This document shows positions 1-64,000 of a stretch of DNA of 64,000 bases, piece by piece. The DNA lies in the NCBI GenBank assembly GCA_963668695.2, contig CAXXLQ010000004.1, positions 224,001-288,000 of the forward strand. Reading direction: 5' to 3'. Made by a program: the position numbers and the translations under genes. The notes below the pieces were generated by a model. That model was not told where the DNA came from. It saw only the letters and a list, made by a program, of their open reading frames with translations, and made no database searches. Within the stretch, counting starts at the first letter, position 1. Each line of letters begins with the position of its first letter. The DNA is from Vicinamibacteria bacterium (lineage in GTDB: Bacteria > Acidobacteriota > Vicinamibacteria > Marinacidobacterales > Marinacidobacteraceae).

Positions 1-119
1 AGATGCGGGCCATGATGTGGATCATGGGGGTGATCGGGGGAGTCACCGTCCTCTCTCTGCTGGGAGGCGTGCTTGTTCCGGCGGTTGCCCGCCTGGTCAC
101 GCCTCTCGCTGGCGGCTGA
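1..119 (+). CDS. 3' end of a small membrane-tailed hypothetical protein (probably partial at the window edge)
   Basis: Frame from 3 reads MRAMMWIMGVIGGVTVLSLLGGVLVPAVARLVTPLAGG* (TGA 117-119); hydrophobic TM-like stretch; converges on the amidohydrolase. Confidence 0.45.
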   Translation, partial: MRAMMWIMGVIGGVTVLSLLGGVLVPAVARLVTPLAGG

Positions 120-186
120 CCCTCTCACCACCTCGGATCCGGCACTGGAGCGCCCGAGTCGCACCTCGGGCGCACGGGCCCGACCG

Positions 187-1788
187 TCAGTTCTGCGGCT
201 CTTCCGCCTCCGGGCGGACCGTGGGGTACTCGATGCCCAACTGCTCGAGATAGCTGTCGTAGTTGTCCGGGTCGTAGTAAAGGGGCCGCATCGCTTCCCG
301 GAACGAGTCCATCCGGTCCTCGTTCAGGTGAATCCCGGGAGGATCGTCGGGGCCGATCAGCGGGGTGTACTGGTGCTCGGCCGTCTGCTCAGCGAAGTAC
401 TCCTTCGCCGCCGGGACGAGTTCGGGATCGAGCAAGAGATCCATGAGGGTCATGGCAATCACCCGCGCCCCGGCGGACGCTCCCTTGTGAGCAATTGGAG
501 TCGCCATCGCCACCGCGTTCGCCCAGTGGTGCCCCGGGCCGCCCGGAATGTTCGACGGGAAGCGCAGGGTCACCGTCGGAACGGCCCAGGAAATGTCGCC
601 GATGTCGTCGGAGCCGCCTCCGAGACGCGGTTCCTGTACGGGGCCGCCCATCTCGCCGAGTTCGGTTGCGAGGCCCTGTTCCTCGACTCCGAGTTCGCGC
701 TGGAGCCCCTTGGCGAGCGCCTGATCGGCCTCGCTCCACTCCGGAAGCCCCACCCGCTCGACGTTCGCCCAGGCCGCTTCGGCGACCGGCTTGTTGAAGT
801 GGCGCGGGTACGCGTGCCCCAGAATGCGCCAGGACACGTCGGTCGACGTCATCGCGGCGGCGGACTGCGCCATCGTGTTACCGAGATCGAAGAGCTCCTT
901 CATCCCGGGCTGTTCGAGTTCGCGGAAGTAGTACCAGACCGACGCGAGCTGGGGCACCACGTTCGGCTGGTCGCCCCCGTTCGTGATCACGTAGTGCGAA
1001 CGATGCGGCAGGCGTAGATGCTCGCGCTTGACGTTCCACGCCATGTTCATGATCTCCACCGCGTCGAGCGCGCTTCGGCCCCGCCACGGCGCTCCCGCGG
1101 AGTGCGCCGATTCGCCCCGGAAGGTGTATTCGACCGACACCAGGCCATTGCCCCTGCCCTGTCCCCAGCTCACCCCGAACCGGTTGGAGACATGGGTGAA
1201 GATGCAGATGTCCACATCCTCGAAATAGCCGTCCCGGATGAACCAGGCCTTGGTGCCCACGAGTTCTTCTGCCACTCCGGGCCAGATGACGATCGTCCCG
1301 GAAATGCCTTCCCGCTCCATGACTTCCTTGGCGGCAAGCGCTCCCACGACGATCACGGCCTGCCCCGAGTTGTGCCCCTCGCCGTGGCCCGGGGCGCCGT
1401 CCACCAGGGGATCGTGATACGCCACCCCGGGCTTTTGGGACGCCTTCGGAATCCCGTCGATGTCGCTGCCGAGCGCGATCACCGGTGAGCCGGACCCCCA
1501 CCGCGCCATCCAGGCGGTGGGGATGCCGGCGATCCCCTCCTCCACCTCGAACCCGTTCTCCCGCAGGATGTCCGTGATGTAACGGGAGGTCTCGAACTCC
1601 TGGAAGCCCAGTTCGCCGAAGCTGAAGATGGAATCCACCATCACCTGGACCAGCTTGGCCCGCTCGGCGGCGCCCTGATCGGCGACCGGACGCAGGGTTT
1701 CGAGATCCTGGGCCGCGAGCGGCGCGGCGAGCAGGAGAGCGAGAAGGGCGGCCGGCAGGGACCGCAAGAGCTGTGACAGTGCGCGCAT
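187..1788 (-). CDS. Secreted M20-family amidohydrolase (AbgB-like), copy 1
   Basis: ELGFQE, GHGEGHN, AEE, SAHSAGAPWRGRSALDAVE and GSDDIGD motifs; signal peptide ending LAA-Q; start set at ATG 1788 by alignment with copy 2. Confidence 0.88.
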   Translation of the reverse strand: MRALSQLLRSLPAALLALLLAAPLAAQDLETLRPVADQGAAERAKLVQVMVDSIFSFGELGFQEFETSRYITDILRENGFEVEEGIAGIPTAWMARWGSGSPVIALGSDIDGIPKASQKPGVAYHDPLVDGAPGHGEGHNSGQAVIVVGALAAKEVMEREGISGTIVIWPGVAEELVGTKAWFIRDGYFEDVDICIFTHVSNRFGVSWGQGRGNGLVSVEYTFRGESAHSAGAPWRGRSALDAVEIMNMAWNVKREHLRLPHRSHYVITNGGDQPNVVPQLASVWYYFRELEQPGMKELFDLGNTMAQSAAAMTSTDVSWRILGHAYPRHFNKPVAEAAWANVERVGLPEWSEADQALAKGLQRELGVEEQGLATELGEMGGPVQEPRLGGGSDDIGDISWAVPTVTLRFPSNIPGGPGHHWANAVAMATPIAHKGASAGARVIAMTLMDLLLDPELVPAAKEYFAEQTAEHQYTPLIGPDDPPGIHLNEDRMDSFREAMRPLYYDPDNYDSYLEQLGIEYPTVRPEAEEPQN

Positions 1789-1918
1789 CGGGAGCAACCT
1801 CATTCTTCGCCGGCGCTCCCCATCCCGAGGAGCGCCGGGCGCACGATTCTAGTGGCCCGCGGGTGGTCTCCTGACCGCCGTTTTAGGGCCGCCTTAGGGC
1901 CGCCAAGCGCGACTTCCG

Positions 1919-3511
1919 TCAGTTCTCCGGGTTTTCCCGAACCGTCGGGTACTCGATACCGAGCTGTTCCAGGTAGCTGTCGTAGCGATCCGGGTCGTAG
2001 TAGAACGGCCGCATCGCCTCCCGGAAAGAGTTCATCCGATCCTTGTTCAGGTGAATCGCCGGAGGATCGTCCGGGCCGATCAGCGGGGTGTACTGGTGTT
2101 CCGCAGTCTGCTCGGCAAAGTACTCCTTGGCTGCCGTCACCAGCGACGGATCGAGGAGCAGGTCCATCAGCGTCATCGCGATGACCCGGGCGCCGGCGAG
2201 CACTCCCTTGTGCGCGATCGGGGTCGCCATCGCCACGGCGTTCGCCCAGTGGTGACCCGGGCCGCCCGGGATGTTCGACGGGTAGCCCAGGGTCACGGTC
2301 GGGACATTCCAGGAGATGTCGCCGATGTCGTCGGAGCCGCCGCCGAGCCGTGGCTCACGCGCCGGACCGCGTATCTCGCCGAGTTCGGTCGCGAGGCCCC
2401 GCTCCTCGACTCCCAACTCGCGTTGGAGGCCGTTGGCGAGCGCCTGGTCCGCGTCGCTCCACTCGGGAAGCCCCACTCGCTCGATGTTCGCCCACACCGC
2501 CTCGGCCACCGGTTTGTTGAAGTGGCGCGGATAGGCATGGCCCAGGATGCTCCATGAGGCCTCGGTGGAGGTCATCGCCGCCGCGGCATTGGCCATCGTG
2601 TTTCCGAGATCGAAGAGTTCCTTGATGTGGGGCTGGTCGAGTTCGCGGAAGAAGTACCAGACCGACGCGAGCTGCGGCACCACGTTCGGCTGGTCGCCAC
2701 CGTTCGTGATCACGTAGTGCGAGCGGTGCGGAAGGCGCAGGTGCTCGCGCTTGATGTTCCAGGCGGCGTTCATGATTTCGACGGCGTCAAGCGCGCTCCG
2801 GCCCCGCCAGGGCGCCCCCGCCGAGTGCGCCGACTCGCCCACGAACGTGTATTCCACCGACACCAGGCCGCTGCCGCCGCCCTGTCCCCAACTCACCCCG
2901 AACCGGGAGGAGACGTGGGTGAAGATGTTGATGTCCACGTCGTTGAAATAGCCGTCCCGGATGAACCAGGCCTTCGTGGCCAGCAGCTCCTCAGCCACCC
3001 CCGGCCAGATCACCAGAGTTCCGGGGATGCCCTCGCGTTCCATGATCTCCTTGGCCGCGAGCGCTCCCACGACGATCACGGCCTGCCCCGAGTTGTGGCC
3101 TTCGCCATGGCCCGGGGCGCCCTCGACCAGGGGATCGTGATACGCCACCCCGGGCTTCTGGGACGCCTTCGGAATGCCGTCGATGTCGCTGCCGAGCGCG
3201 ATGACGGGCGAACCCGACCCCCAGCGCGCCATCCAGGCGGAGGGGATGCCGGCGATCCCCTCCTCGATCTCGAACCCGTTCTCCCGCAGGATGTCGGTGA
3301 TGTAGCGCGAGGTCTCGAATTCCTGAAAGCCGAGTTCCCCGAAGCTGAAGATGGAGTCCACCATCACCTGGACCAGCTTGGCCCGCTCAGCAGCGCCCTG
3401 GTCGGCGACCGGCCGCAGGGTTTCAAGATCCTGCGCCGCGAGGGGCGCGGCGAGCAACACGGCGAGAAGGACGACCGGCAGGGACCGCAAGAGCTTGGTC
3501 AGGGTGCGCAT
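1919..3511 (-). CDS. Secreted M20-family amidohydrolase (AbgB-like), copy 2
   Basis: Same motifs as copy 1, colinear and highly similar; start MRTLTKLL at 3511 after GAGG. Confidence 0.88.
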   Translation of the reverse strand: MRTLTKLLRSLPVVLLAVLLAAPLAAQDLETLRPVADQGAAERAKLVQVMVDSIFSFGELGFQEFETSRYITDILRENGFEIEEGIAGIPSAWMARWGSGSPVIALGSDIDGIPKASQKPGVAYHDPLVEGAPGHGEGHNSGQAVIVVGALAAKEIMEREGIPGTLVIWPGVAEELLATKAWFIRDGYFNDVDINIFTHVSSRFGVSWGQGGGSGLVSVEYTFVGESAHSAGAPWRGRSALDAVEIMNAAWNIKREHLRLPHRSHYVITNGGDQPNVVPQLASVWYFFRELDQPHIKELFDLGNTMANAAAAMTSTEASWSILGHAYPRHFNKPVAEAVWANIERVGLPEWSDADQALANGLQRELGVEERGLATELGEIRGPAREPRLGGGSDDIGDISWNVPTVTLGYPSNIPGGPGHHWANAVAMATPIAHKGVLAGARVIAMTLMDLLLDPSLVTAAKEYFAEQTAEHQYTPLIGPDDPPAIHLNKDRMNSFREAMRPFYYDPDRYDSYLEQLGIEYPTVRENPEN

Positions 3512-3699
3512 GGAGGAACCTCTTTCGCGGCGGCGCGGCCCATCTCCGGCGCGCCGGGTGCGCGATTCTACCGGTGGGGGAGACGAATTCCGGTGATGAG
3601 GCACGCATTCACCCAGCGTTTCGCCCACCTCGGGTGGATGATGCGGCCGGAGGCTGGCCGGCTGCTAAGCTGCCGCCGCCAGGTGGCTACGGCGCCGCT

Positions 3700-3784
3700 G
3701 CGAAAGTGGCGGAACTGGCAGACGCGCTGGATTTAGGATCCAGTGGGGTAACCCGTGGGGGTTCGAGTCCCCCCTTTCGCACCA
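3700..3784 (+). tRNA. tRNA-Leu(TAG)
   Basis: GCGAAAG acceptor stem pairs with CTTTCGC, anticodon arm CTGGA-TTTAGGA-TCCAG, long variable arm, GGTTCGAGTCC T-loop, encoded ACCA. Confidence 0.96.
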
Positions 3785-3823
3785 GCGCGCCCCTCCCCAC
3801 CACCGAGTCTGAGTAGCGAGTTC

Positions 3824-5227
3824 GTGGACAACAGCACCCCTTTGGAACCCGAGAACGAACCCGCGGACCCGGGCGCTGCCGGCGCGTCCCCCCGCCCGCC
3901 CTTCCCGAAGAAGGACCGCATTCCGGACCTCGCCTTCCGGCTGACCGAAGAAGGCCAATCCCGCCGCGCGATCGAAGTGACAATTCCGGCTTCGGTCTTC
4001 GAGGAAGCGGTCCAGCAGGAACTGCGGCGTATTCGGCAGCGGGCTCATCTACGAGGCTTCCGCAAGGGGAAGGCGCCCAAGGAGCGAATCGAACTCCTGT
4101 ACGGGAGCGAGGCCACCGAAGAGGCCATGAGCCGCCTGCTCGCCCGGGCCACGCAGCAGAGTCTGCACGAGCTCGATGTCCATCCGCTGGATGTTCCGAA
4201 GGCAACCCCCGAGGAAGCGACGCGCGGCAAACCGCTTACCGCGCGGCTCCGCTTCAGCGTCTGGCCGGACATCGGAACGGTCGATTTCGAGGGAATCAAG
4301 GTCACCACCCGGGAACACTCGGTGACGGAATCCGACATCGGCGAGACTCTGGAACATCTGCGGATGGAGCGGGCGCAGCCGGGGCCGATCGAGGGGCGGG
4401 GCCTCCAGGACGGCGATTCCGTGATGGGTGATCTCCAGGAATCCGACCTTGTCGAGACGGATCGGCGGGCTACTCCACGCGTCACGAAGGATCTGCCCTT
4501 GCGGGTGGGGAGCGAGACCTATCACCCCGCACTCCACGAGGCCCTCCAGGGCGCCTCTGAAGGAGACACGGTGGTGGCAACGACCAGCTTCGGAAACGAG
4601 TCCCCCGATCCCGAACGGGCCGGGCGAACGATCCGGGCCGCCTTCACGGTCAAACAGGCACGGACTCCGGTGCTCCCCGCTCTCGACGATTCCTTCGCGC
4701 GGGAAGTCGGGGCGGCGTCGCTGCTGGCCCTTCGCGGCGACATCCGGGACCGGCTGCGGAAGCGGGCAGACCAGAGCGCACGGCGGGACGTCGCGGAGCA
4801 ACTCGTCGGAGCACTGCGCGAAAAGAACCCGGTGGAACCTCCGGAGCCGCTCGTCGAGAGGGATCTGGACAACCGCGTGAAACTGCTCGCAAACAGCATG
4901 ATCCAGGGTGGGATGCCCACCGAACAAGTGCGTTCCGAACTCGAAAAGCACCTCGACACGTTGCGCTCCGAGTGCGAAAAGACGGTCGCTTCAACGATCC
5001 TGGTGGACTCCTTGGCTAATCAACAAGGGATCGAGACGACGGAGGAGGCTCTCGAGGAGCGACTCGCAGAGGAAGCCTCAGCCTCCGGCAAGACCCCGGC
5101 TGCGCTTCGGGCCGCCATGGAAAAGGACGGCCAGCTGGAACGGATTCGCACCCAACTCCGCCGGGACGCCGCAATCGATTTCCTGCGAGAACACGCAGAG
5201 CTGACCCCGTCCCAGGAACAGGAATAG
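3824..5227 (+). CDS. tig: Trigger factor
   Basis: GFRKGKAP ribosome-binding motif; tRNA-Leu-tig-clpP synteny; start uncertain (GTG 3824 chosen because the longer ORF overlaps the tRNA). Confidence 0.88.
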
Positions 5228-5318
5228 GGGAGGATCAAGGGCGACGATTCCTGACCAAGCGAAGTCGTATGCTGACCGAAGCCTCCAGAACCCAGAATTA
5301 CCACGAGGGACGAACACC

Positions 5319-5912
5319 GTGATTCGAGACCAGATTCTCATTCCGCACGTAATCGAGCAGACCGGGCGTGGGGAACGCGCCTACGACATCTATTCCCGAC
5401 TGCTCAAGGACAACATCGTCTTTATCGGGCAAGAGATCAGCGATGGGCTCGCGAACACCGTGGTCGCCCAACTCCTGTTCCTGGAATCCGAAGACCCGGA
5501 AAAAGAAGTCTCGCTCTATATCAACTGCCCGGGTGGCTCCGTGAGCGCCGGCCTCGCGATCTACGACACACTGCAGTTCATTCGACCGGACGTGACCACC
5601 TATTGCCTGGGTCAGGCGTCCAGCATGGGAGCGATCCTGCTCGCCGCCGGGGCCCACGGAAAGCGATTCGCACTCCCGAACGCCACCGTCATGATCCACC
5701 AGCCACTCGGCGGCGCCCGGGGTCAAGCGACCGACATCCAGATCCAGGCCAACGAGATCATGCGGGTCCGCGCGCGCCTCACCGAAATCCTCGCCCACCA
5801 CACCGGCCGTTCGTCGGAAGAGATCGCGCGCGACATCGAACGGGACCGCTACATGACCGCGGAGGAAGCGAAGGCCTACGGGATCGTGGACTCCGTCATC
5901 GAGCACCGCTAG
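5319..5912 (+). CDS. clpP: ATP-dependent Clp protease proteolytic subunit
   Basis: [24 protein letters not shown] (catalytic Ser), MIHQP, ERDRYM. Confidence 0.97.
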
Positions 5913-6074
5913 CAGCGGCGGACTCGCTCGCCGGATGAATTCGGCACGGTCGCGGCTCGGCGGGAAGACCCGCCGGGTGGGGCCGCGGCCGCTTGCATCC
6001 TGACCCCAAAACGGGCACACTGGCTCGTCACACCGGCGCTGCTTCTGCGCCCGGATTCCGTCTGCGAATCGCCC

Positions 6075-8714
6075 ATGAAATCACAAACTGCCGTTAACAG
6101 CCTGTGGTGGAACCCGGGTGAGTGCCGAGAGCGGCGAGGCGCCCGGCTGACAAGGCGCGTGAGGGAGGAATACCGGGTGTATTTCGACCGAAACGCAACG
6201 CAGAACGGAGCGGAGCGGAGTGGTTCAGCCGGGATGGATCGCCGCTCGAGCCCCCACCGGGAGAACTGGGCCGCCTGGGTTTCACCACAGGCTGTTAAGA
6301 CGGGGCTCTCGCTCCTGCTCTTGGTGGCGGGCGCCGCTTTCGGGGCGGCGGCCGCGGGTTCTGCCGCTATCGCAGAGCCCCCGCGCGTGGCGGAAACCAC
6401 ACCATCCGACGCCGCGGCGAACCGCGTCGTGCGCAGCACCTGCGTCATGTGCCACAACGATCGGCTCCGGACCGGCAACCTGTCGCTCCAGGAGTTCGAC
6501 GTGACGAACGCGGCCGAGCACGCCGACGTCGCCGAGGAGATGGTCCGGAAGCTGCGGGCCGGCATGATGCCGCCGCCCGGCGCGCGCCGGACGGGCAGCG
6601 AGGCGCTCCTGACGCTGGTCGAGACCCTGGAACACCGTCTCGATGAGGCCGCCGCCCTGGCCCCCGACCCGGGCAACCGGCCCTTCCAGCGCCTCAACCG
6701 CTCGGAATACGAGAAGGCGATTCGCGACCTGCTCGGGCTCGAGGTGGACGCCGGAAACTGGCTGCCGCTCGATCCGGTGAGCCACAACTTCGACAACATC
6801 GCCGAGGCCCAGACACTTTCGGCCACGCTGCTCGAGGCCTACCTGAATGCGGCCAGCTCCATCAGCCGCCTCGCGGTCGGCCAGCGAAGCGGGAAGGCGG
6901 TGGATTCAACCTACACCAACTCGCAGTACCTGTCGCAGCATCCGTGGGACCATGTCGAGGGCGCTCCGTACGGCACCCGGGGCGGGCTGGTCGTGAACCA
7001 TGTGTTCCCGGCCGATGCCGAGTACACCTTCGGGGTGACGTTCACCTCCGGGGACAACACCCGCATCGAGGACATCGACGTCTCGATCGATGGTGAGCGG
7101 GTCGCGCTGCTGGCCTACGACACCAACCGCGTGACCGGTGCTGACGGTCGGGGAAGCGTGATCACCCTGACCCCGCGCGTCTCCGTCCGGGCCGGAGCGC
7201 GGCGCATCGCAGCCGCTTTCATCCGGCACCAGGATGGGCCCTACGAGGATCTGATCCGCCCCCACGACTGGTCGTACGCCGGAGGCGGCTCGGGCGGCGC
7301 GGGCATCACAACGCTCCCGCACGTCCGCGACGTCATCATTACCGGCCCCTACAACGCGACCGGCCTGTCGGATACGGCCAGCCGGCACCGCATCTTCACC
7401 TGCCGTCCGACCGCTGCCGACGAGGCGCGGCCCTGCGCCAGCCGGATTCTCGCCCGGCTGGGCCGCGAAGCCTACCGGCGGACCCTCGACGACCGCGAGG
7501 TCGAAGACCTGCTCGCTTTCTTCGAAGAGGGCGCCGACGACGGCGGCTTCGAGGTTGGAGTGCGAACGGCGCTCGAGGCGATGCTCGCGAGCCCGCATTT
7601 CGTGCTGCGGCTGGAACGGGAACCGCTGGACGCCCCGGAGCGGGGCTACCGGTTGAGTGACGTGGACATCGCCTCGCGGCTCTCGTTCTTCCTGTGGGGG
7701 ACGCCCCCGGATGACGAGCTCCAAGTGCTCGCGGACGAGGGCCTGTTGACGCCAGAGGAACTGGATCGGCAGGCGCTGCGCATGCTCGCCGATCCGCGCG
7801 CCGCGGCGCTCGGCCCCCGCTTCGCCGCGCAGTGGTTCCGGCTACAGGACATGGACAAGGTCCGGCCCGACCCGAACTTCTTCCCCAATTTCGACGAAAA
7901 CCTGGCGGAGGCGATGCGGAGCGAGACCGAGTTGTTCTTCGCCAACCTGGTCCAGGAAGACCGGAGCCTGTTTGACCTCTTCCAGGCCGACTACACGTTC
8001 GTCAACGAGCGGCTCGCGCGCCACTACGGCCTTCCGGGAGTGGCCGGACGGCACTTCCGGCGCGTCCGCTACCCCGACGATACCCGCCGCGGGATCCTCG
8101 GCCACGGCAGCGTGCTGGTGCTTACCTCGCTCGCCAACCGCACCTCACCGGTGCTGCGCGGCAAGTGGGTGATGGAGGTGCTGCTCGGCACTCCGCCGCC
8201 CCCACCGCCGCCCGACATCCCCGCGCTCGAGGACATCGAAGAAGTGAACGAGGGCCGGCGGCTCACCACCCGCGAGCGGATGGAGATGCACGCCGCCAAC
8301 CCGAGTTGCAACTCCTGTCACCGGCTGATCGATCCGATCGGGCTCGCCCTCGACAACTTCGACGTGACAGGCAAATGGCGCCTACGCGAGAACGGCGGCC
8401 CACTGGATACGCTCGGCGACTTTTACGACGGCACGCCGGTTTCCTCGCCAAGCGAGTTGGTGGACGCCCTGCTGGTGCGGCCCATTCCGCTGGCGCGCAC
8501 TTTCACGGAAAACCTGTTGGCCTTCGCGGTCGGCCGGCCGATCGAAGCGTTTGATCAGCCGACCATCCGCAACATCGTTCGAGAGGCCGAGGCGAACGAT
8601 TCCCGCATGGCGTCGTTCATCATGGGCGTCGTCCGAAGCGACGCCTTCCAGCGCAAACGGTCGACCGAACGCGCAAGCCAGACAACAGCAGCACCAGAGA
8701 GCAGCAGCAACTGA
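6075..8714 (+). CDS. DUF1592/DUF1588-type (PSD/PSCyt) c-type heme protein carrying a 67-codon in-frame repeat insertion near the N-terminus
   Basis: CVMCH and CNSCH heme motifs, RLNRSEY, ASRLSFFLW, RTSPVLRGKW, PPPPP, G.ALDNFD; followed by DUF1552 gene. Confidence 0.85.
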   Translation: MKSQTAVNSLWWNPGECRERRGARLTRRVREEYRVYFDRNATQNGAERSGSAGMDRRSSPHRENWAAWVSPQAVKTGLSLLLLVAGAAFGAAAAGSAAIAEPPRVAETTPSDAAANRVVRSTCVMCHNDRLRTGNLSLQEFDVTNAAEHADVAEEMVRKLRAGMMPPPGARRTGSEALLTLVETLEHRLDEAAALAPDPGNRPFQRLNRSEYEKAIRDLLGLEVDAGNWLPLDPVSHNFDNIAEAQTLSATLLEAYLNAASSISRLAVGQRSGKAVDSTYTNSQYLSQHPWDHVEGAPYGTRGGLVVNHVFPADAEYTFGVTFTSGDNTRIEDIDVSIDGERVALLAYDTNRVTGADGRGSVITLTPRVSVRAGARRIAAAFIRHQDGPYEDLIRPHDWSYAGGGSGGAGITTLPHVRDVIITGPYNATGLSDTASRHRIFTCRPTAADEARPCASRILARLGREAYRRTLDDREVEDLLAFFEEGADDGGFEVGVRTALEAMLASPHFVLRLEREPLDAPERGYRLSDVDIASRLSFFLWGTPPDDELQVLADEGLLTPEELDRQALRMLADPRAAALGPRFAAQWFRLQDMDKVRPDPNFFPNFDENLAEAMRSETELFFANLVQEDRSLFDLFQADYTFVNERLARHYGLPGVAGRHFRRVRYPDDTRRGILGHGSVLVLTSLANRTSPVLRGKWVMEVLLGTPPPPPPPDIPALEDIEEVNEGRRLTTRERMEMHAANPSCNSCHRLIDPIGLALDNFDVTGKWRLRENGGPLDTLGDFYDGTPVSSPSELVDALLVRPIPLARTFTENLLAFAVGRPIEAFDQPTIRNIVREAEANDSRMASFIMGVVRSDAFQRKRSTERASQTTAAPESSSN
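6098..6294. mobile_element. MITE-like element, type A, in frame inside the DUF1592 gene
   Basis: TIRs CAGCCTGTGGTGGAACCC / GGGTTTCACCACAGGCTG flanked by TTAA at 6094 and 6295. Confidence 0.88.
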
Positions 8715-8724
8715 GGAGTAGATC

Positions 8725-10140
8725 ATGTCCCTGATTACCGGAAAGCACCTGCCCCGCCGGACCTTCCTGCGTGGCGTGGGGGCCTCTGTCGCCCTCCCGT
8801 TCCTGGATGCAATGGCGCCGGCCGGCCGCTCGGGCCGCAACGTCGCGTCAGCGGCGGAGGCCAAGGACGTGACCCGCCTCGTCTGCATCGAGGAGGTGCA
8901 CGGGCTGCCCGGCTGCAACAAGTGGGGCGCCAGCCGTCACCTGTTCGCGCCGGCCACGGAGGGTCGCGACTTCGAGCTGCTACCCGAGAACGCCTTGAAG
9001 CCTCTGGAGCCGTTCCAGGACTACCTGACGATCGTCAGCAACACCGATGTCAGGATGGCCGAGGCGTTCACCGGGCCGGAGATCGGCGGGGACCACTTCC
9101 GGTCCTCCGCAGTCTTCCTGACCCAGTCCCACCCGAAGCAGACACAGGGTTCCGACATCTGGTGCGGCACTTCGCTCGACCAGCTCTACGCGCAGCGGTT
9201 TGGCCAGGCCACGCCGATGCCGTCGCTACAGCTCTGCATCGAGAACCTGGATCAGGCCGGCGGCTGCACCTACAACTACTCCTGCGCCTATACCGACTCG
9301 ATCAGCTGGGCGTCGCCGAACGACCCCCTGCCGATGATCCGCGACCCGCGCATTGCCTTCGAGATGCTCTTCGGGGCGGGCAGCAGTCCGGAGGAGCGCG
9401 CCGAGCGCCGGGCTACCCGCCGCAGCATCCTCGACTGGATCCTCAGCGACGTGGCCGAGGTCCGAAACGAACTCGGCAATCTGGACCGCCTCCGGATGGA
9501 TCGCTATCTCGACCACGTCCGCGAGGTCGAACGGCGCATCCAGATGGTCGAGGGCCACAACGAGAGCGGGGAGGCGCGGGATCTGCCTGACGCCCCACCC
9601 GGCGTGCCGGACTCGTTCTCCGAGCACATGCGGCTCATGTTCGATCTCCAGGTACTGGCGCTGGAGACCGATATGACCCGGGTGGTCGCGTTCAAGACGG
9701 GGCGCGATGCCCAGAACCGCTCGTTCCCGGACAGCGGCACGAACTCACCCTTCCATCCCGCCTCGCACCACGGAAACAACGAAGAGCGGATCATGGACTT
9801 CAATTCGATCTGCCAGTACCGCGTGGGCCAGCTCCCCTACTTCCTCGAGCAGCTCAAGAACACCACGGAAGGCGGCGTCTCCCTGCTCGACAAGACCGCG
9901 ATCATCTGGGGCTCGCCGATGGCCGACTCCAACATCCACAACCACCGGCGCGCGCCGCTGATCTTCTTGGGCCGGGCCAACGGGCATCTCACCGGAAACC
10001 TTCACGTGAAGGCGCCGGACGAGACGCCGATGGCCAACGCGATGCTCGCGCTTATGCAGTCGCTGGGCCTCGAGACGGATTCCTTCGGCGACAGCAACGG
10101 CATCCTTCCGGTGTCGGCGTCGCCGCTGGACACCGATTAG
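8725..10140 (+). CDS. DUF1552 (HXXSHH) domain protein
   Basis: LPRRTFLRG Tat-like N-terminus, YSCAY, HPASHH motif; typical partner of DUF1592 proteins; RBS GAGGAG. Confidence 0.88.
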   Translation: MSLITGKHLPRRTFLRGVGASVALPFLDAMAPAGRSGRNVASAAEAKDVTRLVCIEEVHGLPGCNKWGASRHLFAPATEGRDFELLPENALKPLEPFQDYLTIVSNTDVRMAEAFTGPEIGGDHFRSSAVFLTQSHPKQTQGSDIWCGTSLDQLYAQRFGQATPMPSLQLCIENLDQAGGCTYNYSCAYTDSISWASPNDPLPMIRDPRIAFEMLFGAGSSPEERAERRATRRSILDWILSDVAEVRNELGNLDRLRMDRYLDHVREVERRIQMVEGHNESGEARDLPDAPPGVPDSFSEHMRLMFDLQVLALETDMTRVVAFKTGRDAQNRSFPDSGTNSPFHPASHHGNNEERIMDFNSICQYRVGQLPYFLEQLKNTTEGGVSLLDKTAIIWGSPMADSNIHNHRRAPLIFLGRANGHLTGNLHVKAPDETPMANAMLALMQSLGLETDSFGDSNGILPVSASPLDTD

Positions 10141-10172
10141 CCGTCCGGGGCTCGCGGACAGGGGGAAAACCA

Positions 10173-12035
10173 GTGCGCCTGAAAGGAACTTCAAGTCGTC
10201 TCTGCGCCGTCGCCGCGGCGCTGCTGATCGCCGGCGGCGCGATTTCGGCTCCGCCCGTGGCGGCGCCGGTCGCCGACGCCGCGCGCCTCGGCGACCTCGC
10301 TGCGGTACGGGCCCTGCTTGCCCAGGGTGAGGACGCCAACGCCGCGCACGGAGACGGCATGTCGGCCCTGCACTGGGCCGCCGAGCGGGGTGACACGGAA
10401 CTCGTCGAAACGCTCCTGCAGGGCGGCGCCAGCGTGGACGCGGTAACCCGCATCGGGAACTACGCGCCGCTGCACGTGGCGAGCGCCGCCGGCCAGGCGG
10501 AGGTCGTCGAATTGCTGCTTCGAGCGGGATCCGACGCGACCAGCGCCACGAGCACGAGCGGAGCGACGCCGCTGCACCTTGCCGCCAATTCCGGGAGCGT
10601 CGCGACGATCACCGCACTGATCGACCACGGGGCCGCGGTGGACGCGCCGGAGAAGACGTGGGGGCACACGCCGCTGATCTTCGCGGCGGCGCGCAACCGC
10701 GTGGATGCGATCCGTGCGCTGCTGGAGCGCGGGGCAGACCCGGCGGCCACTGCAAAGAAGGTGGACCTGTTGGCCGATTACAAGTTGGCCGAGGCGGCCA
10801 AGAAGCGGCAACAGGCCGTGCTGGAGGCGTTCGCCGTGGGGGACGCCGAGCCGACTTCCAGCCAGGTGCAGGCCGCGGTGCTCGCGGCCCGTGATCTCTA
10901 CCTTGCCGGGGAGGCCCCCGAAGATGAGAGCGAGGACGACGATCCGTTTGCCCGCTTCCGCCGGCCGCAACTGGAGGCCAAGGGCGGCATGACGGCTCTG
11001 CTGCATGCGGCTCGGCAGGGGTACCACGACGCCGCGACGGCGCTCCTCGACGGCGACGCCGACATCAATCAGGTCTCGGAAGGGGACGGCACCAGCCCGC
11101 TGCTGATGGCCACGATCAATGGGCAGTTCGATCTGGCGCTCCAGCTCCTCGAGCGCGGCGCCGATCCCAATATCGCGGACCACACGAATGGGGTGACCCC
11201 GCTATGGGCCGCCGTCAACGCCGAGTGGCAGCCTCGCACCCGGTTTCCGCAACCGCAGGAACACGGTTTCCAGAAGGCGAACTATCTGGACGTGATGCGA
11301 GCGCTACTCGATGCCGGCGCGGATCCGAATGTCCGAATCAAGAAGCATCCCTGGTACATGGTCTATAGCGGCTGCGGCAACGCCAACTGCGGGCTCGTGA
11401 ACACCGCGGGCGCGACCGCGTTCTGGCGGGCCGCCTATGCGACCGACGTGCCGGCGATGCGCCTGCTCGCGGAACACGGCGCCGATCCGAACATCCCTAC
11501 CACGGCGCCGGAGCCGCGTCGGAGGCGGGGCGGTACGACGGCCGTAAACGACGAAAAAAAGGGTTCGCTCTCGGCCCTGCCCGCCGCGCCCGGCCTGTGG
11601 ATCCCGACCGACTTGACCTCCATGGGACCCGACCCATCCGGCCTGCCGCCGTACAAGGCCGGGGATCCGGGGGTTTATCCGATCCACGCCGCCTCGGGGG
11701 TTGGCTACGGCGAGGGCTTCGCGGGGAATGCGCATCGTCACGTAAAGGACGCCTGGCTGGCGTCAGTCCAGTACCTGGTCGAACTGGGCGCCGACATCAA
11801 ACAGCGGGACTTCAAGGGCTACAACGCTCTCCACCACGCGGCCGCCCGCGGCGACAACGACCTGATCCTCTATCTGGTCGAGAATGGAGGAGATGTCACC
11901 GCCGTGAGCCGGCTCGGCCAGACGACGGCTGACATGGCGAATGGTCCGGTACAGCGGGTCTCGCCGATTCCCGCGACCGTGGCGCTGCTGGAGAGCCTGG
12001 GCTCGAAGAACAACCACAACTGCGTCTCTTGCTAA
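10173..12035 (+). CDS. Secreted ankyrin-repeat protein
   Basis: Multiple G.TPLH.AA ankyrin repeats, signal peptide, C-terminal CVSC. Confidence 0.88.
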   Translation: MRLKGTSSRLCAVAAALLIAGGAISAPPVAAPVADAARLGDLAAVRALLAQGEDANAAHGDGMSALHWAAERGDTELVETLLQGGASVDAVTRIGNYAPLHVASAAGQAEVVELLLRAGSDATSATSTSGATPLHLAANSGSVATITALIDHGAAVDAPEKTWGHTPLIFAAARNRVDAIRALLERGADPAATAKKVDLLADYKLAEAAKKRQQAVLEAFAVGDAEPTSSQVQAAVLAARDLYLAGEAPEDESEDDDPFARFRRPQLEAKGGMTALLHAARQGYHDAATALLDGDADINQVSEGDGTSPLLMATINGQFDLALQLLERGADPNIADHTNGVTPLWAAVNAEWQPRTRFPQPQEHGFQKANYLDVMRALLDAGADPNVRIKKHPWYMVYSGCGNANCGLVNTAGATAFWRAAYATDVPAMRLLAEHGADPNIPTTAPEPRRRRGGTTAVNDEKKGSLSALPAAPGLWIPTDLTSMGPDPSGLPPYKAGDPGVYPIHAASGVGYGEGFAGNAHRHVKDAWLASVQYLVELGADIKQRDFKGYNALHHAAARGDNDLILYLVENGGDVTAVSRLGQTTADMANGPVQRVSPIPATVALLESLGSKNNHNCVSC

Positions 12036-12805
12036 GCACGTTCAAGGCAAGGCGCTGGGCGCCGGCCGCGCTTGTGCTGGCCGGCGCCCTTCCGGCGGCG
12101 GCCCCGGCGCAGGATGCGCCGGAAGCGGCACCGTGGACGGAAATGACCCTCGTCGGGGTGGCACCCGGCCAAGTGGACGAGTTCCTGGCGGCGCAGCGCG
12201 AGCTGTCGGCCCTCGAAAAAGCGGCGGACGTGCCCTGGCGCAGCGTCAGCCGGACCGCGGCGTTTGGCGACACCTACCGCTTTGTGATCATGACGCCGCT
12301 CGCCAACTTCGCCCGGCTCGATCAGCCCGAGCGCCCCGATCCTGCGCGCGCGAGCATCGAGAATCGCATCCAGCGCACCGTGACCAGCTACCGGACCTAC
12401 GCGCTGCGGACGACGCCCGACCTCGACAATCCGCTCCCTGACGACGAGGACCCCGCCCTGACGCTCGTCCAGTTGATCACCGTCGTTCCCGGACGCGAAC
12501 AGGACTACATTCGGGTCATGGCCGAGGACGTGCTGCCGCACTTCAAGGAAGCGGAGATGCACCACTCCTCCGGCGCCCTGACTTTCGGCGGTGACAGTGG
12601 GTATGTCCACTTCTTCCACGTCGGGAACTTCGCCGCGCTCGACCAGGGTTCGCCGCTGGCCCGCGCCCTTGGTGCGGAGGGCGCGCTGAAGATCACTTCG
12701 AAGCTCGCGGGCGTCCTGTCGCGTACGGAGCAGTGGCTCGTCCGGTACCTTCCGGACACCAGCTTCCGGCCGGAAGCGGAATCAAAAGCCGAGAACCGAG
12801 ACTGA
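12029..12805 (+). CDS. Secreted hypothetical protein with two similar halves (possibly dimeric alpha/beta barrel-like)
   Basis: Signal peptide ending APA-QD; repeated V.PG...(E/D) and (F/G)NFA.LDQ motifs; TTG overlaps the ankyrin stop. Confidence 0.6.
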   Translation: MLSTFKARRWAPAALVLAGALPAAAPAQDAPEAAPWTEMTLVGVAPGQVDEFLAAQRELSALEKAADVPWRSVSRTAAFGDTYRFVIMTPLANFARLDQPERPDPARASIENRIQRTVTSYRTYALRTTPDLDNPLPDDEDPALTLVQLITVVPGREQDYIRVMAEDVLPHFKEAEMHHSSGALTFGGDSGYVHFFHVGNFAALDQGSPLARALGAEGALKITSKLAGVLSRTEQWLVRYLPDTSFRPEAESKAENRD

Positions 12806-12952
12806 TCCGACCGGGGAAGTGTCCCGGGCGGCTTCGATAGCGCTCCTGCGGCGGCGTGTCGTAGCGCGCTATGGCGCTCCGCCACCCGGGTCGAGAGTGG
12901 ATGGCATGACTTTCGCTGCCCCAGCGGGCGGCCCCGCTACAATGGCCGACGC

Positions 12953-14227
12953 GTGCCTGGTAAAGGGAAGAGTCGGAACGGCGGTCCCGCCGACAGCCTG
13001 AGTTGCTCGTTCTGTAACAAGCACCAGGGTGCGGTCGGCAAGCTGATCGCCGGACCTGACCGCATTTTCATCTGCGATGAATGCGTCGCAATCTGCAACG
13101 ACATCATCGCGGACAAGGGCAAGCCCGCGACTCAGGGGGCGGACAGCAAACGTCACCTCACGCCGAGCGAAATCAAGAACCGCCTCGACGAGTACGTGGT
13201 CGGCCAGGAAGAGGCGAAGAAGAAGCTGGCGGTCGCGGTGTACAACCACTACAAACGGATTCGGCTCACCCGCAACACCGCGCAAGAGCCCGAAGCCGTA
13301 GAACTGAGCAAGAGCAATGTGCTCCTGCTCGGGGAGACCGGCACCGGCAAGACGCTACTCGCGCAGACGCTTGCACGCATTCTGGACGTGCCCTTCACGA
13401 TCGTGGACGCCACCACGCTTACCGAAGCGGGATACGTCGGGGAAGACGTAGAGAACATCATCCTGAAACTGCTCCAGGCTGCGGACGGAGACATCGCCCG
13501 CGCCCAGGAGGGCATCATCTACGTGGACGAGATCGACAAGGTCTGCCGCAAGGACGAAAACCCTTCGATCACCCGGGATGTCTCGGGAGAGGGGGTTCAG
13601 CAGGCGCTCCTGAAGATCGTCGAAGGAACGCTTGCCAGCGTTCCACCCCAGGGGGGACGCAAGCATCCCCACCAGGAGTTCCATCAGGTGGACACCACGA
13701 ACATCCTGTTCATCTGCGGCGGCGCTTTCGTGGGTCTTGAATCGATTATCGAGCGCCGCGTCGGAACCAAGGCACTCGGCTTCGCGGCCGAGGTGCCGGA
13801 GAGCGCCAAGGCCCGGCGGGAGGCCACCCTCGATCAGCAGCGACCCTCGGATCTGATCCGTTACGGACTGATTCCCGAATTCGTCGGTCGGATGCCGGTT
13901 GTCGCGACCCTTCACAGTCTCGGCAAGCCGGAGCTGATCCGGATCATGACCGAGCCGAAGAACGCTATCGTGAAGCAGTATCAGACGCTTCTGCGCGACG
14001 AGGGAGTCGAGTTGACGTTCACCGCCGAGGCTCTCGACGCTATTGCCGCCCAGGCCTCCGAGCGCGACCTCGGGGCCCGAGGCCTCCGCATGATTATCGA
14101 GAACCTGATGCTGGATCTCATGTATGACCTCCCCTCCCGAAAGCAGGTGCGTGAGGTCGTGATCACCAGGAAATTCGCTACCGGACAGGCTGATCCGGTG
14201 ACCGTTCTTTCCCAAAAGGCCGGCTAA
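12953..14227 (+). CDS. clpX: ATP-dependent Clp protease ATP-binding subunit ClpX
   Basis: CSFC...CDEC zinc finger, [40 protein letters not shown]. Confidence 0.97.
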
Positions 14228-14358
14228 GCTCGACCGAAGCGCAACAACGAGCGACGCAAAGCGCCAGTTCTCCCGGTGGGGGGGCGGTTCAGCCGGGATG
14301 GATCGCCGGTCGAGCCCCCACCGGGAGAACTGGGCCGCGTGACTTCATCTACCGGCTG
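14228..14358. mobile_element. Left-truncated type A MITE-like element
   Basis: Internal type A modules and right end CTACCGGCTG; flanked by CTAAG on both sides (the left copy contains the clpX stop); left TIR absent. Confidence 0.75.
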
Positions 14359-14395
14359 CTAAGTCCGTCCGGACCCTTCCTGCCACTTCTCATCC

Positions 14396-15025
14396 ATGCC
14401 GAAAGCGCCCCGCGAACGCGCCGTGTTCTCTACCAGCGCCGTCACCCGGGCCGGTTTTCCACCCCCCGCGCTTCCCGAGGTGTCGTTTGTCGGCAGATCG
14501 AACGTCGGGAAGTCGAGTCTTCTGAACCGGCTTGTTGGCCAGCGGGGTCTGGCTCACGTTTCCAAGACACCCGGCCGCACCCGGATGATCAACTTCTTTG
14601 AGATCGGCGGGCGTTACCGGCTGGTGGATCTTCCTGGCTATGGCTATGCGCGAGTGCCCGAGGCGCTGCGTGCGGGCTGGGAGGATCTGGTGCTGTCCTA
14701 CCTGACTGCCAGGGACAGTCTCGTGCTGAATCTTCTCCTCGTTGACTGCCGGCGCGATCCCCTGGAGAACGACCTCAGAGTGCTCGAGTTGCTCATCTTG
14801 AGCGAACGCCCGGTGGCGGTCGTGGCCACCAAGGCAGACAAACTCAAGAGCGGCGAGGCCGCCTCGCGCCTGCGGCTGCTTTCTCAGGCGTTCGGCGCCG
14901 GCGGACGTTTTCCGGTCGTCGCCTGCTCGAGTGTCGCGAACACAAAGCGGCCCCGAACTCCCGGTCGCGATGGGGTCGGCCAGATCCAGCGACTGATCGC
15001 CGAAAGGGTGAACGCATGGCGCTGA
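14396..15025 (+). CDS. yihA: Ribosome biogenesis GTPase YihA/EngB
   Basis: GRSNVGKSSL, SKTPGRT, DLPGYG, TKADK. Confidence 0.95.
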   Translation: MPKAPRERAVFSTSAVTRAGFPPPALPEVSFVGRSNVGKSSLLNRLVGQRGLAHVSKTPGRTRMINFFEIGGRYRLVDLPGYGYARVPEALRAGWEDLVLSYLTARDSLVLNLLLVDCRRDPLENDLRVLELLILSERPVAVVATKADKLKSGEAASRLRLLSQAFGAGGRFPVVACSSVANTKRPRTPGRDGVGQIQRLIAERVNAWR

Positions 15026-16377
15026 GCTCGGGCGCCGGCACGATCCGGCGCCGCTCCCGCAAGGTCTTTCGGGCCGGTCCCCGGGTACTCGAGAAGACGC
15101 CACCTCCGTCCGGGCCAGTGCTTTACACCGCGGAACTGGCGCGGATGAGTCCGCCCGATCTACAGCAGGTTGCGGCCGATCTCGGAGTCGAGTCTCCCGA
15201 CGCACTTACCCGGCAGGATCTTCTCTACGGTGTGCTCGGCGCCCACACCAGCCAGGGAGGACGGGTCGTGGCCCAGGGAACCCTGCACCGCCTGGTGGAA
15301 GGCTTCGGGTTCCTCCGCTCGCCGATCAACTCCTATCTCCCCGGCCCCAACGACGTCTACGTCTCACCCACGCAGATTCGGCGCTTCAACCTCAGAAACG
15401 GCGACATGCTGCTCGGAGATGTCCGCAGACCGCGGCGCGGGGAACGGTATTTCGGATTGCGGGACCTCGAGATGGTGAACGGCGAGCCGGCGGTGGAGAA
15501 CCCGGATCGCCCGGAATTCGAATCTCTCACGCCACTTCATCCTGACCGCATCATCCGACTCGAGAACGACTCGGGGGATCTGGCTGCCAGAGTGGTGGAT
15601 CTCGTGGCGCCCATCGGAGCCGGACAGCGCGGACTCATCGTGGCTCCTCCGCGCGCGGGAAAAACCGTTCTCCTGCAGTCCATCGCGGCCGGAATCCAGC
15701 GGAACCATCCGGACATCGAACTGATGGTGCTCCTCGTGGACGAGCGGCCGGAGGAAGTCTCGGACATGGTCAAGAACGTCCGGGGCGAAATCCTGAGTTC
15801 GACCTTTGACGAACGAGGAATCCGGCACATCCAGGTCGCCGAAGCGGCGCTCGACCGGGCCAAGCGCAAGGTCGAGTTGGGCAAGGACGTTGTCATCCTG
15901 CTCGACTCGTTGACCCGATTGGCGCGGGCCTACAACCAAACCAAGGCCTCCGCCCAGGGCAGACTGCTTTCCGGGGGCATGGACGCGACCGCCATCCAGT
16001 ACCCGAAGAAGTTCTTCGGCGCCGCCCGGAACATCGAACACGGAGGTTCCCTCACCATTCTGGCCACCGCGCTGGTGGACACCGGCAGCCGTCTTGACGA
16101 CCTCGTGTACGAAGAGTTCAAGGGCACCGGGAACATGGAGATCCACCTCGACCAGCGGCTCCTGGAGCAACGCCTTTTCCCCGCAATCGACTTGCATCAG
16201 AGCGGAACGCGGCGGGAAGAGCTGCTGCTGTCCCCCTCAGAGCTGCAGCGGATGGTCGTTCTCCGAAGGGTGCTCGCGTCGCTCGACGCGGTGGAGGCGA
16301 TGGCGCTCGTGATCGAGAGAATGAGACAAACCGCATCCAACGCGGATTTCCTGAGGGCGATGACGGACTCCGGCTGA
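15016..16377 (+). CDS. rho: Transcription termination factor Rho
   Basis: [61 protein letters not shown]. Confidence 0.96.
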
Positions 16378-16411
16378 TCGCCGCCGCGCAACCTTCGCCA
16401 CCGACTGCTGG

Positions 16412-16951
16412 CAGCCCGTGGACAACGTGGTGTGAGCGCCGAGAGCGGCCAGTCCTCCCGGTGGGGGCGAGGCGCCCGGCTGACAAGGCGCGCGAGGGAG
16501 GAGCCCCCACCGGGAGAACTGGCCCGGGTGTATTGCGACCGAAACGCAACGATGAGCGGCGCGCAGCGACGCGGTTCAGCCGGTGGTGGAACCCACGTGA
16601 GCGCCGAGGCCGGCGAGGCCCAGTTCTCCCGGTGGGGCCAGTTCTCCCGGTGGGGGCCCGGCTGACAAGGCGCGTGAGGGAGGAGCCCCCACCGGGAGAA
16701 CTGGCCCGGGTGTATTGCGACCGAAACGCAACGATGAGCGGCGCGCAGCGACGCGGTTCAGCCGGGATGGATCGCCGGCCGAGCCCCCACCGGGAGAACT
16801 GGGCCGCGCGGGTTTCATCACCGGCTGTTTGGCCGGGATGGATCGCCGGCCGAACGCCGCGTCGGTTTCATCAGCGGTTGTTTGGCCGGGATGCATCGCC
16901 GCTCGAGCCCCCACCGGGAGAACTGGGCCGCACAACTTTGTTCACCGGCTG
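16412..16951. mobile_element. Composite/nested type A MITE-like element
   Basis: Outer ends CAGCCCGTGGACAAC / TTTGTTCACCGGCTG, internal TIR copies, duplicated modules, several CCCACCGGGAGAACTGG motifs. Confidence 0.85.
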
Positions 16952-16970
16952 CTATTATTTGCGCCCTCAA

Positions 16971-17210
16971 ATGCGCGCCGGTATCCACCCCGATTACCAG
17001 GAAATCAACGTTACTTGTGCCTGCGGCACCAGTTTCGTGACCCGTTCCACCCGGGGAAGCGATCTTCGGCTCGAAATCTGTTCCGCCTGCCATCCGTTTT
17101 TCACCGGAAAACACCGAATCGTGGACTCGACCGGACGGGTTGAACGATTCCGCCAGAAATACGGCGAGGTTCGTTCGCGGCGGGCAGAGCAGACGGGCGC
17201 TCAGTCGTAG
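16971..17210 (+). CDS. rpmE: 50S ribosomal protein L31 (zinc-binding type)
   Basis: [30 protein letters not shown]; the longer ORF upstream is repeat-derived. Confidence 0.96.
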
Positions 17211-17397
17211 CAATCCCCCATTCGGGGCCGAGCCATCACAAAGCCTCCATGCGGGGGTCTGGACGTTCGGTTGCGGAATCGACCCCGGTTCAAAGGCGCG
17301 CCCGCTACCATGACGCGTAGCCCGTTCGGGGATCCCGAGTAGCGTCGCGGGGGCATCCCGAGTCCCAACCAACCGGAGCCTCCCAAGAAGAAACGCC

Positions 17398-18513
17398 ATG
17401 ACCAGGAAGACCGCGACCGGAACCGGAACCGTCGGCGCGGGGATCGAAGCCGCGCTCGCCGCCGCCAGAGAGCGGTACCAGGAGGTAACCGAGCGGCTCG
17501 CAAACCCCGCGGTCCTCGCGGATCCGGCAGAGCTCAGACGTCTCTCCACCGTTCATTCCGAACTCGAGCCACTCATCGAGGCCGGGAGCCGTCACCGGGA
17601 ACTCGGCGAGCAGCTCGAAGAAGCGCTCGAGATGGAGCGAGACCCCGATCCGGAAATGGCGGAGTTCGCAGCCGGAGAAGCCACGGAGACCCGCGCCAAA
17701 CTGGATCGGGTCGCCGACGAGATTCGGCGCCGGCTGCTTCCGAAAGATCCGAACGACGACCGCAACGTGTTGCTCGAAGTGCGGGCCGGCACCGGCGGCG
17801 AGGAGGCGGCTCTATTCGCCCGCGAGGTCTTCCGGATGTACGAGCAGTACGCAAGGTCCAACGGGTTCCGGGTGGACGTGGTATCCAGTCAGGAATCCCC
17901 AGTGGGGGGCATCAAGGAAATCGTCTCGGTCATCGAGGGAAAGGGCGCTTTCAGCCGGCTCAAGTTCGAAAGCGGCGTGCACCGGGTGCAGCGGGTGCCG
18001 GCTACCGAAGCGTCGGGGCGGATTCACACCTCCGCGGTCACCGTAGCCGTGCTCCCGGAGGCGGAAGACGTGGAGATTCAGATCGATCCCAAGGATCTCC
18101 GGGTGGACACTTTCTGCTCTTCCGGCCCCGGCGGTCAGAGCGTGAACACCACCTACTCCGCGGTGCGCATCACCCACCTCCCCTCCGGTCTCGTGGTCAG
18201 TTGCCAGGACGAAAAGTCCCAGATCAAGAACAAGGCGAAGGCGCTGAGGGTGCTGAAATCCCGGCTGCTCGAACTGGCGCGCCAGGAGCAGCAGGACCAG
18301 GTTGCCGAGGCGCGGCGCGGACAGATAGGCCGCGGTGACCGGAGCGAGAAGATCCGAACCTACAACTTCAAGGAAAACCGGATCACCGACCACCGGATCG
18401 CGCTCACCCTGCATTCCCTCCCGAACGTTCTGAGAGGAGAGCTCGATCCCCTGATCGAGCCGCTCCACGCCCGCGAACAGGCGGACCGTCTAAAGGCGCT
18501 GAACGGCCCGTGA
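17398..18513 (+). CDS. prfA: Peptide chain release factor 1
   Basis: GTGGEEA, GVHRVQRVPAT (PxT), GGQ, RSEKIRTYN; the stop codon lies inside the repeat end. Confidence 0.96.
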   Translation: MTRKTATGTGTVGAGIEAALAAARERYQEVTERLANPAVLADPAELRRLSTVHSELEPLIEAGSRHRELGEQLEEALEMERDPDPEMAEFAAGEATETRAKLDRVADEIRRRLLPKDPNDDRNVLLEVRAGTGGEEAALFAREVFRMYEQYARSNGFRVDVVSSQESPVGGIKEIVSVIEGKGAFSRLKFESGVHRVQRVPATEASGRIHTSAVTVAVLPEAEDVEIQIDPKDLRVDTFCSSGPGGQSVNTTYSAVRITHLPSGLVVSCQDEKSQIKNKAKALRVLKSRLLELARQEQQDQVAEARRGQIGRGDRSEKIRTYNFKENRITDHRIALTLHSLPNVLRGELDPLIEPLHAREQADRLKALNGP

Positions 18514-19046
18514 CCAAAGTCACGCGGCCCAGTTCTCCCGGTGGGGGCTCGAGCGGCGATGCATCCCAGCCAAACAGCCTGTGATGAAACCCGCGCGGCG
18601 TTCGGCCGGCGATCCATCCCGGCCAAACAACCGGTGATGAAACCCACGCGGCCCAGTTCTCCCGGTGGGGGCTCGGCCGGCGATCCATCCCGGCTGAACC
18701 GCGTCGCTTCGCGCCGCTCATCGTTGCGCTTCGGTCGCAATACACCCGGGCCAGTTCTCCCGGTGGGGGCTCCTCCCTCACGCGCCTTGTCAGCCGGACC
18801 CCCACCGGGAGAACTGGGCCTCGCCCCCACCGGGAGGACTGGCCGCTCTCGGCGCTCACGTGGGTTCCACCACCGGCTGTTCACCGCGCCGCTTCGCGCC
18901 GCTCATCGTTGCGCTTCGGTCGCAATACACCCTGTATTCCTCCCTCACGCGCCTTGTCAGCCGGACCCCCACCGGGAGAACTGGGCCTCGCCCCCACCGG
19001 GAGGACTGGCCGCTCTCGGCGCTCATGTCACTGTGCCCGCGGGCCG
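18504..19046. mobile_element. Composite type A MITE-like element (opposite orientation to 16412-16951)
   Basis: Ends ACGGCCCGTGACCAAA / TGTGCCCGCGGGCCGT; reverse complement of the same modules. Confidence 0.85.
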
Positions 19047-19071
19047 TTAGGCACCTTAAGGCACTGAACCT

Positions 19072-19968
19072 CTGAGCGAACAGACGGTCCAGGCGGCGCT
19101 GCGCGACGGCGCGGAGCGCCTCGCGGCAGCCGGTGTGGCGTCTCCGGGATTTGACGCCGGTCTCCTGCTTCGCACCGCGGCCGGGTGGTCGGCTGCCGAG
19201 TTGATCGCGCGGGCGGGGGATCTGCTCCCCTTCCGCGTGAGGCGTGCTTTCGACGAACTGATCGACGGGCGGGCGGCCCGGCGGCCGCTCCAGCATCTCG
19301 TCGGCGAGGTCGAATTCTTCGGTCTGACCCTTTGCACTGGTCCCGGTGCGCTGATCCCCCGCCCGGATACGGAAACTCTCGTGGAAGCCGCACTCACCCG
19401 GTTCTCGAGGAGCGGCGCGGGCCCACTCCGGATCGCTGATGTGGGCTGTGGGTCAGGAGCCATTGCCCTCGCGCTTGCCTCGCGCCTGCCGTCCGCCCGT
19501 ATCGTCGCCCTCGACAACGCGCGGGGAGCGCTCGACCTCGCCGCCGGGAACATCCGGAGATGCAACCTGGGCTCGCGAATCCAACTGGTAGCGGGCAACC
19601 TGTTGACCGCCCTCGCGCCCGGCACCCTGGACGGAGTCGTTGCGAACCTGCCCTATATCCCGGACCGGGAGATCGATCAGCTCGAGCCCGAAGTGCGCGA
19701 CCACGAACCCCGCGCCGCCCTCGCCGGAGGCCCGGACGGCTTGGATCCGCTCCGGCAGCTGGCGCCAATGGCCGCGTGCGTGCTCCGCTCCGGCGGCCAT
19801 GTTCTAGTCGAAATCGGCGCCGGCCAACGGGAGCAGGGTACGGCCATCCTCCAGCGAGCCGGCTTCCAAGCCGTGGCGTCGCATCCGGACCTCGCCGGAT
19901 TTCCGAGAGTGCTGGCCGCCTCGCGAACCAGTCCCGACTCAGGGATCGGGCGCGGTTTCGTGGGATAG
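19072..19968 (+). CDS. prmC: Release factor glutamine methyltransferase
   Basis: PLQHL.GE.EF, LIPRPDTE, DVGCGSG, NLPY, EP..AL.GG.DGL; homology-like N-terminus extends upstream of GTG 19135 to CTG 19072. Confidence 0.92.
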   Translation: MSEQTVQAALRDGAERLAAAGVASPGFDAGLLLRTAAGWSAAELIARAGDLLPFRVRRAFDELIDGRAARRPLQHLVGEVEFFGLTLCTGPGALIPRPDTETLVEAALTRFSRSGAGPLRIADVGCGSGAIALALASRLPSARIVALDNARGALDLAAGNIRRCNLGSRIQLVAGNLLTALAPGTLDGVVANLPYIPDREIDQLEPEVRDHEPRAALAGGPDGLDPLRQLAPMAACVLRSGGHVLVEIGAGQREQGTAILQRAGFQAVASHPDLAGFPRVLAASRTSPDSGIGRGFVG

Positions 19969-19977
19969 GATCGAAAC

Positions 19978-21462
19978 GTGATCTACGTCGTCACGGTTCT
20001 CGGATACCTCGGCCTGCTGGTGTTCATCGCGCTCCGGCGGGCGCGGAGCGTCACCACCCAGGACGACTTCATGGTCGCCGGCCGTTCGGTCCCCTGGCAG
20101 ATCCTGGTCGGAACCCTGGTGTGCACCTGGATTGGCTCCGGGAGCCTCTTCGGCGGCGCCGGCCGGGCATTCCGCGAAGGGTTCTCGGCGCTCTGGATGA
20201 GCGCGGGAGCCTGGGTCGGAATCGTAGTGGTCTTCTTTCTCGCGGCCCGGGTTCGGCGCATCGCCGAATACACCGTTCCGGACCTGCTGGAGCGCCGTTA
20301 CCACCCCGCGGCGCGCCTCCTTGGAACCACCGCGATCGCGATCGCCTATCTCACGATCGCGGGATACCAATTCGTGGGTGGCGGACGGCTGCTCGCCATC
20401 CTCTTCCCCGAACTCGACCCGAAGGTGGGGATGGCCATCGTCGCGGTGCTGGTTACCCTGTTCGCGGTGAGCGCCGGGATGATCTCCGTGATCAGCCTCG
20501 ACATGGTGAACGGAATCATCATCATCGTCAGCATCGTCATCGCGGCGCCACTCGCCTTCGCCGGCGCCGGGGGCGTCGAGGGCCTCACCAGCGTCCTGCC
20601 GGAAACCCACTTCACCCTTACCGGCCGCCTCGGTCTTTCAGCGGCGATCGGCCTCTTCCTGCCCACCATGCTGCTCCTGCTGGGGGAGAGCGGCATGTAT
20701 CAGAAGTTCTACGCCGCCCGGTCCGGGTCCGCAGCCCGCAAGGCGGTGGTCGGGATGATCGTTGGCGTCATCGTTATCGAAGTGCTGATCGACGCCACCG
20801 CGGTCTTCGCGGCCGCCAGCTACTGGGACGATCCGGCCTTCCGGACCGCGGCGGGGTTCAACACCGGAGCCACCGAGACCGTGCTCCTCGAGTTCGCGCG
20901 CCAGAAGCTTCCGGTGTTCGCGGGGTGCCTCCTGCTCGCCGGCGCAGTGGCCATCATCTTTTCCACGGCGACCACCTTCCTGCTCGTCCCGTCGACCGGG
21001 ATGGCCAGGGACATCTACCAACGCTTCCTGCGGCCGGATGCCGACTCCCGGGCCGTGATCCGGTTCCAGCGGTTCGCCATGGTGGGCCTATCGGCGCTCG
21101 CCCTTGTCATCACTACCCGTTTCGAGAGCATCCTGGACATGGCGCTCTACGCCTACACCATGGTGGGGGCTGCGGTGACCCCCGCGCTGCTCGCGGCATT
21201 CCTATGGCGCCGGGCGAGCCCGCTTGGCGGCGTTATTTCCATCTCCGCCGGGATGGTGACCACCCTCATCTTCGGGGTACTGAACTCCGCCGGAGTCGAA
21301 AGGGTGCTCTTCCTTCCCACCGACTATGACTACGTGATCTACCCCGCCGCGGCGGCCTCCATCTCGGGGTTGATCGTCGGCAGTCTGCTCACGGCGCCAG
21401 CGCGGCCTGAGCAGTTGGAGGGATTCTTCGTGGGAAGCGGGAGTTCCGATGCCGGAAGCTGA
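19978..21462 (+). CDS. Sodium:solute symporter family protein
   Basis: DFMVAGRS, TWIGSGS, YTVPDLLERRY, QKFYAA, RDIYQRF; about 13 TM segments. Confidence 0.9.
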   Translation: MIYVVTVLGYLGLLVFIALRRARSVTTQDDFMVAGRSVPWQILVGTLVCTWIGSGSLFGGAGRAFREGFSALWMSAGAWVGIVVVFFLAARVRRIAEYTVPDLLERRYHPAARLLGTTAIAIAYLTIAGYQFVGGGRLLAILFPELDPKVGMAIVAVLVTLFAVSAGMISVISLDMVNGIIIIVSIVIAAPLAFAGAGGVEGLTSVLPETHFTLTGRLGLSAAIGLFLPTMLLLLGESGMYQKFYAARSGSAARKAVVGMIVGVIVIEVLIDATAVFAAASYWDDPAFRTAAGFNTGATETVLLEFARQKLPVFAGCLLLAGAVAIIFSTATTFLLVPSTGMARDIYQRFLRPDADSRAVIRFQRFAMVGLSALALVITTRFESILDMALYAYTMVGAAVTPALLAAFLWRRASPLGGVISISAGMVTTLIFGVLNSAGVERVLFLPTDYDYVIYPAAAASISGLIVGSLLTAPARPEQLEGFFVGSGSSDAGS

Positions 21463-22231
21463 GGTCGCGGTCCTCCGCCGGGGACCCGCCGCCCGGGTGG
21501 AGATGCGCTGGCCCGAAAAGCGGAACGCCCTGTCCGTGGCCATGATGGACCGGCTGTCGGCGGCGCTTCGGGAGGCGGCCGGGGAAGAAGGCGCACGCGC
21601 CATCGTCCTGGCCGGCGCCGGTCCCGCTTTTTCCGCCGGCCACTACCTGCCGGAGATGGTGGGGGCAAGTCCCGAGGAACAGCGCCAGGTCTTTCTCGCG
21701 TGCTCGGCTCTCATGGAGACCATTCGCGTCCTGCCTTTGCCAGTGATCGCGGAGGTGCGCGGCATCGCAACCGCCGCCGGATGTCAACTGGTTGCGGCCT
21801 GCGATCTGGCGGTCGCCGCCGAGACCGCCCGCTTCGCTACCCCGGGGGTCCGCATCGGGCTCTTCTGCTCCACTCCGATGGTTCCAGTGAGCCGTGCCGT
21901 CGGCCGCAAGCGCGCCATGGAGATGTTGCTCACCGGGGATTTCGTGGACGCCCCGACGGCGCTGGACTGGGGGCTCGTGAACCGGGTGGTTCCGGAAGAC
22001 CGACTGGAAGCGGAGAGCCAGACGTTCGTGGAACGGATTGCCGAGGCAAGTCCCTTCGTGGTCGCCCTCGGGAAGCGCGCGTTCCACCGGCAGGCCGGCC
22101 TCAGCGTAGAAGACGCCTACGCCCAGATGTCCGAAGTCATGTGCGGTAACGCGGTCGAACCCGACGCCCAGGAAGGGATGCGCGCCTTCCTCGAGAAACG
22201 GCGGCCTCGCTGGACGCAAGGCGCGTCCTGA
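21449..22231 (+). CDS. Enoyl-CoA hydratase/isomerase family protein
   Basis: KRNALS, AFSAGH, ATAAGCQLVAACDL, GLFCSTPMV, EGMRAFLEKR. Confidence 0.92.
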   Translation: MPEAEVAVLRRGPAARVEMRWPEKRNALSVAMMDRLSAALREAAGEEGARAIVLAGAGPAFSAGHYLPEMVGASPEEQRQVFLACSALMETIRVLPLPVIAEVRGIATAAGCQLVAACDLAVAAETARFATPGVRIGLFCSTPMVPVSRAVGRKRAMEMLLTGDFVDAPTALDWGLVNRVVPEDRLEAESQTFVERIAEASPFVVALGKRAFHRQAGLSVEDAYAQMSEVMCGNAVEPDAQEGMRAFLEKRRPRWTQGAS

Positions 22232-22261
22232 ACTGACGGCCGGACGGGAATCCGGCCCGGA

Positions 22262-23089
22262 TTACCTGGCTCTCGGCCGCAACCGGTAAGCGGCGGCGCG
22301 GCCTTCCCGGTGGAAACGGACGACCTCGTAGTCGCTTTCGAACAGTGCGGTCAGAGCTTCACGGCTCTTCAGCCTCCAGTCCATGGCAAGGTCGATGTCC
22401 GCTCGCATGACCGCGTTGAAGTCGCTCGGGATGCCGAAGAGGACGTCGCTCCCCCTTGCCTTGTCCGGTGGCACTGCGAAGTCGGCCATTTCCGGCAGCC
22501 CACTCGCCCGGAACGCGATCCGGTTGGCCCACGGCAGGTCCGGGATTCCAGGCGTCGGGATCAGCTCTCCCCGGCGGGCTCGGGCCACCCGCTCGGAGTC
22601 GAGCTGCCAGTCTGGTTCCAGTCGATCGGTCGGAATCCCGCCATGGAGAGGGCTCTCGCTCTCCCCGTATACGTTCAGGCGGTACACCGAAGACACGCAC
22701 CCCAGGTGGTTGACATTCAGGTTCGCGTTCCGCGCCTGGAGCGGATCGAAGGTCCAGTTCATTCGGCGAATTCCCTGGGCGAGCACCCGGTCGGCCTGCG
22801 CCCACTTGAGCGCGAGCCCGATCCCGGCACCCTGGTACTCCGGCCGCACCGCGAGCATGTGGGAGTGATGGAACGGCTCCCCTACCCCGCACCCGGGAAA
22901 ACCGCACACGAACCCCGCCATCCGCTCTCCTACAAACGCTCCGGCGGTGACCGCGCCGTAGTGACCCATGACGGCGATGAGCCCCGCCGGAACGATGTCG
23001 AGGTCCACGAAGCCCCACACCTCTTTCTGGATCGCCTCGCACTCCTTCATATCGGCCATGCCGGCGAGGTCGCGGATCGCGAGGTTCAT
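22262..23089 (-). CDS. GNAT acyltransferase (type often linked to NSAR/OSBS)
   Basis: HSHMLAV, GIGLALK, WTFDPLQARNA.LN, PTDRL, WRL..R. Confidence 0.82.
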   Translation of the reverse strand: MNLAIRDLAGMADMKECEAIQKEVWGFVDLDIVPAGLIAVMGHYGAVTAGAFVGERMAGFVCGFPGCGVGEPFHHSHMLAVRPEYQGAGIGLALKWAQADRVLAQGIRRMNWTFDPLQARNANLNVNHLGCVSSVYRLNVYGESESPLHGGIPTDRLEPDWQLDSERVARARRGELIPTPGIPDLPWANRIAFRASGLPEMADFAVPPDKARGSDVLFGIPSDFNAVMRADIDLAMDWRLKSREALTALFESDYEVVRFHREGRAAAYRLRPRAR

Positions 23090-23214
23090 GGGGGCGTCGG
23101 GAAGAAGGGGCCGCAAGTGTAAGGAAGACGCGACCGGATCGCGCCATCCAACCAGAGGCGGGGGCGGCTGCTCCCGGAAGGCGACCCGGCGGTGCTCGCT
23201 AGAATCCGGGCTCG

Positions 23215-23745
23215 TTGACCGACCTCCTGCGAGGGTGCCGTCCCCAGCTGTTCGCCCTCTTCGCGGGGATTCTGATCGCCGACCGGATCACGAAAGTCCT
23301 CGCGGAGCACTCGCTCTCGATGGGAAACCCGGTGGAAGTGATCCCCGGGTTCTTCCAACTCACCCTGGTGCACAACACCGGAATGGCGTTCGGGCTGCTC
23401 GGCGGAGTTGCCTTTCCCGGGAAGGCGTGGCTGCTCACCGCAGTTTCAGCCGGACTGCTGATCGCGATCGTGTGGTTCGCGTGGCGCGCCGGGCCCCTTT
23501 CGATGATGACCGTGGTCGGGATCGCCGCGATGCTGTCGGGTGCCGTTGGCAACATCCTGGACCGGGTTCTCTATGGATACGTAGTGGACTTCCTCGACGT
23601 CTACATCGGCAGCGCCCATTGGCCCGCCTTCAACATCGCGGACGCCATGATCTGCACCGGGGTCGGCCTGCTCGTGCTGGAGAGCGTTCGAGATCTCCGC
23701 CGGAAATCCGCCGGTGCCGGTCAGGAAGACCTGAGCGGAACCTGA
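23215..23745 (+). CDS. lspA: Lipoprotein signal peptidase
   Basis: NTGMAFG, GAVGNILDR, VVDF, WPAFNIAD. Confidence 0.95.
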   Translation: MTDLLRGCRPQLFALFAGILIADRITKVLAEHSLSMGNPVEVIPGFFQLTLVHNTGMAFGLLGGVAFPGKAWLLTAVSAGLLIAIVWFAWRAGPLSMMTVVGIAAMLSGAVGNILDRVLYGYVVDFLDVYIGSAHWPAFNIADAMICTGVGLLVLESVRDLRRKSAGAGQEDLSGT

Positions 23746-23749
23746 ACAT

Positions 23750-24541
23750 ATGTTTCCGCGTCTCGCGGACTTCGGGTCCATCGAGCTCCTCGGGAGGACC
23801 TTCCACCCGATCCTCCACACCTACGGGATCCTCATGTTCGCCGGGTTTCTGCTCGGCCTCTACGTGGCGGCGAAACGCGCTCCGCGCTACGGCATTCAGC
23901 CGCAGAACATCTACGACCTCGGGCTTTATCTGGTGATCGGGGCGCTGGTCGGCGCCAAGGTGCTCCTGATCCTGCTGGATCCGGCGCGATTTCTGGCCAA
24001 TCCGTGGGGTTTCATCACCGCCGGGGGCGTCTTCTTCGGCGGCCTCCTGGGAGCGGTCGGGGCCACCATCTGGTTCTTCCGGAAGCGCGGGATCCCCGTC
24101 TGGCACGGCGGGGACCTCATGGCGCCCTCTGTCGCGCTCGGGCACGGAATCGGCCGGCTCGGGTGCTTCGCCGCGGGCTGCTGCTACGGGATCCCGGCGG
24201 ACGGCCTTGCGTCCGTCACCTTCACCGACGTGTACGCGAACTCGGTCACCGGGGTTCCTCTCCACACCCCGCTCCACCCGACCCAGCTCTATGAAGCGGG
24301 CATCGAGTTCGCACTCTTTTTCTTCCTGCTGTGGCTCGCGCCGCGCCGCCGGTTCGCGGGCCAGCTCTTCGTGACCTGGGCGCTCGTCTATCCGATCGCG
24401 CGCTTCATCGTCGAGTTCTACCGGGGCGACCCCCGCGGATTCGTCTTCGACGGGCTGCTCAGCACCTCGCAGTTCGTCGGGATCTGGATCGTCGCGGCGG
24501 CGGCGATCTCTCTCCTTGTCCTCCGAAGGCGTACCGCCTGA
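23750..24541 (+). CDS. lgt: Prolipoprotein diacylglyceryl transferase
   Basis: GRLGCF.AGCCYG, HPTQLYE, RFIVEFYRGD. Confidence 0.94.
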   Translation: MFPRLADFGSIELLGRTFHPILHTYGILMFAGFLLGLYVAAKRAPRYGIQPQNIYDLGLYLVIGALVGAKVLLILLDPARFLANPWGFITAGGVFFGGLLGAVGATIWFFRKRGIPVWHGGDLMAPSVALGHGIGRLGCFAAGCCYGIPADGLASVTFTDVYANSVTGVPLHTPLHPTQLYEAGIEFALFFFLLWLAPRRRFAGQLFVTWALVYPIARFIVEFYRGDPRGFVFDGLLSTSQFVGIWIVAAAAISLLVLRRRTA

Positions 24542-25553
24542 GTCGCCGGAATCCGCCGGCGAGACGACTCTCGAATTCGAGGTCGGCGCAGCCGGTGATG
24601 GCCAGCGGCTCGACTTGATCGCCTCGGAGCGCCTCCCCGACATCAGCCGCAGCGAGGCGGCACGCTGGGTGGAGGCGGGATTTGTACGGCTCGACGGTCG
24701 GACCCGGCGTCCGGGTCACCGCTGCCGCGCAGGCCAGCGAGTGCACATCGCGGCGCCGGGCGACGGGCGCAGTCCGCTGTTCGGCGCACCGGGAGAGCAG
24801 GATCCGCTGTCACCAGAGCCCGTACCGCTCGAAATCCTCCATGAAGACCCCTGGCTGGTTGTCGTCGACAAACCGGCGGGACTCGTGGTGCATCCCGGGC
24901 CGGGCCACCATGGGGGCACGCTCGCCAACGGGCTGATCCACCACTACCCCGAGATCCGGAGGGTGGGCCCGCCCGGACGCCCGGGGCTCGTGCACCGGCT
25001 CGACCGCGGGACGAGCGGAGTCCTGATTGCCGCCCGCACCGAACCGGTTCGGCTCCGGCTCGCGGAGGCCTTCGCAGAGCGGCGGATAGAAAAGCAATAC
25101 CTGGCCTTGGTAATGGGTCGTTTCGGTGAACACCGACAGATCGCCGAGCCCATCGGACGCGACCCGAAGAACGGGCACCGCTACCGCTGCCGGGGAAGGC
25201 ACGCCCGGGAGGCCGAGACCGAAGCCTGGCCCCTGGAGGAGCTTCCACTCAGCACCTTCGTCGGTATTCGCCTGCACACCGGACGCACCCACCAGGCCCG
25301 CGTCCACCTGGCCCACGCCGGCTACCCCATCGCCGGCGACGTGATGTACGGGCCCGGGGCCCCCCGCCGCGGAGGCGGACAGGCGGGAGCCGCTCTTCGC
25401 CGCCTCGAGCGCCCCGCCCTCCACGCCGCCGAGATCGCCTTCACCCATCCTGGCACGGGGGAGCCGGTCCGGTTTCGGGCGCCGCTCGCGGGGGACTTCG
25501 AGATGACGCTGGCCGCACTCCGCGCAGCAACGGCGGGCGAGAGCGCGTCATAG
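24516..25553 (+). CDS. RluA/RluD-family pseudouridine synthase
   Basis: S4-like RLD...SRS, KPAGLVVHP, VHRLDRGTSG, TGRTHQ, GD..YG, LHA. Confidence 0.92.
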   Translation: MSSEGVPPESPESAGETTLEFEVGAAGDGQRLDLIASERLPDISRSEAARWVEAGFVRLDGRTRRPGHRCRAGQRVHIAAPGDGRSPLFGAPGEQDPLSPEPVPLEILHEDPWLVVVDKPAGLVVHPGPGHHGGTLANGLIHHYPEIRRVGPPGRPGLVHRLDRGTSGVLIAARTEPVRLRLAEAFAERRIEKQYLALVMGRFGEHRQIAEPIGRDPKNGHRYRCRGRHAREAETEAWPLEELPLSTFVGIRLHTGRTHQARVHLAHAGYPIAGDVMYGPGAPRRGGGQAGAALRRLERPALHAAEIAFTHPGTGEPVRFRAPLAGDFEMTLAALRAATAGESAS

Positions 25554-25621
25554 GACAAACCCCTCCTCCCTCCCCCATTCGCTCCATCCGTCGCATAGGA
25601 TTCGCGCGGTCAGCGGCAAGC

Positions 25622-26155
25622 ATGGACACGGTTCTCGGAAGCCAGGAATTCCGGGAGGCGCTTTCCCGGCTCGGGGATCTGGTGGCAGCCGGAGTTCCCG
25701 ACCCGCTTGCCATTCTCGGGGTCCGGCGGCGGGGCGTCCCGCTCGCAGCGCGGATTCGCCGCCACCTCGAGGAATCCGGGCGCAGGGACATCCCGGCGGG
25801 CGAGTTGGACATCAATCTCTACCGCGACGATGTCCACGACCGCGGCATCCCCCGGGTGGGCGAAACGCGCATTCCTTTTGCCCTTGAACAGCACCACATC
25901 CTGCTGGTGGACGACGTGCTGTTCACCGGACGGACGGTCCGGGCGGCGCTCACCGCCCTCAGCAATTTCGGCCGGCCAAAGAGCGTTCGGCTCGCCGTGA
26001 TGGTGGACCGGGGCGGCAGGGAACTGCCCATCGCACCCGATTTCGTGGGGCTGCACGTTGAAGCCGGTCGCGGCGACATGGTCCGCGTTCGGGTTCAGGA
26101 GGAGGACGGCGAAGACGGAGTCGTCAGGATCCCCCGGGGGGAGGTTGCCGAGTGA
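25622..26155 (+). CDS. pyrR: Pyrimidine regulatory protein / UPRTase PyrR
   Basis: LDINLYRDD, LVDDVLFTGRT, DRGGRELPI. Confidence 0.95.
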   Translation: MDTVLGSQEFREALSRLGDLVAAGVPDPLAILGVRRRGVPLAARIRRHLEESGRRDIPAGELDINLYRDDVHDRGIPRVGETRIPFALEQHHILLVDDVLFTGRTVRAALTALSNFGRPKSVRLAVMVDRGGRELPIAPDFVGLHVEAGRGDMVRVRVQEEDGEDGVVRIPRGEVAE

Positions 26156-27084
26156 GGCATCTCCTCGGAATCCGCGGACTCACCCCCGAAGAGGCGCTGG
26201 GCATTCTCGACGAGGCGCCTCGTTACCAGGACGTGGCCAACCAGCCGGTACCGCGCGTCCCGATCCTCATGGGCCGCACCGTCACGCACCTCTTCATGGA
26301 GCCTTCGACGCGCACCCAGGCGTCATTCCAGCTCGCCGCCAAACGGCTCTCGGCGGAACCCCTCGCTTTCGTCCCCAAGTCCTCCTCGTTGTCGAAGGGA
26401 GAAACCTTCCTCGACACCGCCCGAACTCTTGCCTCGATGGCGCCCGACATCATCGTGGTCCGGAGCCGGGAATCGGGAGCCCCTCACGTGCTGGCGCGCG
26501 AGATTCCAGCGGCGCAGATCGTCAACGCGGGGGACGGGATCAGCGAGCATCCCACGCAGGCCCTGCTGGACGCGTTCACCATTCGCGAACGCCTCGGACG
26601 AATCGCCGGCGTCCGGGTAACAATCATCGGCGACCTGCTGCACAGCCGGGTATTCCGATCGAACGCCCGCCTGCTGACGATGTTGGGGGCCGAGGTGCGG
26701 TGCTGCGGTCCGCCGACGCTCGTCCCTCCCGGCCTCGACCGGCTCGGGGTCCGGTCGCTGCTTCACATCGCGGAGGCCCTCGAAGGCGCCGAGGCGGTCA
26801 TGGTGCTCCGCATCCAGCACGAGCGAATGCACGCTTCCTACATCCCGACGGAACGCGAGTACTACCGGGAGTTCGGCCTCACCAGCGAACGACTCGCCCT
26901 GACCGATCGCGCCATCGTGCTGCACCCGGGGCCGCTTAACCGGGGCGTCGAAATCTCCTCCGAGGTCGCGGACGGCCCGCAATCGGTGATCTTGGACCAG
27001 GTGCGCAACGGGGTGGCGGTCCGGATGGCGGTGCTCGCGGAAATCGCCCGCAGCAGTCCCAGGAGCCAGAAGACCGATGGCTGA
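26152..27084 (+). CDS. pyrB: Aspartate carbamoyltransferase catalytic subunit
   Basis: EPSTRT, NAGDG..EHPTQALLD, GDLLHSRV, HPGP.NRG. Confidence 0.96.
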   Translation: MRHLLGIRGLTPEEALGILDEAPRYQDVANQPVPRVPILMGRTVTHLFMEPSTRTQASFQLAAKRLSAEPLAFVPKSSSLSKGETFLDTARTLASMAPDIIVVRSRESGAPHVLAREIPAAQIVNAGDGISEHPTQALLDAFTIRERLGRIAGVRVTIIGDLLHSRVFRSNARLLTMLGAEVRCCGPPTLVPPGLDRLGVRSLLHIAEALEGAEAVMVLRIQHERMHASYIPTEREYYREFGLTSERLALTDRAIVLHPGPLNRGVEISSEVADGPQSVILDQVRNGVAVRMAVLAEIARSSPRSQKTDG

Positions 27085-28372
27085 GCGTCCGGTGATCCTG
27101 CGAGGCGCCCGGGTTGTCGATCCGGTAGCCGGGCTTGACGCGGTCAGGGACCTGCGGCTTGTCGAGGGACGAATCGCCGCCGTCGGTGAGGGGATCCGCG
27201 AACCGGGGGACCGCGTCGTGGACGTGGCAGGACTGGTGGCAGCGCCCGGGTTTTGCGACATGCACGTCCACTTCCGGGAGCCGGGACTCGAATACAAGGA
27301 GACGGTAGCGAGCGGAGCGGCAGCCGCGGTCGCCGGTGGTTTCACGGCGGTGGCATGCATGGCGAACACCGACCCGGTGAACGACAGCCCTTCCGTTACC
27401 GCGCACATTCGCCAGCTCGCGAAACAGGCTGGCCTGGCCCGGGTCCATCCGATCGCCGCCACCACCCAGGGAATGAAGGGGGAACGGATTTCCGAGTTCG
27501 GCGCCCTCAAGGAGGCCGGCGCGGTGGCGGTCTCCGATGACGGCCTCCCGGTGGGCGATCCGGCGGTGATGCGGCGGGCCCTCGAGTACTCGAGGCTGCA
27601 CGACCTGCCGGTGATCGAACACTGCGAGACGCTGGAACTGACCGGTGAGGGCGCCATGCGCGAAGGCGCCTACGCCGCCCAGATCGGCCTTCCCGGGATC
27701 CCGGCGGCGTCGGAGTTCATCGCCGTCGAGCGGAACATCGCACTCGCGGAGATCACCGGCGCCCGTCTCCACATCGCTCACCTCTCGACCGCCCGCTCGG
27801 CCGCCGCGGTGCGCCGGGCCAAAGCCGCCGGAATCCGGGTCACCGCCGAGGTGACGCCGCACCACCTGATCCTGACGGACGAGGCGGTGGGCGACTACGA
27901 CACCGCGGCCAAGATGAAACCGCCGCTCGCCGCGGAGGCGGACCGCGAAGCGCTCCTGACCGCCGTCGCCGACGGCACGGCGGACGCCATCGCCACGGAC
28001 CACGCACCCCACCACGAGGACGAGAAGAAACTCTGTTTCCAGAGCGCCCCCTTCGGGATCGTCGGACTCGAGACGGCGGTGCCGCTGGTTCTCGAGCGCC
28101 TCGTGGCGTCGGGCGTCATTCCCCTCGCCCAGGCAATTCGACTCCTTTCGACCGGCCCGCGCCGGATTCTCGGTCTGCCCGGCGGCGATCTCCGACCCGG
28201 AAGCCCGGCAGACATCACGCTCCTCGATCTCGAGGCCACCAGCACCATTAGCCCGGCCTCTTTCCGGAGCCGCGGCAGAAGCACTCCGTTCGCGGGACTC
28301 TCCCTCCGGGGGCAGGTCGTTGCGACCTGGGTCGGCGGCCGGGAGGTTTATTCGCAAAGCGCCAACCGCTGA
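27077..28372 (+). CDS. pyrC: Dihydroorotase
   Basis: DMHVHFREPG, EVTPHH, ATDHAPH, S..TPF. Confidence 0.95.
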   Translation: MAERPVILRGARVVDPVAGLDAVRDLRLVEGRIAAVGEGIREPGDRVVDVAGLVAAPGFCDMHVHFREPGLEYKETVASGAAAAVAGGFTAVACMANTDPVNDSPSVTAHIRQLAKQAGLARVHPIAATTQGMKGERISEFGALKEAGAVAVSDDGLPVGDPAVMRRALEYSRLHDLPVIEHCETLELTGEGAMREGAYAAQIGLPGIPAASEFIAVERNIALAEITGARLHIAHLSTARSAAAVRRAKAAGIRVTAEVTPHHLILTDEAVGDYDTAAKMKPPLAAEADREALLTAVADGTADAIATDHAPHHEDEKKLCFQSAPFGIVGLETAVPLVLERLVASGVIPLAQAIRLLSTGPRRILGLPGGDLRPGSPADITLLDLEATSTISPASFRSRGRSTPFAGLSLRGQVVATWVGGREVYSQSANR

Positions 28373-28593
28373 TCGGCCGTGGCGAAACTCTGCTGGCGCC
28401 AGCCCGTGGCGCGGAGCGCCGCGTGGGAGGGGCGTGGGGAGGGGTCTCCCCTCCCCACGAAAAACGATGGTGCGGATCGCGGAGCGATTCGCGACATCAC
28501 CCGGTGGGCAAAGCGCCCCGCCTGGATAGAACCCGCCGGACGCAGCGCGCGGATCCCCTCGGGAACGGTGCGGGGCGCTTTTCCCGCAGGCTG
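28373..28593. mobile_element. Type B MITE-like element at the pyrC stop
   Basis: Homologous to 32042-32262 (GTGGGGAGGGG..TCCCCTCCCCAC hairpin); right end TTTTCCCGCAGGCTG; flanks CTGA/CTAA 225 bp apart. Confidence 0.8.
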
Positions 28594-28596
28594 CTA

Positions 28597-29493
28597 ATGC
28601 CGCCGCGCGGCTGGGAGGATGCCGTAGAGAGCGTCTTCTCGAGGCACGGCGCCGGCAGCCTCAGCTCCGATCCGCTCCAGTTTCCCCGCCGCTTCCAGCG
28701 GCGCGACGACCAGGAAATCGCGGCGCTGATCGCTGCTTCGCTGTCGTACGGAAATGCTCGGGCCGTGTGCTCTTCGCTGGAGCGCGTCTTCGCCTGGACC
28801 GGCCCGCATCCCGCCCGCTTCGTGCGTGAATTCGACGCGGGCCGCCGCGCCCCCGGCCTCGCCGGATTTAGGCACCGCTGGACGAGCGCAGGGGATCTCG
28901 TCCGCCTCGCGATCATGCTGCGGCGCATCCTCGAAGAGCACGGGAGCGTGGAGGCACTCTTCCGGAAGGGCGTCGTGCTCGAGGCCCGCGGACGGGTGGA
29001 CCTCGGCGTCAGCATCGGGAGGTTTCGGGAGGCCGCACTCATCTACGACGAGGTCCCCTCGGAGTTTCCTGAAAGTCGCACCCGGCCCGGCCCCCGATAC
29101 TTCTTCCCGGATCCGCGTACCTCTGCCGCCAAGCGGACGGCGATGTTCCTGCGGTGGGTGGTCCGTCCGGAGGACGGCCTCGACCTGGGGCTCTGGGACT
29201 GCCTCCAGCCACGGGATCTGGTGGCGCCGCTCGACACCCACATGTTCCTGATCGCCCACCGGCTTCGGCTGACACAAAGAAAAACCCCGGGCTGGCGGGC
29301 GGCGCTGGATCTGACCAGGGGTCTTCGCCGGTTGGACCCGGAGGATCCGGTGAAGTACGACTTCGCCCTCAGCCGGCTGGGAATCGTGGAGGGCTGCCCG
29401 CGGCACCGTCGCAGCGATCCGTGCGAGTTGTGCGCGCTACTGGCGCGCCGGCCGGCGAGAAAGCGATCTCGCGCCGGCGCCGCCAACCAATAG
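28597..29493 (+). CDS. TIGR02757 / DUF2400 family protein
   Basis: SDPLQF, D.EIAA, SAAKR..MFLRWVVR, DLGLW, PLDTH, DPVKYDFAL. Confidence 0.88.
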   Translation: MPPRGWEDAVESVFSRHGAGSLSSDPLQFPRRFQRRDDQEIAALIAASLSYGNARAVCSSLERVFAWTGPHPARFVREFDAGRRAPGLAGFRHRWTSAGDLVRLAIMLRRILEEHGSVEALFRKGVVLEARGRVDLGVSIGRFREAALIYDEVPSEFPESRTRPGPRYFFPDPRTSAAKRTAMFLRWVVRPEDGLDLGLWDCLQPRDLVAPLDTHMFLIAHRLRLTQRKTPGWRAALDLTRGLRRLDPEDPVKYDFALSRLGIVEGCPRHRRSDPCELCALLARRPARKRSRAGAANQ

Positions 29494-29504
29494 CCGCGCG
29501 CGTT

Positions 29505-29525
29505 TCGCCCCCCTTTCGGGGGCGA
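29505..29525. terminator. Hairpin between convergent genes
   Basis: TCGCCCCC-loop-GGGGGCGA between the TIGR02757 and TolC stops. Confidence 0.55.
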
Positions 29526-29566
29526 TGCCGGTCCCCTCGGGATGGGCGGACCGGATCTCCCTGCCC

Positions 29567-31123
29567 CTACCGCACCGTCACCCGGGAGCGCTCGGCCAAA
29601 GTCCCCTGCGCGCGCTCTACCGCCACGATGGCCTTGTTGTAGTCGATGATCGCCTGCAGCTCGTTCGCCCGGGCCTGAGCGAGGTCGCGCTGGGCCTGAA
29701 CGATGAAATAGCTGGTGGTCATCCCCACCTCGAACTTCTTCTGCTCCGCATCGAGGCGCTGTTCCTCCAGCCCGCGGGCGACCCGGCTGGCATCGATCCG
29801 TCTCCGGTTGGTCTGCACTTGCCGCACCGCCGTGCGGACTTCCTGGGCGATCTGGATTTCCTGCTGCCGGATCGTTTCGCGCTGCCGGGTGACATCGGTC
29901 TGCGCCTGGGCCTGGTTCGCGTGGGCCTGATTGGGCCCGATGGGATAGGAGAAGGAGAGACCCAGTCGCCAGTCGCGGAAGTCAAACCCGCCCATCTGGG
30001 AGAGCGCATCCGCGTACCCCCCGGGAATCGTCGCGGTCGCGGGCCCGAAGAACCCGTCGCGGATCAGTTCGGTCCCGCCGACTCCGGTGAGCTGGACGAG
30101 GCCCACCAGATCCACCTGGGGGAGGGTCTGGTTGCGGAAGAACCGGACGTCGTATTCATTGCTGTCGAGCTGGACGCGCTGGGAGCGCACCTCGGGACGG
30201 CGCTGCAGCGCCACCCGGATTGCGTCATCGAAGTTCACCTCGTAATCCTCGACGGAGGGCGCGTCCAGCGGCCGGATTTCGTCATCCCAGAATCCGGGGC
30301 CGTCCGGGTCGCGGATCAGCACCTTCAGAGCGTCTTCGGTCTGGCGGATCTGCTCTTCGGCAATGATGAGCGCCTCCTCGCGGGCCGCCACCTCGGCCTC
30401 CGCCTGCAGCACGTCGATGGGCGCCATCGTCCCCACTTCCACCTGCACCTGGTTGTTCCGTAGCAGATCGCGCGCCAGGTCGAGCGACTGCACCTCCACC
30501 TCGTAGATCCGGATCGCGAAGACGAGATCCCAGTAGGCGTTCTGAACGTCCCGCAGTACATCGAGCACACTCCGTTCAAAGTCGTGCCCGGCCTGACGCT
30601 CCCCGTTTTGGGAAACCGTGATCTGCCGCCGCTGCGGGTCGGCGCGGAAGTTCTGGAGCAGCGGCTGGGTGACCTGGGCGTTCAACGTGCTCCGGTAGCG
30701 CGGGTTGAAGGTGGAGAAGGCGCTGTTCGTGGCGAAGCGGTTGTTGTTGAACTGGACCGAATAGTTGGCCCCGAAGGGAAGCAGCTGCTGGAACTGCAGG
30801 TTGTAGTTCATCGTGTCGCGCTCGTTCTGGTCCGCGCCGTCCAACTGGGTTTCCGAGGGCGACAGGCTCTGCTGGAGGTTCGTGTCCAGCACCAGACTCG
30901 GGGTGTACACCCGCCGGGCCGCCGAGAGCGCGAAGCCGGAAGACTGCCGGGCCAACCGCGAAATTTGAATGCTCAGGTTGTTCTCGAGCGCCTGCTGGAC
31001 GGCGTCGTCGAGGCTCAGCTCGAGTGGCGCCTGCTGGCCGCTGCCGTCCTCCTCGGGAGGACCGGCGAAGGCCATGCCGGCGAGGCCCAGCGAAAGGACA
31101 AGAATCGCGGTGGTGGTGCGCAT
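29567..31123 (-). CDS. TolC-family outer membrane efflux protein
   Basis: Signal peptide, LSLDDAVQQALENNL, AYWDL, RRPEV, QAQRDL; RBS AGGAG before ATG 31123. Confidence 0.88.
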   Translation of the reverse strand: MRTTTAILVLSLGLAGMAFAGPPEEDGSGQQAPLELSLDDAVQQALENNLSIQISRLARQSSGFALSAARRVYTPSLVLDTNLQQSLSPSETQLDGADQNERDTMNYNLQFQQLLPFGANYSVQFNNNRFATNSAFSTFNPRYRSTLNAQVTQPLLQNFRADPQRRQITVSQNGERQAGHDFERSVLDVLRDVQNAYWDLVFAIRIYEVEVQSLDLARDLLRNNQVQVEVGTMAPIDVLQAEAEVAAREEALIIAEEQIRQTEDALKVLIRDPDGPGFWDDEIRPLDAPSVEDYEVNFDDAIRVALQRRPEVRSQRVQLDSNEYDVRFFRNQTLPQVDLVGLVQLTGVGGTELIRDGFFGPATATIPGGYADALSQMGGFDFRDWRLGLSFSYPIGPNQAHANQAQAQTDVTRQRETIRQQEIQIAQEVRTAVRQVQTNRRRIDASRVARGLEEQRLDAEQKKFEVGMTTSYFIVQAQRDLAQARANELQAIIDYNKAIVAVERAQGTLAERSRVTVR

Positions 31124-31266
31124 GGGGTGTCTCCTGCGGAAAGAACGGGGGAGCGGCCCGGCGAGGATCTCATCTACAAGACGCGCCCAGCCCGAATTTT
31201 CTACGGTCGTTCCATGAATACGAACCTGCCCCTCGTGGGGTTTCCCCACTGAGGCCGGAACGCGCG

Positions 31267-32295
31267 ATGGGGACACCGGTTCGCGTCCGATTGGATCTCG
31301 CGTACGACGGGACGGACTTCGCCGGCTGGCAGCACCAACCGGACCGGGACACCATACAACGCCGGATCGAGGCAGCGGCACGCCGACTCTACCGGCTGGC
31401 TCCGGACGAAAGGACACCCGTGGTCGGTGCGGGGAGGACTGACGCGGGAGTCCATGCCGAGCGACAGGTAGCCCACTTCGACGCCCCTTTGGTGATTCCG
31501 CCGGCCGGGATTCGGGCGGGTTTGAATGGCCTGCTCCCGGACTCGATTCGAGTCCTCGCCGCCGCCGAGACGGCACCGGACTTCCACGCCCGGTTCGATG
31601 CAACGGGCAAGACCTATCGATATCACCTGCTCACCGAACCGGTGGTCACTCCGCTTCAGACCCGGTACGCCTGGCCCGTGGGTGACAGGCTCTCCCGGGA
31701 GGCCATGGAAGAGGCCGCCGCCGCCTTGGTGGGCCGCCACGACTTCCGGGCGTTTTTCACCGCTCCACCCGGGGAAGAGCCACGGACTCCAGTTCGGAAC
31801 ATCTTCACGGCGCGCTTTGACCAAAGAGAGAACATGCTGGTCTTCGAGGTCGCAGCGGACGGATTCCTGCGCTACATGGTTCGCCGGATGGTCGGAACCC
31901 TGGTGGCGGTCGGGCGGGGGCAGCTTCCTCCGGATCGGGTGGGTGCGTTACTCCGCGACCCGGAGCTGCCGGGCCCCCGGTTCCGGGCGCCCGCCGCCGG
32001 GCTCCGGCTCTACCGGGTTCACTACGACGGCGGCTCCTTAGCAGCCTGTGGTGGAACTCTGAAGGCATCCATTCGCGGCGCGCAACGCCGCGGGGGTGGG
32101 GTGTGGGGAGGGGTTTCCCCTCCCCACGAAAGACGGTGGAGTGAATCGCGCAGCGATTCGCACCGCCAACCTGTGGGGAAAGCGCCCTGCACGCACACAA
32201 ACCGCCAGATTCGGCGCGCGGGACGTCCCGGGGCTCGTGCGGGGTGCTTTCACCACAGGCTGTTGGGCAAGCGCCACTCGCAACGCGCGGGCTGA
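31267..32295 (+). CDS. truA: tRNA pseudouridine(38-40) synthase with a repeat-derived C-terminal insertion
   Basis: AYDGTDFAGWQ, AGRTDAGVHA, FHARF, G.HDF.AF, GFLRYMVR, APAAGL. Confidence 0.95.
   Translation: MGTPVRVRLDLAYDGTDFAGWQHQPDRDTIQRRIEAAARRLYRLAPDERTPVVGAGRTDAGVHAERQVAHFDAPLVIPPAGIRAGLNGLLPDSIRVLAAAETAPDFHARFDATGKTYRYHLLTEPVVTPLQTRYAWPVGDRLSREAMEEAAAALVGRHDFRAFFTAPPGEEPRTPVRNIFTARFDQRENMLVFEVAADGFLRYMVRRMVGTLVAVGRGQLPPDRVGALLRDPELPGPRFRAPAAGLRLYRVHYDGGSLAACGGTLKASIRGAQRRGGGVWGGVSPPHERRWSESRSDSHRQPVGKAPCTHTNRQIRRAGRPGARAGCFHHRLLGKRHSQRAG
32042..32262. mobile_element. Type B MITE-like element in frame in truA
   Basis: CAGCCTGTGGTGGAA / TTTCACCACAGGCTG; flanks TTAG/TTGG 225 bp apart. 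Confidence 0.85.
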
Positions 32296-32348
32296 TAGGC
32301 GTTGCGGGCGAAGGCTCCCGCCGTGCGGGCCTGCCCCGTCGCTGCGAG

Positions 32349-32757
32349 CAGCCGGTGGACAAAGTGAGGTGAGCGCCGCAAGTGGCCAGTGCTTCCGATG
32401 CGTGAGGGAGGAATACCGGGTGTATTTCGACCGAAACGCAACGATGAGCGGCGCGCAGCGACGCGGTGAACAGCCGGGATGGATCGCCGGCCGTTTCCGG
32501 AGCGGGGCGCAAGCACCGCGGAGACCCCGGAGCGGAAGGGACGGGGGGCGGGACCACCCGACCCCCATCCCTTCTTGGCTCGGGAACGCCGTGTGGGTTT
32601 CATTACCGGCTGTTTTGGCAGGGATGCATCGACGCTCGTTTCCGGAGCGGGGCGCAAGCACCGCGGAGACCCCGGAGCAGAAGGGACGGGGGGCGGGGGC
32701 TACCCGACCCCCATCCCTTCTGGCTCGGGAACGCCGCGTGACTTTGTCCACAGGCTG
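32349..32757. mobile_element. Composite type A element carrying two copies of an extra ~95-bp module
   Basis: CAGCCGGTGGACAAAGT / ACTTTGTCCACAGGCTG; duplicated TTTCCGGAGCGGGGCGCAAGCACCGCGGAGACCCCGG...CTCGGGAACGCCG. Confidence 0.85.
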
Positions 32758-32773
32758 CTAAATTGGCTGGTCC

Positions 32774-33544
32774 GTGCCCGGGAGTTCCGCGACCTTCGAC
32801 ATCGCTCCCGAGGAGGAAACCGCCGAGCTCCTCGCGCGAGTTGATCGCACCCGGCTGCCGCTTCATGTGGCGGCCATCATGGACGGAAACGGGCGCTGGG
32901 CTGCCGCCCGGGGACTCCAGCGAGTGGAGGGACACGCGGCCGGGGTGGAGTCGGTCCGGGATACCGTGGAGGGCGCCGCCGGTCTCGGACTCGGGGCCCT
33001 CACCATGTTCGCCTTTTCCATCGAGAACTGGAGCCGGCCGGCCGAGGAGGTCGAGGTGCTCATGGAGCTGGTCAAGCGGTACCTCCGGCTCGAAACCGAG
33101 CATCTGATCGCCAACGACATCCGGTTCCGGCCGATCGGCCGATTGAGCGAGTTGCCTGCCGATGTCCAGGTCATGCTGCAGGAGACCTCCGAGGCCACCG
33201 CGAACTGCCAGGGGCTCAGCCTCAACATCGCCCTGAACTACGGGGGCCGGGCGGAGATCGTGGATGCGGCCCGGCGGATCGCGGAACGGGCGGCGCGCGA
33301 GGGCAGAGTGCCCGATTTCGACGAGCACACCTTCGGCGAATATCTCTACACCCGGGGCCTTCCCGATCCGGACCTCCTGATCCGCACCAGCGGCGAGGTG
33401 AGGGTCTCCAATTTCCTCCTCTTCCAGAGCGCCTATACGGAGTTTTGGACGACGCCTACTCTCTGGCCGGATTTCCGGCGGCGGCACCTCTTCGAGGCCA
33501 TCCTCGCCTACCAGTGCCGCAGCCGGAGGTACGGCGGCATCTGA
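32774..33544 (+). CDS. uppS: Undecaprenyl diphosphate synthase
   Basis: IMDGNGRWA, FSIENWSRP, NYGGRAEI, IRTSGE.RVSNF, RRYGG. Confidence 0.96.
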   Translation: MPGSSATFDIAPEEETAELLARVDRTRLPLHVAAIMDGNGRWAAARGLQRVEGHAAGVESVRDTVEGAAGLGLGALTMFAFSIENWSRPAEEVEVLMELVKRYLRLETEHLIANDIRFRPIGRLSELPADVQVMLQETSEATANCQGLSLNIALNYGGRAEIVDAARRIAERAAREGRVPDFDEHTFGEYLYTRGLPDPDLLIRTSGEVRVSNFLLFQSAYTEFWTTPTLWPDFRRRHLFEAILAYQCRSRRYGGI

Positions 33545-33657
33545 CAGCCCGTGGACCAAGCGCCCCGCATCACGCCAAACCTGGCAAAACACGGGAAGTC
33601 TTGTCTTCTTCGCATGCGGGGCCCTCGGGACGGCGGCTGACCTTTCGCGACAGGTCG
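33545..33657. repeat. Short degenerate type B-related element
   Basis: CAGCCCGTGGACCAAGCGCCCCGCAT...ATGCGGGGC hairpin directly after the uppS TGA; 3' part resembles 40605-40623. Confidence 0.55.
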
Positions 33658-33679
33658 CTGGGGATTCCCGGGGGGTGAC

Positions 33680-34513
33680 GTGCGGCGAGTGATCAGCGCG
33701 ACAGTGGTCGCCGCGGGCGTGCTGGCTCTTTGTTTGCTCGTGCCTCCCTGGGTTCGGCAGGCCGCCATCCTGTTCGCGGCGATCTACGCGTGCCGCGAAG
33801 CCGTCCGTTTCGCCGACGCCATTTTTCGGCCGCCAGAGGTACCGGGCACGGCAGGAACCCCTTCCATCCGGACTTCCGGGCTGCTCGTGACCGCGTTGTT
33901 GATGCTGGGGCTGGCCAGCCTTGGCCTGCCGGGCTCTCTCGATTGGTTGGACGCGGTGCCAGCACTCCTGATGGTCGGACTCGGGCTCTTCACACTCACC
34001 CTCCCGCAGACTCCCGCCGCACTTGGATCGCTTGGGGCCATGTTCCTCGCCGCCACTTGGATCGGGCTTCCGACGGCGGCGCTTCTCGCCCTCAGCGCCG
34101 GTGACAGCGGCGGGCGGGCCCTCCTCTTTCTCCTTACCACCGTGATGGTGGGAGAGGCCGGCGCCTTCTTCGGGGGCAAACTGGTTGGCGGCCCCCGGCT
34201 CGCGCCCTCGCTGAGCCCTGGCAAGACATGGGCCGGCTTCGTTTCCCAACTGACGGTGGGGGCGGCGGTCGGAGCGGCAGCCGCCCCCCTGCTTCCAGGT
34301 CAGCCGGACCTGGTCACGGCAGCCGTGCTTGGCGTTTGGCTCTCGGCGGCGGCAGCCCTTGGTGATCTCTTTGAGTCGTTCTGGAAGCGTGCCGCCGGGC
34401 GCAAGGACAGCGGGCGAATCATCCCCGGACACGGCGGCCTGCTCGACCGGATCGACGGCGTGCTGTTCGGGGCGCTCGCCCTGGCGGCGGCCACCGTCGT
34501 TGTTCCCATCTGA
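33680..34513 (+). CDS. cdsA: Phosphatidate cytidylyltransferase
   Basis: SPGKTWAG, GDLFES.WKR..G.KDSG.IIPGHGGLLDRIDG. Confidence 0.94.
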   Translation: MRRVISATVVAAGVLALCLLVPPWVRQAAILFAAIYACREAVRFADAIFRPPEVPGTAGTPSIRTSGLLVTALLMLGLASLGLPGSLDWLDAVPALLMVGLGLFTLTLPQTPAALGSLGAMFLAATWIGLPTAALLALSAGDSGGRALLFLLTTVMVGEAGAFFGGKLVGGPRLAPSLSPGKTWAGFVSQLTVGAAVGAAAAPLLPGQPDLVTAAVLGVWLSAAAALGDLFESFWKRAAGRKDSGRIIPGHGGLLDRIDGVLFGALALAAATVVVPI

Positions 34514-34537
34514 CGGTCCGGCATGCTCGGTCTGGAA

Positions 34538-34557
34538 CCGGCGTCGGCGGACGCCGG
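34538..34557. terminator. Hairpin between convergent cdsA and rseP
   Basis: CCGGCGTC-GGCG-GACGCCGG. Confidence 0.5.
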
Positions 34558-34561
34558 CCAG

Positions 34562-35878
34562 TCAGCCCAGCAGACCGGTCTTCGAAAGGTCCAGGTAGAT
34601 CACCAGCACGAAGACCAGCAACATGAAAGCGGCGCCCGCGACCATCAGCCCCTTCCGCACGCCGAGGCTGAGATCGCGACGGGCCGCCGATTCAACGAGC
34701 AGCACGGCGATCTGCCCGCCGTCGAGGACAGGAATTGGCAGCAGGTTGAGCACTCCAAGGCTCAGGCTCAGGATCGCCATGAGCAACAGTACTTCCGTGG
34801 GACCGCGTCGGATGGCGTCGCCGGAGGCCTGCGCGATCCCGATGGGGCCCGAGAACTGGCGTGGTGAGCCCTGCCCCCGAATCACGCGGCCAAGCTGGCC
34901 AACCGTGAGGCTTCCCCAGCGCGCGGTCTCGGCGATCGCTTCCCGTAGCGCGTCCGGAATCGATTCCGCCCTCACTTTGCGGAAGGGCGGCCGAAAGTAC
35001 ACACCGACCTGGGGAGAAGGTTCGCCGCCGTCCGGATTCTCAGCGAGCTGCGGCGTGACCGGAACAACGATTTCCCTGCCGGCTCGCTCGATTCCAAGGG
35101 AGATCTCCCGGGTCCCGGCGGAGCGCACGAACGCCGCCACCTCGTTGGTACTTCCCACCCGGATGTCGTCCACCCGAACGATGAGATCGTCCGGACGAAT
35201 GCCGGCCGCCTCCGCGGGGCTGCCGGGTTTGACCGCATCGATGATTGGCGGCGCGGGAGGCCCGACCCCCGCGTAGCCCAACGCGTCGGGCCCCACGGAA
35301 GCCACCGTGACCGAGAACTGCGTGGGCGTTCCGCCTCGGTCCACCGCGAAGACGACCTCCTGGTCCGGCCGCACGATGATGTGCTCCATCGCGGTACGCC
35401 AGTCGGGAACCGGCTCACCGGCAATCGCCACGATCCGGTCTCCGGCCCGAACACCGGCAACGCTGGCCGGAGACCCCTCGGCGACGTAGGAAACGACCGG
35501 GGGATCGGAAAGGCCCACCCGCCGCTCCATCCCAAAATAGAAAAGCCCAGACAGGATCGCCACCGCCAGCACGAAATTCATGGCCGGGCCGGCGAAGAGG
35601 ATGGCGAGCCGTTCGCCGCGGGTCCGATTCTGGAGTTCGGCGGGGTCGCTCCCGCCCTGCCCCGGCGCGTCTCCTGCCATCTTGACGTAGCCGCCGAGCG
35701 GCAGCAGGCCGATGGTCCATTCGGTATCACCGACCCGCCGGCGGTAGATGTTGGGAGGGAATCCGATCGAGAAGGTCTCCACGCGGACTCCGATGAAGCG
35801 CGCCGCGAGGAAGTGGCCGAATTCGTGGACGACGACGAGCGTGCCCACCACGAGCACGAAAGCGAGGATGGTGAGCAT
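34562..35878 (-). CDS. rseP: RIP metalloprotease RseP
   Basis: HEFGH, PLGGYVKM, AGP..N, two PDZ domains, NLLPIPVLDGG. Confidence 0.95.
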   Translation of the reverse strand: MLTILAFVLVVGTLVVVHEFGHFLAARFIGVRVETFSIGFPPNIYRRRVGDTEWTIGLLPLGGYVKMAGDAPGQGGSDPAELQNRTRGERLAILFAGPAMNFVLAVAILSGLFYFGMERRVGLSDPPVVSYVAEGSPASVAGVRAGDRIVAIAGEPVPDWRTAMEHIIVRPDQEVVFAVDRGGTPTQFSVTVASVGPDALGYAGVGPPAPPIIDAVKPGSPAEAAGIRPDDLIVRVDDIRVGSTNEVAAFVRSAGTREISLGIERAGREIVVPVTPQLAENPDGGEPSPQVGVYFRPPFRKVRAESIPDALREAIAETARWGSLTVGQLGRVIRGQGSPRQFSGPIGIAQASGDAIRRGPTEVLLLMAILSLSLGVLNLLPIPVLDGGQIAVLLVESAARRDLSLGVRKGLMVAGAAFMLLVFVLVIYLDLSKTGLLG

Positions 35879-35887
35879 GGCCAGGAA

Positions 35888-37075
35888 CTAACCGGTAGCC
35901 GCCAGCGCCCGATCGGCGATGAGTTCCCGGGCGAAGGCGCGTGCCCAGGCATCGGCCCGGGCGACTCCTTCCAGGTCGTTCGGTTCTGTCGGCGAACGCG
36001 CGGCCAGTGTCTCAGCGACGACTGCGGGGATCCCGGGAAACGAAAGCCGGTGGTCCAGAAAAGCCTCCACCGCGGCCTCGTTCGCCGCGTTCAGTACCGC
36101 GGGCGCGTCACCTCCCGCAGCCAGCGCTTCGGCGGCGAGGCGGAGGCACGGAAAGCGATCCGGGTCGGGAGGTTCGAAGCGGAGATCGAGTGGCTGATCG
36201 AGCGGCAGTGGGGCGAGGCCTGTCGGAAGGCGCTCGGGCCAGGTCAGCGCATACTGCACCGGCGTGCGCATGTGGGTGACCCCGAGCTGGGCGAGGATCG
36301 AACCGTCCTCGAACTCGACCATGGAGTGCACCACGGACTGCGGATGCACCACTACGCGAATGGACTCCGGCGGCTGATCGAAGAGCCAGCGAGCCTCGAT
36401 CATCTCAAGGCCCTTGTTCATCATGGTGGCGGAATCGATAGTGATCTTGGGCCCCATCCGCCACGTCGGATGACGGAGCGCGGTTTCCGGAGTCGCTTCG
36501 GCGATCTCGAGGCTCGAGGCGGTACGGAACGGACCACCGGAAGCCGTCAGCCAGATGCGGCGGACGGGATCGCACCGGCCGGCGAGGCACTGGTGAATCG
36601 CCGCGTGCTCGCTATCCACGGGGATGAGCCGCGCCCCGGACGTTGCGGCGGCGCGGGTCATCACGGCCCCAGCGGCCACCAGGGATTCCTTGTTGGCGAG
36701 GCCCACCACCTTCCCACTGCGGAGCGCGGCCAGCGTCGGTCGAAGCCCGGCCGCGCCCACGATAGCCGACATGACGAATCCCGCATCCGGGAGAGTGGCT
36801 ACCCGCTCAAGGGCCGAGGGTCCGCCCTCAATTCCCAGGCCCGGCAGCCGGTGCCGATAGGCGCCCTCGAATTTTTCCGCCTCTTCCTCACTACCCAGCG
36901 CCACCAGGTCCGGCCGATAGCGCTCGCACAGGGATGCCAACCGCTCCGTCGAGCGGCCGGCGGCGAGGCCGGCAACCCGAAGCCGCTCGGGAAACCGGTC
37001 CACCACCTCGAGGGTCGTGGAACCGATCGAACCCGTCGCTCCCAGGATGGAGACGCCGCGGATTTCCGGGCTCAT
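35888..37075 (-). CDS. dxr: 1-deoxy-D-xylulose-5-phosphate reductoisomerase
   Basis: ILGATGSIG, LANKESLV, PVDSEH, TASGGPF, HPTW.MG.KITIDSATMMNKGLE. Confidence 0.97.
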   Translation of the reverse strand: MSPEIRGVSILGATGSIGSTTLEVVDRFPERLRVAGLAAGRSTERLASLCERYRPDLVALGSEEEAEKFEGAYRHRLPGLGIEGGPSALERVATLPDAGFVMSAIVGAAGLRPTLAALRSGKVVGLANKESLVAAGAVMTRAAATSGARLIPVDSEHAAIHQCLAGRCDPVRRIWLTASGGPFRTASSLEIAEATPETALRHPTWRMGPKITIDSATMMNKGLEMIEARWLFDQPPESIRVVVHPQSVVHSMVEFEDGSILAQLGVTHMRTPVQYALTWPERLPTGLAPLPLDQPLDLRFEPPDPDRFPCLRLAAEALAAGGDAPAVLNAANEAAVEAFLDHRLSFPGIPAVVAETLAARSPTEPNDLEGVARADAWARAFARELIADRALAATG

Positions 37076-37236
37076 CGTTTCGTAGTCACCTGTGGCAGGT
37101 CTGTTTTCCGTCGGCTCGACGATTGTAGAGCGGCGAGGCAGCCCACACCGGCGGGTGTCGTCTGCGTTCTGCAGGCCTCGCTGACCCTTTACGGACATCT
37201 GGGCCGCCGTTGCCGCTTAACATTCGTGGCCGCCAA

Positions 37237-38346
37237 ATGAAGATTGAACAACTCACCATCCGGGAACTCCGGCTCGATCTGAAGTACCCCTTCGAGACCA
37301 GCTTCGCGCGGGTCACGACGCAGCAGTTCCTCCTCCTTGAAGCTCGGGTGGATGGCGTCAGCGGCCATTCCGAGTGCGTCGCCGACGCCGCGCCGGGTTA
37401 TTCGTACGAGACGGTCCGGACCGCCGAACACGTAATCCGCGATTTCCTCTGGCCGCTGGCCGCCGCGAGCGACTACTCGCATCCGGACGAGGTCGCCCCC
37501 TCCTTCGCCCGCGTGCGAGGTCACAACATGGCCAAAGCCGCGATCGAGATGGCCGTCTGGGACGCCTTTGCGCGCCTCGAGGGCAAACCGCTCGCGGGCG
37601 TCCTGGGAGGAACCCGCTCACGCACGGTCTCCGGGGTCTCGATCGGCATCCAGGACACCGTGGAGCAGCTCCTCGAAAAGATCGGTCTCGAACTCTCCCG
37701 CGGCTATCGGCGGATCAAGATCAAGATCAAGCCGGGTTGGGACCTCGAAGTCGTGAAGCGAGTGCGGGAGCGCTATCCCGACATGCCGCTCATGGTGGAC
37801 GCGAATAGCGCCTACACCCTTAAGGACGAGCCGCTCTTCCGGGAACTCGATCGCTTCGGGCTGATGATGATCGAGCAGCCGCTAGCACACGATGACATCC
37901 GGGACCACGCCATCCTCCAGCGCAAGATTTCGACGCCGATCTGTCTCGACGAATCGGTGCATTCCGTCGCGGACGCGCGGCTGGCGATCGAGATGGCGGC
38001 GTGCCGCATCATTAACGTCAAGGCGGGGCGGGTCGGAGGACTCAGCTCGGCGCGGGACATCGCCGCCCTGGCCGAAAGTCACGGGATTCCGGTGTGGTGC
38101 GGCGGGATGTTGGAGAGCGGCGTCGGCCGGGCCCACAACATCCATCTTTCCTCGCTGTCCGGCTTCTCGATGCCGGGAGATGTGGCCGCCTCCGAGCGCT
38201 ACTTCACCGAGGAAATCATCGAGCCCCCAGTAACCGTGGATCCCGACGGTTCGCTCCCGATACCCGAGGGCGAGGGCATCGGGTTCGCGCTTCGGGAAGA
38301 CGTCATCCGCCGCCACACCCTTTGCGAGACCACGCTTTCCCCCTGA
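37237..38346 (+). CDS. menC: o-succinylbenzoate synthase / N-succinylamino acid racemase (enolase superfamily, NSAR/OSBS type)
   Basis: KIK, VDAN, IEQP, LDES, NVKAGRVGG, WCGGMLE; no other men genes nearby. Confidence 0.85.
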   Translation: MKIEQLTIRELRLDLKYPFETSFARVTTQQFLLLEARVDGVSGHSECVADAAPGYSYETVRTAEHVIRDFLWPLAAASDYSHPDEVAPSFARVRGHNMAKAAIEMAVWDAFARLEGKPLAGVLGGTRSRTVSGVSIGIQDTVEQLLEKIGLELSRGYRRIKIKIKPGWDLEVVKRVRERYPDMPLMVDANSAYTLKDEPLFRELDRFGLMMIEQPLAHDDIRDHAILQRKISTPICLDESVHSVADARLAIEMAACRIINVKAGRVGGLSSARDIAALAESHGIPVWCGGMLESGVGRAHNIHLSSLSGFSMPGDVAASERYFTEEIIEPPVTVDPDGSLPIPEGEGIGFALREDVIRRHTLCETTLSP

Positions 38347-40478
38347 TCCGCCGATCCCCGGGGCTGCGGTCCCGACGGGCAGCGCTGCGCTTACTCGTCC
38401 TTCTTGGTCTGTCTCCGGTCCTCGGTCAGGCCTCTTCCGCGCAGGGCACGCGCGGGGAACAGCAGGCTCCCGCGCCGCCGGTCCTTCCTACCCCCGAGCG
38501 CCTCGCCCGCGTGCTCTCCCTCGAGGACGCGCGATCCTTCGGCGACGGATGGCTCCGTGACCGGGTTTACGACCCCGATCCCGAGGTCAGGCGCCGGGCG
38601 GTGCTTGCCCTCGGACGTATCGGCCGCCCTGAGGCCGTTGAACCCCTGGTCGCCGCCCTCGCCGCCGACGCAGCGGGCGCCGTTCGCTCCACCGCGGCTT
38701 TCGCACTGGGCATCGTCGAAGACCCGTTACCGGAGGAAGCCGTCTCGGCGCTGGAGGCGGCGCTGCTGGACGCCTCCGGACGAGTTCGCGAAAAGGCGAT
38801 CGAAGCGCTCGGCCGGCGGGGCGGAGAACGGGCCGGCGAAATCGTTACCGGCCACCTTGCCGAGCTGGTGGAGGCCTCCGGCTACTCCGACCGGCGCGAG
38901 GACGTGGAGGCGTTCCGCCGACGCACCTCCTGGGACGAAGCCAGACTTGGACTCTTCGCGCTGGCCCGAATCAGGGACGACGGGGGAGACCCTGGTGACA
39001 CTGCCGCAATCCTCGGTCGCGACGGATCGCCACGGACGCTCTGGTGGCCTTCTGCCTGGACCGCGGCCCGTCTCCGGGATCCTGCTCTCGTGTCGCTGCA
39101 TCGCGCCTACGCCGGCTCACCGGACCCGGTCATCCGGGCACTCGGCGTTCGCGGCCTCGGCTCGACGGGGCTGGCAGTGGCCGACGACCTCACCCCTGAG
39201 CTCAGCCACCCGAGCGACACGGTAACGATCGAAGCGATGCGCGCCATCCGCGCGCTGGCGGAGGCCGACTTGCCGGTAGGGTCCACGACCGCGGCGAGGC
39301 TGTTTTCGGCGCTCGACGACCCGGTTCCGGCAATCCGGCGTGAGGCCCTCGCGGGGCTGGCCAGGGTGCGCCACCCGGAAGCAATGGATGCCCTGATCCA
39401 GCGGATGCAATCTCCCGATCCAGAGGTGCGCGCCGGCGCCGTCCGAGCTCTTTACCCGCAGGACGAGGAGGGGTTCTTCCTGCTGCTCTCGGGGTGGTCT
39501 GATCGCGATCCCGTCGGGAAGATCGCCATGGCCCGGCGGCTCTCGGAGATTCGGGATGCGCGTATCCGCAATTTCCTGCTGCGGAACCTGCTCACCGACG
39601 AAGATCCCAGGGTGCGCGCGGTCGGACTCACCGGGCTCGGCGAACTCGAGGAAGCCCTGAGGAGTGCGGGAGACGGCAGTCCCGAAGTGGTCGCAGCACT
39701 CGTCCGGCACCTGGAAGCCGAGGATCCCTACGAGCGTGCCGCGGCGGCGTCCGCCCTGGGGCGCCTCGAGACCGGGGGCGGGAGGCTCCGGGAGGCCTAT
39801 GCCGCCGACACCGCCGCAATCCCCGACTTCCGGCTGGCCGCCCTGCGCGCGGGACTGGCCCAGGGGTCAGAAAACGACCGGATCGAGTTTGCCAGCGAAG
39901 CCCTGGCCGACCCGGCCTGGCCGGTCCGCCGCGAAGCTCATGAGTTCCTCCGCCGCTCGGGCGAAGCGCCGGAAGAACCAGCCGCGGCCGAAACTCTCGA
40001 CTCCGCCGAATACCGGGCCATGCTGCAGGCCCCCTTCAGCCCGTTGGCCTGGATCGAAACCGCGCGCGGGGAGATCGAGATCGAACTCTTCATCGGCGAT
40101 GCTCCCCGGACGGTCTCCAACTTCATTCGTCTCGCTCGCGAAGGCTTCTACGACGGGCTGCGCTTTCACCGGGTGGTACCGAACTTCGTCCTGCAGGCAG
40201 GGGATCCGCGGGGCGACTCCTCCGGAGGGCCCGGCTACACGATCCGTTGCGAGATCGGCGAAGGCTTCTACATGCGTGGAAGCGTCGGGATGGCTCTGGA
40301 CGGCAAGGACACCGGGGGCAGCCAGTTCTTCATCACCCTGCTTCCCCAGCCGCACCTCAACGGCCGTTACACGCTGTTCGGGCACGTCCGGGACGGATTC
40401 GCGGTTCTCGATCAGATCGAGCCGGGAGACCGGATCCGACGCATTCGCATCTGGGACGGCATTACCTCGCCCCACTAG
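38343..40478 (+). CDS. Secreted HEAT-repeat protein with a C-terminal cyclophilin-type PPIase
   Basis: Signal peptide, many D....VR..A..ALG HEAT repeats, FHRVVPNFVLQAGDP, DTGGSQFFI, HLNGRYTLFG; start uncertain (CTG overlapping the menC stop). Confidence 0.85.
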   Translation: MIRRSPGLRSRRAALRLLVLLGLSPVLGQASSAQGTRGEQQAPAPPVLPTPERLARVLSLEDARSFGDGWLRDRVYDPDPEVRRRAVLALGRIGRPEAVEPLVAALAADAAGAVRSTAAFALGIVEDPLPEEAVSALEAALLDASGRVREKAIEALGRRGGERAGEIVTGHLAELVEASGYSDRREDVEAFRRRTSWDEARLGLFALARIRDDGGDPGDTAAILGRDGSPRTLWWPSAWTAARLRDPALVSLHRAYAGSPDPVIRALGVRGLGSTGLAVADDLTPELSHPSDTVTIEAMRAIRALAEADLPVGSTTAARLFSALDDPVPAIRREALAGLARVRHPEAMDALIQRMQSPDPEVRAGAVRALYPQDEEGFFLLLSGWSDRDPVGKIAMARRLSEIRDARIRNFLLRNLLTDEDPRVRAVGLTGLGELEEALRSAGDGSPEVVAALVRHLEAEDPYERAAAASALGRLETGGGRLREAYAADTAAIPDFRLAALRAGLAQGSENDRIEFASEALADPAWPVRREAHEFLRRSGEAPEEPAAAETLDSAEYRAMLQAPFSPLAWIETARGEIEIELFIGDAPRTVSNFIRLAREGFYDGLRFHRVVPNFVLQAGDPRGDSSGGPGYTIRCEIGEGFYMRGSVGMALDGKDTGGSQFFITLLPQPHLNGRYTLFGHVRDGFAVLDQIEPGDRIRRIRIWDGITSPH

Positions 40479-40623
40479 CAGCCCGTGGGAAAAGCACCGC
40501 GCACCGCACCGACGACGCAAGACAGGGAAGGGCCGTGGAAACCGGTGGATGCGGGGCACTTTCCCCACGGGTTGGCGGCGCTCGCGCCGCAGACAGGCAC
40601 GAGCTGACTCTCGCCGCCGGCGG
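40479..40623. repeat. Short type B-related element
   Basis: CAGCCCGTGGGAAAAG...CTTTCCCCACGGGTTG inverted repeat; perfect CTAG at 40475 and 40624 (the left copy contains the stop codon). Confidence 0.65.
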
Positions 40624-40633
40624 CTAGCAGGCC

Positions 40634-41524
40634 GTGGACGACGTTACGCGCCCCGGTTCTACCGGTGGCGGCTCGACCGGGGGCAACGCAGCCAGCTCAG
40701 CGCCCCGTTTCGGACTCCTTGCCGTTGACCTCGACGGTACCCTGCTGAACTCGCAGAAGGAGATCTCCGAACCTGACCGGGCGGCGCTCGCCCGCGCGGA
40801 ACAAGCGGGCGTGGTGGTCGCATTTATCTCAGGCCGGCGCTACGCGGAACTGGAAGTCCTGACTGCGACCCTTTCCGGGGCTGCCTTCCGGGTGGGGCAC
40901 GGAGGCGCGTTGATCCGGCGGTTCCACCAGACCATTGCGGAGATCCCCCTCCCGAAAGCGGCAGCGGAGCGAGCGGTCCGAACTGCGCTGCGCCTGGAAA
41001 TTCCTGCCCTGATCAGCGAGCGCGACGGCACCGTGCGGATCACGGCCCATTCGCCTGCAACGCCCCGGGTCACCCGTTACCTCAGAACCGTCCGCCCAAC
41101 GCCACGCTTCGACCCCGCTCCGACGTTTTCGGAGGATCCCCTGCACCTCGTGCTCGCCGGCACCCCCGAGGCCTGCCGCGAAGCCGAGCGGGACCTTTTG
41201 GAATCGCTTGGTGATTCGGTCAACCTCGAGCGCACCGAATACGCCGCCACCCGTCTCGGTCTGCTGGACGTTCTGGCAAGCACGGCGAACAAGGGAACCG
41301 CACTGAAACGGGTCGCCCGGGAAGCCGGTTTTCCGCTCAGCGCTACGCTCGCGATCGGAGACAACTGGAACGATCTGGAAATGCTCGAAGCCGCGGGGAT
41401 GGGGGTTCTCATGGAAAACGCCGAACCGGAGTTGAAGGCTCGAGGCTTCGAGATCACCTCGTCAAACGACGCGCACGGGGTGGCCGCCGCGATCGACCGG
41501 CTACTCCTGAACAGCCCGTGCTGA
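40634..41524 (+). CDS. Cof-type HAD-IIB hydrolase
   Basis: DLDGTLL, SGR, KG.AL, GDNWNDLEM, GVA.AI; stop supplied by the repeat. Confidence 0.9.
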   Translation: MDDVTRPGSTGGGSTGGNAASSAPRFGLLAVDLDGTLLNSQKEISEPDRAALARAEQAGVVVAFISGRRYAELEVLTATLSGAAFRVGHGGALIRRFHQTIAEIPLPKAAAERAVRTALRLEIPALISERDGTVRITAHSPATPRVTRYLRTVRPTPRFDPAPTFSEDPLHLVLAGTPEACREAERDLLESLGDSVNLERTEYAATRLGLLDVLASTANKGTALKRVAREAGFPLSATLAIGDNWNDLEMLEAAGMGVLMENAEPELKARGFEITSSNDAHGVAAAIDRLLLNSPC

Positions 41525-41762
41525 AACCCATGCGGCCCAGTTCTCCCGGTGGGGGCTCGAGCGGCGATCCATTCCGGCTGAAACCCTCCGCTTCGCATCG
41601 TTCGTCGTTGCGCTTCGGTCGAAATACACTCGGGCCAGTTCTCCCGGTGGGGGCTCCTCCCTCGCGCGTCTTGTCAGCCGGGCCCCCACCGGGAGAACTG
41701 GCCCCACCGGGAGAACTGGGCCTCGCCGCTCTCGGCGCTCACCCGGGTTCCACCACGGGCTG
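41512..41762. mobile_element. Type A MITE-like element
   Basis: ACAGCCCGTGCTGAAACCC / GGGTTCCACCACGGGCTGT with type A internal modules. Confidence 0.87.
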
Positions 41763-41769
41763 TTGACCG

Positions 41770-42897
41770 GTGAGCTTCCAGATCCTCCAAAGAAGCGGGG
41801 GAGCCCGGCTGGGACAGCTCCTCACCGCCCACGGCCCGGTTGATACGCCCACCTTCATGCCGGTTGCGACCGGAGGCGCGATCCGGGGGCTGACCAGCGC
41901 CGGAGTGATCGCTACGGGGACGCGCATCCTGCTAAGCAACGCTTGGCATCTGATGTTGCAGCCGGGAGACGAGAGGATCGCCACGCTCGGCGGCCTGCAC
42001 CGCCTGATGGCTTGGGACCGGCCGATCCTCACCGACAGCGGCGGCTACCAGGTGGCAAGCCTTGAGACCCTCCGCAAGGTTTCGGAGACCGGAGTGCATC
42101 TGCGCTCCTATCGGGACGGGTCGCCCCACGACCTGACTCCGGAGAGAGCCATCGAGATCCAGCGGAACCTCGGATCCGACATCGCGATGGTGCTTGACGA
42201 ATGCCTCTCCCTACCTGCCCCGCCGGAAGAGGTCGAACGAGCGGCGGCCCGCAGCCTCCGGTGGGCGGAGCGCTCGCTCGTCCCGCGTCGGCCCCCGGGC
42301 CAACTCCTTTTCGGGATCGTCCAGGGCGGGACGCTGGCGAACGTGAGGCGGGACAACGCCCGGGCCCTCGTGTCGCTCGGCCCCCCCGGGGAAGGATTCG
42401 ATGGATTCGGAATCGGCGGGCTGTTGATGGGGGAAGCGGGCGAAGACACCCGCCGGATGACGGCGCTTTCCGCCGAAGTGCTCGGAGAAGAGCGACCTCG
42501 GTACCTCATGGGGGCTGGACTCCCGGCGGACCTGATCGAATCCGCCGGGCTCGGTATGGATCTCTTCGACAGCGTGATTCCTACGCGGCTTGCTCGACGG
42601 GGCATCGTCTTCACTTCGACCGGCCGGCTGAACGTTTCGCGGGCTCCGTACCGGGACGATGTCGCTCCGCTCGATGAGGAGTGCGAGTGCCTGGCCTGCC
42701 GTGACTACTGCCGCGCCTGGCTGCACCACCTGCTTCGAGCCAAGGAGCGAATTGCCGCCACCCTGCTGAGCGCCCACAACCTCACGTTCTACGCGGGACT
42801 CATGGAACGGTTGCGCGAGGCGATCGCCGCGGACTGCTTCTTCGAGTTCCACGAAGAGAACCGCCACCGCTGGAGGTCTGCCGGCAGCCCTGGCTAG
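41770..42897 (+). CDS. tgt: tRNA-guanine transglycosylase (divergent)
   Basis: TPTFMPV, DSGGYQ, DEC, FGIVQGG, RYLMG, CECLAC and HN zinc ligands; tgt-yajC-secDF synteny. Confidence 0.92.
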   Translation: MSFQILQRSGGARLGQLLTAHGPVDTPTFMPVATGGAIRGLTSAGVIATGTRILLSNAWHLMLQPGDERIATLGGLHRLMAWDRPILTDSGGYQVASLETLRKVSETGVHLRSYRDGSPHDLTPERAIEIQRNLGSDIAMVLDECLSLPAPPEEVERAAARSLRWAERSLVPRRPPGQLLFGIVQGGTLANVRRDNARALVSLGPPGEGFDGFGIGGLLMGEAGEDTRRMTALSAEVLGEERPRYLMGAGLPADLIESAGLGMDLFDSVIPTRLARRGIVFTSTGRLNVSRAPYRDDVAPLDEECECLACRDYCRAWLHHLLRAKERIAATLLSAHNLTFYAGLMERLREAIAADCFFEFHEENRHRWRSAGSPG

Positions 42898-43657
42898 GTG
42901 GAAAGAGGCTCGCCCCCTTTCACAAAAGATAACGACGCATCGCGACTCGCCGCCGCGCGCCGGAGGCGCGCAAGGGAGTTGCGATACGCGGCGCGAAGCG
43001 CCGGGCGGTTCCCGGATGGGCCCCGACGGGATCAGCACTCACAATCCAGACCAACCTCGATTCCACCGCCCCATCCTCAAAACGGCTCGACCCGAGACAA
43101 GGGCCGCGCTGAACCCTCCCAGAAAAAACTAACGGCAGCGAACTCTGTTCGCTGCCCGCGAGTTCGGGGGAAAGTGTGAAAGGGGGTCCACCCCCTTTCA
43201 CAAGAAAGTAACGACGCATCGCGACTTGCCGCCGCGCGCCGGAGGCGCGCAAGGGAGTTGCGATGCCCGGCGCGAAGCGCCGGGCGGTTCCCGGATGGGG
43301 CCTCGACCGAAACTGCGTTCACAGTCCGGACCAACCGCGCCGCGTGGCCCCGTCCGGAAACCGCTCGACATCGCTTGAGGGTGGCGGAGACCCGTCCGGG
43401 CGAAAACTGATGGCAGCGAACTCTGTTCGCTGCCCGCGAGTTCGGGGGAAAGTGTGAAAGGGGGCTCGCCCCCGTTCACAAAAAAGTAACGACGAATCGG
43501 AACTCGCCGAAGCGCGCGCCAAGCGCGCGAGGGAGTTGCGGTTCCCGGCGCGAAGCGCCGGGCGGATTCCGGGCGGGGCTCAACCGAAACTGCGTTCACG
43601 GTCCGGACCAACCATGCCGCGTGGCCCCGTCCGGAAACCGCTCGACGTCGCTCGACG
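42898..43657. repeat. Tandem array of about 2.7 hairpin-rich 278-bp units (type C)
   Basis: Unit starts at 42898, 43176 and 43454; identical ~50-nt junction GGCAGCGAACTCTGTTCGCTGCCCGCGAGTTCGGGGGAAAGTGTGAAAGGGGG. Confidence 0.88.
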
Positions 43658-43666
43658 TGGTATCCT
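43658..43666 (+). promoter_or_regulatory. Putative extended -10 for yajC-secDF
   Basis: TGG-TATCCT at the end of the array, about 85 nt before yajC. Confidence 0.4.
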
Positions 43667-43751
43667 GCCGCGCGGTTCGGTGCCCGGCCCGCTCTCCCTA
43701 GGGGGATGCGGGTTTTTTCACATCAGCGCATCATAGAAACGGATTCTGACC

Positions 43752-44054
43752 ATGCTCCCCACACTGCTCCAGGCGGACCCGGGCGGCAGCCCATTCGGCA
43801 TGCAGATCGTCCTGTTCGCCGTCATCTTCGGAATCTTCTACTTCATCGTCTTTCGTCCCATGCGCAAACGCCAACGGGAAACGGAACAGATGTTGCGGAG
43901 CCTCGAACGCGGCGCCCGGGTCGTCACCTCCGGCGGGATTCACGGGACCATCGCCGGAATCCAGGGCGACATCGTGCAGCTAAAGGTCACCGACTCGGTC
44001 AAGCTCCAGGTCTCGAAGAGCGCAGTCGCCGGCGTGGTCGAGAAGAAGCACTGA
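43752..44054 (+). CDS. yajC: Preprotein translocase subunit YajC
   Basis: TM ending FYFIVFRP, G.RVVTSGGIHG. Confidence 0.95.
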   Translation: MLPTLLQADPGGSPFGMQIVLFAVIFGIFYFIVFRPMRKRQRETEQMLRSLERGARVVTSGGIHGTIAGIQGDIVQLKVTDSVKLQVSKSAVAGVVEKKH

Positions 44055-44085
44055 TCGGCTCGGCGGCACTTCCACCAGCGAGAGA

Positions 44086-45624
44086 ATGGCCAGAAGTCTT
44101 CGCCTCAAAGGGGTTCTGCTCCTTCTGCTGGTCGCGGGGCTGGTATATGTGATCAACCCGCCCCGGGACAGGATCGTGCTGGGGCTGGATCTCCAGGGCG
44201 GCATCCATCTCGTCATGCGGGTGCATACCGAGGACGCGGTGCGGGTCCTGACCGACGAGACTGCCGAGCAGTTCGCGGAACGCCTCGACAACGAGGAGAT
44301 TGACTTCGCAGACGTAGAGACGGAGGGACTCGGACGGCTCACCATCCTGAATCTGGACGATTCCCGCCTCCGCGAGGTCCGGGACATTGTCGCCTTCAGT
44401 TGGCCGGGCTGGGATCTCCGCAGCGCCGGCGGCGGCGACTGGTCGTTCAGCCTGCGCCCCAGCGAAGAAATCGTGGTCCGCGAACAGACCGTGGCTCAGG
44501 CGATGGAGACCATCCGGCGGCGCGTCGACGAGTTGGGTGTCGCGGAACCGGTCATCACGACCCACGGGAACACCGGCGACCAGATCCTGGTGCAGTTGCC
44601 CGGCTACGAGGACGTCGCGCGGGCAAAGGAGATCATCCGGGCAACGGCCCAGCTGGAACTCCGGCTCGTGCAGGCGGGGCCGGCCCTCGACGAAGCGGCG
44701 CTGCCTCCGCTGAACAGCGCGCTGGAGAACATCCCGACGGAACTGCCGACCGGCGCTACCGGTTACTACCAGGTGAACCGGGTCGCCGCCATCACCGGCC
44801 GTGATCTCAGGAACGCCCGGCAGGCGATCGACTTCCAGACGAATACGCCCAATGTGGAGTTCAGCCTGCATGCCGAGGGAGCTTCCCGGTTCCGCGAGTT
44901 TACGGGCGCCAACGTGGGCCGTCAGATGGCGATCGTCCTCGATGACCTTGCTGTCTCGGCTCCCGTCATCCAGAGCCCGATCTACGACCAGGGCCAGATC
45001 ACCGGAAATTTCACGATCGATGAAGCGGTCGATCTCGCGCTCGTCCTGCGCGCCGGAGCGCTACCGGCATCCCTCGAGTACCAGGAGGAACGCACCGTAG
45101 GGCCCTCCCTCGGCGCGGACTCGATCCGGAGCGGCGTAACCGCGTCGCTGGTGGGTCTGGCCGGCGTCTTGCTGTTCATCCTCTTCTACTACCGGCTCTC
45201 CGGGGTGAACGCCGTCATCGCCCTCACCCTGAACCTCCTCATCCTGCTCGGGGCGATGGCCTACTTCGCAGCCACGCTGACGCTTCCCGGAATCGCCGGG
45301 GTCATCCTGACGATCGGTATGGGAGTGGACGCAAACGTCCTCATCTTCGAGCGGATCAAGGAGGAAATGCGGACCGGCAAGCCCCCGCGGACCGCGATCT
45401 CGGTCGGGTTCTCCCGCGTCTTCTGGACGATCGTGGACGCGAACATGACCAGCCTGGTGGCCGCTGCGATCCTCTTCCAGTTCGGCACCGGACCGGTCCA
45501 GGGATTCGCGGTGACCCTCAGCATCGGACTCATCAGCAACGTCTTCACCGCCGTGTTCGTTTCGCGCTACATCTTCGACCTGGTGCTCTCCGGACGGCGC
45601 CAGGTCCCGGCGCTCAGCATTTAG
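44086..45624 (+). CDS. secD: Protein translocase subunit SecD
   Basis: LGLDLQGG, RVDELGVAEP, LRAGALP, TVGPSLG, GMGVDANVLIFERI. Confidence 0.96.
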   Translation: MARSLRLKGVLLLLLVAGLVYVINPPRDRIVLGLDLQGGIHLVMRVHTEDAVRVLTDETAEQFAERLDNEEIDFADVETEGLGRLTILNLDDSRLREVRDIVAFSWPGWDLRSAGGGDWSFSLRPSEEIVVREQTVAQAMETIRRRVDELGVAEPVITTHGNTGDQILVQLPGYEDVARAKEIIRATAQLELRLVQAGPALDEAALPPLNSALENIPTELPTGATGYYQVNRVAAITGRDLRNARQAIDFQTNTPNVEFSLHAEGASRFREFTGANVGRQMAIVLDDLAVSAPVIQSPIYDQGQITGNFTIDEAVDLALVLRAGALPASLEYQEERTVGPSLGADSIRSGVTASLVGLAGVLLFILFYYRLSGVNAVIALTLNLLILLGAMAYFAATLTLPGIAGVILTIGMGVDANVLIFERIKEEMRTGKPPRTAISVGFSRVFWTIVDANMTSLVAAAILFQFGTGPVQGFAVTLSIGLISNVFTAVFVSRYIFDLVLSGRRQVPALSI

Positions 45625-45634
45625 CAACCCCCTG

Positions 45635-46639
45635 ATGGACATCGTCGGCGACACCCGGATCAACTGGATCAAGTATCGGTGGTGGTTCGCCGCAGTCTCC
45701 CTCGTAGTGGTTGCCGCGGGGGTTTTGGACATCATCCGGAAGGACGGGCTCCGGTACGGCATCGACTTCTCCGAAGGCACCCTGGTGGTAGCCAAGTTCG
45801 CCGTGTCTCCGGAAATCGATGCCGTACGGGAGACCGTCAGCGCGCTCGGGTACGGAAGCGCCGTGATCCAGAGCTACGACCGGCCCGAGATGAACCAGGT
45901 CATGATCCGGGTCGAAAAAGAGCCAACGGACGAGCCCATGGCGGGGCAGGATCCGGGCGACGCGGCGCAGCCGGCACCCGAGGCTGGAATCGACGAGACG
46001 GCCAACCGCATTCTCGAAGCGCTCCGCGCTGGAGCTGCGGGAGAACTGGTATCCGTGAGCACCGAGATCGTGGGGCCGGTGGTCGGCGAAGAACTCCGGC
46101 GGCGGGCGCGGAACGCCACCATCTTGGCGCTCTTCGCGATGCTCATCTACATCGGCTTCCGATTCGAGCCGGTGTACGGGGTCGGCGCCACCATCGCGGT
46201 CATCCACGACGTCCTCGTAACGCTGGCTCTCGTTTCCCTCTTCGACTACGAGATCAGTCTGAACGTGATCGCCGCTTTCATGACACTCGTGGGTTACTCG
46301 GTCAACGACACGATCGTCATCTTCGATCGGATCCGCGAAAACCGTCATATCCACCGCCGACTGAGGCTCCCGGAGATCGTGAACCTGGCAATTAACCAGA
46401 CACTCCGCCGCACCATCCTCACGTCAGGGCTCACCCTGCTCGCGGTAGGGGCGCTGTTCGTCTGGGGCGGCGAGGTGCTCCGTGCTTTCTCCTTCGTGCT
46501 GGTAGCCGGGGTCGTCGTGGGCACCTACTCCTCGATCGCCATCGCTTCGCCGATTGTCTTGTGGTGGCGCTCGGTACGGGGCGGCACGGCGGCAACCGCG
46601 GAACAGCAACGGCCCCAGGCGCCTCCGGTCAGGGTCTGA
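45635..46639 (+). CDS. secF: Protein translocase subunit SecF
   Basis: GIDFSEG, VGPVVG, HDV, GYSVNDTIVIFDRIRE, GTYSS. Confidence 0.96.
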   Translation: MDIVGDTRINWIKYRWWFAAVSLVVVAAGVLDIIRKDGLRYGIDFSEGTLVVAKFAVSPEIDAVRETVSALGYGSAVIQSYDRPEMNQVMIRVEKEPTDEPMAGQDPGDAAQPAPEAGIDETANRILEALRAGAAGELVSVSTEIVGPVVGEELRRRARNATILALFAMLIYIGFRFEPVYGVGATIAVIHDVLVTLALVSLFDYEISLNVIAAFMTLVGYSVNDTIVIFDRIRENRHIHRRLRLPEIVNLAINQTLRRTILTSGLTLLAVGALFVWGGEVLRAFSFVLVAGVVVGTYSSIAIASPIVLWWRSVRGGTAATAEQQRPQAPPVRV

Positions 46640-46656
46640 TTCTCCCGGCGCTCAAG

Positions 46657-46833
46657 CCGGGTTTCCGGAGCGGTGCTTGCGCCCCGCTCCGGAAACGACC
46701 GGCGATGCAGCCCGGCTGAACCGCCCCCCCCAACCGGAGAATTGGCGCTCCGCGCTGCGCTTCGGTCCAAATACACCAAGGCCAGTTCTGCCGGTGGGGG
46801 TTTCGGCGCTCACGCCACTCTATCCACAGGCCG
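46657..46833. repeat. Degenerate type A element (left boundary uncertain)
   Basis: Reverse complement of modules seen at 32490-32520, GCCAGTTCTGCCGGTGGGGG, end TATCCACAGGCCG + CTAG. Confidence 0.65.
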
Positions 46834-46907
46834 CTAGACTCGCGCAGCGAGGTTCTTGCCAGGTGCCGTCTGGACTTTCCAGAGGAAGAACACGGATTCT
46901 CCTTGGC

Positions 46908-47636
46908 ATGCCGGACACCCCGTCGCCCGGGTTCGGGATTTCCCTGCCCCTCGGTTTGTCGCTGCACGGCGCTCTCCTGGTGCTGCTGCTGTATCCCTCC
47001 TTCGCGGTACACGAGGACGAGTTACCGACGATCGACGCGTACCGGATCCGCCTCTTCGCGCCTCCAGCAGCGGCGCTCCGCCAGGGGGATCCCATGGCGA
47101 GACCGGATCCCGAGGACCCGGCAACTACGGCTCGGGACACATCCCGAAGCCGACTCGCTGCCCCTCTCGCTCGCGCCGATCTGCTCCAGGTGCTCGAAGC
47201 GGCGGAGATTCCCATGACGTTCGGGGCCGAGAACGGCATTCCCGCGGGACTCTGGGACGGGTTGGAGTTCGGCAAACCGGAAGGTGTAGTCGGTGGCATT
47301 CCCGGTGGGGTTCAAGGTGGCCAGATCGGTGGCCTGCGCGAGGAGGCCGATCCGGTGCTCCCGCCCCCGGACGAGCCACCCGTCGCGCTTTCCATGCCGC
47401 GCCCCCGCTTCCCGAAGGAGGCGCTCCGAGACGGGATCCGCGGGCGCGTGGTGCTGCGAGCCCTGATAACGGAACGCGGGACGGTCGAGGTACTGCGGAT
47501 CCTGCGGTCCGTACCAGGACTCGATGCGGAAGCCATCAGGGTCGTAGAGTCGGAGTGGAGATTCCGCGCGGCCCAACGAAACGGCCGGCCGGTGGCCTCG
47601 CTCAGTGATCTGGTGATCCGCTTCTCGCTGCGCTAA
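46908..47636 (+). CDS. TonB-family protein (divergent copy)
   Basis: SLHG TM, GVVGGIPGGVQGG linker, TonB_C-like GRVVLRALI..G.V, WRF...NGRPV. Confidence 0.8.
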   Translation: MPDTPSPGFGISLPLGLSLHGALLVLLLYPSFAVHEDELPTIDAYRIRLFAPPAAALRQGDPMARPDPEDPATTARDTSRSRLAAPLARADLLQVLEAAEIPMTFGAENGIPAGLWDGLEFGKPEGVVGGIPGGVQGGQIGGLREEADPVLPPPDEPPVALSMPRPRFPKEALRDGIRGRVVLRALITERGTVEVLRILRSVPGLDAEAIRVVESEWRFRAAQRNGRPVASLSDLVIRFSLR

Positions 47637-47955
47637 ACCCGGCAGCCTCGCGGACCAACTGCGCAGCCCGGTTCTCCCGCCAAAAGGAGCTCGGTACTCG
47701 CTTGACTCCACCCACCGGGTGCCCGAGCAAACGAGCACGGCGCAGGTCGCCCGGCGAGTGAAACGCCAGCCCCCTGAGTGGTCCGTTACGGCATCTATTC
47801 TCTGTTGACATACCGGGGGCCGAGTGCTACTTTCTCCACCTTCCCCAGCAGCCTGGCAAGTCGCCTGCCGCTCTGTGCGGCCTCCGGAGATGGTGGCTCA
47901 CCGGGCTGTTCTCCGCTTCCGAGGACGGGCTGGATTCGGGGAGAAGGAGATCAAC

Positions 47956-48669
47956 GTGGCAGACTCGACAAGAGAACCAACATTCCGAGTGGCGGGAACC
48001 GGGAGCGCCGGGCGTTCCCTCGGCAGCTTCGCCTTCTCCTTCCTGCTCCAGGGGGGAGCCGTGCTGGCGTTCATCGTCATCCCCATCCTGACAATCAACC
48101 TCCCGACCCCCGAGGGCATCATGACCTTCATGGCGGCGGCGCCGCCCCCGCCACCGCCGCCGCCACCGCCGCCACCGAAGGCCCAGCGGCGAGCTGCCCC
48201 GAAGCCGGTGCTCAACACCACACCCCAATTCGTGGCTCCCGTGGACATTCCGGATGACATCGGTGACGGCGCTGTGGACTTTGGTGTTCCCGGTGGTGTC
48301 GAGGGCGGAGTCCCCGGTGGAATCATCGGCGGAATCGTCGGCGGCCTGCCATCCGGACCGCCGCCCCCGCCGCCCAAGGCCGCTCCCGTCCGCGTGGGTG
48401 GAGAAATCCGCGAGCCGACCCGCACGGTGTACGTACAGCCGATATATCCCGAAATCGCCAAGCAGGCGCGGGTTTCCGGCGTGGTGATTCTCGAGGCCAT
48501 CATCGATCCGAGCGGCAATGTGACAAATATCTCCGTGCTCCGCTCGATTCCACTCCTCGACCAATCGGCGATGGATGCCGTGCGGCAGTGGAGGTACCAA
48601 CCCACCCTGCTCAACGGAGTGCCGGTCCCCATCGTCATGACCGTCACGGTGACGTTCAACCTTGGCTGA
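47956..48669 (+). CDS. Energy transducer TonB
   Basis: RBS GAAGGAG + GTG; TM, poly-Pro, GGVEGGVPGG, YPEIA.QARVSG.V, AVRQWRY.P.LLNG. Confidence 0.9.
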   Translation: MADSTREPTFRVAGTGSAGRSLGSFAFSFLLQGGAVLAFIVIPILTINLPTPEGIMTFMAAAPPPPPPPPPPPPKAQRRAAPKPVLNTTPQFVAPVDIPDDIGDGAVDFGVPGGVEGGVPGGIIGGIVGGLPSGPPPPPPKAAPVRVGGEIREPTRTVYVQPIYPEIAKQARVSGVVILEAIIDPSGNVTNISVLRSIPLLDQSAMDAVRQWRYQPTLLNGVPVPIVMTVTVTFNLG

Positions 48670-48866
48670 CACCCGTCGGGAACGGATGTCCGGAAAGCCG
48701 ATTTCCTGACCCACAACAATCACTACGACTTTTTCAAGGCAGATTTCGCCCTGCCCCGCATTCGGATTGACCAGATCGCAGCGAATCGCTTCGTACCGAC
48801 CCTCAACCCAATCCGGGGCGGCGAAACCCCACCACTTTTCCCCTAGATCCCAGGAGGATTAACGGA

Positions 48867-49535
48867 ATGTCTTTTGACCTGCTTGAGATCTGGACCCACA
48901 TGGGGCCGGCCGCAAAGCTCATCAACGGCGTGATGGCCATCATGTCGGTTTACTCGCTCTCGATCATGATCGAGCGCTGGCTGACGTACCAGAAGGCCAA
49001 GGGCCAGTCCCGCAGCTACTCCGTGCGCATCGCCAAGGAGCTCAAGGCGGGCAACATCGACACCGCCATCAAGGTGAGCAAGGACAAGGAAGTCAGGAAC
49101 AGCCACCTCGCCAAAGTGCTGCTCGCCGGGCTTCAGGAAATCCAGTACCAGACAGAGGAAGGCGGCGCGGACAAGGACACGACGATGGAGGCCGCCCACC
49201 GGGCCATCCAGCGGGCCACCGCCATCAGCGCGATGGACCTGCGGCGCAACCTCTCCGGACTCGCCACCGTGGGCGCCACCGCCCCCTTCGTGGGTCTGCT
49301 GGGAACCGTGCTCGGCATCATCACCGCGTTCCGCGGGATGGCGCTGACCGGGTCCGGCGGAATCGGCGCGGTGTCGGCCGGAATCGCGGAGGCGCTTATC
49401 GCGACCGCGTTCGGGCTCTTCGTTGCCATTCCGGCCGTGTGGGCCTTCAACTACCTCACGAACCGGGCGGACGGCTTCGGCGTCGAGATGGACAACGGCG
49501 CCTCCGAACTCATCGACTTCATGGCGCGCCGCTAA
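48867..49535 (+). CDS. MotA/TolQ/ExbB proton channel
   Basis: APFVGLLGTV.GI, GIAEALIATAFGL.VAIPA. Confidence 0.94.
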   Translation: MSFDLLEIWTHMGPAAKLINGVMAIMSVYSLSIMIERWLTYQKAKGQSRSYSVRIAKELKAGNIDTAIKVSKDKEVRNSHLAKVLLAGLQEIQYQTEEGGADKDTTMEAAHRAIQRATAISAMDLRRNLSGLATVGATAPFVGLLGTVLGIITAFRGMALTGSGGIGAVSAGIAEALIATAFGLFVAIPAVWAFNYLTNRADGFGVEMDNGASELIDFMARR

Positions 49536-49682
49536 CGCGGATCGCCGGAGTCCCCCTTCATGCCTCCCCGCTGGCGCCGTTGCCCCAAAGCCTCTTCCGG
49601 CTATCGGGCGGCGGTGTCGGCGGGCCTCATTCCGCTGATGCCCGGAGCAGACGCGGACAGGGAAACCAAGGAGTAACGTGTC

Positions 49683-50099
49683 ATGGGAATGGCAAATCTT
49701 GGTAACAAGGACGTCAACGCCAACATCAACGTGACCCCCCTCGCGGATGTCATGCTGGTGTTGCTCATCATCTTCATGGTCGTGACGCCGCTTCTGCAGA
49801 AGGGAGTGGACGTCAAGCTTCCGATAGCCGATTACGGACTCGACCACCCCGATAGCGACGACGTTGTGAACGTCGCTATCCGCGAGGATGGGGCGATCTA
49901 TCTCGACCTCATCTCCACCACGCAGCAGGAGCTGCCTACCGCCCTTCTCGCGAAGTTCGCAGGCAAGTCGGAGAAGGTTCTCTTCCTGAAGGCTGACGAG
50001 CGGCTCGCGTACCACGAGGTGCTCGGCCTCATGTCGCTCTGCCGCGATGGCGGGGCCGAAGAGATCGGCCTCATCACCGAACGGGCGGAAGGGCAGTAA
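49683..50099 (+). CDS. ExbD/TolR family protein 1
   Basis: INVTPLADVMLVLLIIFMV, LKAD. Confidence 0.93.
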   Translation: MGMANLGNKDVNANINVTPLADVMLVLLIIFMVVTPLLQKGVDVKLPIADYGLDHPDSDDVVNVAIREDGAIYLDLISTTQQELPTALLAKFAGKSEKVLFLKADERLAYHEVLGLMSLCRDGGAEEIGLITERAEGQ

Positions 50100-50132
50100 C
50101 CCTCAACGGGTCAACACCCGGGAGAAAACATC

Positions 50133-50537
50133 ATGGGAATGGCAGGATTCGCCAAAGGCGGAGTCACTTCCGACATCAACATCACACCGCTCATCGACGT
50201 GCTCCTGGTAATCCTCATCATCTTCATGATCGTGACGCCGCTCACCCAGCAGGGTCACGACGTGGAGATGCCGGACAACCAGGATCAGGTCATCGATGCC
50301 GAGCCCGATCCGAACCAACTCGTGCTGAGTATCGACTCGAGCAGACAGGTAACCATCAACAAACAGGTTGTCGCGCGGGAGGAACTCCCCCTGCGCATCC
50401 GCGACATCTTCGAGACCCGCGCCGACAAGACAGTCTTTCTGAAAGCTGACCCCTTCCTGACCTACGGAGACGTGGTCGAGGTCTTGGACATCGTGAAGGG
50501 AAACGGCGTCGAGCGCGTGGGGATCGTCGCCCGGTAG
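50133..50537 (+). CDS. ExbD/TolR family protein 2
   Basis: INITPLIDVLLVILIIFMI, LKAD...YG. Confidence 0.93.
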   Translation: MGMAGFAKGGVTSDINITPLIDVLLVILIIFMIVTPLTQQGHDVEMPDNQDQVIDAEPDPNQLVLSIDSSRQVTINKQVVAREELPLRIRDIFETRADKTVFLKADPFLTYGDVVEVLDIVKGNGVERVGIVAR

Positions 50538-50568
50538 CCGCTCGCGCAGCCAGAGGAGATCACACGCC

Positions 50569-51651
50569 GTGAACGACAAACAGAAAAAGGTCGCCCGCAT
50601 CTCGGGCGGAGTCGCTTTGGCGCTCGTCATCGGGATCGCGGTGTCCCCGCTTCCCGGGTGGTTCGGCAACTACGTCGACATGCTGCAGGCCATGCGGGCC
50701 TTCGGTAAGGCCAACGAGGCCTACGGCAGGAGGGACTACGAGGACGCGATCCAGTATTACGCCGAGGCTACCGCAAGCGCGCCGGATGACAAACCGCTCA
50801 TCCAGACCACGCTGCGCTTCTTCAGCGCGAGCAGCCACCATCTGCTCTATAGCCCGAACACTTTCGACGATCCAGAGAACGAGGATTATCTCGACGCCGC
50901 ACTCGACGGTTACGAGGACACCCTCGACGTAGTCGCAGCCGCGCTCGCGGACCCGAACCTCGACGAAGCGTCGAGGGAGGGCATCGGGGTTTACGAACGC
51001 TACGCCTCCGAACAGCTCGCCGGAATCCACCGTGACCACCTCGACGACCTCGAGGGGGCGGAGCACTACTTCAATCGCCTGATCGAACTCGATCCGGAGA
51101 CTCCGGAGCGCTACTACGGGTTGGCCGACGTGTACGAGCGGTATCACGATCCCGACACGAATCCGCTCCTCGACAAAGCCATCGCCGCCTACCAGGTTCC
51201 CGTCGAGATGAATCCCGACGATCCGATCGGCTACCGGCAGGTCGCCAACCTGCTCAACAAGTACGGCCGTTTCGACGAGACGATGGAATGGCTCGGACGG
51301 GCTCGGGACGTGAACCCCGCTAACCCCGAGGGCTACTACCTCATCGCGACCTACTACTGGGACAAGGTCTACCGCGACCCCGACCTGAGCGAGCGGCAGC
51401 GTCGCGAATTCATCGACTTGGGGATAGAGCACCTCGACCTGGCCCTCGAGCGGAACGACGAATACGTGGACGCGCTGGTCTACAAGAACCTGCTCCTGCG
51501 GGAGTTGGCCAAGGTGGATCCCCGCAACGCGTCGGCTCTCGTTGCGGACGCCGACGAATACCGGAGCCGAGCGATCGCTATCCGCGATCGGCTGGCGGTG
51601 GAAGCGGTCGCCGCCGCTGTTGCCGCTGCGGAAGCCGCCGCGCAGCGCTAG
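50569..51651 (+). CDS. Membrane-anchored TPR protein
   Basis: N-terminal hydrophobic helix, TPR-like repeats, YVDALVYKNLLLRE. Confidence 0.8.
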   Translation: MNDKQKKVARISGGVALALVIGIAVSPLPGWFGNYVDMLQAMRAFGKANEAYGRRDYEDAIQYYAEATASAPDDKPLIQTTLRFFSASSHHLLYSPNTFDDPENEDYLDAALDGYEDTLDVVAAALADPNLDEASREGIGVYERYASEQLAGIHRDHLDDLEGAEHYFNRLIELDPETPERYYGLADVYERYHDPDTNPLLDKAIAAYQVPVEMNPDDPIGYRQVANLLNKYGRFDETMEWLGRARDVNPANPEGYYLIATYYWDKVYRDPDLSERQRREFIDLGIEHLDLALERNDEYVDALVYKNLLLRELAKVDPRNASALVADADEYRSRAIAIRDRLAVEAVAAAVAAAEAAAQR

Positions 51652-51676
51652 ACAGCGGAGCATCGATCAAGTCCAG

Positions 51677-51722
51677 GCCCCCGTCGGCCGCGCGCTTCGG
51701 CCGCGGCCGGCGGGGGTTTTTT
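51677..51722 (+). terminator. Rho-independent terminator
   Basis: GCCCCCGTCGGCCGCG...CGCGGCCGGCGGGGG followed by T6. Confidence 0.8.
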
Positions 51723-51815
51723 GACTCCAATCCGGGAACGAATGTCAAGGAGGCCGGCAGCCGCCGCAGATTTGGCGAAATCTCTCCAACCCAGTTGAGG
51801 CGGTTGCGCCGTTAG

Positions 51816-52030
51816 CAGCCTGTGAACAAAGTCATATGGCCCAGTTCTCCCGGTGGGGGCTCGAGTGGCGATGCATCCCGGCTGGTACCCACCTCGAGAA
51901 CTGGCCGCCCCGCTCCGCGTTGCTCATCGTTGCGCTGCGGTCGAAATACACCGGGTATTTCTCCCTCGCGCGCCTTGTCAGCCGGGCGCCTTACCACTCT
52001 CGGCACTAACGCCACTTTGTCCACCGGCTG
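51816..52030. mobile_element. Type A MITE-like element upstream of rel
   Basis: CAGCCTGTGAACAAAGT / ACTTTGTCCACCGGCTG; flanks TTAG/CTAG. Confidence 0.85.
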
Positions 52031-52059
52031 CTAGGGTAAATTGGGAGATAGGGCCAACG

Positions 52060-54234
52060 ATGATTCGGTTCGAGACGATTCGGGACCGGGTCCGGACTTA
52101 TCAACCCAACGCTGACTTCGATCTGCTCCGGGCTGCCTACGTGGTGGCGGCCCAGGCGCATCAAGGACAGGTCCGCCGCTCGGGCGAGCCCTATCTGAGC
52201 CATCCGCTTGAGGTGGCTGGAATCCTCGCGGATCTGAGACTGGACATCGTCTCAGTGGCATGCGGCCTCCTCCATGACGTCGTGGAGGACACTCACGTCA
52301 CCAACGAGGACATCGAACGCCGTTTTGGGCGGGACGTGAGCCGGGTGATCGACGGGCTCACCAAGCTGAGCCGGGTGGACTTCAGTTCCGCGGAGGCCAA
52401 TCAGGCGGAGAACGTCCGCAAGATGATCATCGCGATGACGGATGACACCAGGGTCATCCTGATCAAACTCGCCGATCGACTGCACAACATGCGGACGCTC
52501 GACTTCCTCCGCGAAGAGAAGAGGCAGCGTATTGCCACGGAGACCCTGGACGTCTACGCCCCGATCGCGGGTCGGCTCGGCATCGGCCGCATCGAAGCAG
52601 AACTTCAGGATCTGGCGCTTCGTCACCTCGAGCCCCAGACCTACCGGGTCCTCGAAGCCCGGGTCAAAGCCAAAAAGCGATGGGCAGAGGACTTCATTCG
52701 GGATCTCAGCCGGACGCTGAAGCGCGAACTGCAGGCAGAGACAATCCCAGGCGAATTGTCGGGACGGACGAAGAGCATCTACTCCATCCACCGCAAGATG
52801 CATCGGCAACAGATCGAGCTCGACCAGATGTACGACTTCATCGCTCTGCGGTTGGTGACCGACACCGTGCCCCATTGCTACACAGCGCTGGGAGTAATTC
52901 ACAACGTCTGGACACCAATCCCGGGACGCATCAAGGACTTCATCGCCATGCCGCGGGCCAACGGCTATCAGTCGCTTCATACCAGCTTGGTGACCGAGTC
53001 CGGGACCCACTTTGAAGTCCAGATCCGCACCACCGACATGCACCGGGTAGCGGAAGAGGGCATCGCCGCTCATTGGAGTTACAAGTCGTCCGGAAGCTAC
53101 GGAGAGCAGGACATCAAGCGCTTCGCATGGCTTCGCCAGGTTCTGGAGTGGCAAAAGGAAGTCAAGGATCCCCACGAGTTCCTCAGCAGCCTGAAGATCG
53201 ATCTCTATCCGGACGAGGTGCACTGCTTCACCCCGCGTGGGGAGGTCAAAACACTACCCCGGGGCGCAACACCGATCGATTTTGCCTATGCAGTCCACAC
53301 CGAGGTCGGGCACGCCTGCATCGGAGCCCGCGTGAACGGAGCCATGGCGCCGCTCCGCTCTCAGCTCCGGAACGGGGACATCTGCGAAATCCTCACCCGC
53401 AAGAACCATCTGCCGAGTGAGGATTGGCTCAAGATTGCCCGCACCAACCGCGCCAAGAGCAAGATCCGGGCACGGTTGAACGCCGAGGCCAAACGGGAGA
53501 GCATTGAAATCGGCCGAAAGCTTCTCGAAAAGGAAGCGCGCGCTCACGGCCTGAGCCTCCGACGCGTCCGTTCCGCGCCCGGACTCGCCGATGCGCTGAA
53601 ACGCCACGGCGCCGCAAGCCTGGACGATTTCTTCGCCGTCATCGGCTACGGCAAGGTGTCGGCCGCGCGGGCGCTCGCCGACTCGGTCCCCGCCGAACAA
53701 CTCAAACACCCAACCGAGAAAGCCCCCCCCTCCGAGACGGGGTTCGCGGGCGCTGTCCGACGCATCATCGGGCGTGATCCGGGGCAGATCCTCGTCAGCG
53801 GGCAAAACGACATCCTGGTCCACCGGGCTCGGTGCTGTTCTCCGCTTCCTGGAGAAGCGATCGCCGGGTACATCACCAAGGGGAAAGGCGTCGCTGTCCA
53901 CGCGGCTAAGTGCCGCCACCTCGCGGACCTGGTGCGGGATCCGGAGCGTCAGGTTTCGGTGTCCTGGAAGTCAGTCACCGGCGCGCGGTACGACGCCGGT
54001 TTTGTCGTACGGGTCGAAAACCGCAAGGGGATGCTCGCGGATATCACGAAGATCATCGCCGAGGCCGACACTGACATCCGGGCCTTCAAAGGCACTGCCG
54101 ACGACGCTGAGCGCGGCGCTATCTACGTGACTGTTGCGGTTCAAAACGCCAAGGAAGTCGGCACCATCTCACGCCTCCTTCAGACCGTCCCCGGAGTAAT
54201 CGAAGTCCAGCGCGGATCCCCCGTGTCCCGCTAG
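52060..54234 (+). CDS. relA: Bifunctional (p)ppGpp synthetase/hydrolase (long RSH)
   Basis: R.SGEPY..H, LLHDVVED (intact HD), IKLADRLHNMRT, YQSLHT, EVQIRT, TGS DFAYAVHT, CC zinc motif, ACT domain; true start ATG 52060. Confidence 0.95.
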   Translation: MIRFETIRDRVRTYQPNADFDLLRAAYVVAAQAHQGQVRRSGEPYLSHPLEVAGILADLRLDIVSVACGLLHDVVEDTHVTNEDIERRFGRDVSRVIDGLTKLSRVDFSSAEANQAENVRKMIIAMTDDTRVILIKLADRLHNMRTLDFLREEKRQRIATETLDVYAPIAGRLGIGRIEAELQDLALRHLEPQTYRVLEARVKAKKRWAEDFIRDLSRTLKRELQAETIPGELSGRTKSIYSIHRKMHRQQIELDQMYDFIALRLVTDTVPHCYTALGVIHNVWTPIPGRIKDFIAMPRANGYQSLHTSLVTESGTHFEVQIRTTDMHRVAEEGIAAHWSYKSSGSYGEQDIKRFAWLRQVLEWQKEVKDPHEFLSSLKIDLYPDEVHCFTPRGEVKTLPRGATPIDFAYAVHTEVGHACIGARVNGAMAPLRSQLRNGDICEILTRKNHLPSEDWLKIARTNRAKSKIRARLNAEAKRESIEIGRKLLEKEARAHGLSLRRVRSAPGLADALKRHGAASLDDFFAVIGYGKVSAARALADSVPAEQLKHPTEKAPPSETGFAGAVRRIIGRDPGQILVSGQNDILVHRARCCSPLPGEAIAGYITKGKGVAVHAAKCRHLADLVRDPERQVSVSWKSVTGARYDAGFVVRVENRKGMLADITKIIAEADTDIRAFKGTADDAERGAIYVTVAVQNAKEVGTISRLLQTVPGVIEVQRGSPVSR

Positions 54235-54370
54235 GTCGAGCGGTCCGGAAGGGGGGGAAGCCCCCAGCTTCGCCGCCATGTGTTGGCTCCCGCTCGGGGA
54301 TCGCCGCGGGAAGGGCATCCACGCTGCTGGACGCAACGGTAACCGGCGGGACGGGGCCGAGGCGCTTAGG

Positions 54371-55804
54371 TCAGCCGACGGGGCTCGTAACCTCTTCTTG
54401 CTGTCTTGCCAGCCGCCGGAGGAGGTGATGGCTGTAAATCCCGGTCTCATGCCCGTCGTTCCAGTGGATCTGGACACCGTAGTTGCCGACCGGGACGAGT
54501 TTCTTGGGAGCAAAGTTGGTGGGCAACAGGAGGGTGAGGGACCGGCGCTTGCCACTCCATTCGTCGACGCAGGTGGCGCAGGGACAGTGGTTCCGCAAGT
54601 GCTCGAAACCGAAACGATCCTCGCCGCCATCATGCCAGCGGACCACCACCGCGTCCCCCTCCACCCGAACCGATTCGGCCACCCCGCCACGCTCGGCCTG
54701 GTTGGAGCGCGCCACCTCAAGCGCGACTTTCCGGGCAATCTCCCGGAAGGCGACAGCGGCCGGAGTCCCAGGATCGCGCACAACGGTAGGCGTCCCCGCG
54801 TCTCCTGCAACGACCACCCGAGGATCGAGCGGTACGCCTCCCAGGAAAGGAAGTCCAAGGTCCTGCGCCACCTCTTCGCCTCCACCGGTGGAGAAGATGT
54901 TTGTCGTTTCCCCGCAATGCGGACAGGCAAAGGAACTCATGTTTTCGATCACGCCCAACACGGGAACGCGCACCGGTTGGAACATCCGGAGTCCCTTCTC
55001 GGCAATCGTCCGGGCCACCGCCTGAGGAGTAGTGACGATGACCGCCCCGGCGAGCGCCGCGGTTTGGGCGACCGTGAGCTGAACATCACCGGTACCCGGG
55101 GGAAGGTCCACCAGCAGGTAGTCCAACTCTCCCCAGACCACGCCCGAGAAGAATTGCTGGACGAGCCGCGAAGCCATCGGGCCCCGCCAGATCACCGGAG
55201 TCTCCTTGGAGGACAGCATCCCCATGGAGATGAACCGGACGCCATGAGCCTCATGTGGCAAGAGACGGCGGTGTTCATCGGTGTCGGGTCGGTCGTCCAT
55301 TCCGAACATGGTGGTCTGCGAAGGACCGTAGACGTCCGCATCCAGGAGGCCGACGCGCGCCCCGTCCGCCACCAGGGCAACCGCGAGGTTGGCCGAGACT
55401 GTGCTCTTCCCTACCCCGCCCTTCCCGGACGCGATGGCCACCACGTTCTGGACGCCGTCAGGTTTCGTAGGATCCGGCATTGGGGCACGCGGCCCGGGGG
55501 ACCCGGACGGCGGGCCGGCGTCCTGCTGCACCCGCGAAGTCGGGGAAGCGCTCACTTCGGTCCGGAGCGACACCTCCGCCCGTTCGACTCCCGGCAACCT
55601 GAGAAGAGCGTCACGGACCTGCTCCCGGATCTCACCGCCGACTTGACTCCCTACGTTCGGCAGCGCCACCGTAACGCTGACGATGGGCCGGCAGATGCGG
55701 ATGTCCGCGACCTGGCCCAGGGACACAATGCTGTCGCCTCCGAATTCCCGGTTTCGGATCGGGGCGAGGATTTCCAGAACCTGCTTTTGGTCGAGTTGGG
55801 ACAT
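54371..55804 (-). CDS. Mrp/NBP35 (ApbC) Fe-S carrier with N-terminal DUF59-like and C-terminal DUF971 domains
   Basis: GKGGVGKST, DADVYGP, WRGPM, DLPPGTGD, ENMS..CPHC; C-terminal CPCATC...GNYG..I.W.DGH.TGIY. Confidence 0.92.
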   Translation of the reverse strand: MSQLDQKQVLEILAPIRNREFGGDSIVSLGQVADIRICRPIVSVTVALPNVGSQVGGEIREQVRDALLRLPGVERAEVSLRTEVSASPTSRVQQDAGPPSGSPGPRAPMPDPTKPDGVQNVVAIASGKGGVGKSTVSANLAVALVADGARVGLLDADVYGPSQTTMFGMDDRPDTDEHRRLLPHEAHGVRFISMGMLSSKETPVIWRGPMASRLVQQFFSGVVWGELDYLLVDLPPGTGDVQLTVAQTAALAGAVIVTTPQAVARTIAEKGLRMFQPVRVPVLGVIENMSSFACPHCGETTNIFSTGGGEEVAQDLGLPFLGGVPLDPRVVVAGDAGTPTVVRDPGTPAAVAFREIARKVALEVARSNQAERGGVAESVRVEGDAVVVRWHDGGEDRFGFEHLRNHCPCATCVDEWSGKRRSLTLLLPTNFAPKKLVPVGNYGVQIHWNDGHETGIYSHHLLRRLARQQEEVTSPVG

Positions 55805-56025
55805 GAGAGTAGAAGGAGCGCCTCCGGCAGGTGGTCCCGCCAACCCGGCGGTAAGGGGCACTTAGGATAGCCGCCGGAGCCGCACCCGGGCACCGCGCAT
55901 GAGGGCTCAACGGCCGGAAGACTTGGTAACTCTTCTCCCGCTACAATCGGTGGACCGGCGGCGCCGCCAGGCTGCTCTGGGTAGCCGGTAAGGTGACGCG
56001 GCACTGACACTCTAGGAGGCCTCTT

Positions 56026-58371
56026 GTGAACGTCGCTCGCGCGGCACTCAGCTACCGGTTGCCGTTCGCAACCGCCCTCGCTCTTCTTTTCGTCGCAGCC
56101 CAGTCCGCCGCCGCGCGGGCTGCCGTTCAGGAGCAGCAGGACCCGCCCCAGAAGACGGAAGAGCAAAAGGAACAGTCAGAAGAAACGGCCGAGCCGACGG
56201 ACATTCTCCTGCGCTTCAGCGACCAGGTGGTGGTTTCCGCGTCGCGGGTCGAGCAGCAAATCGTGAACGCCCCGGCCGCGATCGCGGTGATCACCCGCGA
56301 GGTGATCGAAGCCCAGGCAGCCAACAACTTCGGCGACCTCCTGCGCCAGGCGCCGGGGGTCAATGTCACCCAGCTGAGCAACACCAGCTACAGCGTCAAG
56401 AGTCGCGGATCTCCCGGTGCCCTCTCCACCTCACAACTCGTCCTGGTGGACGGGCGATCCGTCTATCAGGATTTCTTCGGCTTCACCGCCTGGGATTTCC
56501 TGTCGGTGGGCCTGCACGACCTGGAGCGCATCGAGGTGGTAAACGGCCCGGCCTCGGCGGTCTGGGGCGCGAACGCCATGAGCGGGGTGGTGAACCTGAT
56601 CACCAAGGCGCCGCGGGACGCTTTGGGGACGACGCTGAACCTCCGGTTCGGCACATTCGACCGCAACGTCACCGGCAACCCGATGGACGCGGGCAGCCAG
56701 CTCATGGGCTCCCTGACCCACGCGCAGGCGGTAAACGACCGTTTCGCCTATCGCGCCACCGTGAGCTTCACGCATCAGGACGCCCTCCCGCGGCCGTTCG
56801 GGGAGATCCCGAACGACACCGGAACCCCCTACCCGCCGGTGCCAGGCGTGACGGCCCGCATGCCCAAGTTCGATTTTCGAGCCGACTGGGATTCCCCCGA
56901 CCGCTCAAGCGGACTCCGGTTCTCCGGAGGCTACGCCGCGAGCCAGAGCGTCCTCCACTCCGGCATCGGCCCCTTCAACGTGAAGCCGGGGACGAACATG
57001 TCGTGGGGCCGAGTGCAGTACGTTCGCGGGTCCATGGAAATCGGCAGTTTCTTCAACCGTACCGCTGCCGGGTTCACTTCGATTCTGTCCCGCGATCCAT
57101 CCGGGCGACCGCTCGAGGGCCAGATGAACTCGAGTACCTACGACGTCAGCTTCAAGGACACAAGATTCCTTGGGGGCCGGCATCTCCTCAGTTATGGCGC
57201 CAGCTCCCGGTTCATCACCCTCGACTTCGCTCTCGCTCCCCTCGGCGACGGGCGGACCGAGCAGGGGCTCTACGTGAACGACGAGATCTTTCTCAGCGAC
57301 CGCTGGCGATGGATCGTCGGGACCCGCGCGGACCGGATCAGCGTGCTGGACAAAATCGCCGTGTCTCCCCGAACGACCCTCATCTTCAAACCGACGCCCA
57401 CCCAGTCCTTTCGCGTCTCGTACAACCGCGCCTTCCGCGCTCCATCGCTCACCGACAACTTCATTGACACCCTTATTTCCCAGGAAGCCACGTTCGACCT
57501 TCGTCCCGTTTTCCGCGGCTTCTTCGGTGCGCTGAACGTTCCGGATTCCGCTCTGCCCGCGCCCGTGACCTACCGGATCCCGATCGGTATCGTGGGAAAT
57601 GGCTCGCTGGTCCAGGAAAAGCTCACTGCGTACGAGGTGGGGTGGTCGGGAGCCCTCAACGACTGGATGGGCGCGAGCGCAGCCTTCTATGTCAATCAGA
57701 TGACCAACGCCATTGACTTCACCGATGACCAATTCTGGTCCGGCGCGAACCCGCCTCCCGGGTGGAACGAAGCCTTCTCCGAAGTCGCGCAGTTCATCGG
57801 GCGCCTGGGGGCGGTGCTTCCTCCGGGAACCCTGCCTCCCGCGATCGGCGCGATCGCCGTGAATCCAGGATACCTGATCGACGCTCTCGAAGGACTCGCG
57901 GGGGTCCAGCTTCCGGCCACCTTCACCTACGTCAATCGGGCCTCGGTCCGGAATTCCGGATTCGAAGTCGGCCTCACGGGCCGACGGGGCAACCTCGGGG
58001 GTTTCCTCAACTACTCGTGGCACGCCGACCCGGTAGTCGAAGGATTCGGCGAGGAGGATGCCGATGAAGTCAGCGTGCCGGCGGCCCACCGTATCAATGC
58101 CGGCGTCGACACCGGGTTGGGCGCTTTCGATGTCGCGCTGTCGCTGAACTACACCGATCGCGCCTATTGGACGGACGTGCTGACGGCCGAGTTCCACGGA
58201 TGGACCGAAGCCTTCACCATGGTCAATGCCACCCTGGCGTTAAACCTGATGGAGGGTCAATTCCAGCCCTCGGTCCGGGTGATCAACCTCCTCAACCAGG
58301 AAATCCAAAATCACATCTTCGGCGATGTGCTGCGGCGGCAGATCATCGGGGGGTTGCGCTACCGGTTCTGA
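56026..58371 (+). CDS. TonB-dependent receptor, copy 1
   Basis: VVVSASR TonB box, PGV, LVLVDGR, IERIEVV.GP.SA.WG.NA..GVVN plug, terminal YRF. Confidence 0.92.
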   Translation: MNVARAALSYRLPFATALALLFVAAQSAAARAAVQEQQDPPQKTEEQKEQSEETAEPTDILLRFSDQVVVSASRVEQQIVNAPAAIAVITREVIEAQAANNFGDLLRQAPGVNVTQLSNTSYSVKSRGSPGALSTSQLVLVDGRSVYQDFFGFTAWDFLSVGLHDLERIEVVNGPASAVWGANAMSGVVNLITKAPRDALGTTLNLRFGTFDRNVTGNPMDAGSQLMGSLTHAQAVNDRFAYRATVSFTHQDALPRPFGEIPNDTGTPYPPVPGVTARMPKFDFRADWDSPDRSSGLRFSGGYAASQSVLHSGIGPFNVKPGTNMSWGRVQYVRGSMEIGSFFNRTAAGFTSILSRDPSGRPLEGQMNSSTYDVSFKDTRFLGGRHLLSYGASSRFITLDFALAPLGDGRTEQGLYVNDEIFLSDRWRWIVGTRADRISVLDKIAVSPRTTLIFKPTPTQSFRVSYNRAFRAPSLTDNFIDTLISQEATFDLRPVFRGFFGALNVPDSALPAPVTYRIPIGIVGNGSLVQEKLTAYEVGWSGALNDWMGASAAFYVNQMTNAIDFTDDQFWSGANPPPGWNEAFSEVAQFIGRLGAVLPPGTLPPAIGAIAVNPGYLIDALEGLAGVQLPATFTYVNRASVRNSGFEVGLTGRRGNLGGFLNYSWHADPVVEGFGEEDADEVSVPAAHRINAGVDTGLGAFDVALSLNYTDRAYWTDVLTAEFHGWTEAFTMVNATLALNLMEGQFQPSVRVINLLNQEIQNHIFGDVLRRQIIGGLRYRF

Positions 58372-58652
58372 TCCGGGCGCAAGCAGATCGAGGAGCGGGC
58401 GCCGACGCTGGTCCCCGCCGGCCGTTCCCTTGTCGGAAAAATATGTTCGGTGGAGGGGCTTCGGACTTCAGAAACCGGTCGAACCGACCCGGCGGTACGA
58501 GGCGCTTGCTTGGGTAAGCCGCCGGGATCGGAATCCCGGCGCGGCGCCTCAGGGCCCATCAAGCAAACGCCTCCCCGCCGTTCTCCACCTACAATGGGCG
58601 TGGGTCGGCGGCAGCGCCACGGCGGCGTCGCATGGACTCAAGGAGGCCTCCG

Positions 58653-61007
58653 GTGAACGTGAACCGCGCCACCCGCAACTACCCGTTGCCCCTCGCAGCT
58701 GTCTTCGCTTTCGTCTTCCTCGTAACCCAGTCCGACGCTGCGCGGGCACCCGTTCAGGAGCAGCGGGATCCGACGCAGGAAACGGAACAACAGGAAGAAC
58801 AGGGAGAGCAGGAAGAAGAGGCTGCGCGGGCACCCGAAATCCTCCCGCGCTTCACCGACCAGGTGGTGGTGTCCGCGTCGCGCGTTGAGCAGGAGATCGT
58901 GAACGCCCCGGCGGCGATCGCGGTGATCTCCAGCGAGGTGATCGAAACGCAGGCCGCCAGCAACTTCGGCGACCTGCTCCGCCAGGCACCGGGGGTCAAT
59001 GTGACCCAGCTCTCCAACACCAACTACAGCGTCACGAGCCGCGGTTCCTCCGGGGCGCTTGCCACGGCACAGCTCGTCCTGGTCGATGGGCGCTCCGTCT
59101 ATCAGGACTTCTTCGGCTTCACCAGTTGGGATTTTCTCTCGGTGGGGCTCGACGATCTGGAGCGGATCGAGGTGGTGAACGGGCCGGCTTCGGCCGTCTG
59201 GGGCGCGAACGCCATGAGCGGCGTCGTGAACCTGATCACAAAAGCGCCGCAGGACGCCCTGGGGACCACGCTGAACCTCCGGTTCGGCGCATTCGATCGC
59301 GACGTCACCGGCAACCCGATGGACGCGGGTAGCCAGCTCATGGGCTCCCTGACCCACGCGCAGGCCGTGAACGACCGCTTCGCCTACCGCGCGACCGTCA
59401 GCTTTACCCATCAGGATCCGCTTCCCCGCCCGTTCGGTGAGATCCGGAACGGGACCGGCACGCTGTATCCCCCCATCCAGGGGGTGACGGCCCGGATGCC
59501 CAAGCTGGATTTCCGTGCCGACTGGGACGCTGCCGACGGCGAAAGCGGCTTCCGGTTCTCCGGCGGCTACGGGGGGAGCCAGGGCGTCCTCCACTCCGGG
59601 ATCGGCCCCTTCAATATCCAGCGCGGGACCAACATGTCATACGGCCGCGTCCAGTACCTGCGCGGCTCGCTGGAAATCGGCGCCTTCGTCAACCGCACCT
59701 CAGCGGGGTTCAGCTCGATCCTGTCCCGGGATCCCTCGGGGCGACTGCTCGAGGGCCAGATGAACTCGAGCACCTACGACATCGGCCTGAAGGACACGAG
59801 ATTTCTGGGTGGGCGGCACCTTTTGAGTTACGGCGCCAGCGCCCGCTACATCACCCTCGACTTCACCCTCGCCCCCGAGGGTGACGGCCGCAGCGAGCAG
59901 GGGTTCTACGTCAACGACGAGATCTTTCTGAGCGACCGCTGGCGCTGGATCGTCGGATCCCGAGCGGACCGGATCAGCGTGCTGGACAGGATCGTGCTGT
60001 CCCCCCGCACGACACTCATCTTCAAGCCGACGCCGACGCAAGCCTTTCGCGTCTCGTACAACCGCGCCTTCCGCGCCCCGTCGCTCACCAACAGCTTTAT
60101 CGACACCTTTGTTTCCCAGGAAGCCACTTTCGACCTTCGTCCCGTTTTCCGCGGCTTCTTCGGTGCGCTGAACATTCCGGATTCCGCCCTGCCCGCGCCG
60201 GTCACCTACACGATCCCCATCGGGGTCGTGGGCAACCCCTCACTGGTCCAGGAGTCCCTTACCGCATACGAGGTGGGCTGGTCGGGGGCGCTCAACGACT
60301 GGATCGGCGCGAGCGCCGCCTTCTACGTCAACGATATGCGGGACAGCATCGACTTCACCGATCACACATTCTGGTCCGGCGCGAACCCGCCCGCCGGATG
60401 GAACGAAGCTTTCTCCGAGGTCGCGCAGTTCATCGGGCGCCTGGGAACTGTCCTTCCGCCGGGAACTCTGCCTCCCGCGATCGCCGCGATCGCCCAGAAT
60501 CCGGCCTATCTGATCGACGCGCTCGGCCCGCTCGCAGGCGTCCAGCTTCCGGCCACCTTCACATACATCAACCGGACATCGGCCCGAAACTCCGGGGTTG
60601 AACTCGGGCTCAGCGGGCGCCGCGGCAACGTCGGTGGTTTCCTCAACTATTCGTGGCAGGCCGAACCGGTCGTCGAGGGGTTCGGCGAAGAAGACGCCGA
60701 TGAAATCAGCATCCCGGCGGCGCACCGCATCAATGTCGGCCTCGACGCCGGGATCGGGGCTTTCGATATCGGGCTGGCGCTGAACTACACCGATCGGGCC
60801 TACTGGACCGACGTGTTGACGGCGGAGTTCCACGGCTGGACCGAGGCCTTCACGATGGTCAATGCCACCCTGGCGGTAAACCTGATGGAGGGCCGCTTCC
60901 AGCCCTCCGTCCGGATGATCAACCTGCTCAACCGGGAAATCCAGAATCACATCTTCGGCGACGTGCTGCGGCGGCAGATCATCGGGGGGTTGCGCTACCG
61001 GTTCTGA
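58653..61007 (+). CDS. TonB-dependent receptor, copy 2
   Basis: Colinear paralog of copy 1; RBS AGGAGG + GTG 58653; terminal YRF. Confidence 0.92.
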   Translation: MNVNRATRNYPLPLAAVFAFVFLVTQSDAARAPVQEQRDPTQETEQQEEQGEQEEEAARAPEILPRFTDQVVVSASRVEQEIVNAPAAIAVISSEVIETQAASNFGDLLRQAPGVNVTQLSNTNYSVTSRGSSGALATAQLVLVDGRSVYQDFFGFTSWDFLSVGLDDLERIEVVNGPASAVWGANAMSGVVNLITKAPQDALGTTLNLRFGAFDRDVTGNPMDAGSQLMGSLTHAQAVNDRFAYRATVSFTHQDPLPRPFGEIRNGTGTLYPPIQGVTARMPKLDFRADWDAADGESGFRFSGGYGGSQGVLHSGIGPFNIQRGTNMSYGRVQYLRGSLEIGAFVNRTSAGFSSILSRDPSGRLLEGQMNSSTYDIGLKDTRFLGGRHLLSYGASARYITLDFTLAPEGDGRSEQGFYVNDEIFLSDRWRWIVGSRADRISVLDRIVLSPRTTLIFKPTPTQAFRVSYNRAFRAPSLTNSFIDTFVSQEATFDLRPVFRGFFGALNIPDSALPAPVTYTIPIGVVGNPSLVQESLTAYEVGWSGALNDWIGASAAFYVNDMRDSIDFTDHTFWSGANPPAGWNEAFSEVAQFIGRLGTVLPPGTLPPAIAAIAQNPAYLIDALGPLAGVQLPATFTYINRTSARNSGVELGLSGRRGNVGGFLNYSWQAEPVVEGFGEEDADEISIPAAHRINVGLDAGIGAFDIGLALNYTDRAYWTDVLTAEFHGWTEAFTMVNATLAVNLMEGRFQPSVRMINLLNREIQNHIFGDVLRRQIIGGLRYRF

Positions 61008-61027
61008 TCCGGGCGCAAGGAGACGAA

Positions 61028-61331
61028 CAGCCGGTGGTGGAACCCAGGCGGCGTTCGAGCGGCGATGCATCCCGGCCAGACAGCCGGTAGTGAAACCCAC
61101 GCGGCCCAGTTCTCCCGGTGGGGGCTCGGCCGGCGATCCATCCCGGCTGAACCGCGTCGCTGCGCGCCGCTCATCGTTGCGTTTCGGTCGGAATACACCC
61201 GGGCCAGTTCTCCCGGTGGGGGCTCCTCCCTCACGCGCCTTGTCAGCCGGGCCCCCACCGGGAGGACTGGCCCCACCGGGAGAACTGGGCCTCGCCGCTC
61301 TCGGCGCTCACCCGGGTTCCACCACCGGCTG
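61028..61331. mobile_element. Type A MITE-like element
   Basis: Perfect ACAGCCGGTGGTGGAACCC / GGGTTCCACCACCGGCTGT; absent from the paralogous site at 58388. Confidence 0.9.
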
Positions 61332-61338
61332 TTAAGGA

Positions 61339-61363
61339 GCGGGCGCCGGTTTACGGCGCCCGC
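61339..61363. terminator. Hairpin between convergent TBDR and S9 peptidase genes
   Basis: GCGGGCGCCG-GTTTA-CGGCGCCCGC. Confidence 0.6.
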
Positions 61364-61367
61364 CCCT

Positions 61368-63428
61368 TTATCGGGAACTCTGGTCGGTGGAAGAGGTTTC
61401 GGGCTTCAGAAACCGGTCGAACCAGTCCAGGTAGCGCTCGTACCGGTCCTTCTGGAACGAGGGAAGCCGGATCCCGTGGCTCTGACCCGGGTAGATGATC
61501 AACTGGGTGGGCACCCCCAGCCGCCTGAGGCTCTGGTAGAGGTTTTCCGACTGGCTCAGCGGCACGTTCCAGTCCTTCTCGCCACAGAGGACGAGCGTCG
61601 GCGTTGTCACCTGATGGATGCGTGAGATGGGGGACAGGCGGTCGTAGAGCTCGGGGTTCTCCCAGGGAAGTCCGAGCTCCAGTTCCCATTCGAGCTGGTA
61701 ATGGTCGTTTCCGTAGGCGGCGCGGTATTCGGTTTCACTGGCGCCGCTGACCGCGGCGTGGAACCGGGTCGTCTTGGTGATCACGTAATTGGTGAGGATG
61801 CCGCCGTAACTCCATCCCCCGACCCCTAGGCGGTCCGGATCGGCCCAGCCGAGCCCGATCACATGGTCAACCGCGGCATTCACGTCCTCGTAGTCCAGGT
61901 TTCCCCAATCCGCCCAGATGGCGTGGGAGAACGCCTCTCCCCGGCCCGAAGAGCCACGCGGGTTGGCTGCCACCACGAGGTAGCCGTTCGCCGCGAACAA
62001 CTGCCAGGTGGACTGGAAGGAGGTCGAGAACTGGGAGACCGGCCCGCCGTGGATCCACAGGATCGTGGGATAACGCGTCCCCTCCTCGAACCCGGGAGGC
62101 TTCGTGACGAAGCCCTGGACTTCGGTCCCATCCGAACTGGGGAAGCTGATCCTCTCCACCTCGGCAAGCTGCACCGCGGCGACCAAGGCGTCGTTCTCCC
62201 GAGTCAGCCGCTGCGGATCGCCCCCCCGCGTCCAGCCGATCACCTCGGGCGGGCGATCGGTAGTCGCGGCCACTGCGACCACCCGGTCCCCGACCACGTC
62301 GATGTCCCGAACCACCCTTTCGCCCGCGATCAGGCGGTCCGCCGTCGCCTCCTCGGACAGGGAGAACGACGCCAGGTGCTGGTTACCCGAATCCTCGAGC
62401 AGGGCAAACACCGCGCTCCCGTCGCCACCGAAGCGGGGACTCGAAAGGTTCCGGTCGAGCGCGGCGGCAACGTGGACGATCTCATCCGTGGCCCGGTTCA
62501 GGACGTACAGATGCTCGGTGGCGTACCAGATCAGTTCGGGCTTCCGGTTCCCGGTATGGGCGAGCCAGCGCCCGTCGGGGCTGAACACCGGAGAGCGGTC
62601 CGGTCCCGGATTGCTCGTCAGCCGTACCGGCTCCGTGGTCCGGTCCCCGTCCCGCGGAACCAGGAAGATGTCCGAATTGTCCGTGGCGTCCGGATCTCCC
62701 GCGGGCGGGCGGACGCTCACGAACGCGATCTCCGTACTGTCCGGCGAAAACACCGGGGAGCCATCATCGTACGGGCCGAAGGTCCGTTGCGCGTGCGAAC
62801 CGTCGGAGGCGTCCACCACGTATAGGTGACGGCGGCGGTTGTCGAGATACCCCCGTCCGTCGCGCTTGAACTGCCGGCGGTCAATGACCAGAGGGGCCGG
62901 TTCCGGATCCTCCCCCTCCTCGGGCTCGTTCGGATCCGGGTCCATGGAAACCGCGGCCAGCGCGGTCCCGTCCGGCGCCCAGGAGAAGGAGGACACGCCG
63001 CCGGGGAGGTTCGACAGGACGCGCGCTTCGCCACCCGTGAGCGGCAGAAGCCATACCTGGGACCTGTCTCCGTCGCCCGAACTCAGCAAGGCCAGGTACG
63101 AGCCGTCCGGGCTGAACCGCGGATGGGAAGCGGAACGCCCGGCTCGGGTCAGCGGCGCCGTATCACCGCCCGCGAAGGGAACACCGTGAATTCGGCTCTC
63201 GGACTTGTTCCCATCGAGATCGATTCGGGACACCACGTAGACAACGAACGCGCCGTCCGGCGCGAGCTGGGGGTCGGAGACGGAGGCAACCCTGAGAGCG
63301 TCGTCAATCGTGAAGCTGCGCTGGGCGAAGGACGGCGCTGCAAGGTGCGCGGCGATGCCGAGAGCACTCGACACGACCCACAGCCGCGCGCGGCCGCGTC
63401 GAGGGATGTACTGGCTGGATGGGGTCAT
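61368..63428 (-). CDS. S9-family (prolyl oligopeptidase/acylaminoacyl) peptidase with beta-propeller
   Basis: WD40-like SPDG repeats, IHGGP, NPRGS, GWSYGG, GEKD, H; RBS GGAGG before ATG 63428. Confidence 0.92.
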   Translation of the reverse strand: MTPSSQYIPRRGRARLWVVSSALGIAAHLAAPSFAQRSFTIDDALRVASVSDPQLAPDGAFVVYVVSRIDLDGNKSESRIHGVPFAGGDTAPLTRAGRSASHPRFSPDGSYLALLSSGDGDRSQVWLLPLTGGEARVLSNLPGGVSSFSWAPDGTALAAVSMDPDPNEPEEGEDPEPAPLVIDRRQFKRDGRGYLDNRRRHLYVVDASDGSHAQRTFGPYDDGSPVFSPDSTEIAFVSVRPPAGDPDATDNSDIFLVPRDGDRTTEPVRLTSNPGPDRSPVFSPDGRWLAHTGNRKPELIWYATEHLYVLNRATDEIVHVAAALDRNLSSPRFGGDGSAVFALLEDSGNQHLASFSLSEEATADRLIAGERVVRDIDVVGDRVVAVAATTDRPPEVIGWTRGGDPQRLTRENDALVAAVQLAEVERISFPSSDGTEVQGFVTKPPGFEEGTRYPTILWIHGGPVSQFSTSFQSTWQLFAANGYLVVAANPRGSSGRGEAFSHAIWADWGNLDYEDVNAAVDHVIGLGWADPDRLGVGGWSYGGILTNYVITKTTRFHAAVSGASETEYRAAYGNDHYQLEWELELGLPWENPELYDRLSPISRIHQVTTPTLVLCGEKDWNVPLSQSENLYQSLRRLGVPTQLIIYPGQSHGIRLPSFQKDRYERYLDWFDRFLKPETSSTDQSSR

Positions 63429-63562
63429 GCCGGACCTCCTGCGGGCCTCACAACCCGCGGACAAAGTCGAGCGACGGCACCCCGTGTTCCGGTTGGGGCG
63501 CAAGCGCTCACGCTACTTTATTCGCGGCCTCCGACGGGATGCCCCGGGAGCGGCTCGGAACC

Positions 63563-64000
63563 CTAACGATACGAGGCGACGACCTCGTCGAGAACCTCGG
63601 GGGGCGGACGAAGTTGTTCCTCGTTGAGCAGCGCGAGCGGCTCGTCGCACATTTCAAGGCTGTCGAGGAAGGTGCGCTTGGTGGTGTCGAGATAGAGCAG
63701 TCCGGTCAGGAAAAGGTTGTTGTCGTCGGCCTCTAGCAGGAGTTCCCGGGCGGCGCGCCGATCCGTCGGATCGTACTCTCGCTCCAACTTCCTGAGCCGA
63801 ACCCAGGATCCGTCGTGGAGCTGGACCTCCTGATCGGTCCCTTCCTCGTATTCGACTTCGATCTCATCCATCGCGGGCACAAAATCCACGATGTGGATCG
63901 GCTCTTCGTTGTCCTTGCCCCAGGTGTAGCTCTTGGTCGAGCCCGCGTGGTTGTTGAACGTGACGCAAGGACTCAGGATGTCAAGTACCGCCGTGCCGTT
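63563..64000 (-). CDS. korB: 2-oxoacid:ferredoxin oxidoreductase beta subunit, C-terminal part (partial)
   Basis: Frame open to the window edge: GTAVLDILSPCVTFNNHAGSTKSY, LTGLLY. Confidence 0.85.
   Translation of the reverse strand, partial: NGTAVLDILSPCVTFNNHAGSTKSYTWGKDNEEPIHIVDFVPAMDEIEVEYEEGTDQEVQLHDGSWVRLRKLEREYDPTDRRAARELLLEADDNNLFLTGLLYLDTTKRTFLDSLEMCDEPLALLNEEQLRPPPEVLDEVVASYR

Follow-up and report, generated by a model that had tools for sequence, protein, structure and literature searches.

How a gene for a predicted exported protein came to carry 67 additional codons within the coding region of its signal peptide, and what this did to the gene, is the question raised by an open reading frame (6075..8714, + strand) in a 64,000-nt (64-kb) stretch of DNA from a Vicinamibacteria bacterium. 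This stretch is referred to below as the window, and all coordinates are window positions unless a related locus is named.

The host gene, the inserted element and its empty site

The reading frame is stop-free through the insert and, counted from the ancestral ATG (6075..6077, + strand; ATGAAATCACAAACTGCC is invariant in the window and in the related loci L004, L001 and L005), comprises 879 aa. The ORF, Pfam and orthologues assign the coding sequence to a predicted exported protein of the DUF1592 family (PSD2/3/4/5 + PSCyt3) with five Pfam domains (PF07631, PF07627, PF07626, PF07624 and PF07637). The translation also contains a CxxCH motif of the heme-binding type (CVMCH, 6441..6455, + strand), which was found in 120 of the 120 orthologues listed; the orthologue set comprises at least 120 proteins, and the figures given here cover the 120 listed. 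The PSD/PSCyt domain set together with the N-terminal CxxCH places the protein in the DUF1592/PSCyt type, and we infer that it would be a periplasmic heme-type protein that binds heme via CxxCH. The partner gene on its 3' side (8725..10140, + strand), a member of the DUF1552 (HXXSHH) family matched by Pfam PF07586, is intact according to the Pfam analysis.

Judged by eye, the N-terminus has the layout of a Sec type I signal peptide, K...LSLLLLVAGAAFGAAAAG...AIA followed by EPP, with n-, h- and c-regions and an A-x-A motif. The N-termini of the orthologues are comparable, and the insert-free ones begin with MKSQTAV or MKTQTAL. The insert separates codons 7 and 8 of the n-region, which is positively charged. 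In the rest of the signal peptide, KTGLSLLLLVAGAAFGAAAAGSAAIA (6297..6374, + strand), signal peptidase I would probably cut after AIA, again read by eye from the translation. With the insert confined to the Sec n-region, the mature protein probably stays as it was.

The insert is bounded by two TTAA copies spaced 201 bp apart (6094..6097 and 6295..6298), which the sequence, the repeat search and the alignment identify as the left and right copies of a 4-bp target-site duplication (TSD). Between them lies a body of 197 bp (6098..6294, + strand), delimited by the gap in the alignment with L001 and L005, by the family copies and by the hairpin fold; the body and one TSD copy make up the 201 bp added, i.e. 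67 codons. An inverted-repeat search located terminal inverted repeats (TIRs) of ~21 nt at its left (6098..6118, + strand, CAGCCTGTGGTGGAACCCGGG) and right end (6274..6294, + strand), and other copies share these ends; with the TSD included, the arms (6094-6118 and 6274-6298) are 25 nt long with a complementarity of 92%. The RNA of the element folds into a single long hairpin (-118.5 kcal/mol, z = -7.67), whose stability was matched by none of 200 shuffled sequences. A 17-nt module that recurs inside the MITE family, CCCACCGGGAGAACTGG, occupies 6253..6269 (+ strand) and has 28 matches in the window against 0 expected. The element is small, has TIRs and a TSD, exists in dispersed copies and at filled and empty sites, and contains no transposase ORF; 6098..6294 is a non-autonomous transposon (MITE). 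It is stop-free in two of six frames, and 762 of 5000 mononucleotide shuffles (15%) are open as well, so that reading through the element without a stop is nothing unusual. A scan of 5850-6450 revealed 0 sigma-70-like promoters and 0 terminators, and the element had no match in a plasmid collection searched with blastn in distant mode.

In the sister genomes L001 and L005 the alignment reveals a precise empty site, in which ATGAAATCACAAACTGCC is joined directly to GTYAGGACGGGG, translating to MKSQTAVRTGLSALLF..., and the N-terminus reads MKSQTAVRTGLS..., whereas in L004 the same site is filled as in the window. The healed sequence that the initial annotation had obtained by removing the insert, together with its suggestion to look for an empty allele in related genomes, could thus be compared with real alleles: it matches them apart from a K to R difference at the junction. 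The insert-derived peptide occurs in 1 of the 120 listed orthologues. The orthologous loci exclude that the 201 bp are ancestral and were lost elsewhere, and an insert without other copies is excluded as well, the family being multicopy. Among the informative sites around the insert (window 3500-6999), 84 of 105 pair the window with L004, as expected if both inherited one insertion. A simple species tree for these genomes was rejected, as their ancestry is a mosaic.

The initial annotation had read the two TTAA copies, 201 bp (67 codons) apart with no stop between them, as marking a mobile element inserted in frame in the region coding for a signal peptide. The spacing and the open frame agree with the repeats and the 879-aa ORF, and the identification as a mobile element with the TIRs, the TSD, the multicopy family, the exact empty site and the single carrier among the 120 listed orthologues. 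The account we favour, with a probability of roughly 0.8 for the whole, begins with what the comparisons show: a 197-bp MITE entered a TTAA site in the DUF1592-family gene and duplicated it, and as the 201 bp (67 codons) gained are read in one of the two frames of the element that lack stops, the reading frame was kept. This happened once, in the common ancestor of the locus in the window genome and in L004, with the sisters staying empty. Everything 5' of the hydrophobic core would then be cut off by signal peptidase, which would leave the mature protein the same and the insertion tolerated.

Other copies of the element and of its peptide

A 12-nt end motif of the element has 23 matches in the window with at most 2 mismatches (4.98 expected; none of 100 shuffles reached 23), and the family amounts to about 10 copies or fragments in the 64 kb, the other copies being 200-315 bp long. 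It was matched in 6 of 76 related loci. Most copies are intergenic, with 1 of the ~10 in the window intragenic. They include a partial copy after clpX (14263..14362), two clusters whose copies have duplicated ends, one between rho and prf (16445..16931) and one after prf (18502..19025), an element with the same ends and a different interior (32042..32262), a full-length copy between a HAD hydrolase gene and tgt (41510..41764, - strand), a copy with TTAG/CTAG flanks (51812..52033, - strand) upstream of the relA/spoT start at 52060-52061, and a copy with a duplicated left end between genes for a TonB-dependent receptor and a peptidase S9 (61024..61337, - strand). The copy at 51812-52033 was considered as a second in-frame insertion and rejected, as it sits 5' of the relA/spoT start, and the longer ORF from 51853 is merely the element's own open frame. 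The gene between the two inverted clusters (17314-18513) was likewise rejected as a candidate transposase: it encodes a peptide-chain release factor.

Duplications of 4 bp with a central TA recur at other copies of the family. Two sites are polymorphic among the compared loci, L001:7375 (flanks CTAG/CTAA, empty CTAA in the window) and L004:20598 (flanks CTAG/CTAG, empty GTAG in the window), while TSDs were judged from the flanks alone at L001:16568 (GTAC/GTAC) and at window position 51812 (TTAG/CTAG); the flanks of older copies in the window have decayed. The 4-bp duplication and the TA-centred target (TTAA, CTAG, CTAA, TTAG and GTAC here) resemble those of the IS5 family and its MITEs. The target of IS5 is YTAR, to which the GTAC duplication is no strict fit. 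The family differs from IS5 in that no transposase gene or longer element with the MITE ends is found in the window or the 76 loci; the search for a parent IS returned no paired ends 0.7-2.5 kb apart, and none that enclose a transposase, in either.

Related MAGs encode at least 149 predicted proteins that contain the element's peptide in the same frame. A Pfam scan of 22 carriers found domains in 16, and in some carriers Pfam domains or recognisable host sequence lie on both sides of the peptide. The insert is internal in P0135, P0144 and P0156, and in the last of these it is spanned by a Pfam match that is weak (E 6.3e-06) and, at 26.3 bits, falls short of the 33.4-bit cutoff. P0151 carries the peptide within a lipoprotein-type signal peptide, and the 94% identical P0241 is insert-free; N-terminal signal regions of predicted exported proteins also carry the element in P0179, P0171, P0224 and P0188. 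The peptide is in tandem in 35 of the 120 carriers listed, and most carriers have it in tandem or lack a Pfam domain; such database proteins may be gene-calling artefacts, and many probably are. The reverse-frame peptide occurs in 174 representative proteins. Among the 21 longest, only 3 contain Pfam domains, with the peptide after the domains, and genuine insertions in the reverse orientation appear to have little support.

The features of the RPE-like functional class, namely a frame that is stop-free through the whole element and recurrent in-frame insertion in unrelated, conserved protein genes, are both present. The comparison with Rickettsia palindromic elements (RPE) made in the initial annotation stands as an analogy, given the 149 proteins with the same-frame peptide. 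The family is abundant in this marine Vicinamibacteria clade, mostly intergenic, and repeatedly fused in frame to predicted proteins, signal peptides included.

The translation start and the state of the gene

It had been stated initially that the insert makes the n-region 67 aa longer and Arg-rich. Counted on the translation, 13 of the 67 inserted residues are indeed Arg, but the length holds only if the ancestral ATG is used, since the element brings in-frame start candidates of its own: a GTG (6177..6179, + strand), preceded at 8 nt by a Shine-Dalgarno (SD)-like GGAGG inside the element (6164..6168, + strand), and an ATG (6234..6236, + strand) that is conserved in L004. We lean slightly towards initiation at ATG 6075 with translation reading through the element, which would give an Arg-rich n-region 67 residues longer. 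A start inside the MITE, at GTG 6177 or ATG 6234, is a tentative alternative that we regard as less probable; the N-terminus would be redefined, the ancestral ATG would become part of a 5' leader together with the element's left half, and the n-region would be about 41 or about 22 residues longer.

The GGAGG speaks for such an internal start, as SD-like motifs are also present 5' of several window genes (e.g. 8725, 48867, 49683, 56026 and 63428). ATG 6075 has no SD-like motif 5' of it. Database calls place the start at the equivalent GTG (MYFDRNAT...) in P0001 (the L004 protein), P0224, P0234 and many others; these gene calls, however, are predictions only. The minimum free energy fold puts GTG 6177 at the apical loop, with a probability of 0.62 that the codon is unpaired, but the SD zone lies within the -118 kcal/mol hairpin, and the mean unpaired probability in the thermodynamic model is 0.37 for GTG 6177 and 0.24 for ATG 6234, against 0.51 for ATG 6075 (0.44 in the empty allele). 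By this model the ancestral start region is no less accessible than it is in the empty allele, and the internal starts are the less accessible ones. Moreover, both filled genomes retain the ancestral ATG in its context, with an open frame from it. The stable hairpin begins 19 nt after ATG 6075 and could hinder initiation or elongation.

The gene still looks functional and under purifying selection with the insert, judging from codon comparisons: for the pair of filled alleles (window and L004), dN/dS is 0.20 (dS 0.18), like that of the other five pairs (0.17-0.22), all of which include an empty allele, and the full-length ORF from the ancestral ATG is intact in both filled genomes (879 and 880 aa). 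The unchanged dN/dS agrees with the initial suggestion that cleavage of the signal makes the insert tolerable, both cleavage and export being putative. Within the 201 bp the window and L004 differ at 1 position, against 5 and 11 in the flanking 100-bp bins; a single base difference is too little to gauge selection on the inserted codons themselves. An excess conservation of the element was rejected for this pair, as 9.06% of 14,011 201-nt windows are equally conserved.

These figures also bear on a reading in which the element would be kept for a function, either through an Arg-rich n-region that alters targeting or export kinetics, in the manner of extended signal peptides, or through a 5' hairpin that regulates mRNA stability or translation, an effect that Correia and ERIC elements exert via RNase III or RNase E. 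RNA regulation is among the known or proposed roles of MITEs described in PMC10969869, the element recurs in the signal regions of the five predicted exported proteins named above, and its single difference from L004 contrasts with the flanks. We nevertheless consider this reading unlikely, as about 9% of windows are as conserved and most copies are intergenic; an N-terminal placement is expected from tolerance and from gene callers that extend ORFs into upstream copies, and comparison with an empty allele covers only one further case. A broader version, which we regard as improbable, sees in the MITE family a portable N-terminal module with an open Arg-rich frame, its own SD and GTG/ATG starts; its presence in signal peptides would reflect selection, it would retune initiation or export kinetics, and the strongly conserved 17-nt module would act as a recognition site for protein or RNA. 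Proteins that would exemplify such a module are the DUF1592 heme-type protein, a solute-binding lipoprotein, a TonB-dependent receptor and a secreted ankyrin-repeat protein, and the hosts are marine, apparently host-associated Vicinamibacteria.

That the insert has crippled export or expression, the gene being on its way to a pseudogene whose frame is open by chance, could be argued from the frequency of open frames (two of six in the element, 15% of shuffles) and from a 67-residue n-region and a strong 5' hairpin, which are unusual for a Sec substrate; yet the filled pair evolves with the same dN/dS as the pairs with empty alleles, the 879- and 880-aa ORFs and the DUF1552 partner gene are intact, and we judge this very improbable. 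Removal of the hairpin from the mRNA in the manner of an intron, or its skipping by the ribosome, can practically be dismissed: it is suggested by the strong hairpin only, is not needed since the frame is open, and is at odds with the TIRs, the TSD and the empty and filled sites, which mark a DNA transposon, while an intron or known RNA family is rejected by the Rfam searches (0 matches in 6000-6400 at E up to 1; over the whole window at the gathering threshold, a tRNA at 3700-3781 as the sole match).

Relation to known in-frame elements and significance

Insertion of a MITE in frame has several precedents. One likeness is to RPE, which are small palindromes with a long hairpin and a stop-free frame found in frame in conserved and still functional genes (PMC10969869, PMC2229807). 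The likeness is an analogy, and the host here belongs to an unrelated phylum and has 66% GC. The MITE described here further differs in its clear 4-bp TA-centred TSD and ~21-nt TIRs, and in that 1 of ~10 window copies is intragenic, whereas RPE-1 is described with 19 copies in ORFs (PMC2229807).

ERIC/IRU and YPAL/RU-2 are enterobacterial MITEs with contiguous ORFs that are fused in frame, and YPO1552 of Yersinia is described as exported, with a MITE contributing part of its signal peptide (PMC2229807). In that case a putative new protein owes part of a new signal peptide to the MITE. The MITE in the window instead splits the n-region of a signal peptide that already existed and is conserved, with the core and the cleavage site encoded by the host. 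QMITE1/2 of Coxiella burnetii are similar in that they add residues to annotated genes, in frame, internally and at the C-terminus (PMC5896051), and different in their direct repeats of 7-9 bp (PMC10969869); in the main text of PMC5896051 the word "signal" does not occur and no signal-peptide case was found. Correia/NEMIS of Neisseria are TIR-bounded MITEs of ~100-150 bp with hairpin transcripts, one size class of which is open-framed and fused to ORFs (PMC2229807). They differ in having TA as the TSD as well as IHF and promoter motifs, in contrast to the element without sigma-70-like promoter or terminator described above. A literature search returned no paper on this MITE family and none under "Marinacidobacterium".

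In-frame MITE fusions are thus already known (RPE, ERIC, YPAL, QMITE), the locus is a further example, and for transposon biology the finding is an incremental one. It extends RPE-type selfish DNA in protein genes to a GC-rich, uncultured acidobacterial lineage. It also reveals that gene callers are inconsistent at such loci, calling one gene at either 879 or 846 aa and predicting spurious ORFs across MITE arrays. The filled and empty alleles of one signal peptide in close relatives provide a clean natural experiment, which suggests that a Sec n-region can take up a highly charged stretch of 67 residues, or a new start site, with the gene still under purifying selection.

The insertion and its empty and filled alleles

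The host gene (6075..8714, + strand) encodes an 879-aa protein with Pfam matches to PSD4/DUF1592, PSCyt3/DUF1588, PSD3/DUF1587, PSD2/DUF1585 and PSD5/DUF1595; all 120 of the orthologues listed share the CxxCH motif that it carries as CVMCH (6441-6455). The next gene (8725-10140) belongs to DUF1552 according to Pfam, the usual partner of this gene type. The trigger factor gene and clpP lie upstream, clpX, rho and a release factor gene lie farther downstream, and the locus is core chromosome, not an island.

In this window of 66.5% G+C, two TTAA copies (6094-6097 and 6295-6298) are spaced by 201 bp (67 codons) in frame (GTT AAC ... GTT AAG) with no intervening stop, as the initial annotation had read, and are the outermost bases of an inverted repeat with 25-nt arms (6094-6118/6274-6298, 92% complementary). 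The inserted residues are indeed Arg-rich (13/67, counted on the ORF translation). The element RNA is predicted to fold into one long hairpin (-118.5 kcal/mol; shuffle mean -84.5, z = -7.67, 0/200 shuffles as stable). The open frame through the element is not remarkable by itself, because 2/6 of its frames are stop-free and 762/5000 shuffled sequences stay open. Past the element the host protein reads KTGLSLLLLVAGAAFGAAAAGSAAIA|EPP, in which the h-region and c-region expected of a type I signal peptide can be made out by eye.

The protein search listed 120 orthologues (source MAGs, where named, were Vicinamibacterales or Acidobacteria), only one of which, P0001, carries the inserted peptide; the N-termini inspected (first 60 orthologues) exhibit ordinary signal peptides, e.g. 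P0005 with MKTQTALALKGGFCFLVL... A genome scan for the host locus yielded 76 loci, the closest from MAGs named Candidatus Marinacidobacterium sp. One of them, L004 (the source of P0001), is 95% identical to the window across 14.25 kb and carries the element at the identical site, differing at 1 position in 201 bp (GAT to CAT). Alignment of the related loci also revealed the empty allele: L001 (ATGAAATCACAAACTGCC|GTCAGG) and L005 (ATGAAATCACAAACTGCC|GTTAGG) lack the element, and their proteins begin MKSQTAVRTGLSALLF... The healed signal peptide that the initial annotation obtained by removing the insert on paper is thus essentially a real allele, the sole difference being Lys/Arg at the junction. 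Since both copies of the target site duplication (TSD) are TTAA, the recipient lineage must have had AAG at the junction.

The MITE family and its target

The feature is a MITE. Its 12-nt end motif occurs 23 times across the window when up to 2 mismatches are allowed, vs 4.98 times expected, and BLAST with the element and a longer copy as queries identified about ten copies or fragments: the one in the host ORF (6094-6298), composite clusters at 16445-16931 and 18502-19025, and others at 14263-14362, 32400-32640, 40646-40680, 41510-41764, 46696-46815, 51812-52033 (ahead of relA/spoT, whose start is at 52060-52061) and 61024-61337. According to the ORF map and Pfam scan, all window copies other than 6094-6298 are intergenic. 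Rfam contained no family matching the element, and a plasmid search with it gave no match.

Comparison of filled and empty sites together with the flanks of other copies reveals that the element duplicates a 4-bp TA-centred target on insertion. The copy at L001:7375 is flanked by CTAG...CTAA vs a single CTAA at the empty site in the window, and that at L004:20598 by CTAG...CTAG vs GTAG; from the flanks alone, we found GTAC/GTAC at L001:16568 and TTAG/CTAG at window position 51812. IS5-group elements also duplicate a 4-bp TA-centred target (YTAR). No autonomous relative was found in the window or the 76 loci.

The two clusters each possess a duplicated terminal segment (~53 bp) and lie in inverted orientation on either side of the release-factor gene (17314-18513), an arrangement partly kept in L001, L004 and L005. 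That gene was considered as a transposase and rejected, as it encodes a housekeeping release factor. Another element (32042-32262) combines the family's terminal repeats with an unrelated interior that includes a GGGGTGTGGGGAGGGGTTTCCCCTCCCCAC palindrome, and could be a second MITE moved by the same transposase. L001:6200-7560 contains ~1.3 kb of extra DNA relative to window positions 3454-3662, between the upstream gene and a tRNA; it comprises two small ORFs, whose sequences suggest an antitoxin of AbrB/SpoVT type and a toxin with a PIN domain, followed by the MITE copy flanked by CTAG/CTAA.

With up to 2 mismatches allowed, a 17-nt module, CCCACCGGGAGAACTGG, is found at 28 window sites, 22 of them exact, where 0 are expected: 6253-6269 and 27 others (e.g. 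16620-16654, 41685-41719, 61254-61288). By position, all fall within family copies, in both orientations and up to ~5 per copy, and their conservation is far above that of the rest of the element (70-90% identity between copies). Presence or absence of the module explains length variants such as the additional 18 bp of the window element vs L001:7375. The module could be either a mini-repeat nested within the element or a recognition site.

The element peptide in other proteins

The 67-aa peptide matched 149 longer proteins at E <= 0.001 among 250 candidates; many of the matched proteins must be ORFs called in error on MITE arrays. Where its position was mapped (120 sequences), it is N-terminal in 30, C-terminal in 25, internal in 30 and present more than once in 35. 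Many database "proteins" of ~180-270 aa are made up of the MITE peptide repeated two or three times in tandem (P0121-P0125), and such entries are annotation artefacts arising from the element's open frames. A Pfam scan of 22 peptide-bearing proteins, chosen mostly for their precomputed Pfam domains, found real domains in 16. Internal inserts flanked on either side by host sequence occur in P0135 (an APH-type kinase), in P0144 (insert behind the protein's own signal peptide) and in the membrane protein P0156, where a weak LPG_synthase_TM match extends across the insert (E 6.3e-06; 26.3 bits vs a cutoff of 33.4 bits, hence below it). The peptide of the reverse-orientation open frame was found in 174 representative proteins; Pfam domains occur in only 3/21 of the longest, and there the peptide follows the domains.

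The order start, MITE peptide, hydrophobic stretch recurs in P0151 (a solute-binding lipoprotein), P0179 (a TonB-dependent receptor), P0171 (an ankyrin-repeat protein, cluster of 89), P0224 and P0188. The sole case compared with an insert-free allele is P0151 vs P0241 (MNRAPRPRRGVNSLRLALILAGGLPIGC; 94% identity, 351 aa); distant P0151 orthologues have plain lipoprotein signals too. In the P0151, P0240, P0241 set, P0241 reads ...GV-NS-LRLAL vs ...GV-[NSLWW...QAV]-KRLRLAL in the filled form, NS(L) being the first MITE codons, and hence looks like the product of a microhomology deletion that left 2 codons behind, not like a site that was never occupied.

Translation, ancestry and meaning of the fusion

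We favour translation from the ancestral ATG at 6075, reading through the element, with a probability of roughly 55%. The mean unpaired probability over -15..+12, from a partition-function fold of 5990-6450, is highest at this codon (0.51; 0.44 in the empty allele of L005), vs 0.37 at GTG 6177 and 0.24 at ATG 6234, both in frame. The hairpin begins 19 nt past the A of ATG 6075, which lacks a Shine-Dalgarno (SD)-like motif in filled and empty alleles; such motifs precede several window genes. An internal start within the element is possible but somewhat doubtful: GTG 6177 is preceded by GGAGG 8 nt upstream, and P0001 and many other peptide-bearing database proteins are called from the equivalent GTG (MYFDRNAT...); both internal codons, however, are predicted to be less accessible than ATG 6075. 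The same gene is accordingly deposited as 846 aa (P0001) vs 879/880 aa from the ancestral ATG. Translation from downstream of the element, the outcome that the initial annotation had set against its own reading, is unlikely, because the only in-frame starts there (TTG 6321, GTG 6324) would truncate the signal, leaving no n-region and an incomplete h-region. With read-through as with an internal start, the extra residues would lie N-terminal to the hydrophobic core and be lost when the signal peptide is cleaved off. A pseudogene is argued against by the ORF, which runs from the ancestral ATG without interruption in each filled genome (879 and 880 aa), and by the filled-pair dN/dS (0.20, dS 0.18), which resembles that of the other five pairs, each including an empty allele (0.17-0.22).

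The four close genomes exhibit mosaic ancestry: in the segment 3500-6999, which includes the insertion, the window and L004 are grouped by 84/105 informative sites, while L005 is the closest genome to L004 over 6406-12774 (p-distance 0.034, vs 0.050 between L004 and the window). L004 and L005 group over 8000-10999 (21/24 sites in the 10500 bin alone), and the window and L004 group again over 11000-11499. This kilobase-scale mosaic over 3500-12800 shows that these MAG "species" probably undergo homologous recombination with one another frequently. The 84/105 sites and the identical TSD, site and orientation point to a single insertion at this locus, shared by the window and L004 via descent. 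The element differs between them at 1 position, vs 5 and 11 in the neighbouring 100-bp bins; we do not infer selection from this, because 9.06% of 14,011 201-nt windows are equally conserved.

According to a 2024 review (PMC10969869), it is "not unusual" for intragenic MITEs to create in-frame fusions, with Rickettsia palindromic elements (RPEs) as the extreme case. ERIC, YPAL, Correia-107 and RPE carry fusable ORFs and the exported protein YPO1552 has a partly MITE-derived signal peptide (Delihas 2007, PMC2229807), and QMITE insertions add residues to Coxiella genes (PMC5896051). Our search of open-access papers found none on this MITE family, on MITEs in sponge- or marine-associated Acidobacteria or on "Marinacidobacterium", and, for in-frame palindromic elements in signal peptides, nothing closer than the precedents just named. 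The MITE copies, the TSD and the empty alleles in L001 and L005 uphold the essence of the initial annotation, a mobile element in frame in a signal peptide. The kind of event is already known, in-frame MITE fusions being on record elsewhere; the MITE copy described here is a new instance, located in frame within a signal peptide whose empty alleles occur in nature, and substitution rates are evidence that purifying selection on the host gene probably continues.

Follow-up and report, generated by a model that had tools for sequence, protein, structure and literature searches.

What kind of element recurs about 13 times within a 64-kb stretch of DNA (the window, meaning all 64,000 nucleotides analysed), and what does it do to the sites where it lands? 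A sequence-only reading of the window described a MITE-like family with at least two interiors and YTAR or TA flanks, totalling ~3.5 kb, and left open whether it belonged with IS5 (YTAR) or IS630 (TA) elements. Family sequence is present at 13/13 of the listed loci, the recomputed sum is ~3.4 kb, and two interiors do occur: type A is a 179-bp backbone and type B measures ~221 bp, both with common ends (Table 1). The description of the flanks holds in part. Some pairs are clean, such as TTAA/TTAA at 6098, but many in the window are not clean YTAR pairs (TGAA/TTGA, CGAA/TTAA, CTGG/CTAT, CGAG/CTAA, TTAG/TTGG, CTGA/CTAA). Scanning 50 window ORFs with NCBIfam (E ≤ 1e-10) gave no match to transposase families, and Rfam at gathering threshold returned one tRNA and nothing else in the window.

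Table 1. Family copies and related features in the window, with comparison genomes in which the orthologous site is empty.
Feature	Position	Strand	Flanks	Context	Empty site
Complete type A, 197 bp (179 + one 18-bp unit)	6098..6294	+	TTAA/TTAA		G004, G008 (difference, element + 4 bp)
Left-truncated type A	14228..14358	+		Immediately 3′ of clpX stop	
Nested or tandem type-A array, seven 18-bp units	16412..16951	+		3′ of rho	
Type-A array	18504..19046	-		prfA 3′ end	
Type B, decayed left end	28373..28593	+	CTGA/CTAA		G008, G009, G014 (element + 4 bp)
Complete type B, 221 bp	32042..32262	+	TTAG/TTGG	Adjoins stop of ORF 31526–32041	G001, G004 (element + 4 bp)
Type-A composite containing a different ~90-bp insert twice	32349..32757	+			
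Decayed type-B remnant	33545..~33660 (right limit approximate)	-		3′ of uppS stop	
Decayed type-B remnant	40479..~40590 (right limit approximate)	-			
Extra type-A end remnant	40626..40680				
Complete type A, 251 bp (179 + four units)	41512..41762	-	TGAA/TTGA		G009
Type-A remnant	~46660..46833 (left limit approximate)	-		3′ of secF	
Complete type A, 215 bp	51816..52030	-	TTAG/CTAG	Upstream of relA/spoT	
Nested type A, 304 bp	61028..61331	-	CGAA/TTAA		
18-bp unit, example	6252..6269	-			

The family is abundant throughout the assembly studied (G000; G001, G004, G008 and similar labels denote comparison genomes). The genome contains 1,267 instances of the end motif CAGCC.GTG, whereas order-3 and order-5 Markov models predict 253–293. 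When an end matrix was trained on positions internal to the element, it gave ~1,400 genome hits at ≥13 bits, and ~32 on the reversed genome. The non-redundant chromosome holds 515 loci, 372 of them complete, which make up 3.2% of its length. Copies are dispersed, lack a transposase gene and follow a length ladder of 179 + 18n bp. Genes were called with a simple custom caller.

The ends point to the partner. In congeners there is a 1.5-kb IS1182-like DDE element that shares its 15–16-bp ends with the family, and the MITE termini match those of the G001 and G010 elements exactly. The partner transposase contains DUF772 and DDE_Tnp_1 domains; its best NCBIfam model is IS1182, at 146 bits against a cut-off of 270, with IS5 models lower and also below cut-off. 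Perfect 4-bp repeats surround 22/24 IS copies (12/14 in G001, 3/3 in G010, 7/7 in G018). Asymmetric repeats among them include CTAT, CTAA, TTAG and GTAA, and the commonest flank in G001 is TTAA. In G018, several MITE copies have AATT-type flanks, as found at the resident IS. An IS5-subgroup partner was considered and rejected: the 325–340-aa DUF772 elements of G019, G020 and G042, which read as IS5-like, have different ends. In the 92% complete G000 assembly an intact cognate transposase is absent, with only a scrambled relic at ~1160–1475 of contig C4, near the contig start; a different IS1182 clade (22–25% identity) is also present. The earlier proposal of mobilization in trans is supported, and the choice between IS5 and IS630 gives way to an IS1182-like partner with a 4-bp register. 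We are confident that the family is of IS1182 type and depends on an IS1182-like DDE transposase. This enzyme presumably worked in trans, and the assembly now either retains it as a relic or lacks it.

Orthologous empty sites, sought in relatives, were found both in the window and genome-wide. They are shorter by exactly the element plus 4 bp in 33/41 short-gap comparisons with G001 and in 10/14 with G004; insertion works in a 4-nt register. The four nucleotides are often not those of the target. Of 23 clean cases, 16 have no flank identical to the empty 4-mer, five have two and two have one. Flanks differ from empty 4-mers at 65/184 bases (35%), compared with 12/152 (7.9%) at shared filled sites (p=8e-10), and the differences run toward YTAR 42 times and away three times. 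In most lineage-specific insertions examined, the four bases on either side thus depart from the target and move toward YTAR, less so at the outermost base; for G004 the shift is 6:1 (p=0.125, n=7, not significant). Polarity was tested at five sites, with outgroups absent or uninformative at two. GCCG within conserved codons of G001 and G004 became CTAG/CTGA, TCCG/CCCG (G001, G008) became TTAG/CTAG, and GTGA (G001, G008, G009) became GTAA/TTAA. By these outgroup sequences the empty state is ancestral at several sites and, since the flanks are unlike the target and shifted toward YTAR, they look partly donor-derived. We consider it probable that they were altered at the time of insertion. Overwriting is not obligatory, as perfect duplications of asymmetric targets occur in both IS copies and MITEs. 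Two of 14 IS copies have a usable empty ortholog; one is faithful and one differs at an inner base. In metagenomes, perfect 4-bp repeats surround 33/52 relatives with both ends found and most of the other 19 have a one-sided CTAG, though where short-read metagenome contigs show hybrid flanks these may be chimeras.

Two other accounts of the flanks bear on this conclusion. In the first, the family would be an IS630/Tc1-type MITE that duplicates TA, the paired outermost R...Y base being carried by the element. The inner flank bases are indeed complementary in 160/179 YTAR/YTAR pairs, with perfect 4-bp repeats in only 94 (duplicated haplotype contigs included). However, the IS with matching ends is a DUF772/DDE_Tnp_1 element whose 4-bp repeats include CTAT/CTAT and GTAA/GTAA, a central TA is missing from many targets, and near-identical copies differ in their inner bases. 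Moreover, the inner pair follows the outer one: with C..G outside, G|C is seen 31 times and A|T twice; with T..A outside, A|T is seen 19 times and G|C once. We regard a TA-duplicating element as highly improbable; donor-derived flanks account better for the pairing of the outermost base. In the second account, an ordinary IS1182-type MITE duplicates 4 bp faithfully, and either the flanks turn to YTAR afterwards, through template switching between the arms of the long hairpin or conversion from other copies, or the sites mutate to YTAR before insertion. Young IS copies mostly have perfect duplications, arms covary strongly within copies, arm pairing was gained 34 times and lost five times, and body conversion is common, with some orthologous bodies 9–12% apart, as random paralogs are. 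Against later change, flanks at shared sites show only the low per-base difference given above and several non-YTAR flanks persist there, identical between species; nor can templating make CTAG or TTAG from GCCG or TCCG. Against prior mutation, empty sites at least two changes from YTAR are as numerous as those one change away (8 versus 8), where we estimate that ~1:30 would be expected. This account appears unlikely to us, and alteration at insertion remains our preferred reading.

How might insertion alter the flanks? The excised element may carry 4-nt overhangs of donor flank, generated by piggyBac-like hairpin opening or by cleavage of a circle junction, and these overhangs would often replace target bases. 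Each element end would then bring a TAA or TAG stop, and each jump would create two new YTAR targets. Together, these would bias insertion toward the ends of genes and promote tandem and nested arrays. We put forward overhang carry-over as a tentative mechanism, with rather less than even confidence. If replication simply followed carry-over, one flank should match the target every time, as opposed to the predominance of two-sided mismatches; carry-over would therefore need repair biased to the donor strand, which is unexplained. The best structural matches of the transposase model, Tn5 (Z 13.8, rmsd 4.3, 269 aligned) and piggyBac (Z 13.3, rmsd 5.0, 272 aligned), are tied as predicted folds, and Tn5, with its blunt ends, fits equally well. 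piggyBac is reportedly able to cause mutations at noncanonical sites. The palindromic 4-nt target, TTAA being commonest at the G001 IS, and the similar predicted fold recall piggyBac. This eukaryotic element is described as using strictly TTAA in vivo and as excising with 4-nt flank overhangs (PMC7351741). The overhang chemistry is demonstrated for piggyBac and conjectural for the MITE, whose two-sided overwriting it does not simply predict. We found no description of such chemistry for IS1182 in the literature searched.

The sequence-only reading also proposed that insertions hit rare TA sites, rich in stop codons and −10 boxes, and would thereby rewire core operons. The excess at stops is real: 109/372 complete loci adjoin a stop in register, with TAG at 57, TAA at 44 and TGA at 5, yet TGA ends 62% of called genes. 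A preference for −10 boxes is not supported, as −10-like TANNNT sites are not enriched (35/121 versus 479/1,493, p=0.54). Overall, copies concentrate at stop codons and in intergenic DNA, with few in coding sequence. In the window, the prfA stop (18511–18513) falls within the array at 18504–19046, the copy at 41512–41762 provides the stop of a Cof-type hydrolase, and the copy at 28373–28593 separates the overlapping stop and start of pyrC and a TIGR02757 gene. The copy at 6098–6294 lengthens ORF 6075–8714 in frame by 201 nt, after codon 6 and ahead of a hydrophobic signal-like stretch; the frame stays open and the ortholog is empty, and a protein extension is predicted. Rickettsia palindromic elements, palindromic repeats inserted in frame into protein-coding genes, offer a parallel, although strict signal-like cases are rare in G000 (2/372 complete loci).

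Another reading is that the host maintains the repeats as regulatory RNA elements, with operons rewired as a result. In 55/55 copies lacking the unit, one strand folds much better than the other (mean −108 kcal/mol, against −87), G.T exceeds A.C at paired positions (33 versus 9), and copies split coupled stop/start pairs and supply gene ends. However, the strand that folds better lies antisense to the host gene in the majority of cases (134 versus 79, p=2e-4), species vary readily in the presence of copies and in their content, and the lack of TANNNT enrichment also speaks against a regulatory role, which we think quite unlikely.

The modular bodies noted earlier do include types A and B, but most of the modularity comes from one 18-bp unit in fixed slots. 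There are ~1,500 copies of it, with five main slots within MITE bodies, and 29/32 slot combinations are observed. All 27 window copies (≤2 mismatches) lie within type-A loci. The unit is dispersed, sometimes tandem, and present or absent at orthologous sites; co-assembled haplotypes show five clean 18-bp differences. Bodies are remodelled after insertion, by unit gain or loss, deletion and tandem growth, without the element moving. Slot-linked substitutions occur in 68/68 and 67/67 carriers versus 0/117 and 0/118 non-carriers. We lean slightly toward spread of the unit by conversion. Short-patch gene conversion would carry it among copies, and microhomology template switching would occasionally create new slots.

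The competing idea, in which a dedicated enzyme (a RAYT, a reverse transcriptase or another) inserts the unit de novo as an independent micro-element that drives the family's success, draws on the unit's distribution. The exact 18-mer occurs in 20/24 family genomes and 0/16 from other families of the order, and the unit occupies many slots of MITEs and RAYT-type REPs that differ among genera. In one haplotype pair, locus-specific variants ~10 nt away are kept across unit gain or loss. Yet the unit is almost absent from unique DNA and does not occur within the IS copies, and one polymorphic gain came with an adjacent C>T that other MITE copies typically have. Neither a reverse transcriptase nor a Y1 transposase, both looked for, is present in G000; reverse transcriptases occur in 4/28 family genomes, and no RAYT was found in unit-rich G000, G004 or G018. 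We therefore doubt such an origin. A REP/REPIN system was likewise rejected for the family: 15/27 relatives have RAYT-like genes, but the repeats beside these mostly belong to a different, short REP-like family, and none was found in G000. The closest described parallel to the unit is the SDR of Nostoc (Elhai et al. 2008, via PMC2884548, PMC3116915), ~20 bp, dispersed, sometimes tandem and possibly mobile. Compared by description, the present unit differs in sequence and phylum and is nearly confined to fixed slots in other repeats.

The family itself has no description in the literature searched, but IS1182-dependent MITEs are an already known kind, of which it is one more member. MITEPye1 of Paracoccus yeei has 1–3 chromosomal copies (PMC11578231) and the ISMac2-linked MITEs of Methanosarcina have 7–14 (PMC3852290). 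As these sources describe them, they share with the present family short length, lack of a transposase, IS1182-family-like ends, 4-bp repeats, a predicted long stem-loop and a mostly intergenic location. Unlike them, the G000 family has ~500 loci and nested arrays, contains an 18-bp unit internally and often has flanks that are not copies of its target. IS1272, also of the IS1182 family, is reported to target hairpins and replace or delete target sequence, leaving no duplication (PMC5678879, PMC4923244). Replacement rather than simple duplication is common to both, but here the target is a 4-mer, the register is exactly 4 nt and the new bases converge on YTAR. RUP and Correia/NEMIS are described as IS630-type MITEs with TA targets (PMC2229807). 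These elements have IS630-like ends, whereas the G000 MITE has an IS1182-like IS and a 4-bp register; the likeness lies in high copy number, an RNA-folding hairpin, intergenic location and some in-frame fusions. ERIC, another IS630-type MITE, shares these likenesses and differences.

Taken as a whole, the account that we think most probably correct is an IS1182-dependent MITE with partly donor-derived flanks, remodelled by an 18-bp unit. More speculatively, a widespread IS1182-like clade may excise with 4-nt donor overhangs that overwrite the target, its MITEs writing stops and YTAR targets in a feedback that reached ~3% of a gene-dense genome, with a self-spreading 18-bp unit parasitising them. 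Target-site duplications are routinely taken as a record of target preference. If the flanks are partly donor-derived, the duplications would no longer show target preference in this clade, and the apparent preference for YTAR and stop codons would be partly created by the MITE. The mechanism of IS1182 appears little characterised in the literature searched, and an intact transposase, together with a 179-bp substrate, makes it directly testable. The family also offers an unusually large natural data set on how tiny repeats spread within repeats that do not themselves move.

All 13 loci that the sequence-only reading had assigned to a MITE-like family in the window are genuine; together they span ~3.4 kb, and housekeeping genes surround them (clpX, rho, prfA, pyrC, uppS, tgt, secDF and relA/spoT). 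On the non-redundant chromosome of this genome (G000), we count 1,323 MITE ends in 515 loci (372 with outer ends on both sides; 122,778 bp, or 3.2% of the chromosome). These final counts are restricted to positions 1-3,783,324 of the main chromosome contig (C4) because contigs C1-C3, like the final 130 kb of C4, duplicate other parts of C4, being alternative haplotypes that are mostly 97-99.7% identical. The window itself corresponds to C4 positions 224001-288000. Interior motifs place 410 of the 515 loci in type A, 16 in type B, 22 in both and 67 in neither. Replichore bias in MITE orientation is not visible in 100-kb bins of G000, and no gain or loss of a whole element occurs among the indels listed between its haplotypes (~280 kb compared, outside large replaced blocks). 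An assembly artefact is ruled out: MITE ends are present in 21 of the 24 family genomes searched and the exact 18-mer in 20 of 24 (and in none of 16 others of the order), and several independent records carry the sequences as well. Records of close relatives are labelled ‘Candidatus Marinacidobacterium’, Vicinamibacteria or Acidobacteria.

Simple MITE copies form a size ladder of 179 bp (57 copies), 197/198, 215/216, 233/234, 251/252 and 269/270 bp. Each step corresponds to one 18-bp unit, which sits in five main slots and in both orientations; at least one unit is carried by 153 of 217 oriented simple copies (ladder and carriage counts still include the duplicate haplotype contigs). For the backbone, a long hairpin is predicted, and its arms covary. 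In 55 of 55 unit-free copies one strand is the better folder, and G.T exceeds A.C at paired positions by 33 to 9, although kinship among copies inflates such counts. A second, longer insert also occupies a MITE slot (see table).

A search for DUF772 in 28 family genomes yielded a candidate partner, a 1.5-kb IS found in the related genomes G001, G004, G008, G010 and G018 and as a fragment in G021. In G001 and G010, its terminal 15-16 bases are identical to the ends of type-A and type-B MITEs alike. The 475-aa protein contains DUF772 and DDE_Tnp_1 domains. Its best NCBIfam match is IS1182, with a score of 146 bits (cut-off 270), and we accordingly call the element IS1182-like. Searching PDB sequences with a profile of the transposase gave no match and Foldseek only weak DDE matches; the closest folds to an AlphaFold model (pLDDT 78) are Tn5 and piggyBac, tied. 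Perfect 4-bp repeats flank 12 of 14 IS copies in G001, three of three in G010 and seven of seven in G018 (AATT), counts that exclude three G004/G008 copies and L223, all with wrongly assigned left ends. Five of the 14 G001 copies directly abut a MITE end, inside the MITE’s TTAA flank. Relatives of the transposase form a widespread clade, encoded on 554 metagenome stretches; both ends were found in 52 of 76 such loci examined, nearly all of the CAGCC type, with perfect 4-bp repeats in 33. No intact copy of the cognate IS was found in G000, where a scrambled transposase relic could reflect decay or a poor consensus. Other DDE elements of G000 were rejected as partners, as their ends differ from those of the MITE; a resident IS1182 (L001) was rejected on having only ~7 terminal bases in common with it, and is possibly a weak cross-mobiliser. 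One G001 locus (L314) has an IS where G000 has a MITE, and either independent insertions or exchange would account for it. In G008, a MITE plus IS lies just upstream of the ORF next to rseP, which, from its motif, we take to be dxr.

Empty orthologous sites, which the sequence-only reading expected of a mobile family, exist: at window loci marked in the table, relatives are shorter by exactly the element plus 4 bp. A 4-bp gap was seen at 33 of 41 short-gap sites between G000 and G001 (1.8 of ~4.9 Mb used). We kept the 23 sites with ≤2 mismatches in 20 neighbouring bases and discarded 10. YTAR accounts for only seven of the 23 empty 4-mers but for 17 of the left and 16 of the right MITE flanks, and the target is identical to both flanks at five sites, to one at two and to neither at 16. 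Flank and target mismatch at 65 of 184 bases, compared with 12 of 152 between filled orthologs (p=8e-10) and with 4.6% for the adjacent DNA, and the changes run 42 toward YTAR to three away. The smaller G004 set (0.48 Mb covered, seven of 10 sites kept) likewise shows the excess (16 of 56 bases), with a direction, 6:1, that is not significant. Of five sites searched for in outgroups, three have the empty state as ancestral (one within conserved codons) and two were uninformative.

Such differences might arise by later drift of the flanks. The 19 shared filled sites argue against this, because MITE orientation is always identical there and several non-YTAR flanks persist. From these alignments we infer that the flank bases may arrive together with the MITE. 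For piggyBac, PMC7351741 describes released ends bearing 4-nt flank overhangs; literature pairing IS1182 with piggyBac was not found in mostly open-access text. Three points count against carry-over of flanks: its simple version should leave one flank faithful, yet most sites have changed on both sides; perfect duplications of asymmetric targets occur; and a usable empty ortholog existed for only two of the 14 G001 IS copies. IS1272, of the IS1182 family, replaces target hairpins according to PMC5678879 and PMC4923244, so target alteration has a precedent in this family, albeit in a different form.

The 18-bp unit occurs in 1,201 exact copies (1,528 with ≤2 mismatches). Near MITE ends lie 1,289 copies, and others fall within a separate REP-like family. 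Low-copy flanks on both sides are found at only 12 of 1,678 unit sites, which represent decayed repeats or chance matches, and no template for the 18-mer was found in unique DNA of G000. Slots vary from genus to genus, slot-linked substitutions are never seen without the unit, and 29 of the 32 combinations of five slots occur (duplicate haplotype contigs included). Unit number differs at 31 of 40 sites shared by G000 and G001, and haplotypes show clean 18-bp differences at five places. We prefer a reading in which the unit would spread by short-patch conversion, occasionally reaching new slots, over one in which an enzyme inserts it de novo. Candidate sources were also considered. Reverse transcriptases or retrons are absent from G000 and present in four of 28 family genomes, RAYT was not found in three unit-rich genomes, and neither tracks the unit across family genomes. 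The single match in viral_contigs, in unrelated context, is probably due to chance. Fifteen of 27 relatives carry RAYT-like genes (L183-L203), most of which lie between arrays of a short REP-like family that also hosts the unit; G000 keeps ~175 such REPs, and a search there for RAYT found none. The same REP and unit occur on a 6-kb contig labelled Gammaproteobacteria (L105), reflecting either mis-binning or transfer. One unit strand could form a small stem-loop (see table), whose GAGAA loop presumably resembles a GNRNA pentaloop, as in boxB.

Insertion sites were compared with genes from a custom codon-model caller (2,736 genes, 82% coding). In regions of ≥62% GC, 142 of 418 YTAR sites at stop codons are occupied; the corresponding figures for short intergenic gaps and for coding DNA are 122 of 531 and 26 of 507. 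Unpaired ends may be counted twice here, and should the flanks come from the donor, the test is in part circular. Against short intergenic YTAR, the suspected preference for stop codons has a Mantel-Haenszel odds ratio of 1.8; the enrichment suspected at -10-like sites was not seen in TANNNT context. A stop codon directly adjoins 109 of the 372 complete loci in exact register. This codon is TAG or TAA at 101 of them and TGA at five, although TGA terminates 62% of genes. At one polarised site, TAA has replaced an ancestral TGA. The strand that folds better runs antisense to the host gene in 134 of 213 cases. At pyrC, a MITE splits an overlapping stop and start, while prfA and a Cof hydrolase have new gene ends supplied by the MITE. 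Insertions within genes are included in the table; a list of 52 ‘CDS’ insertions largely reflects an artefact of excising elements in silico close to gene ends, and coding insertions were not counted from it.

Coordinates of individual MITE loci, related elements and other repeats
Sequence	Position	Feature	Observation
Window	6098	MITE	Empty in relatives; in-frame insert of 67 codons
Window	28373; 32042; 41512	MITEs	Empty in relatives
Window	6252-6269	18-bp unit	Predicted 4-bp stem; pattern kept by commonest variant
Window	32473-32757	Second insert, ~90 bp	287- and 305-bp copies; forms tandem arrays varying between haplotypes
Window	34562-37198	rseP and neighbouring ORF, both minus strand	After uppS-cdsA; MITE plus IS upstream of the ORF in G008
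Window	42901-43646	Different repeat family	Three copies, ~278-bp spacing, after tgt; up to ~90 overlapping BLAST matches in chromosome
G000, C4	1160-1475	Cognate transposase relic	Near contig start
G000, C4	1.826 Mb (1826k)	L001, IS1182	Intact, other clade; CTAG flanks; shared bases at right end
G000, C4	2766972	L405, 179-bp MITE	Within small membrane-protein gene intact in four relatives; in frame, yet contains stop
G000, C4	2803874-2826790	Tandem array, ~23 kb	Period near 350 bp
G000, C4	3367059-3367582	Further in-frame insert	+528 nt, after codon 6; protein with signal-like stretch
G001	near 4.153 Mb	L314, full IS	Flanks differ from those of the G000 MITE

No prior description of this MITE family was found in the literature, mostly open-access text without supplements or ISfinder, and three of its sequence motifs had no match in literature text. 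IS1182-type MITEs are already a known kind, as PMC11578231 and PMC3852290 indicate. The family described here works like an IS1182-type MITE and on most tested features is one. What sets it apart from the known examples is how many copies it has, the micro-unit inside it and the apparent overwriting of its targets.
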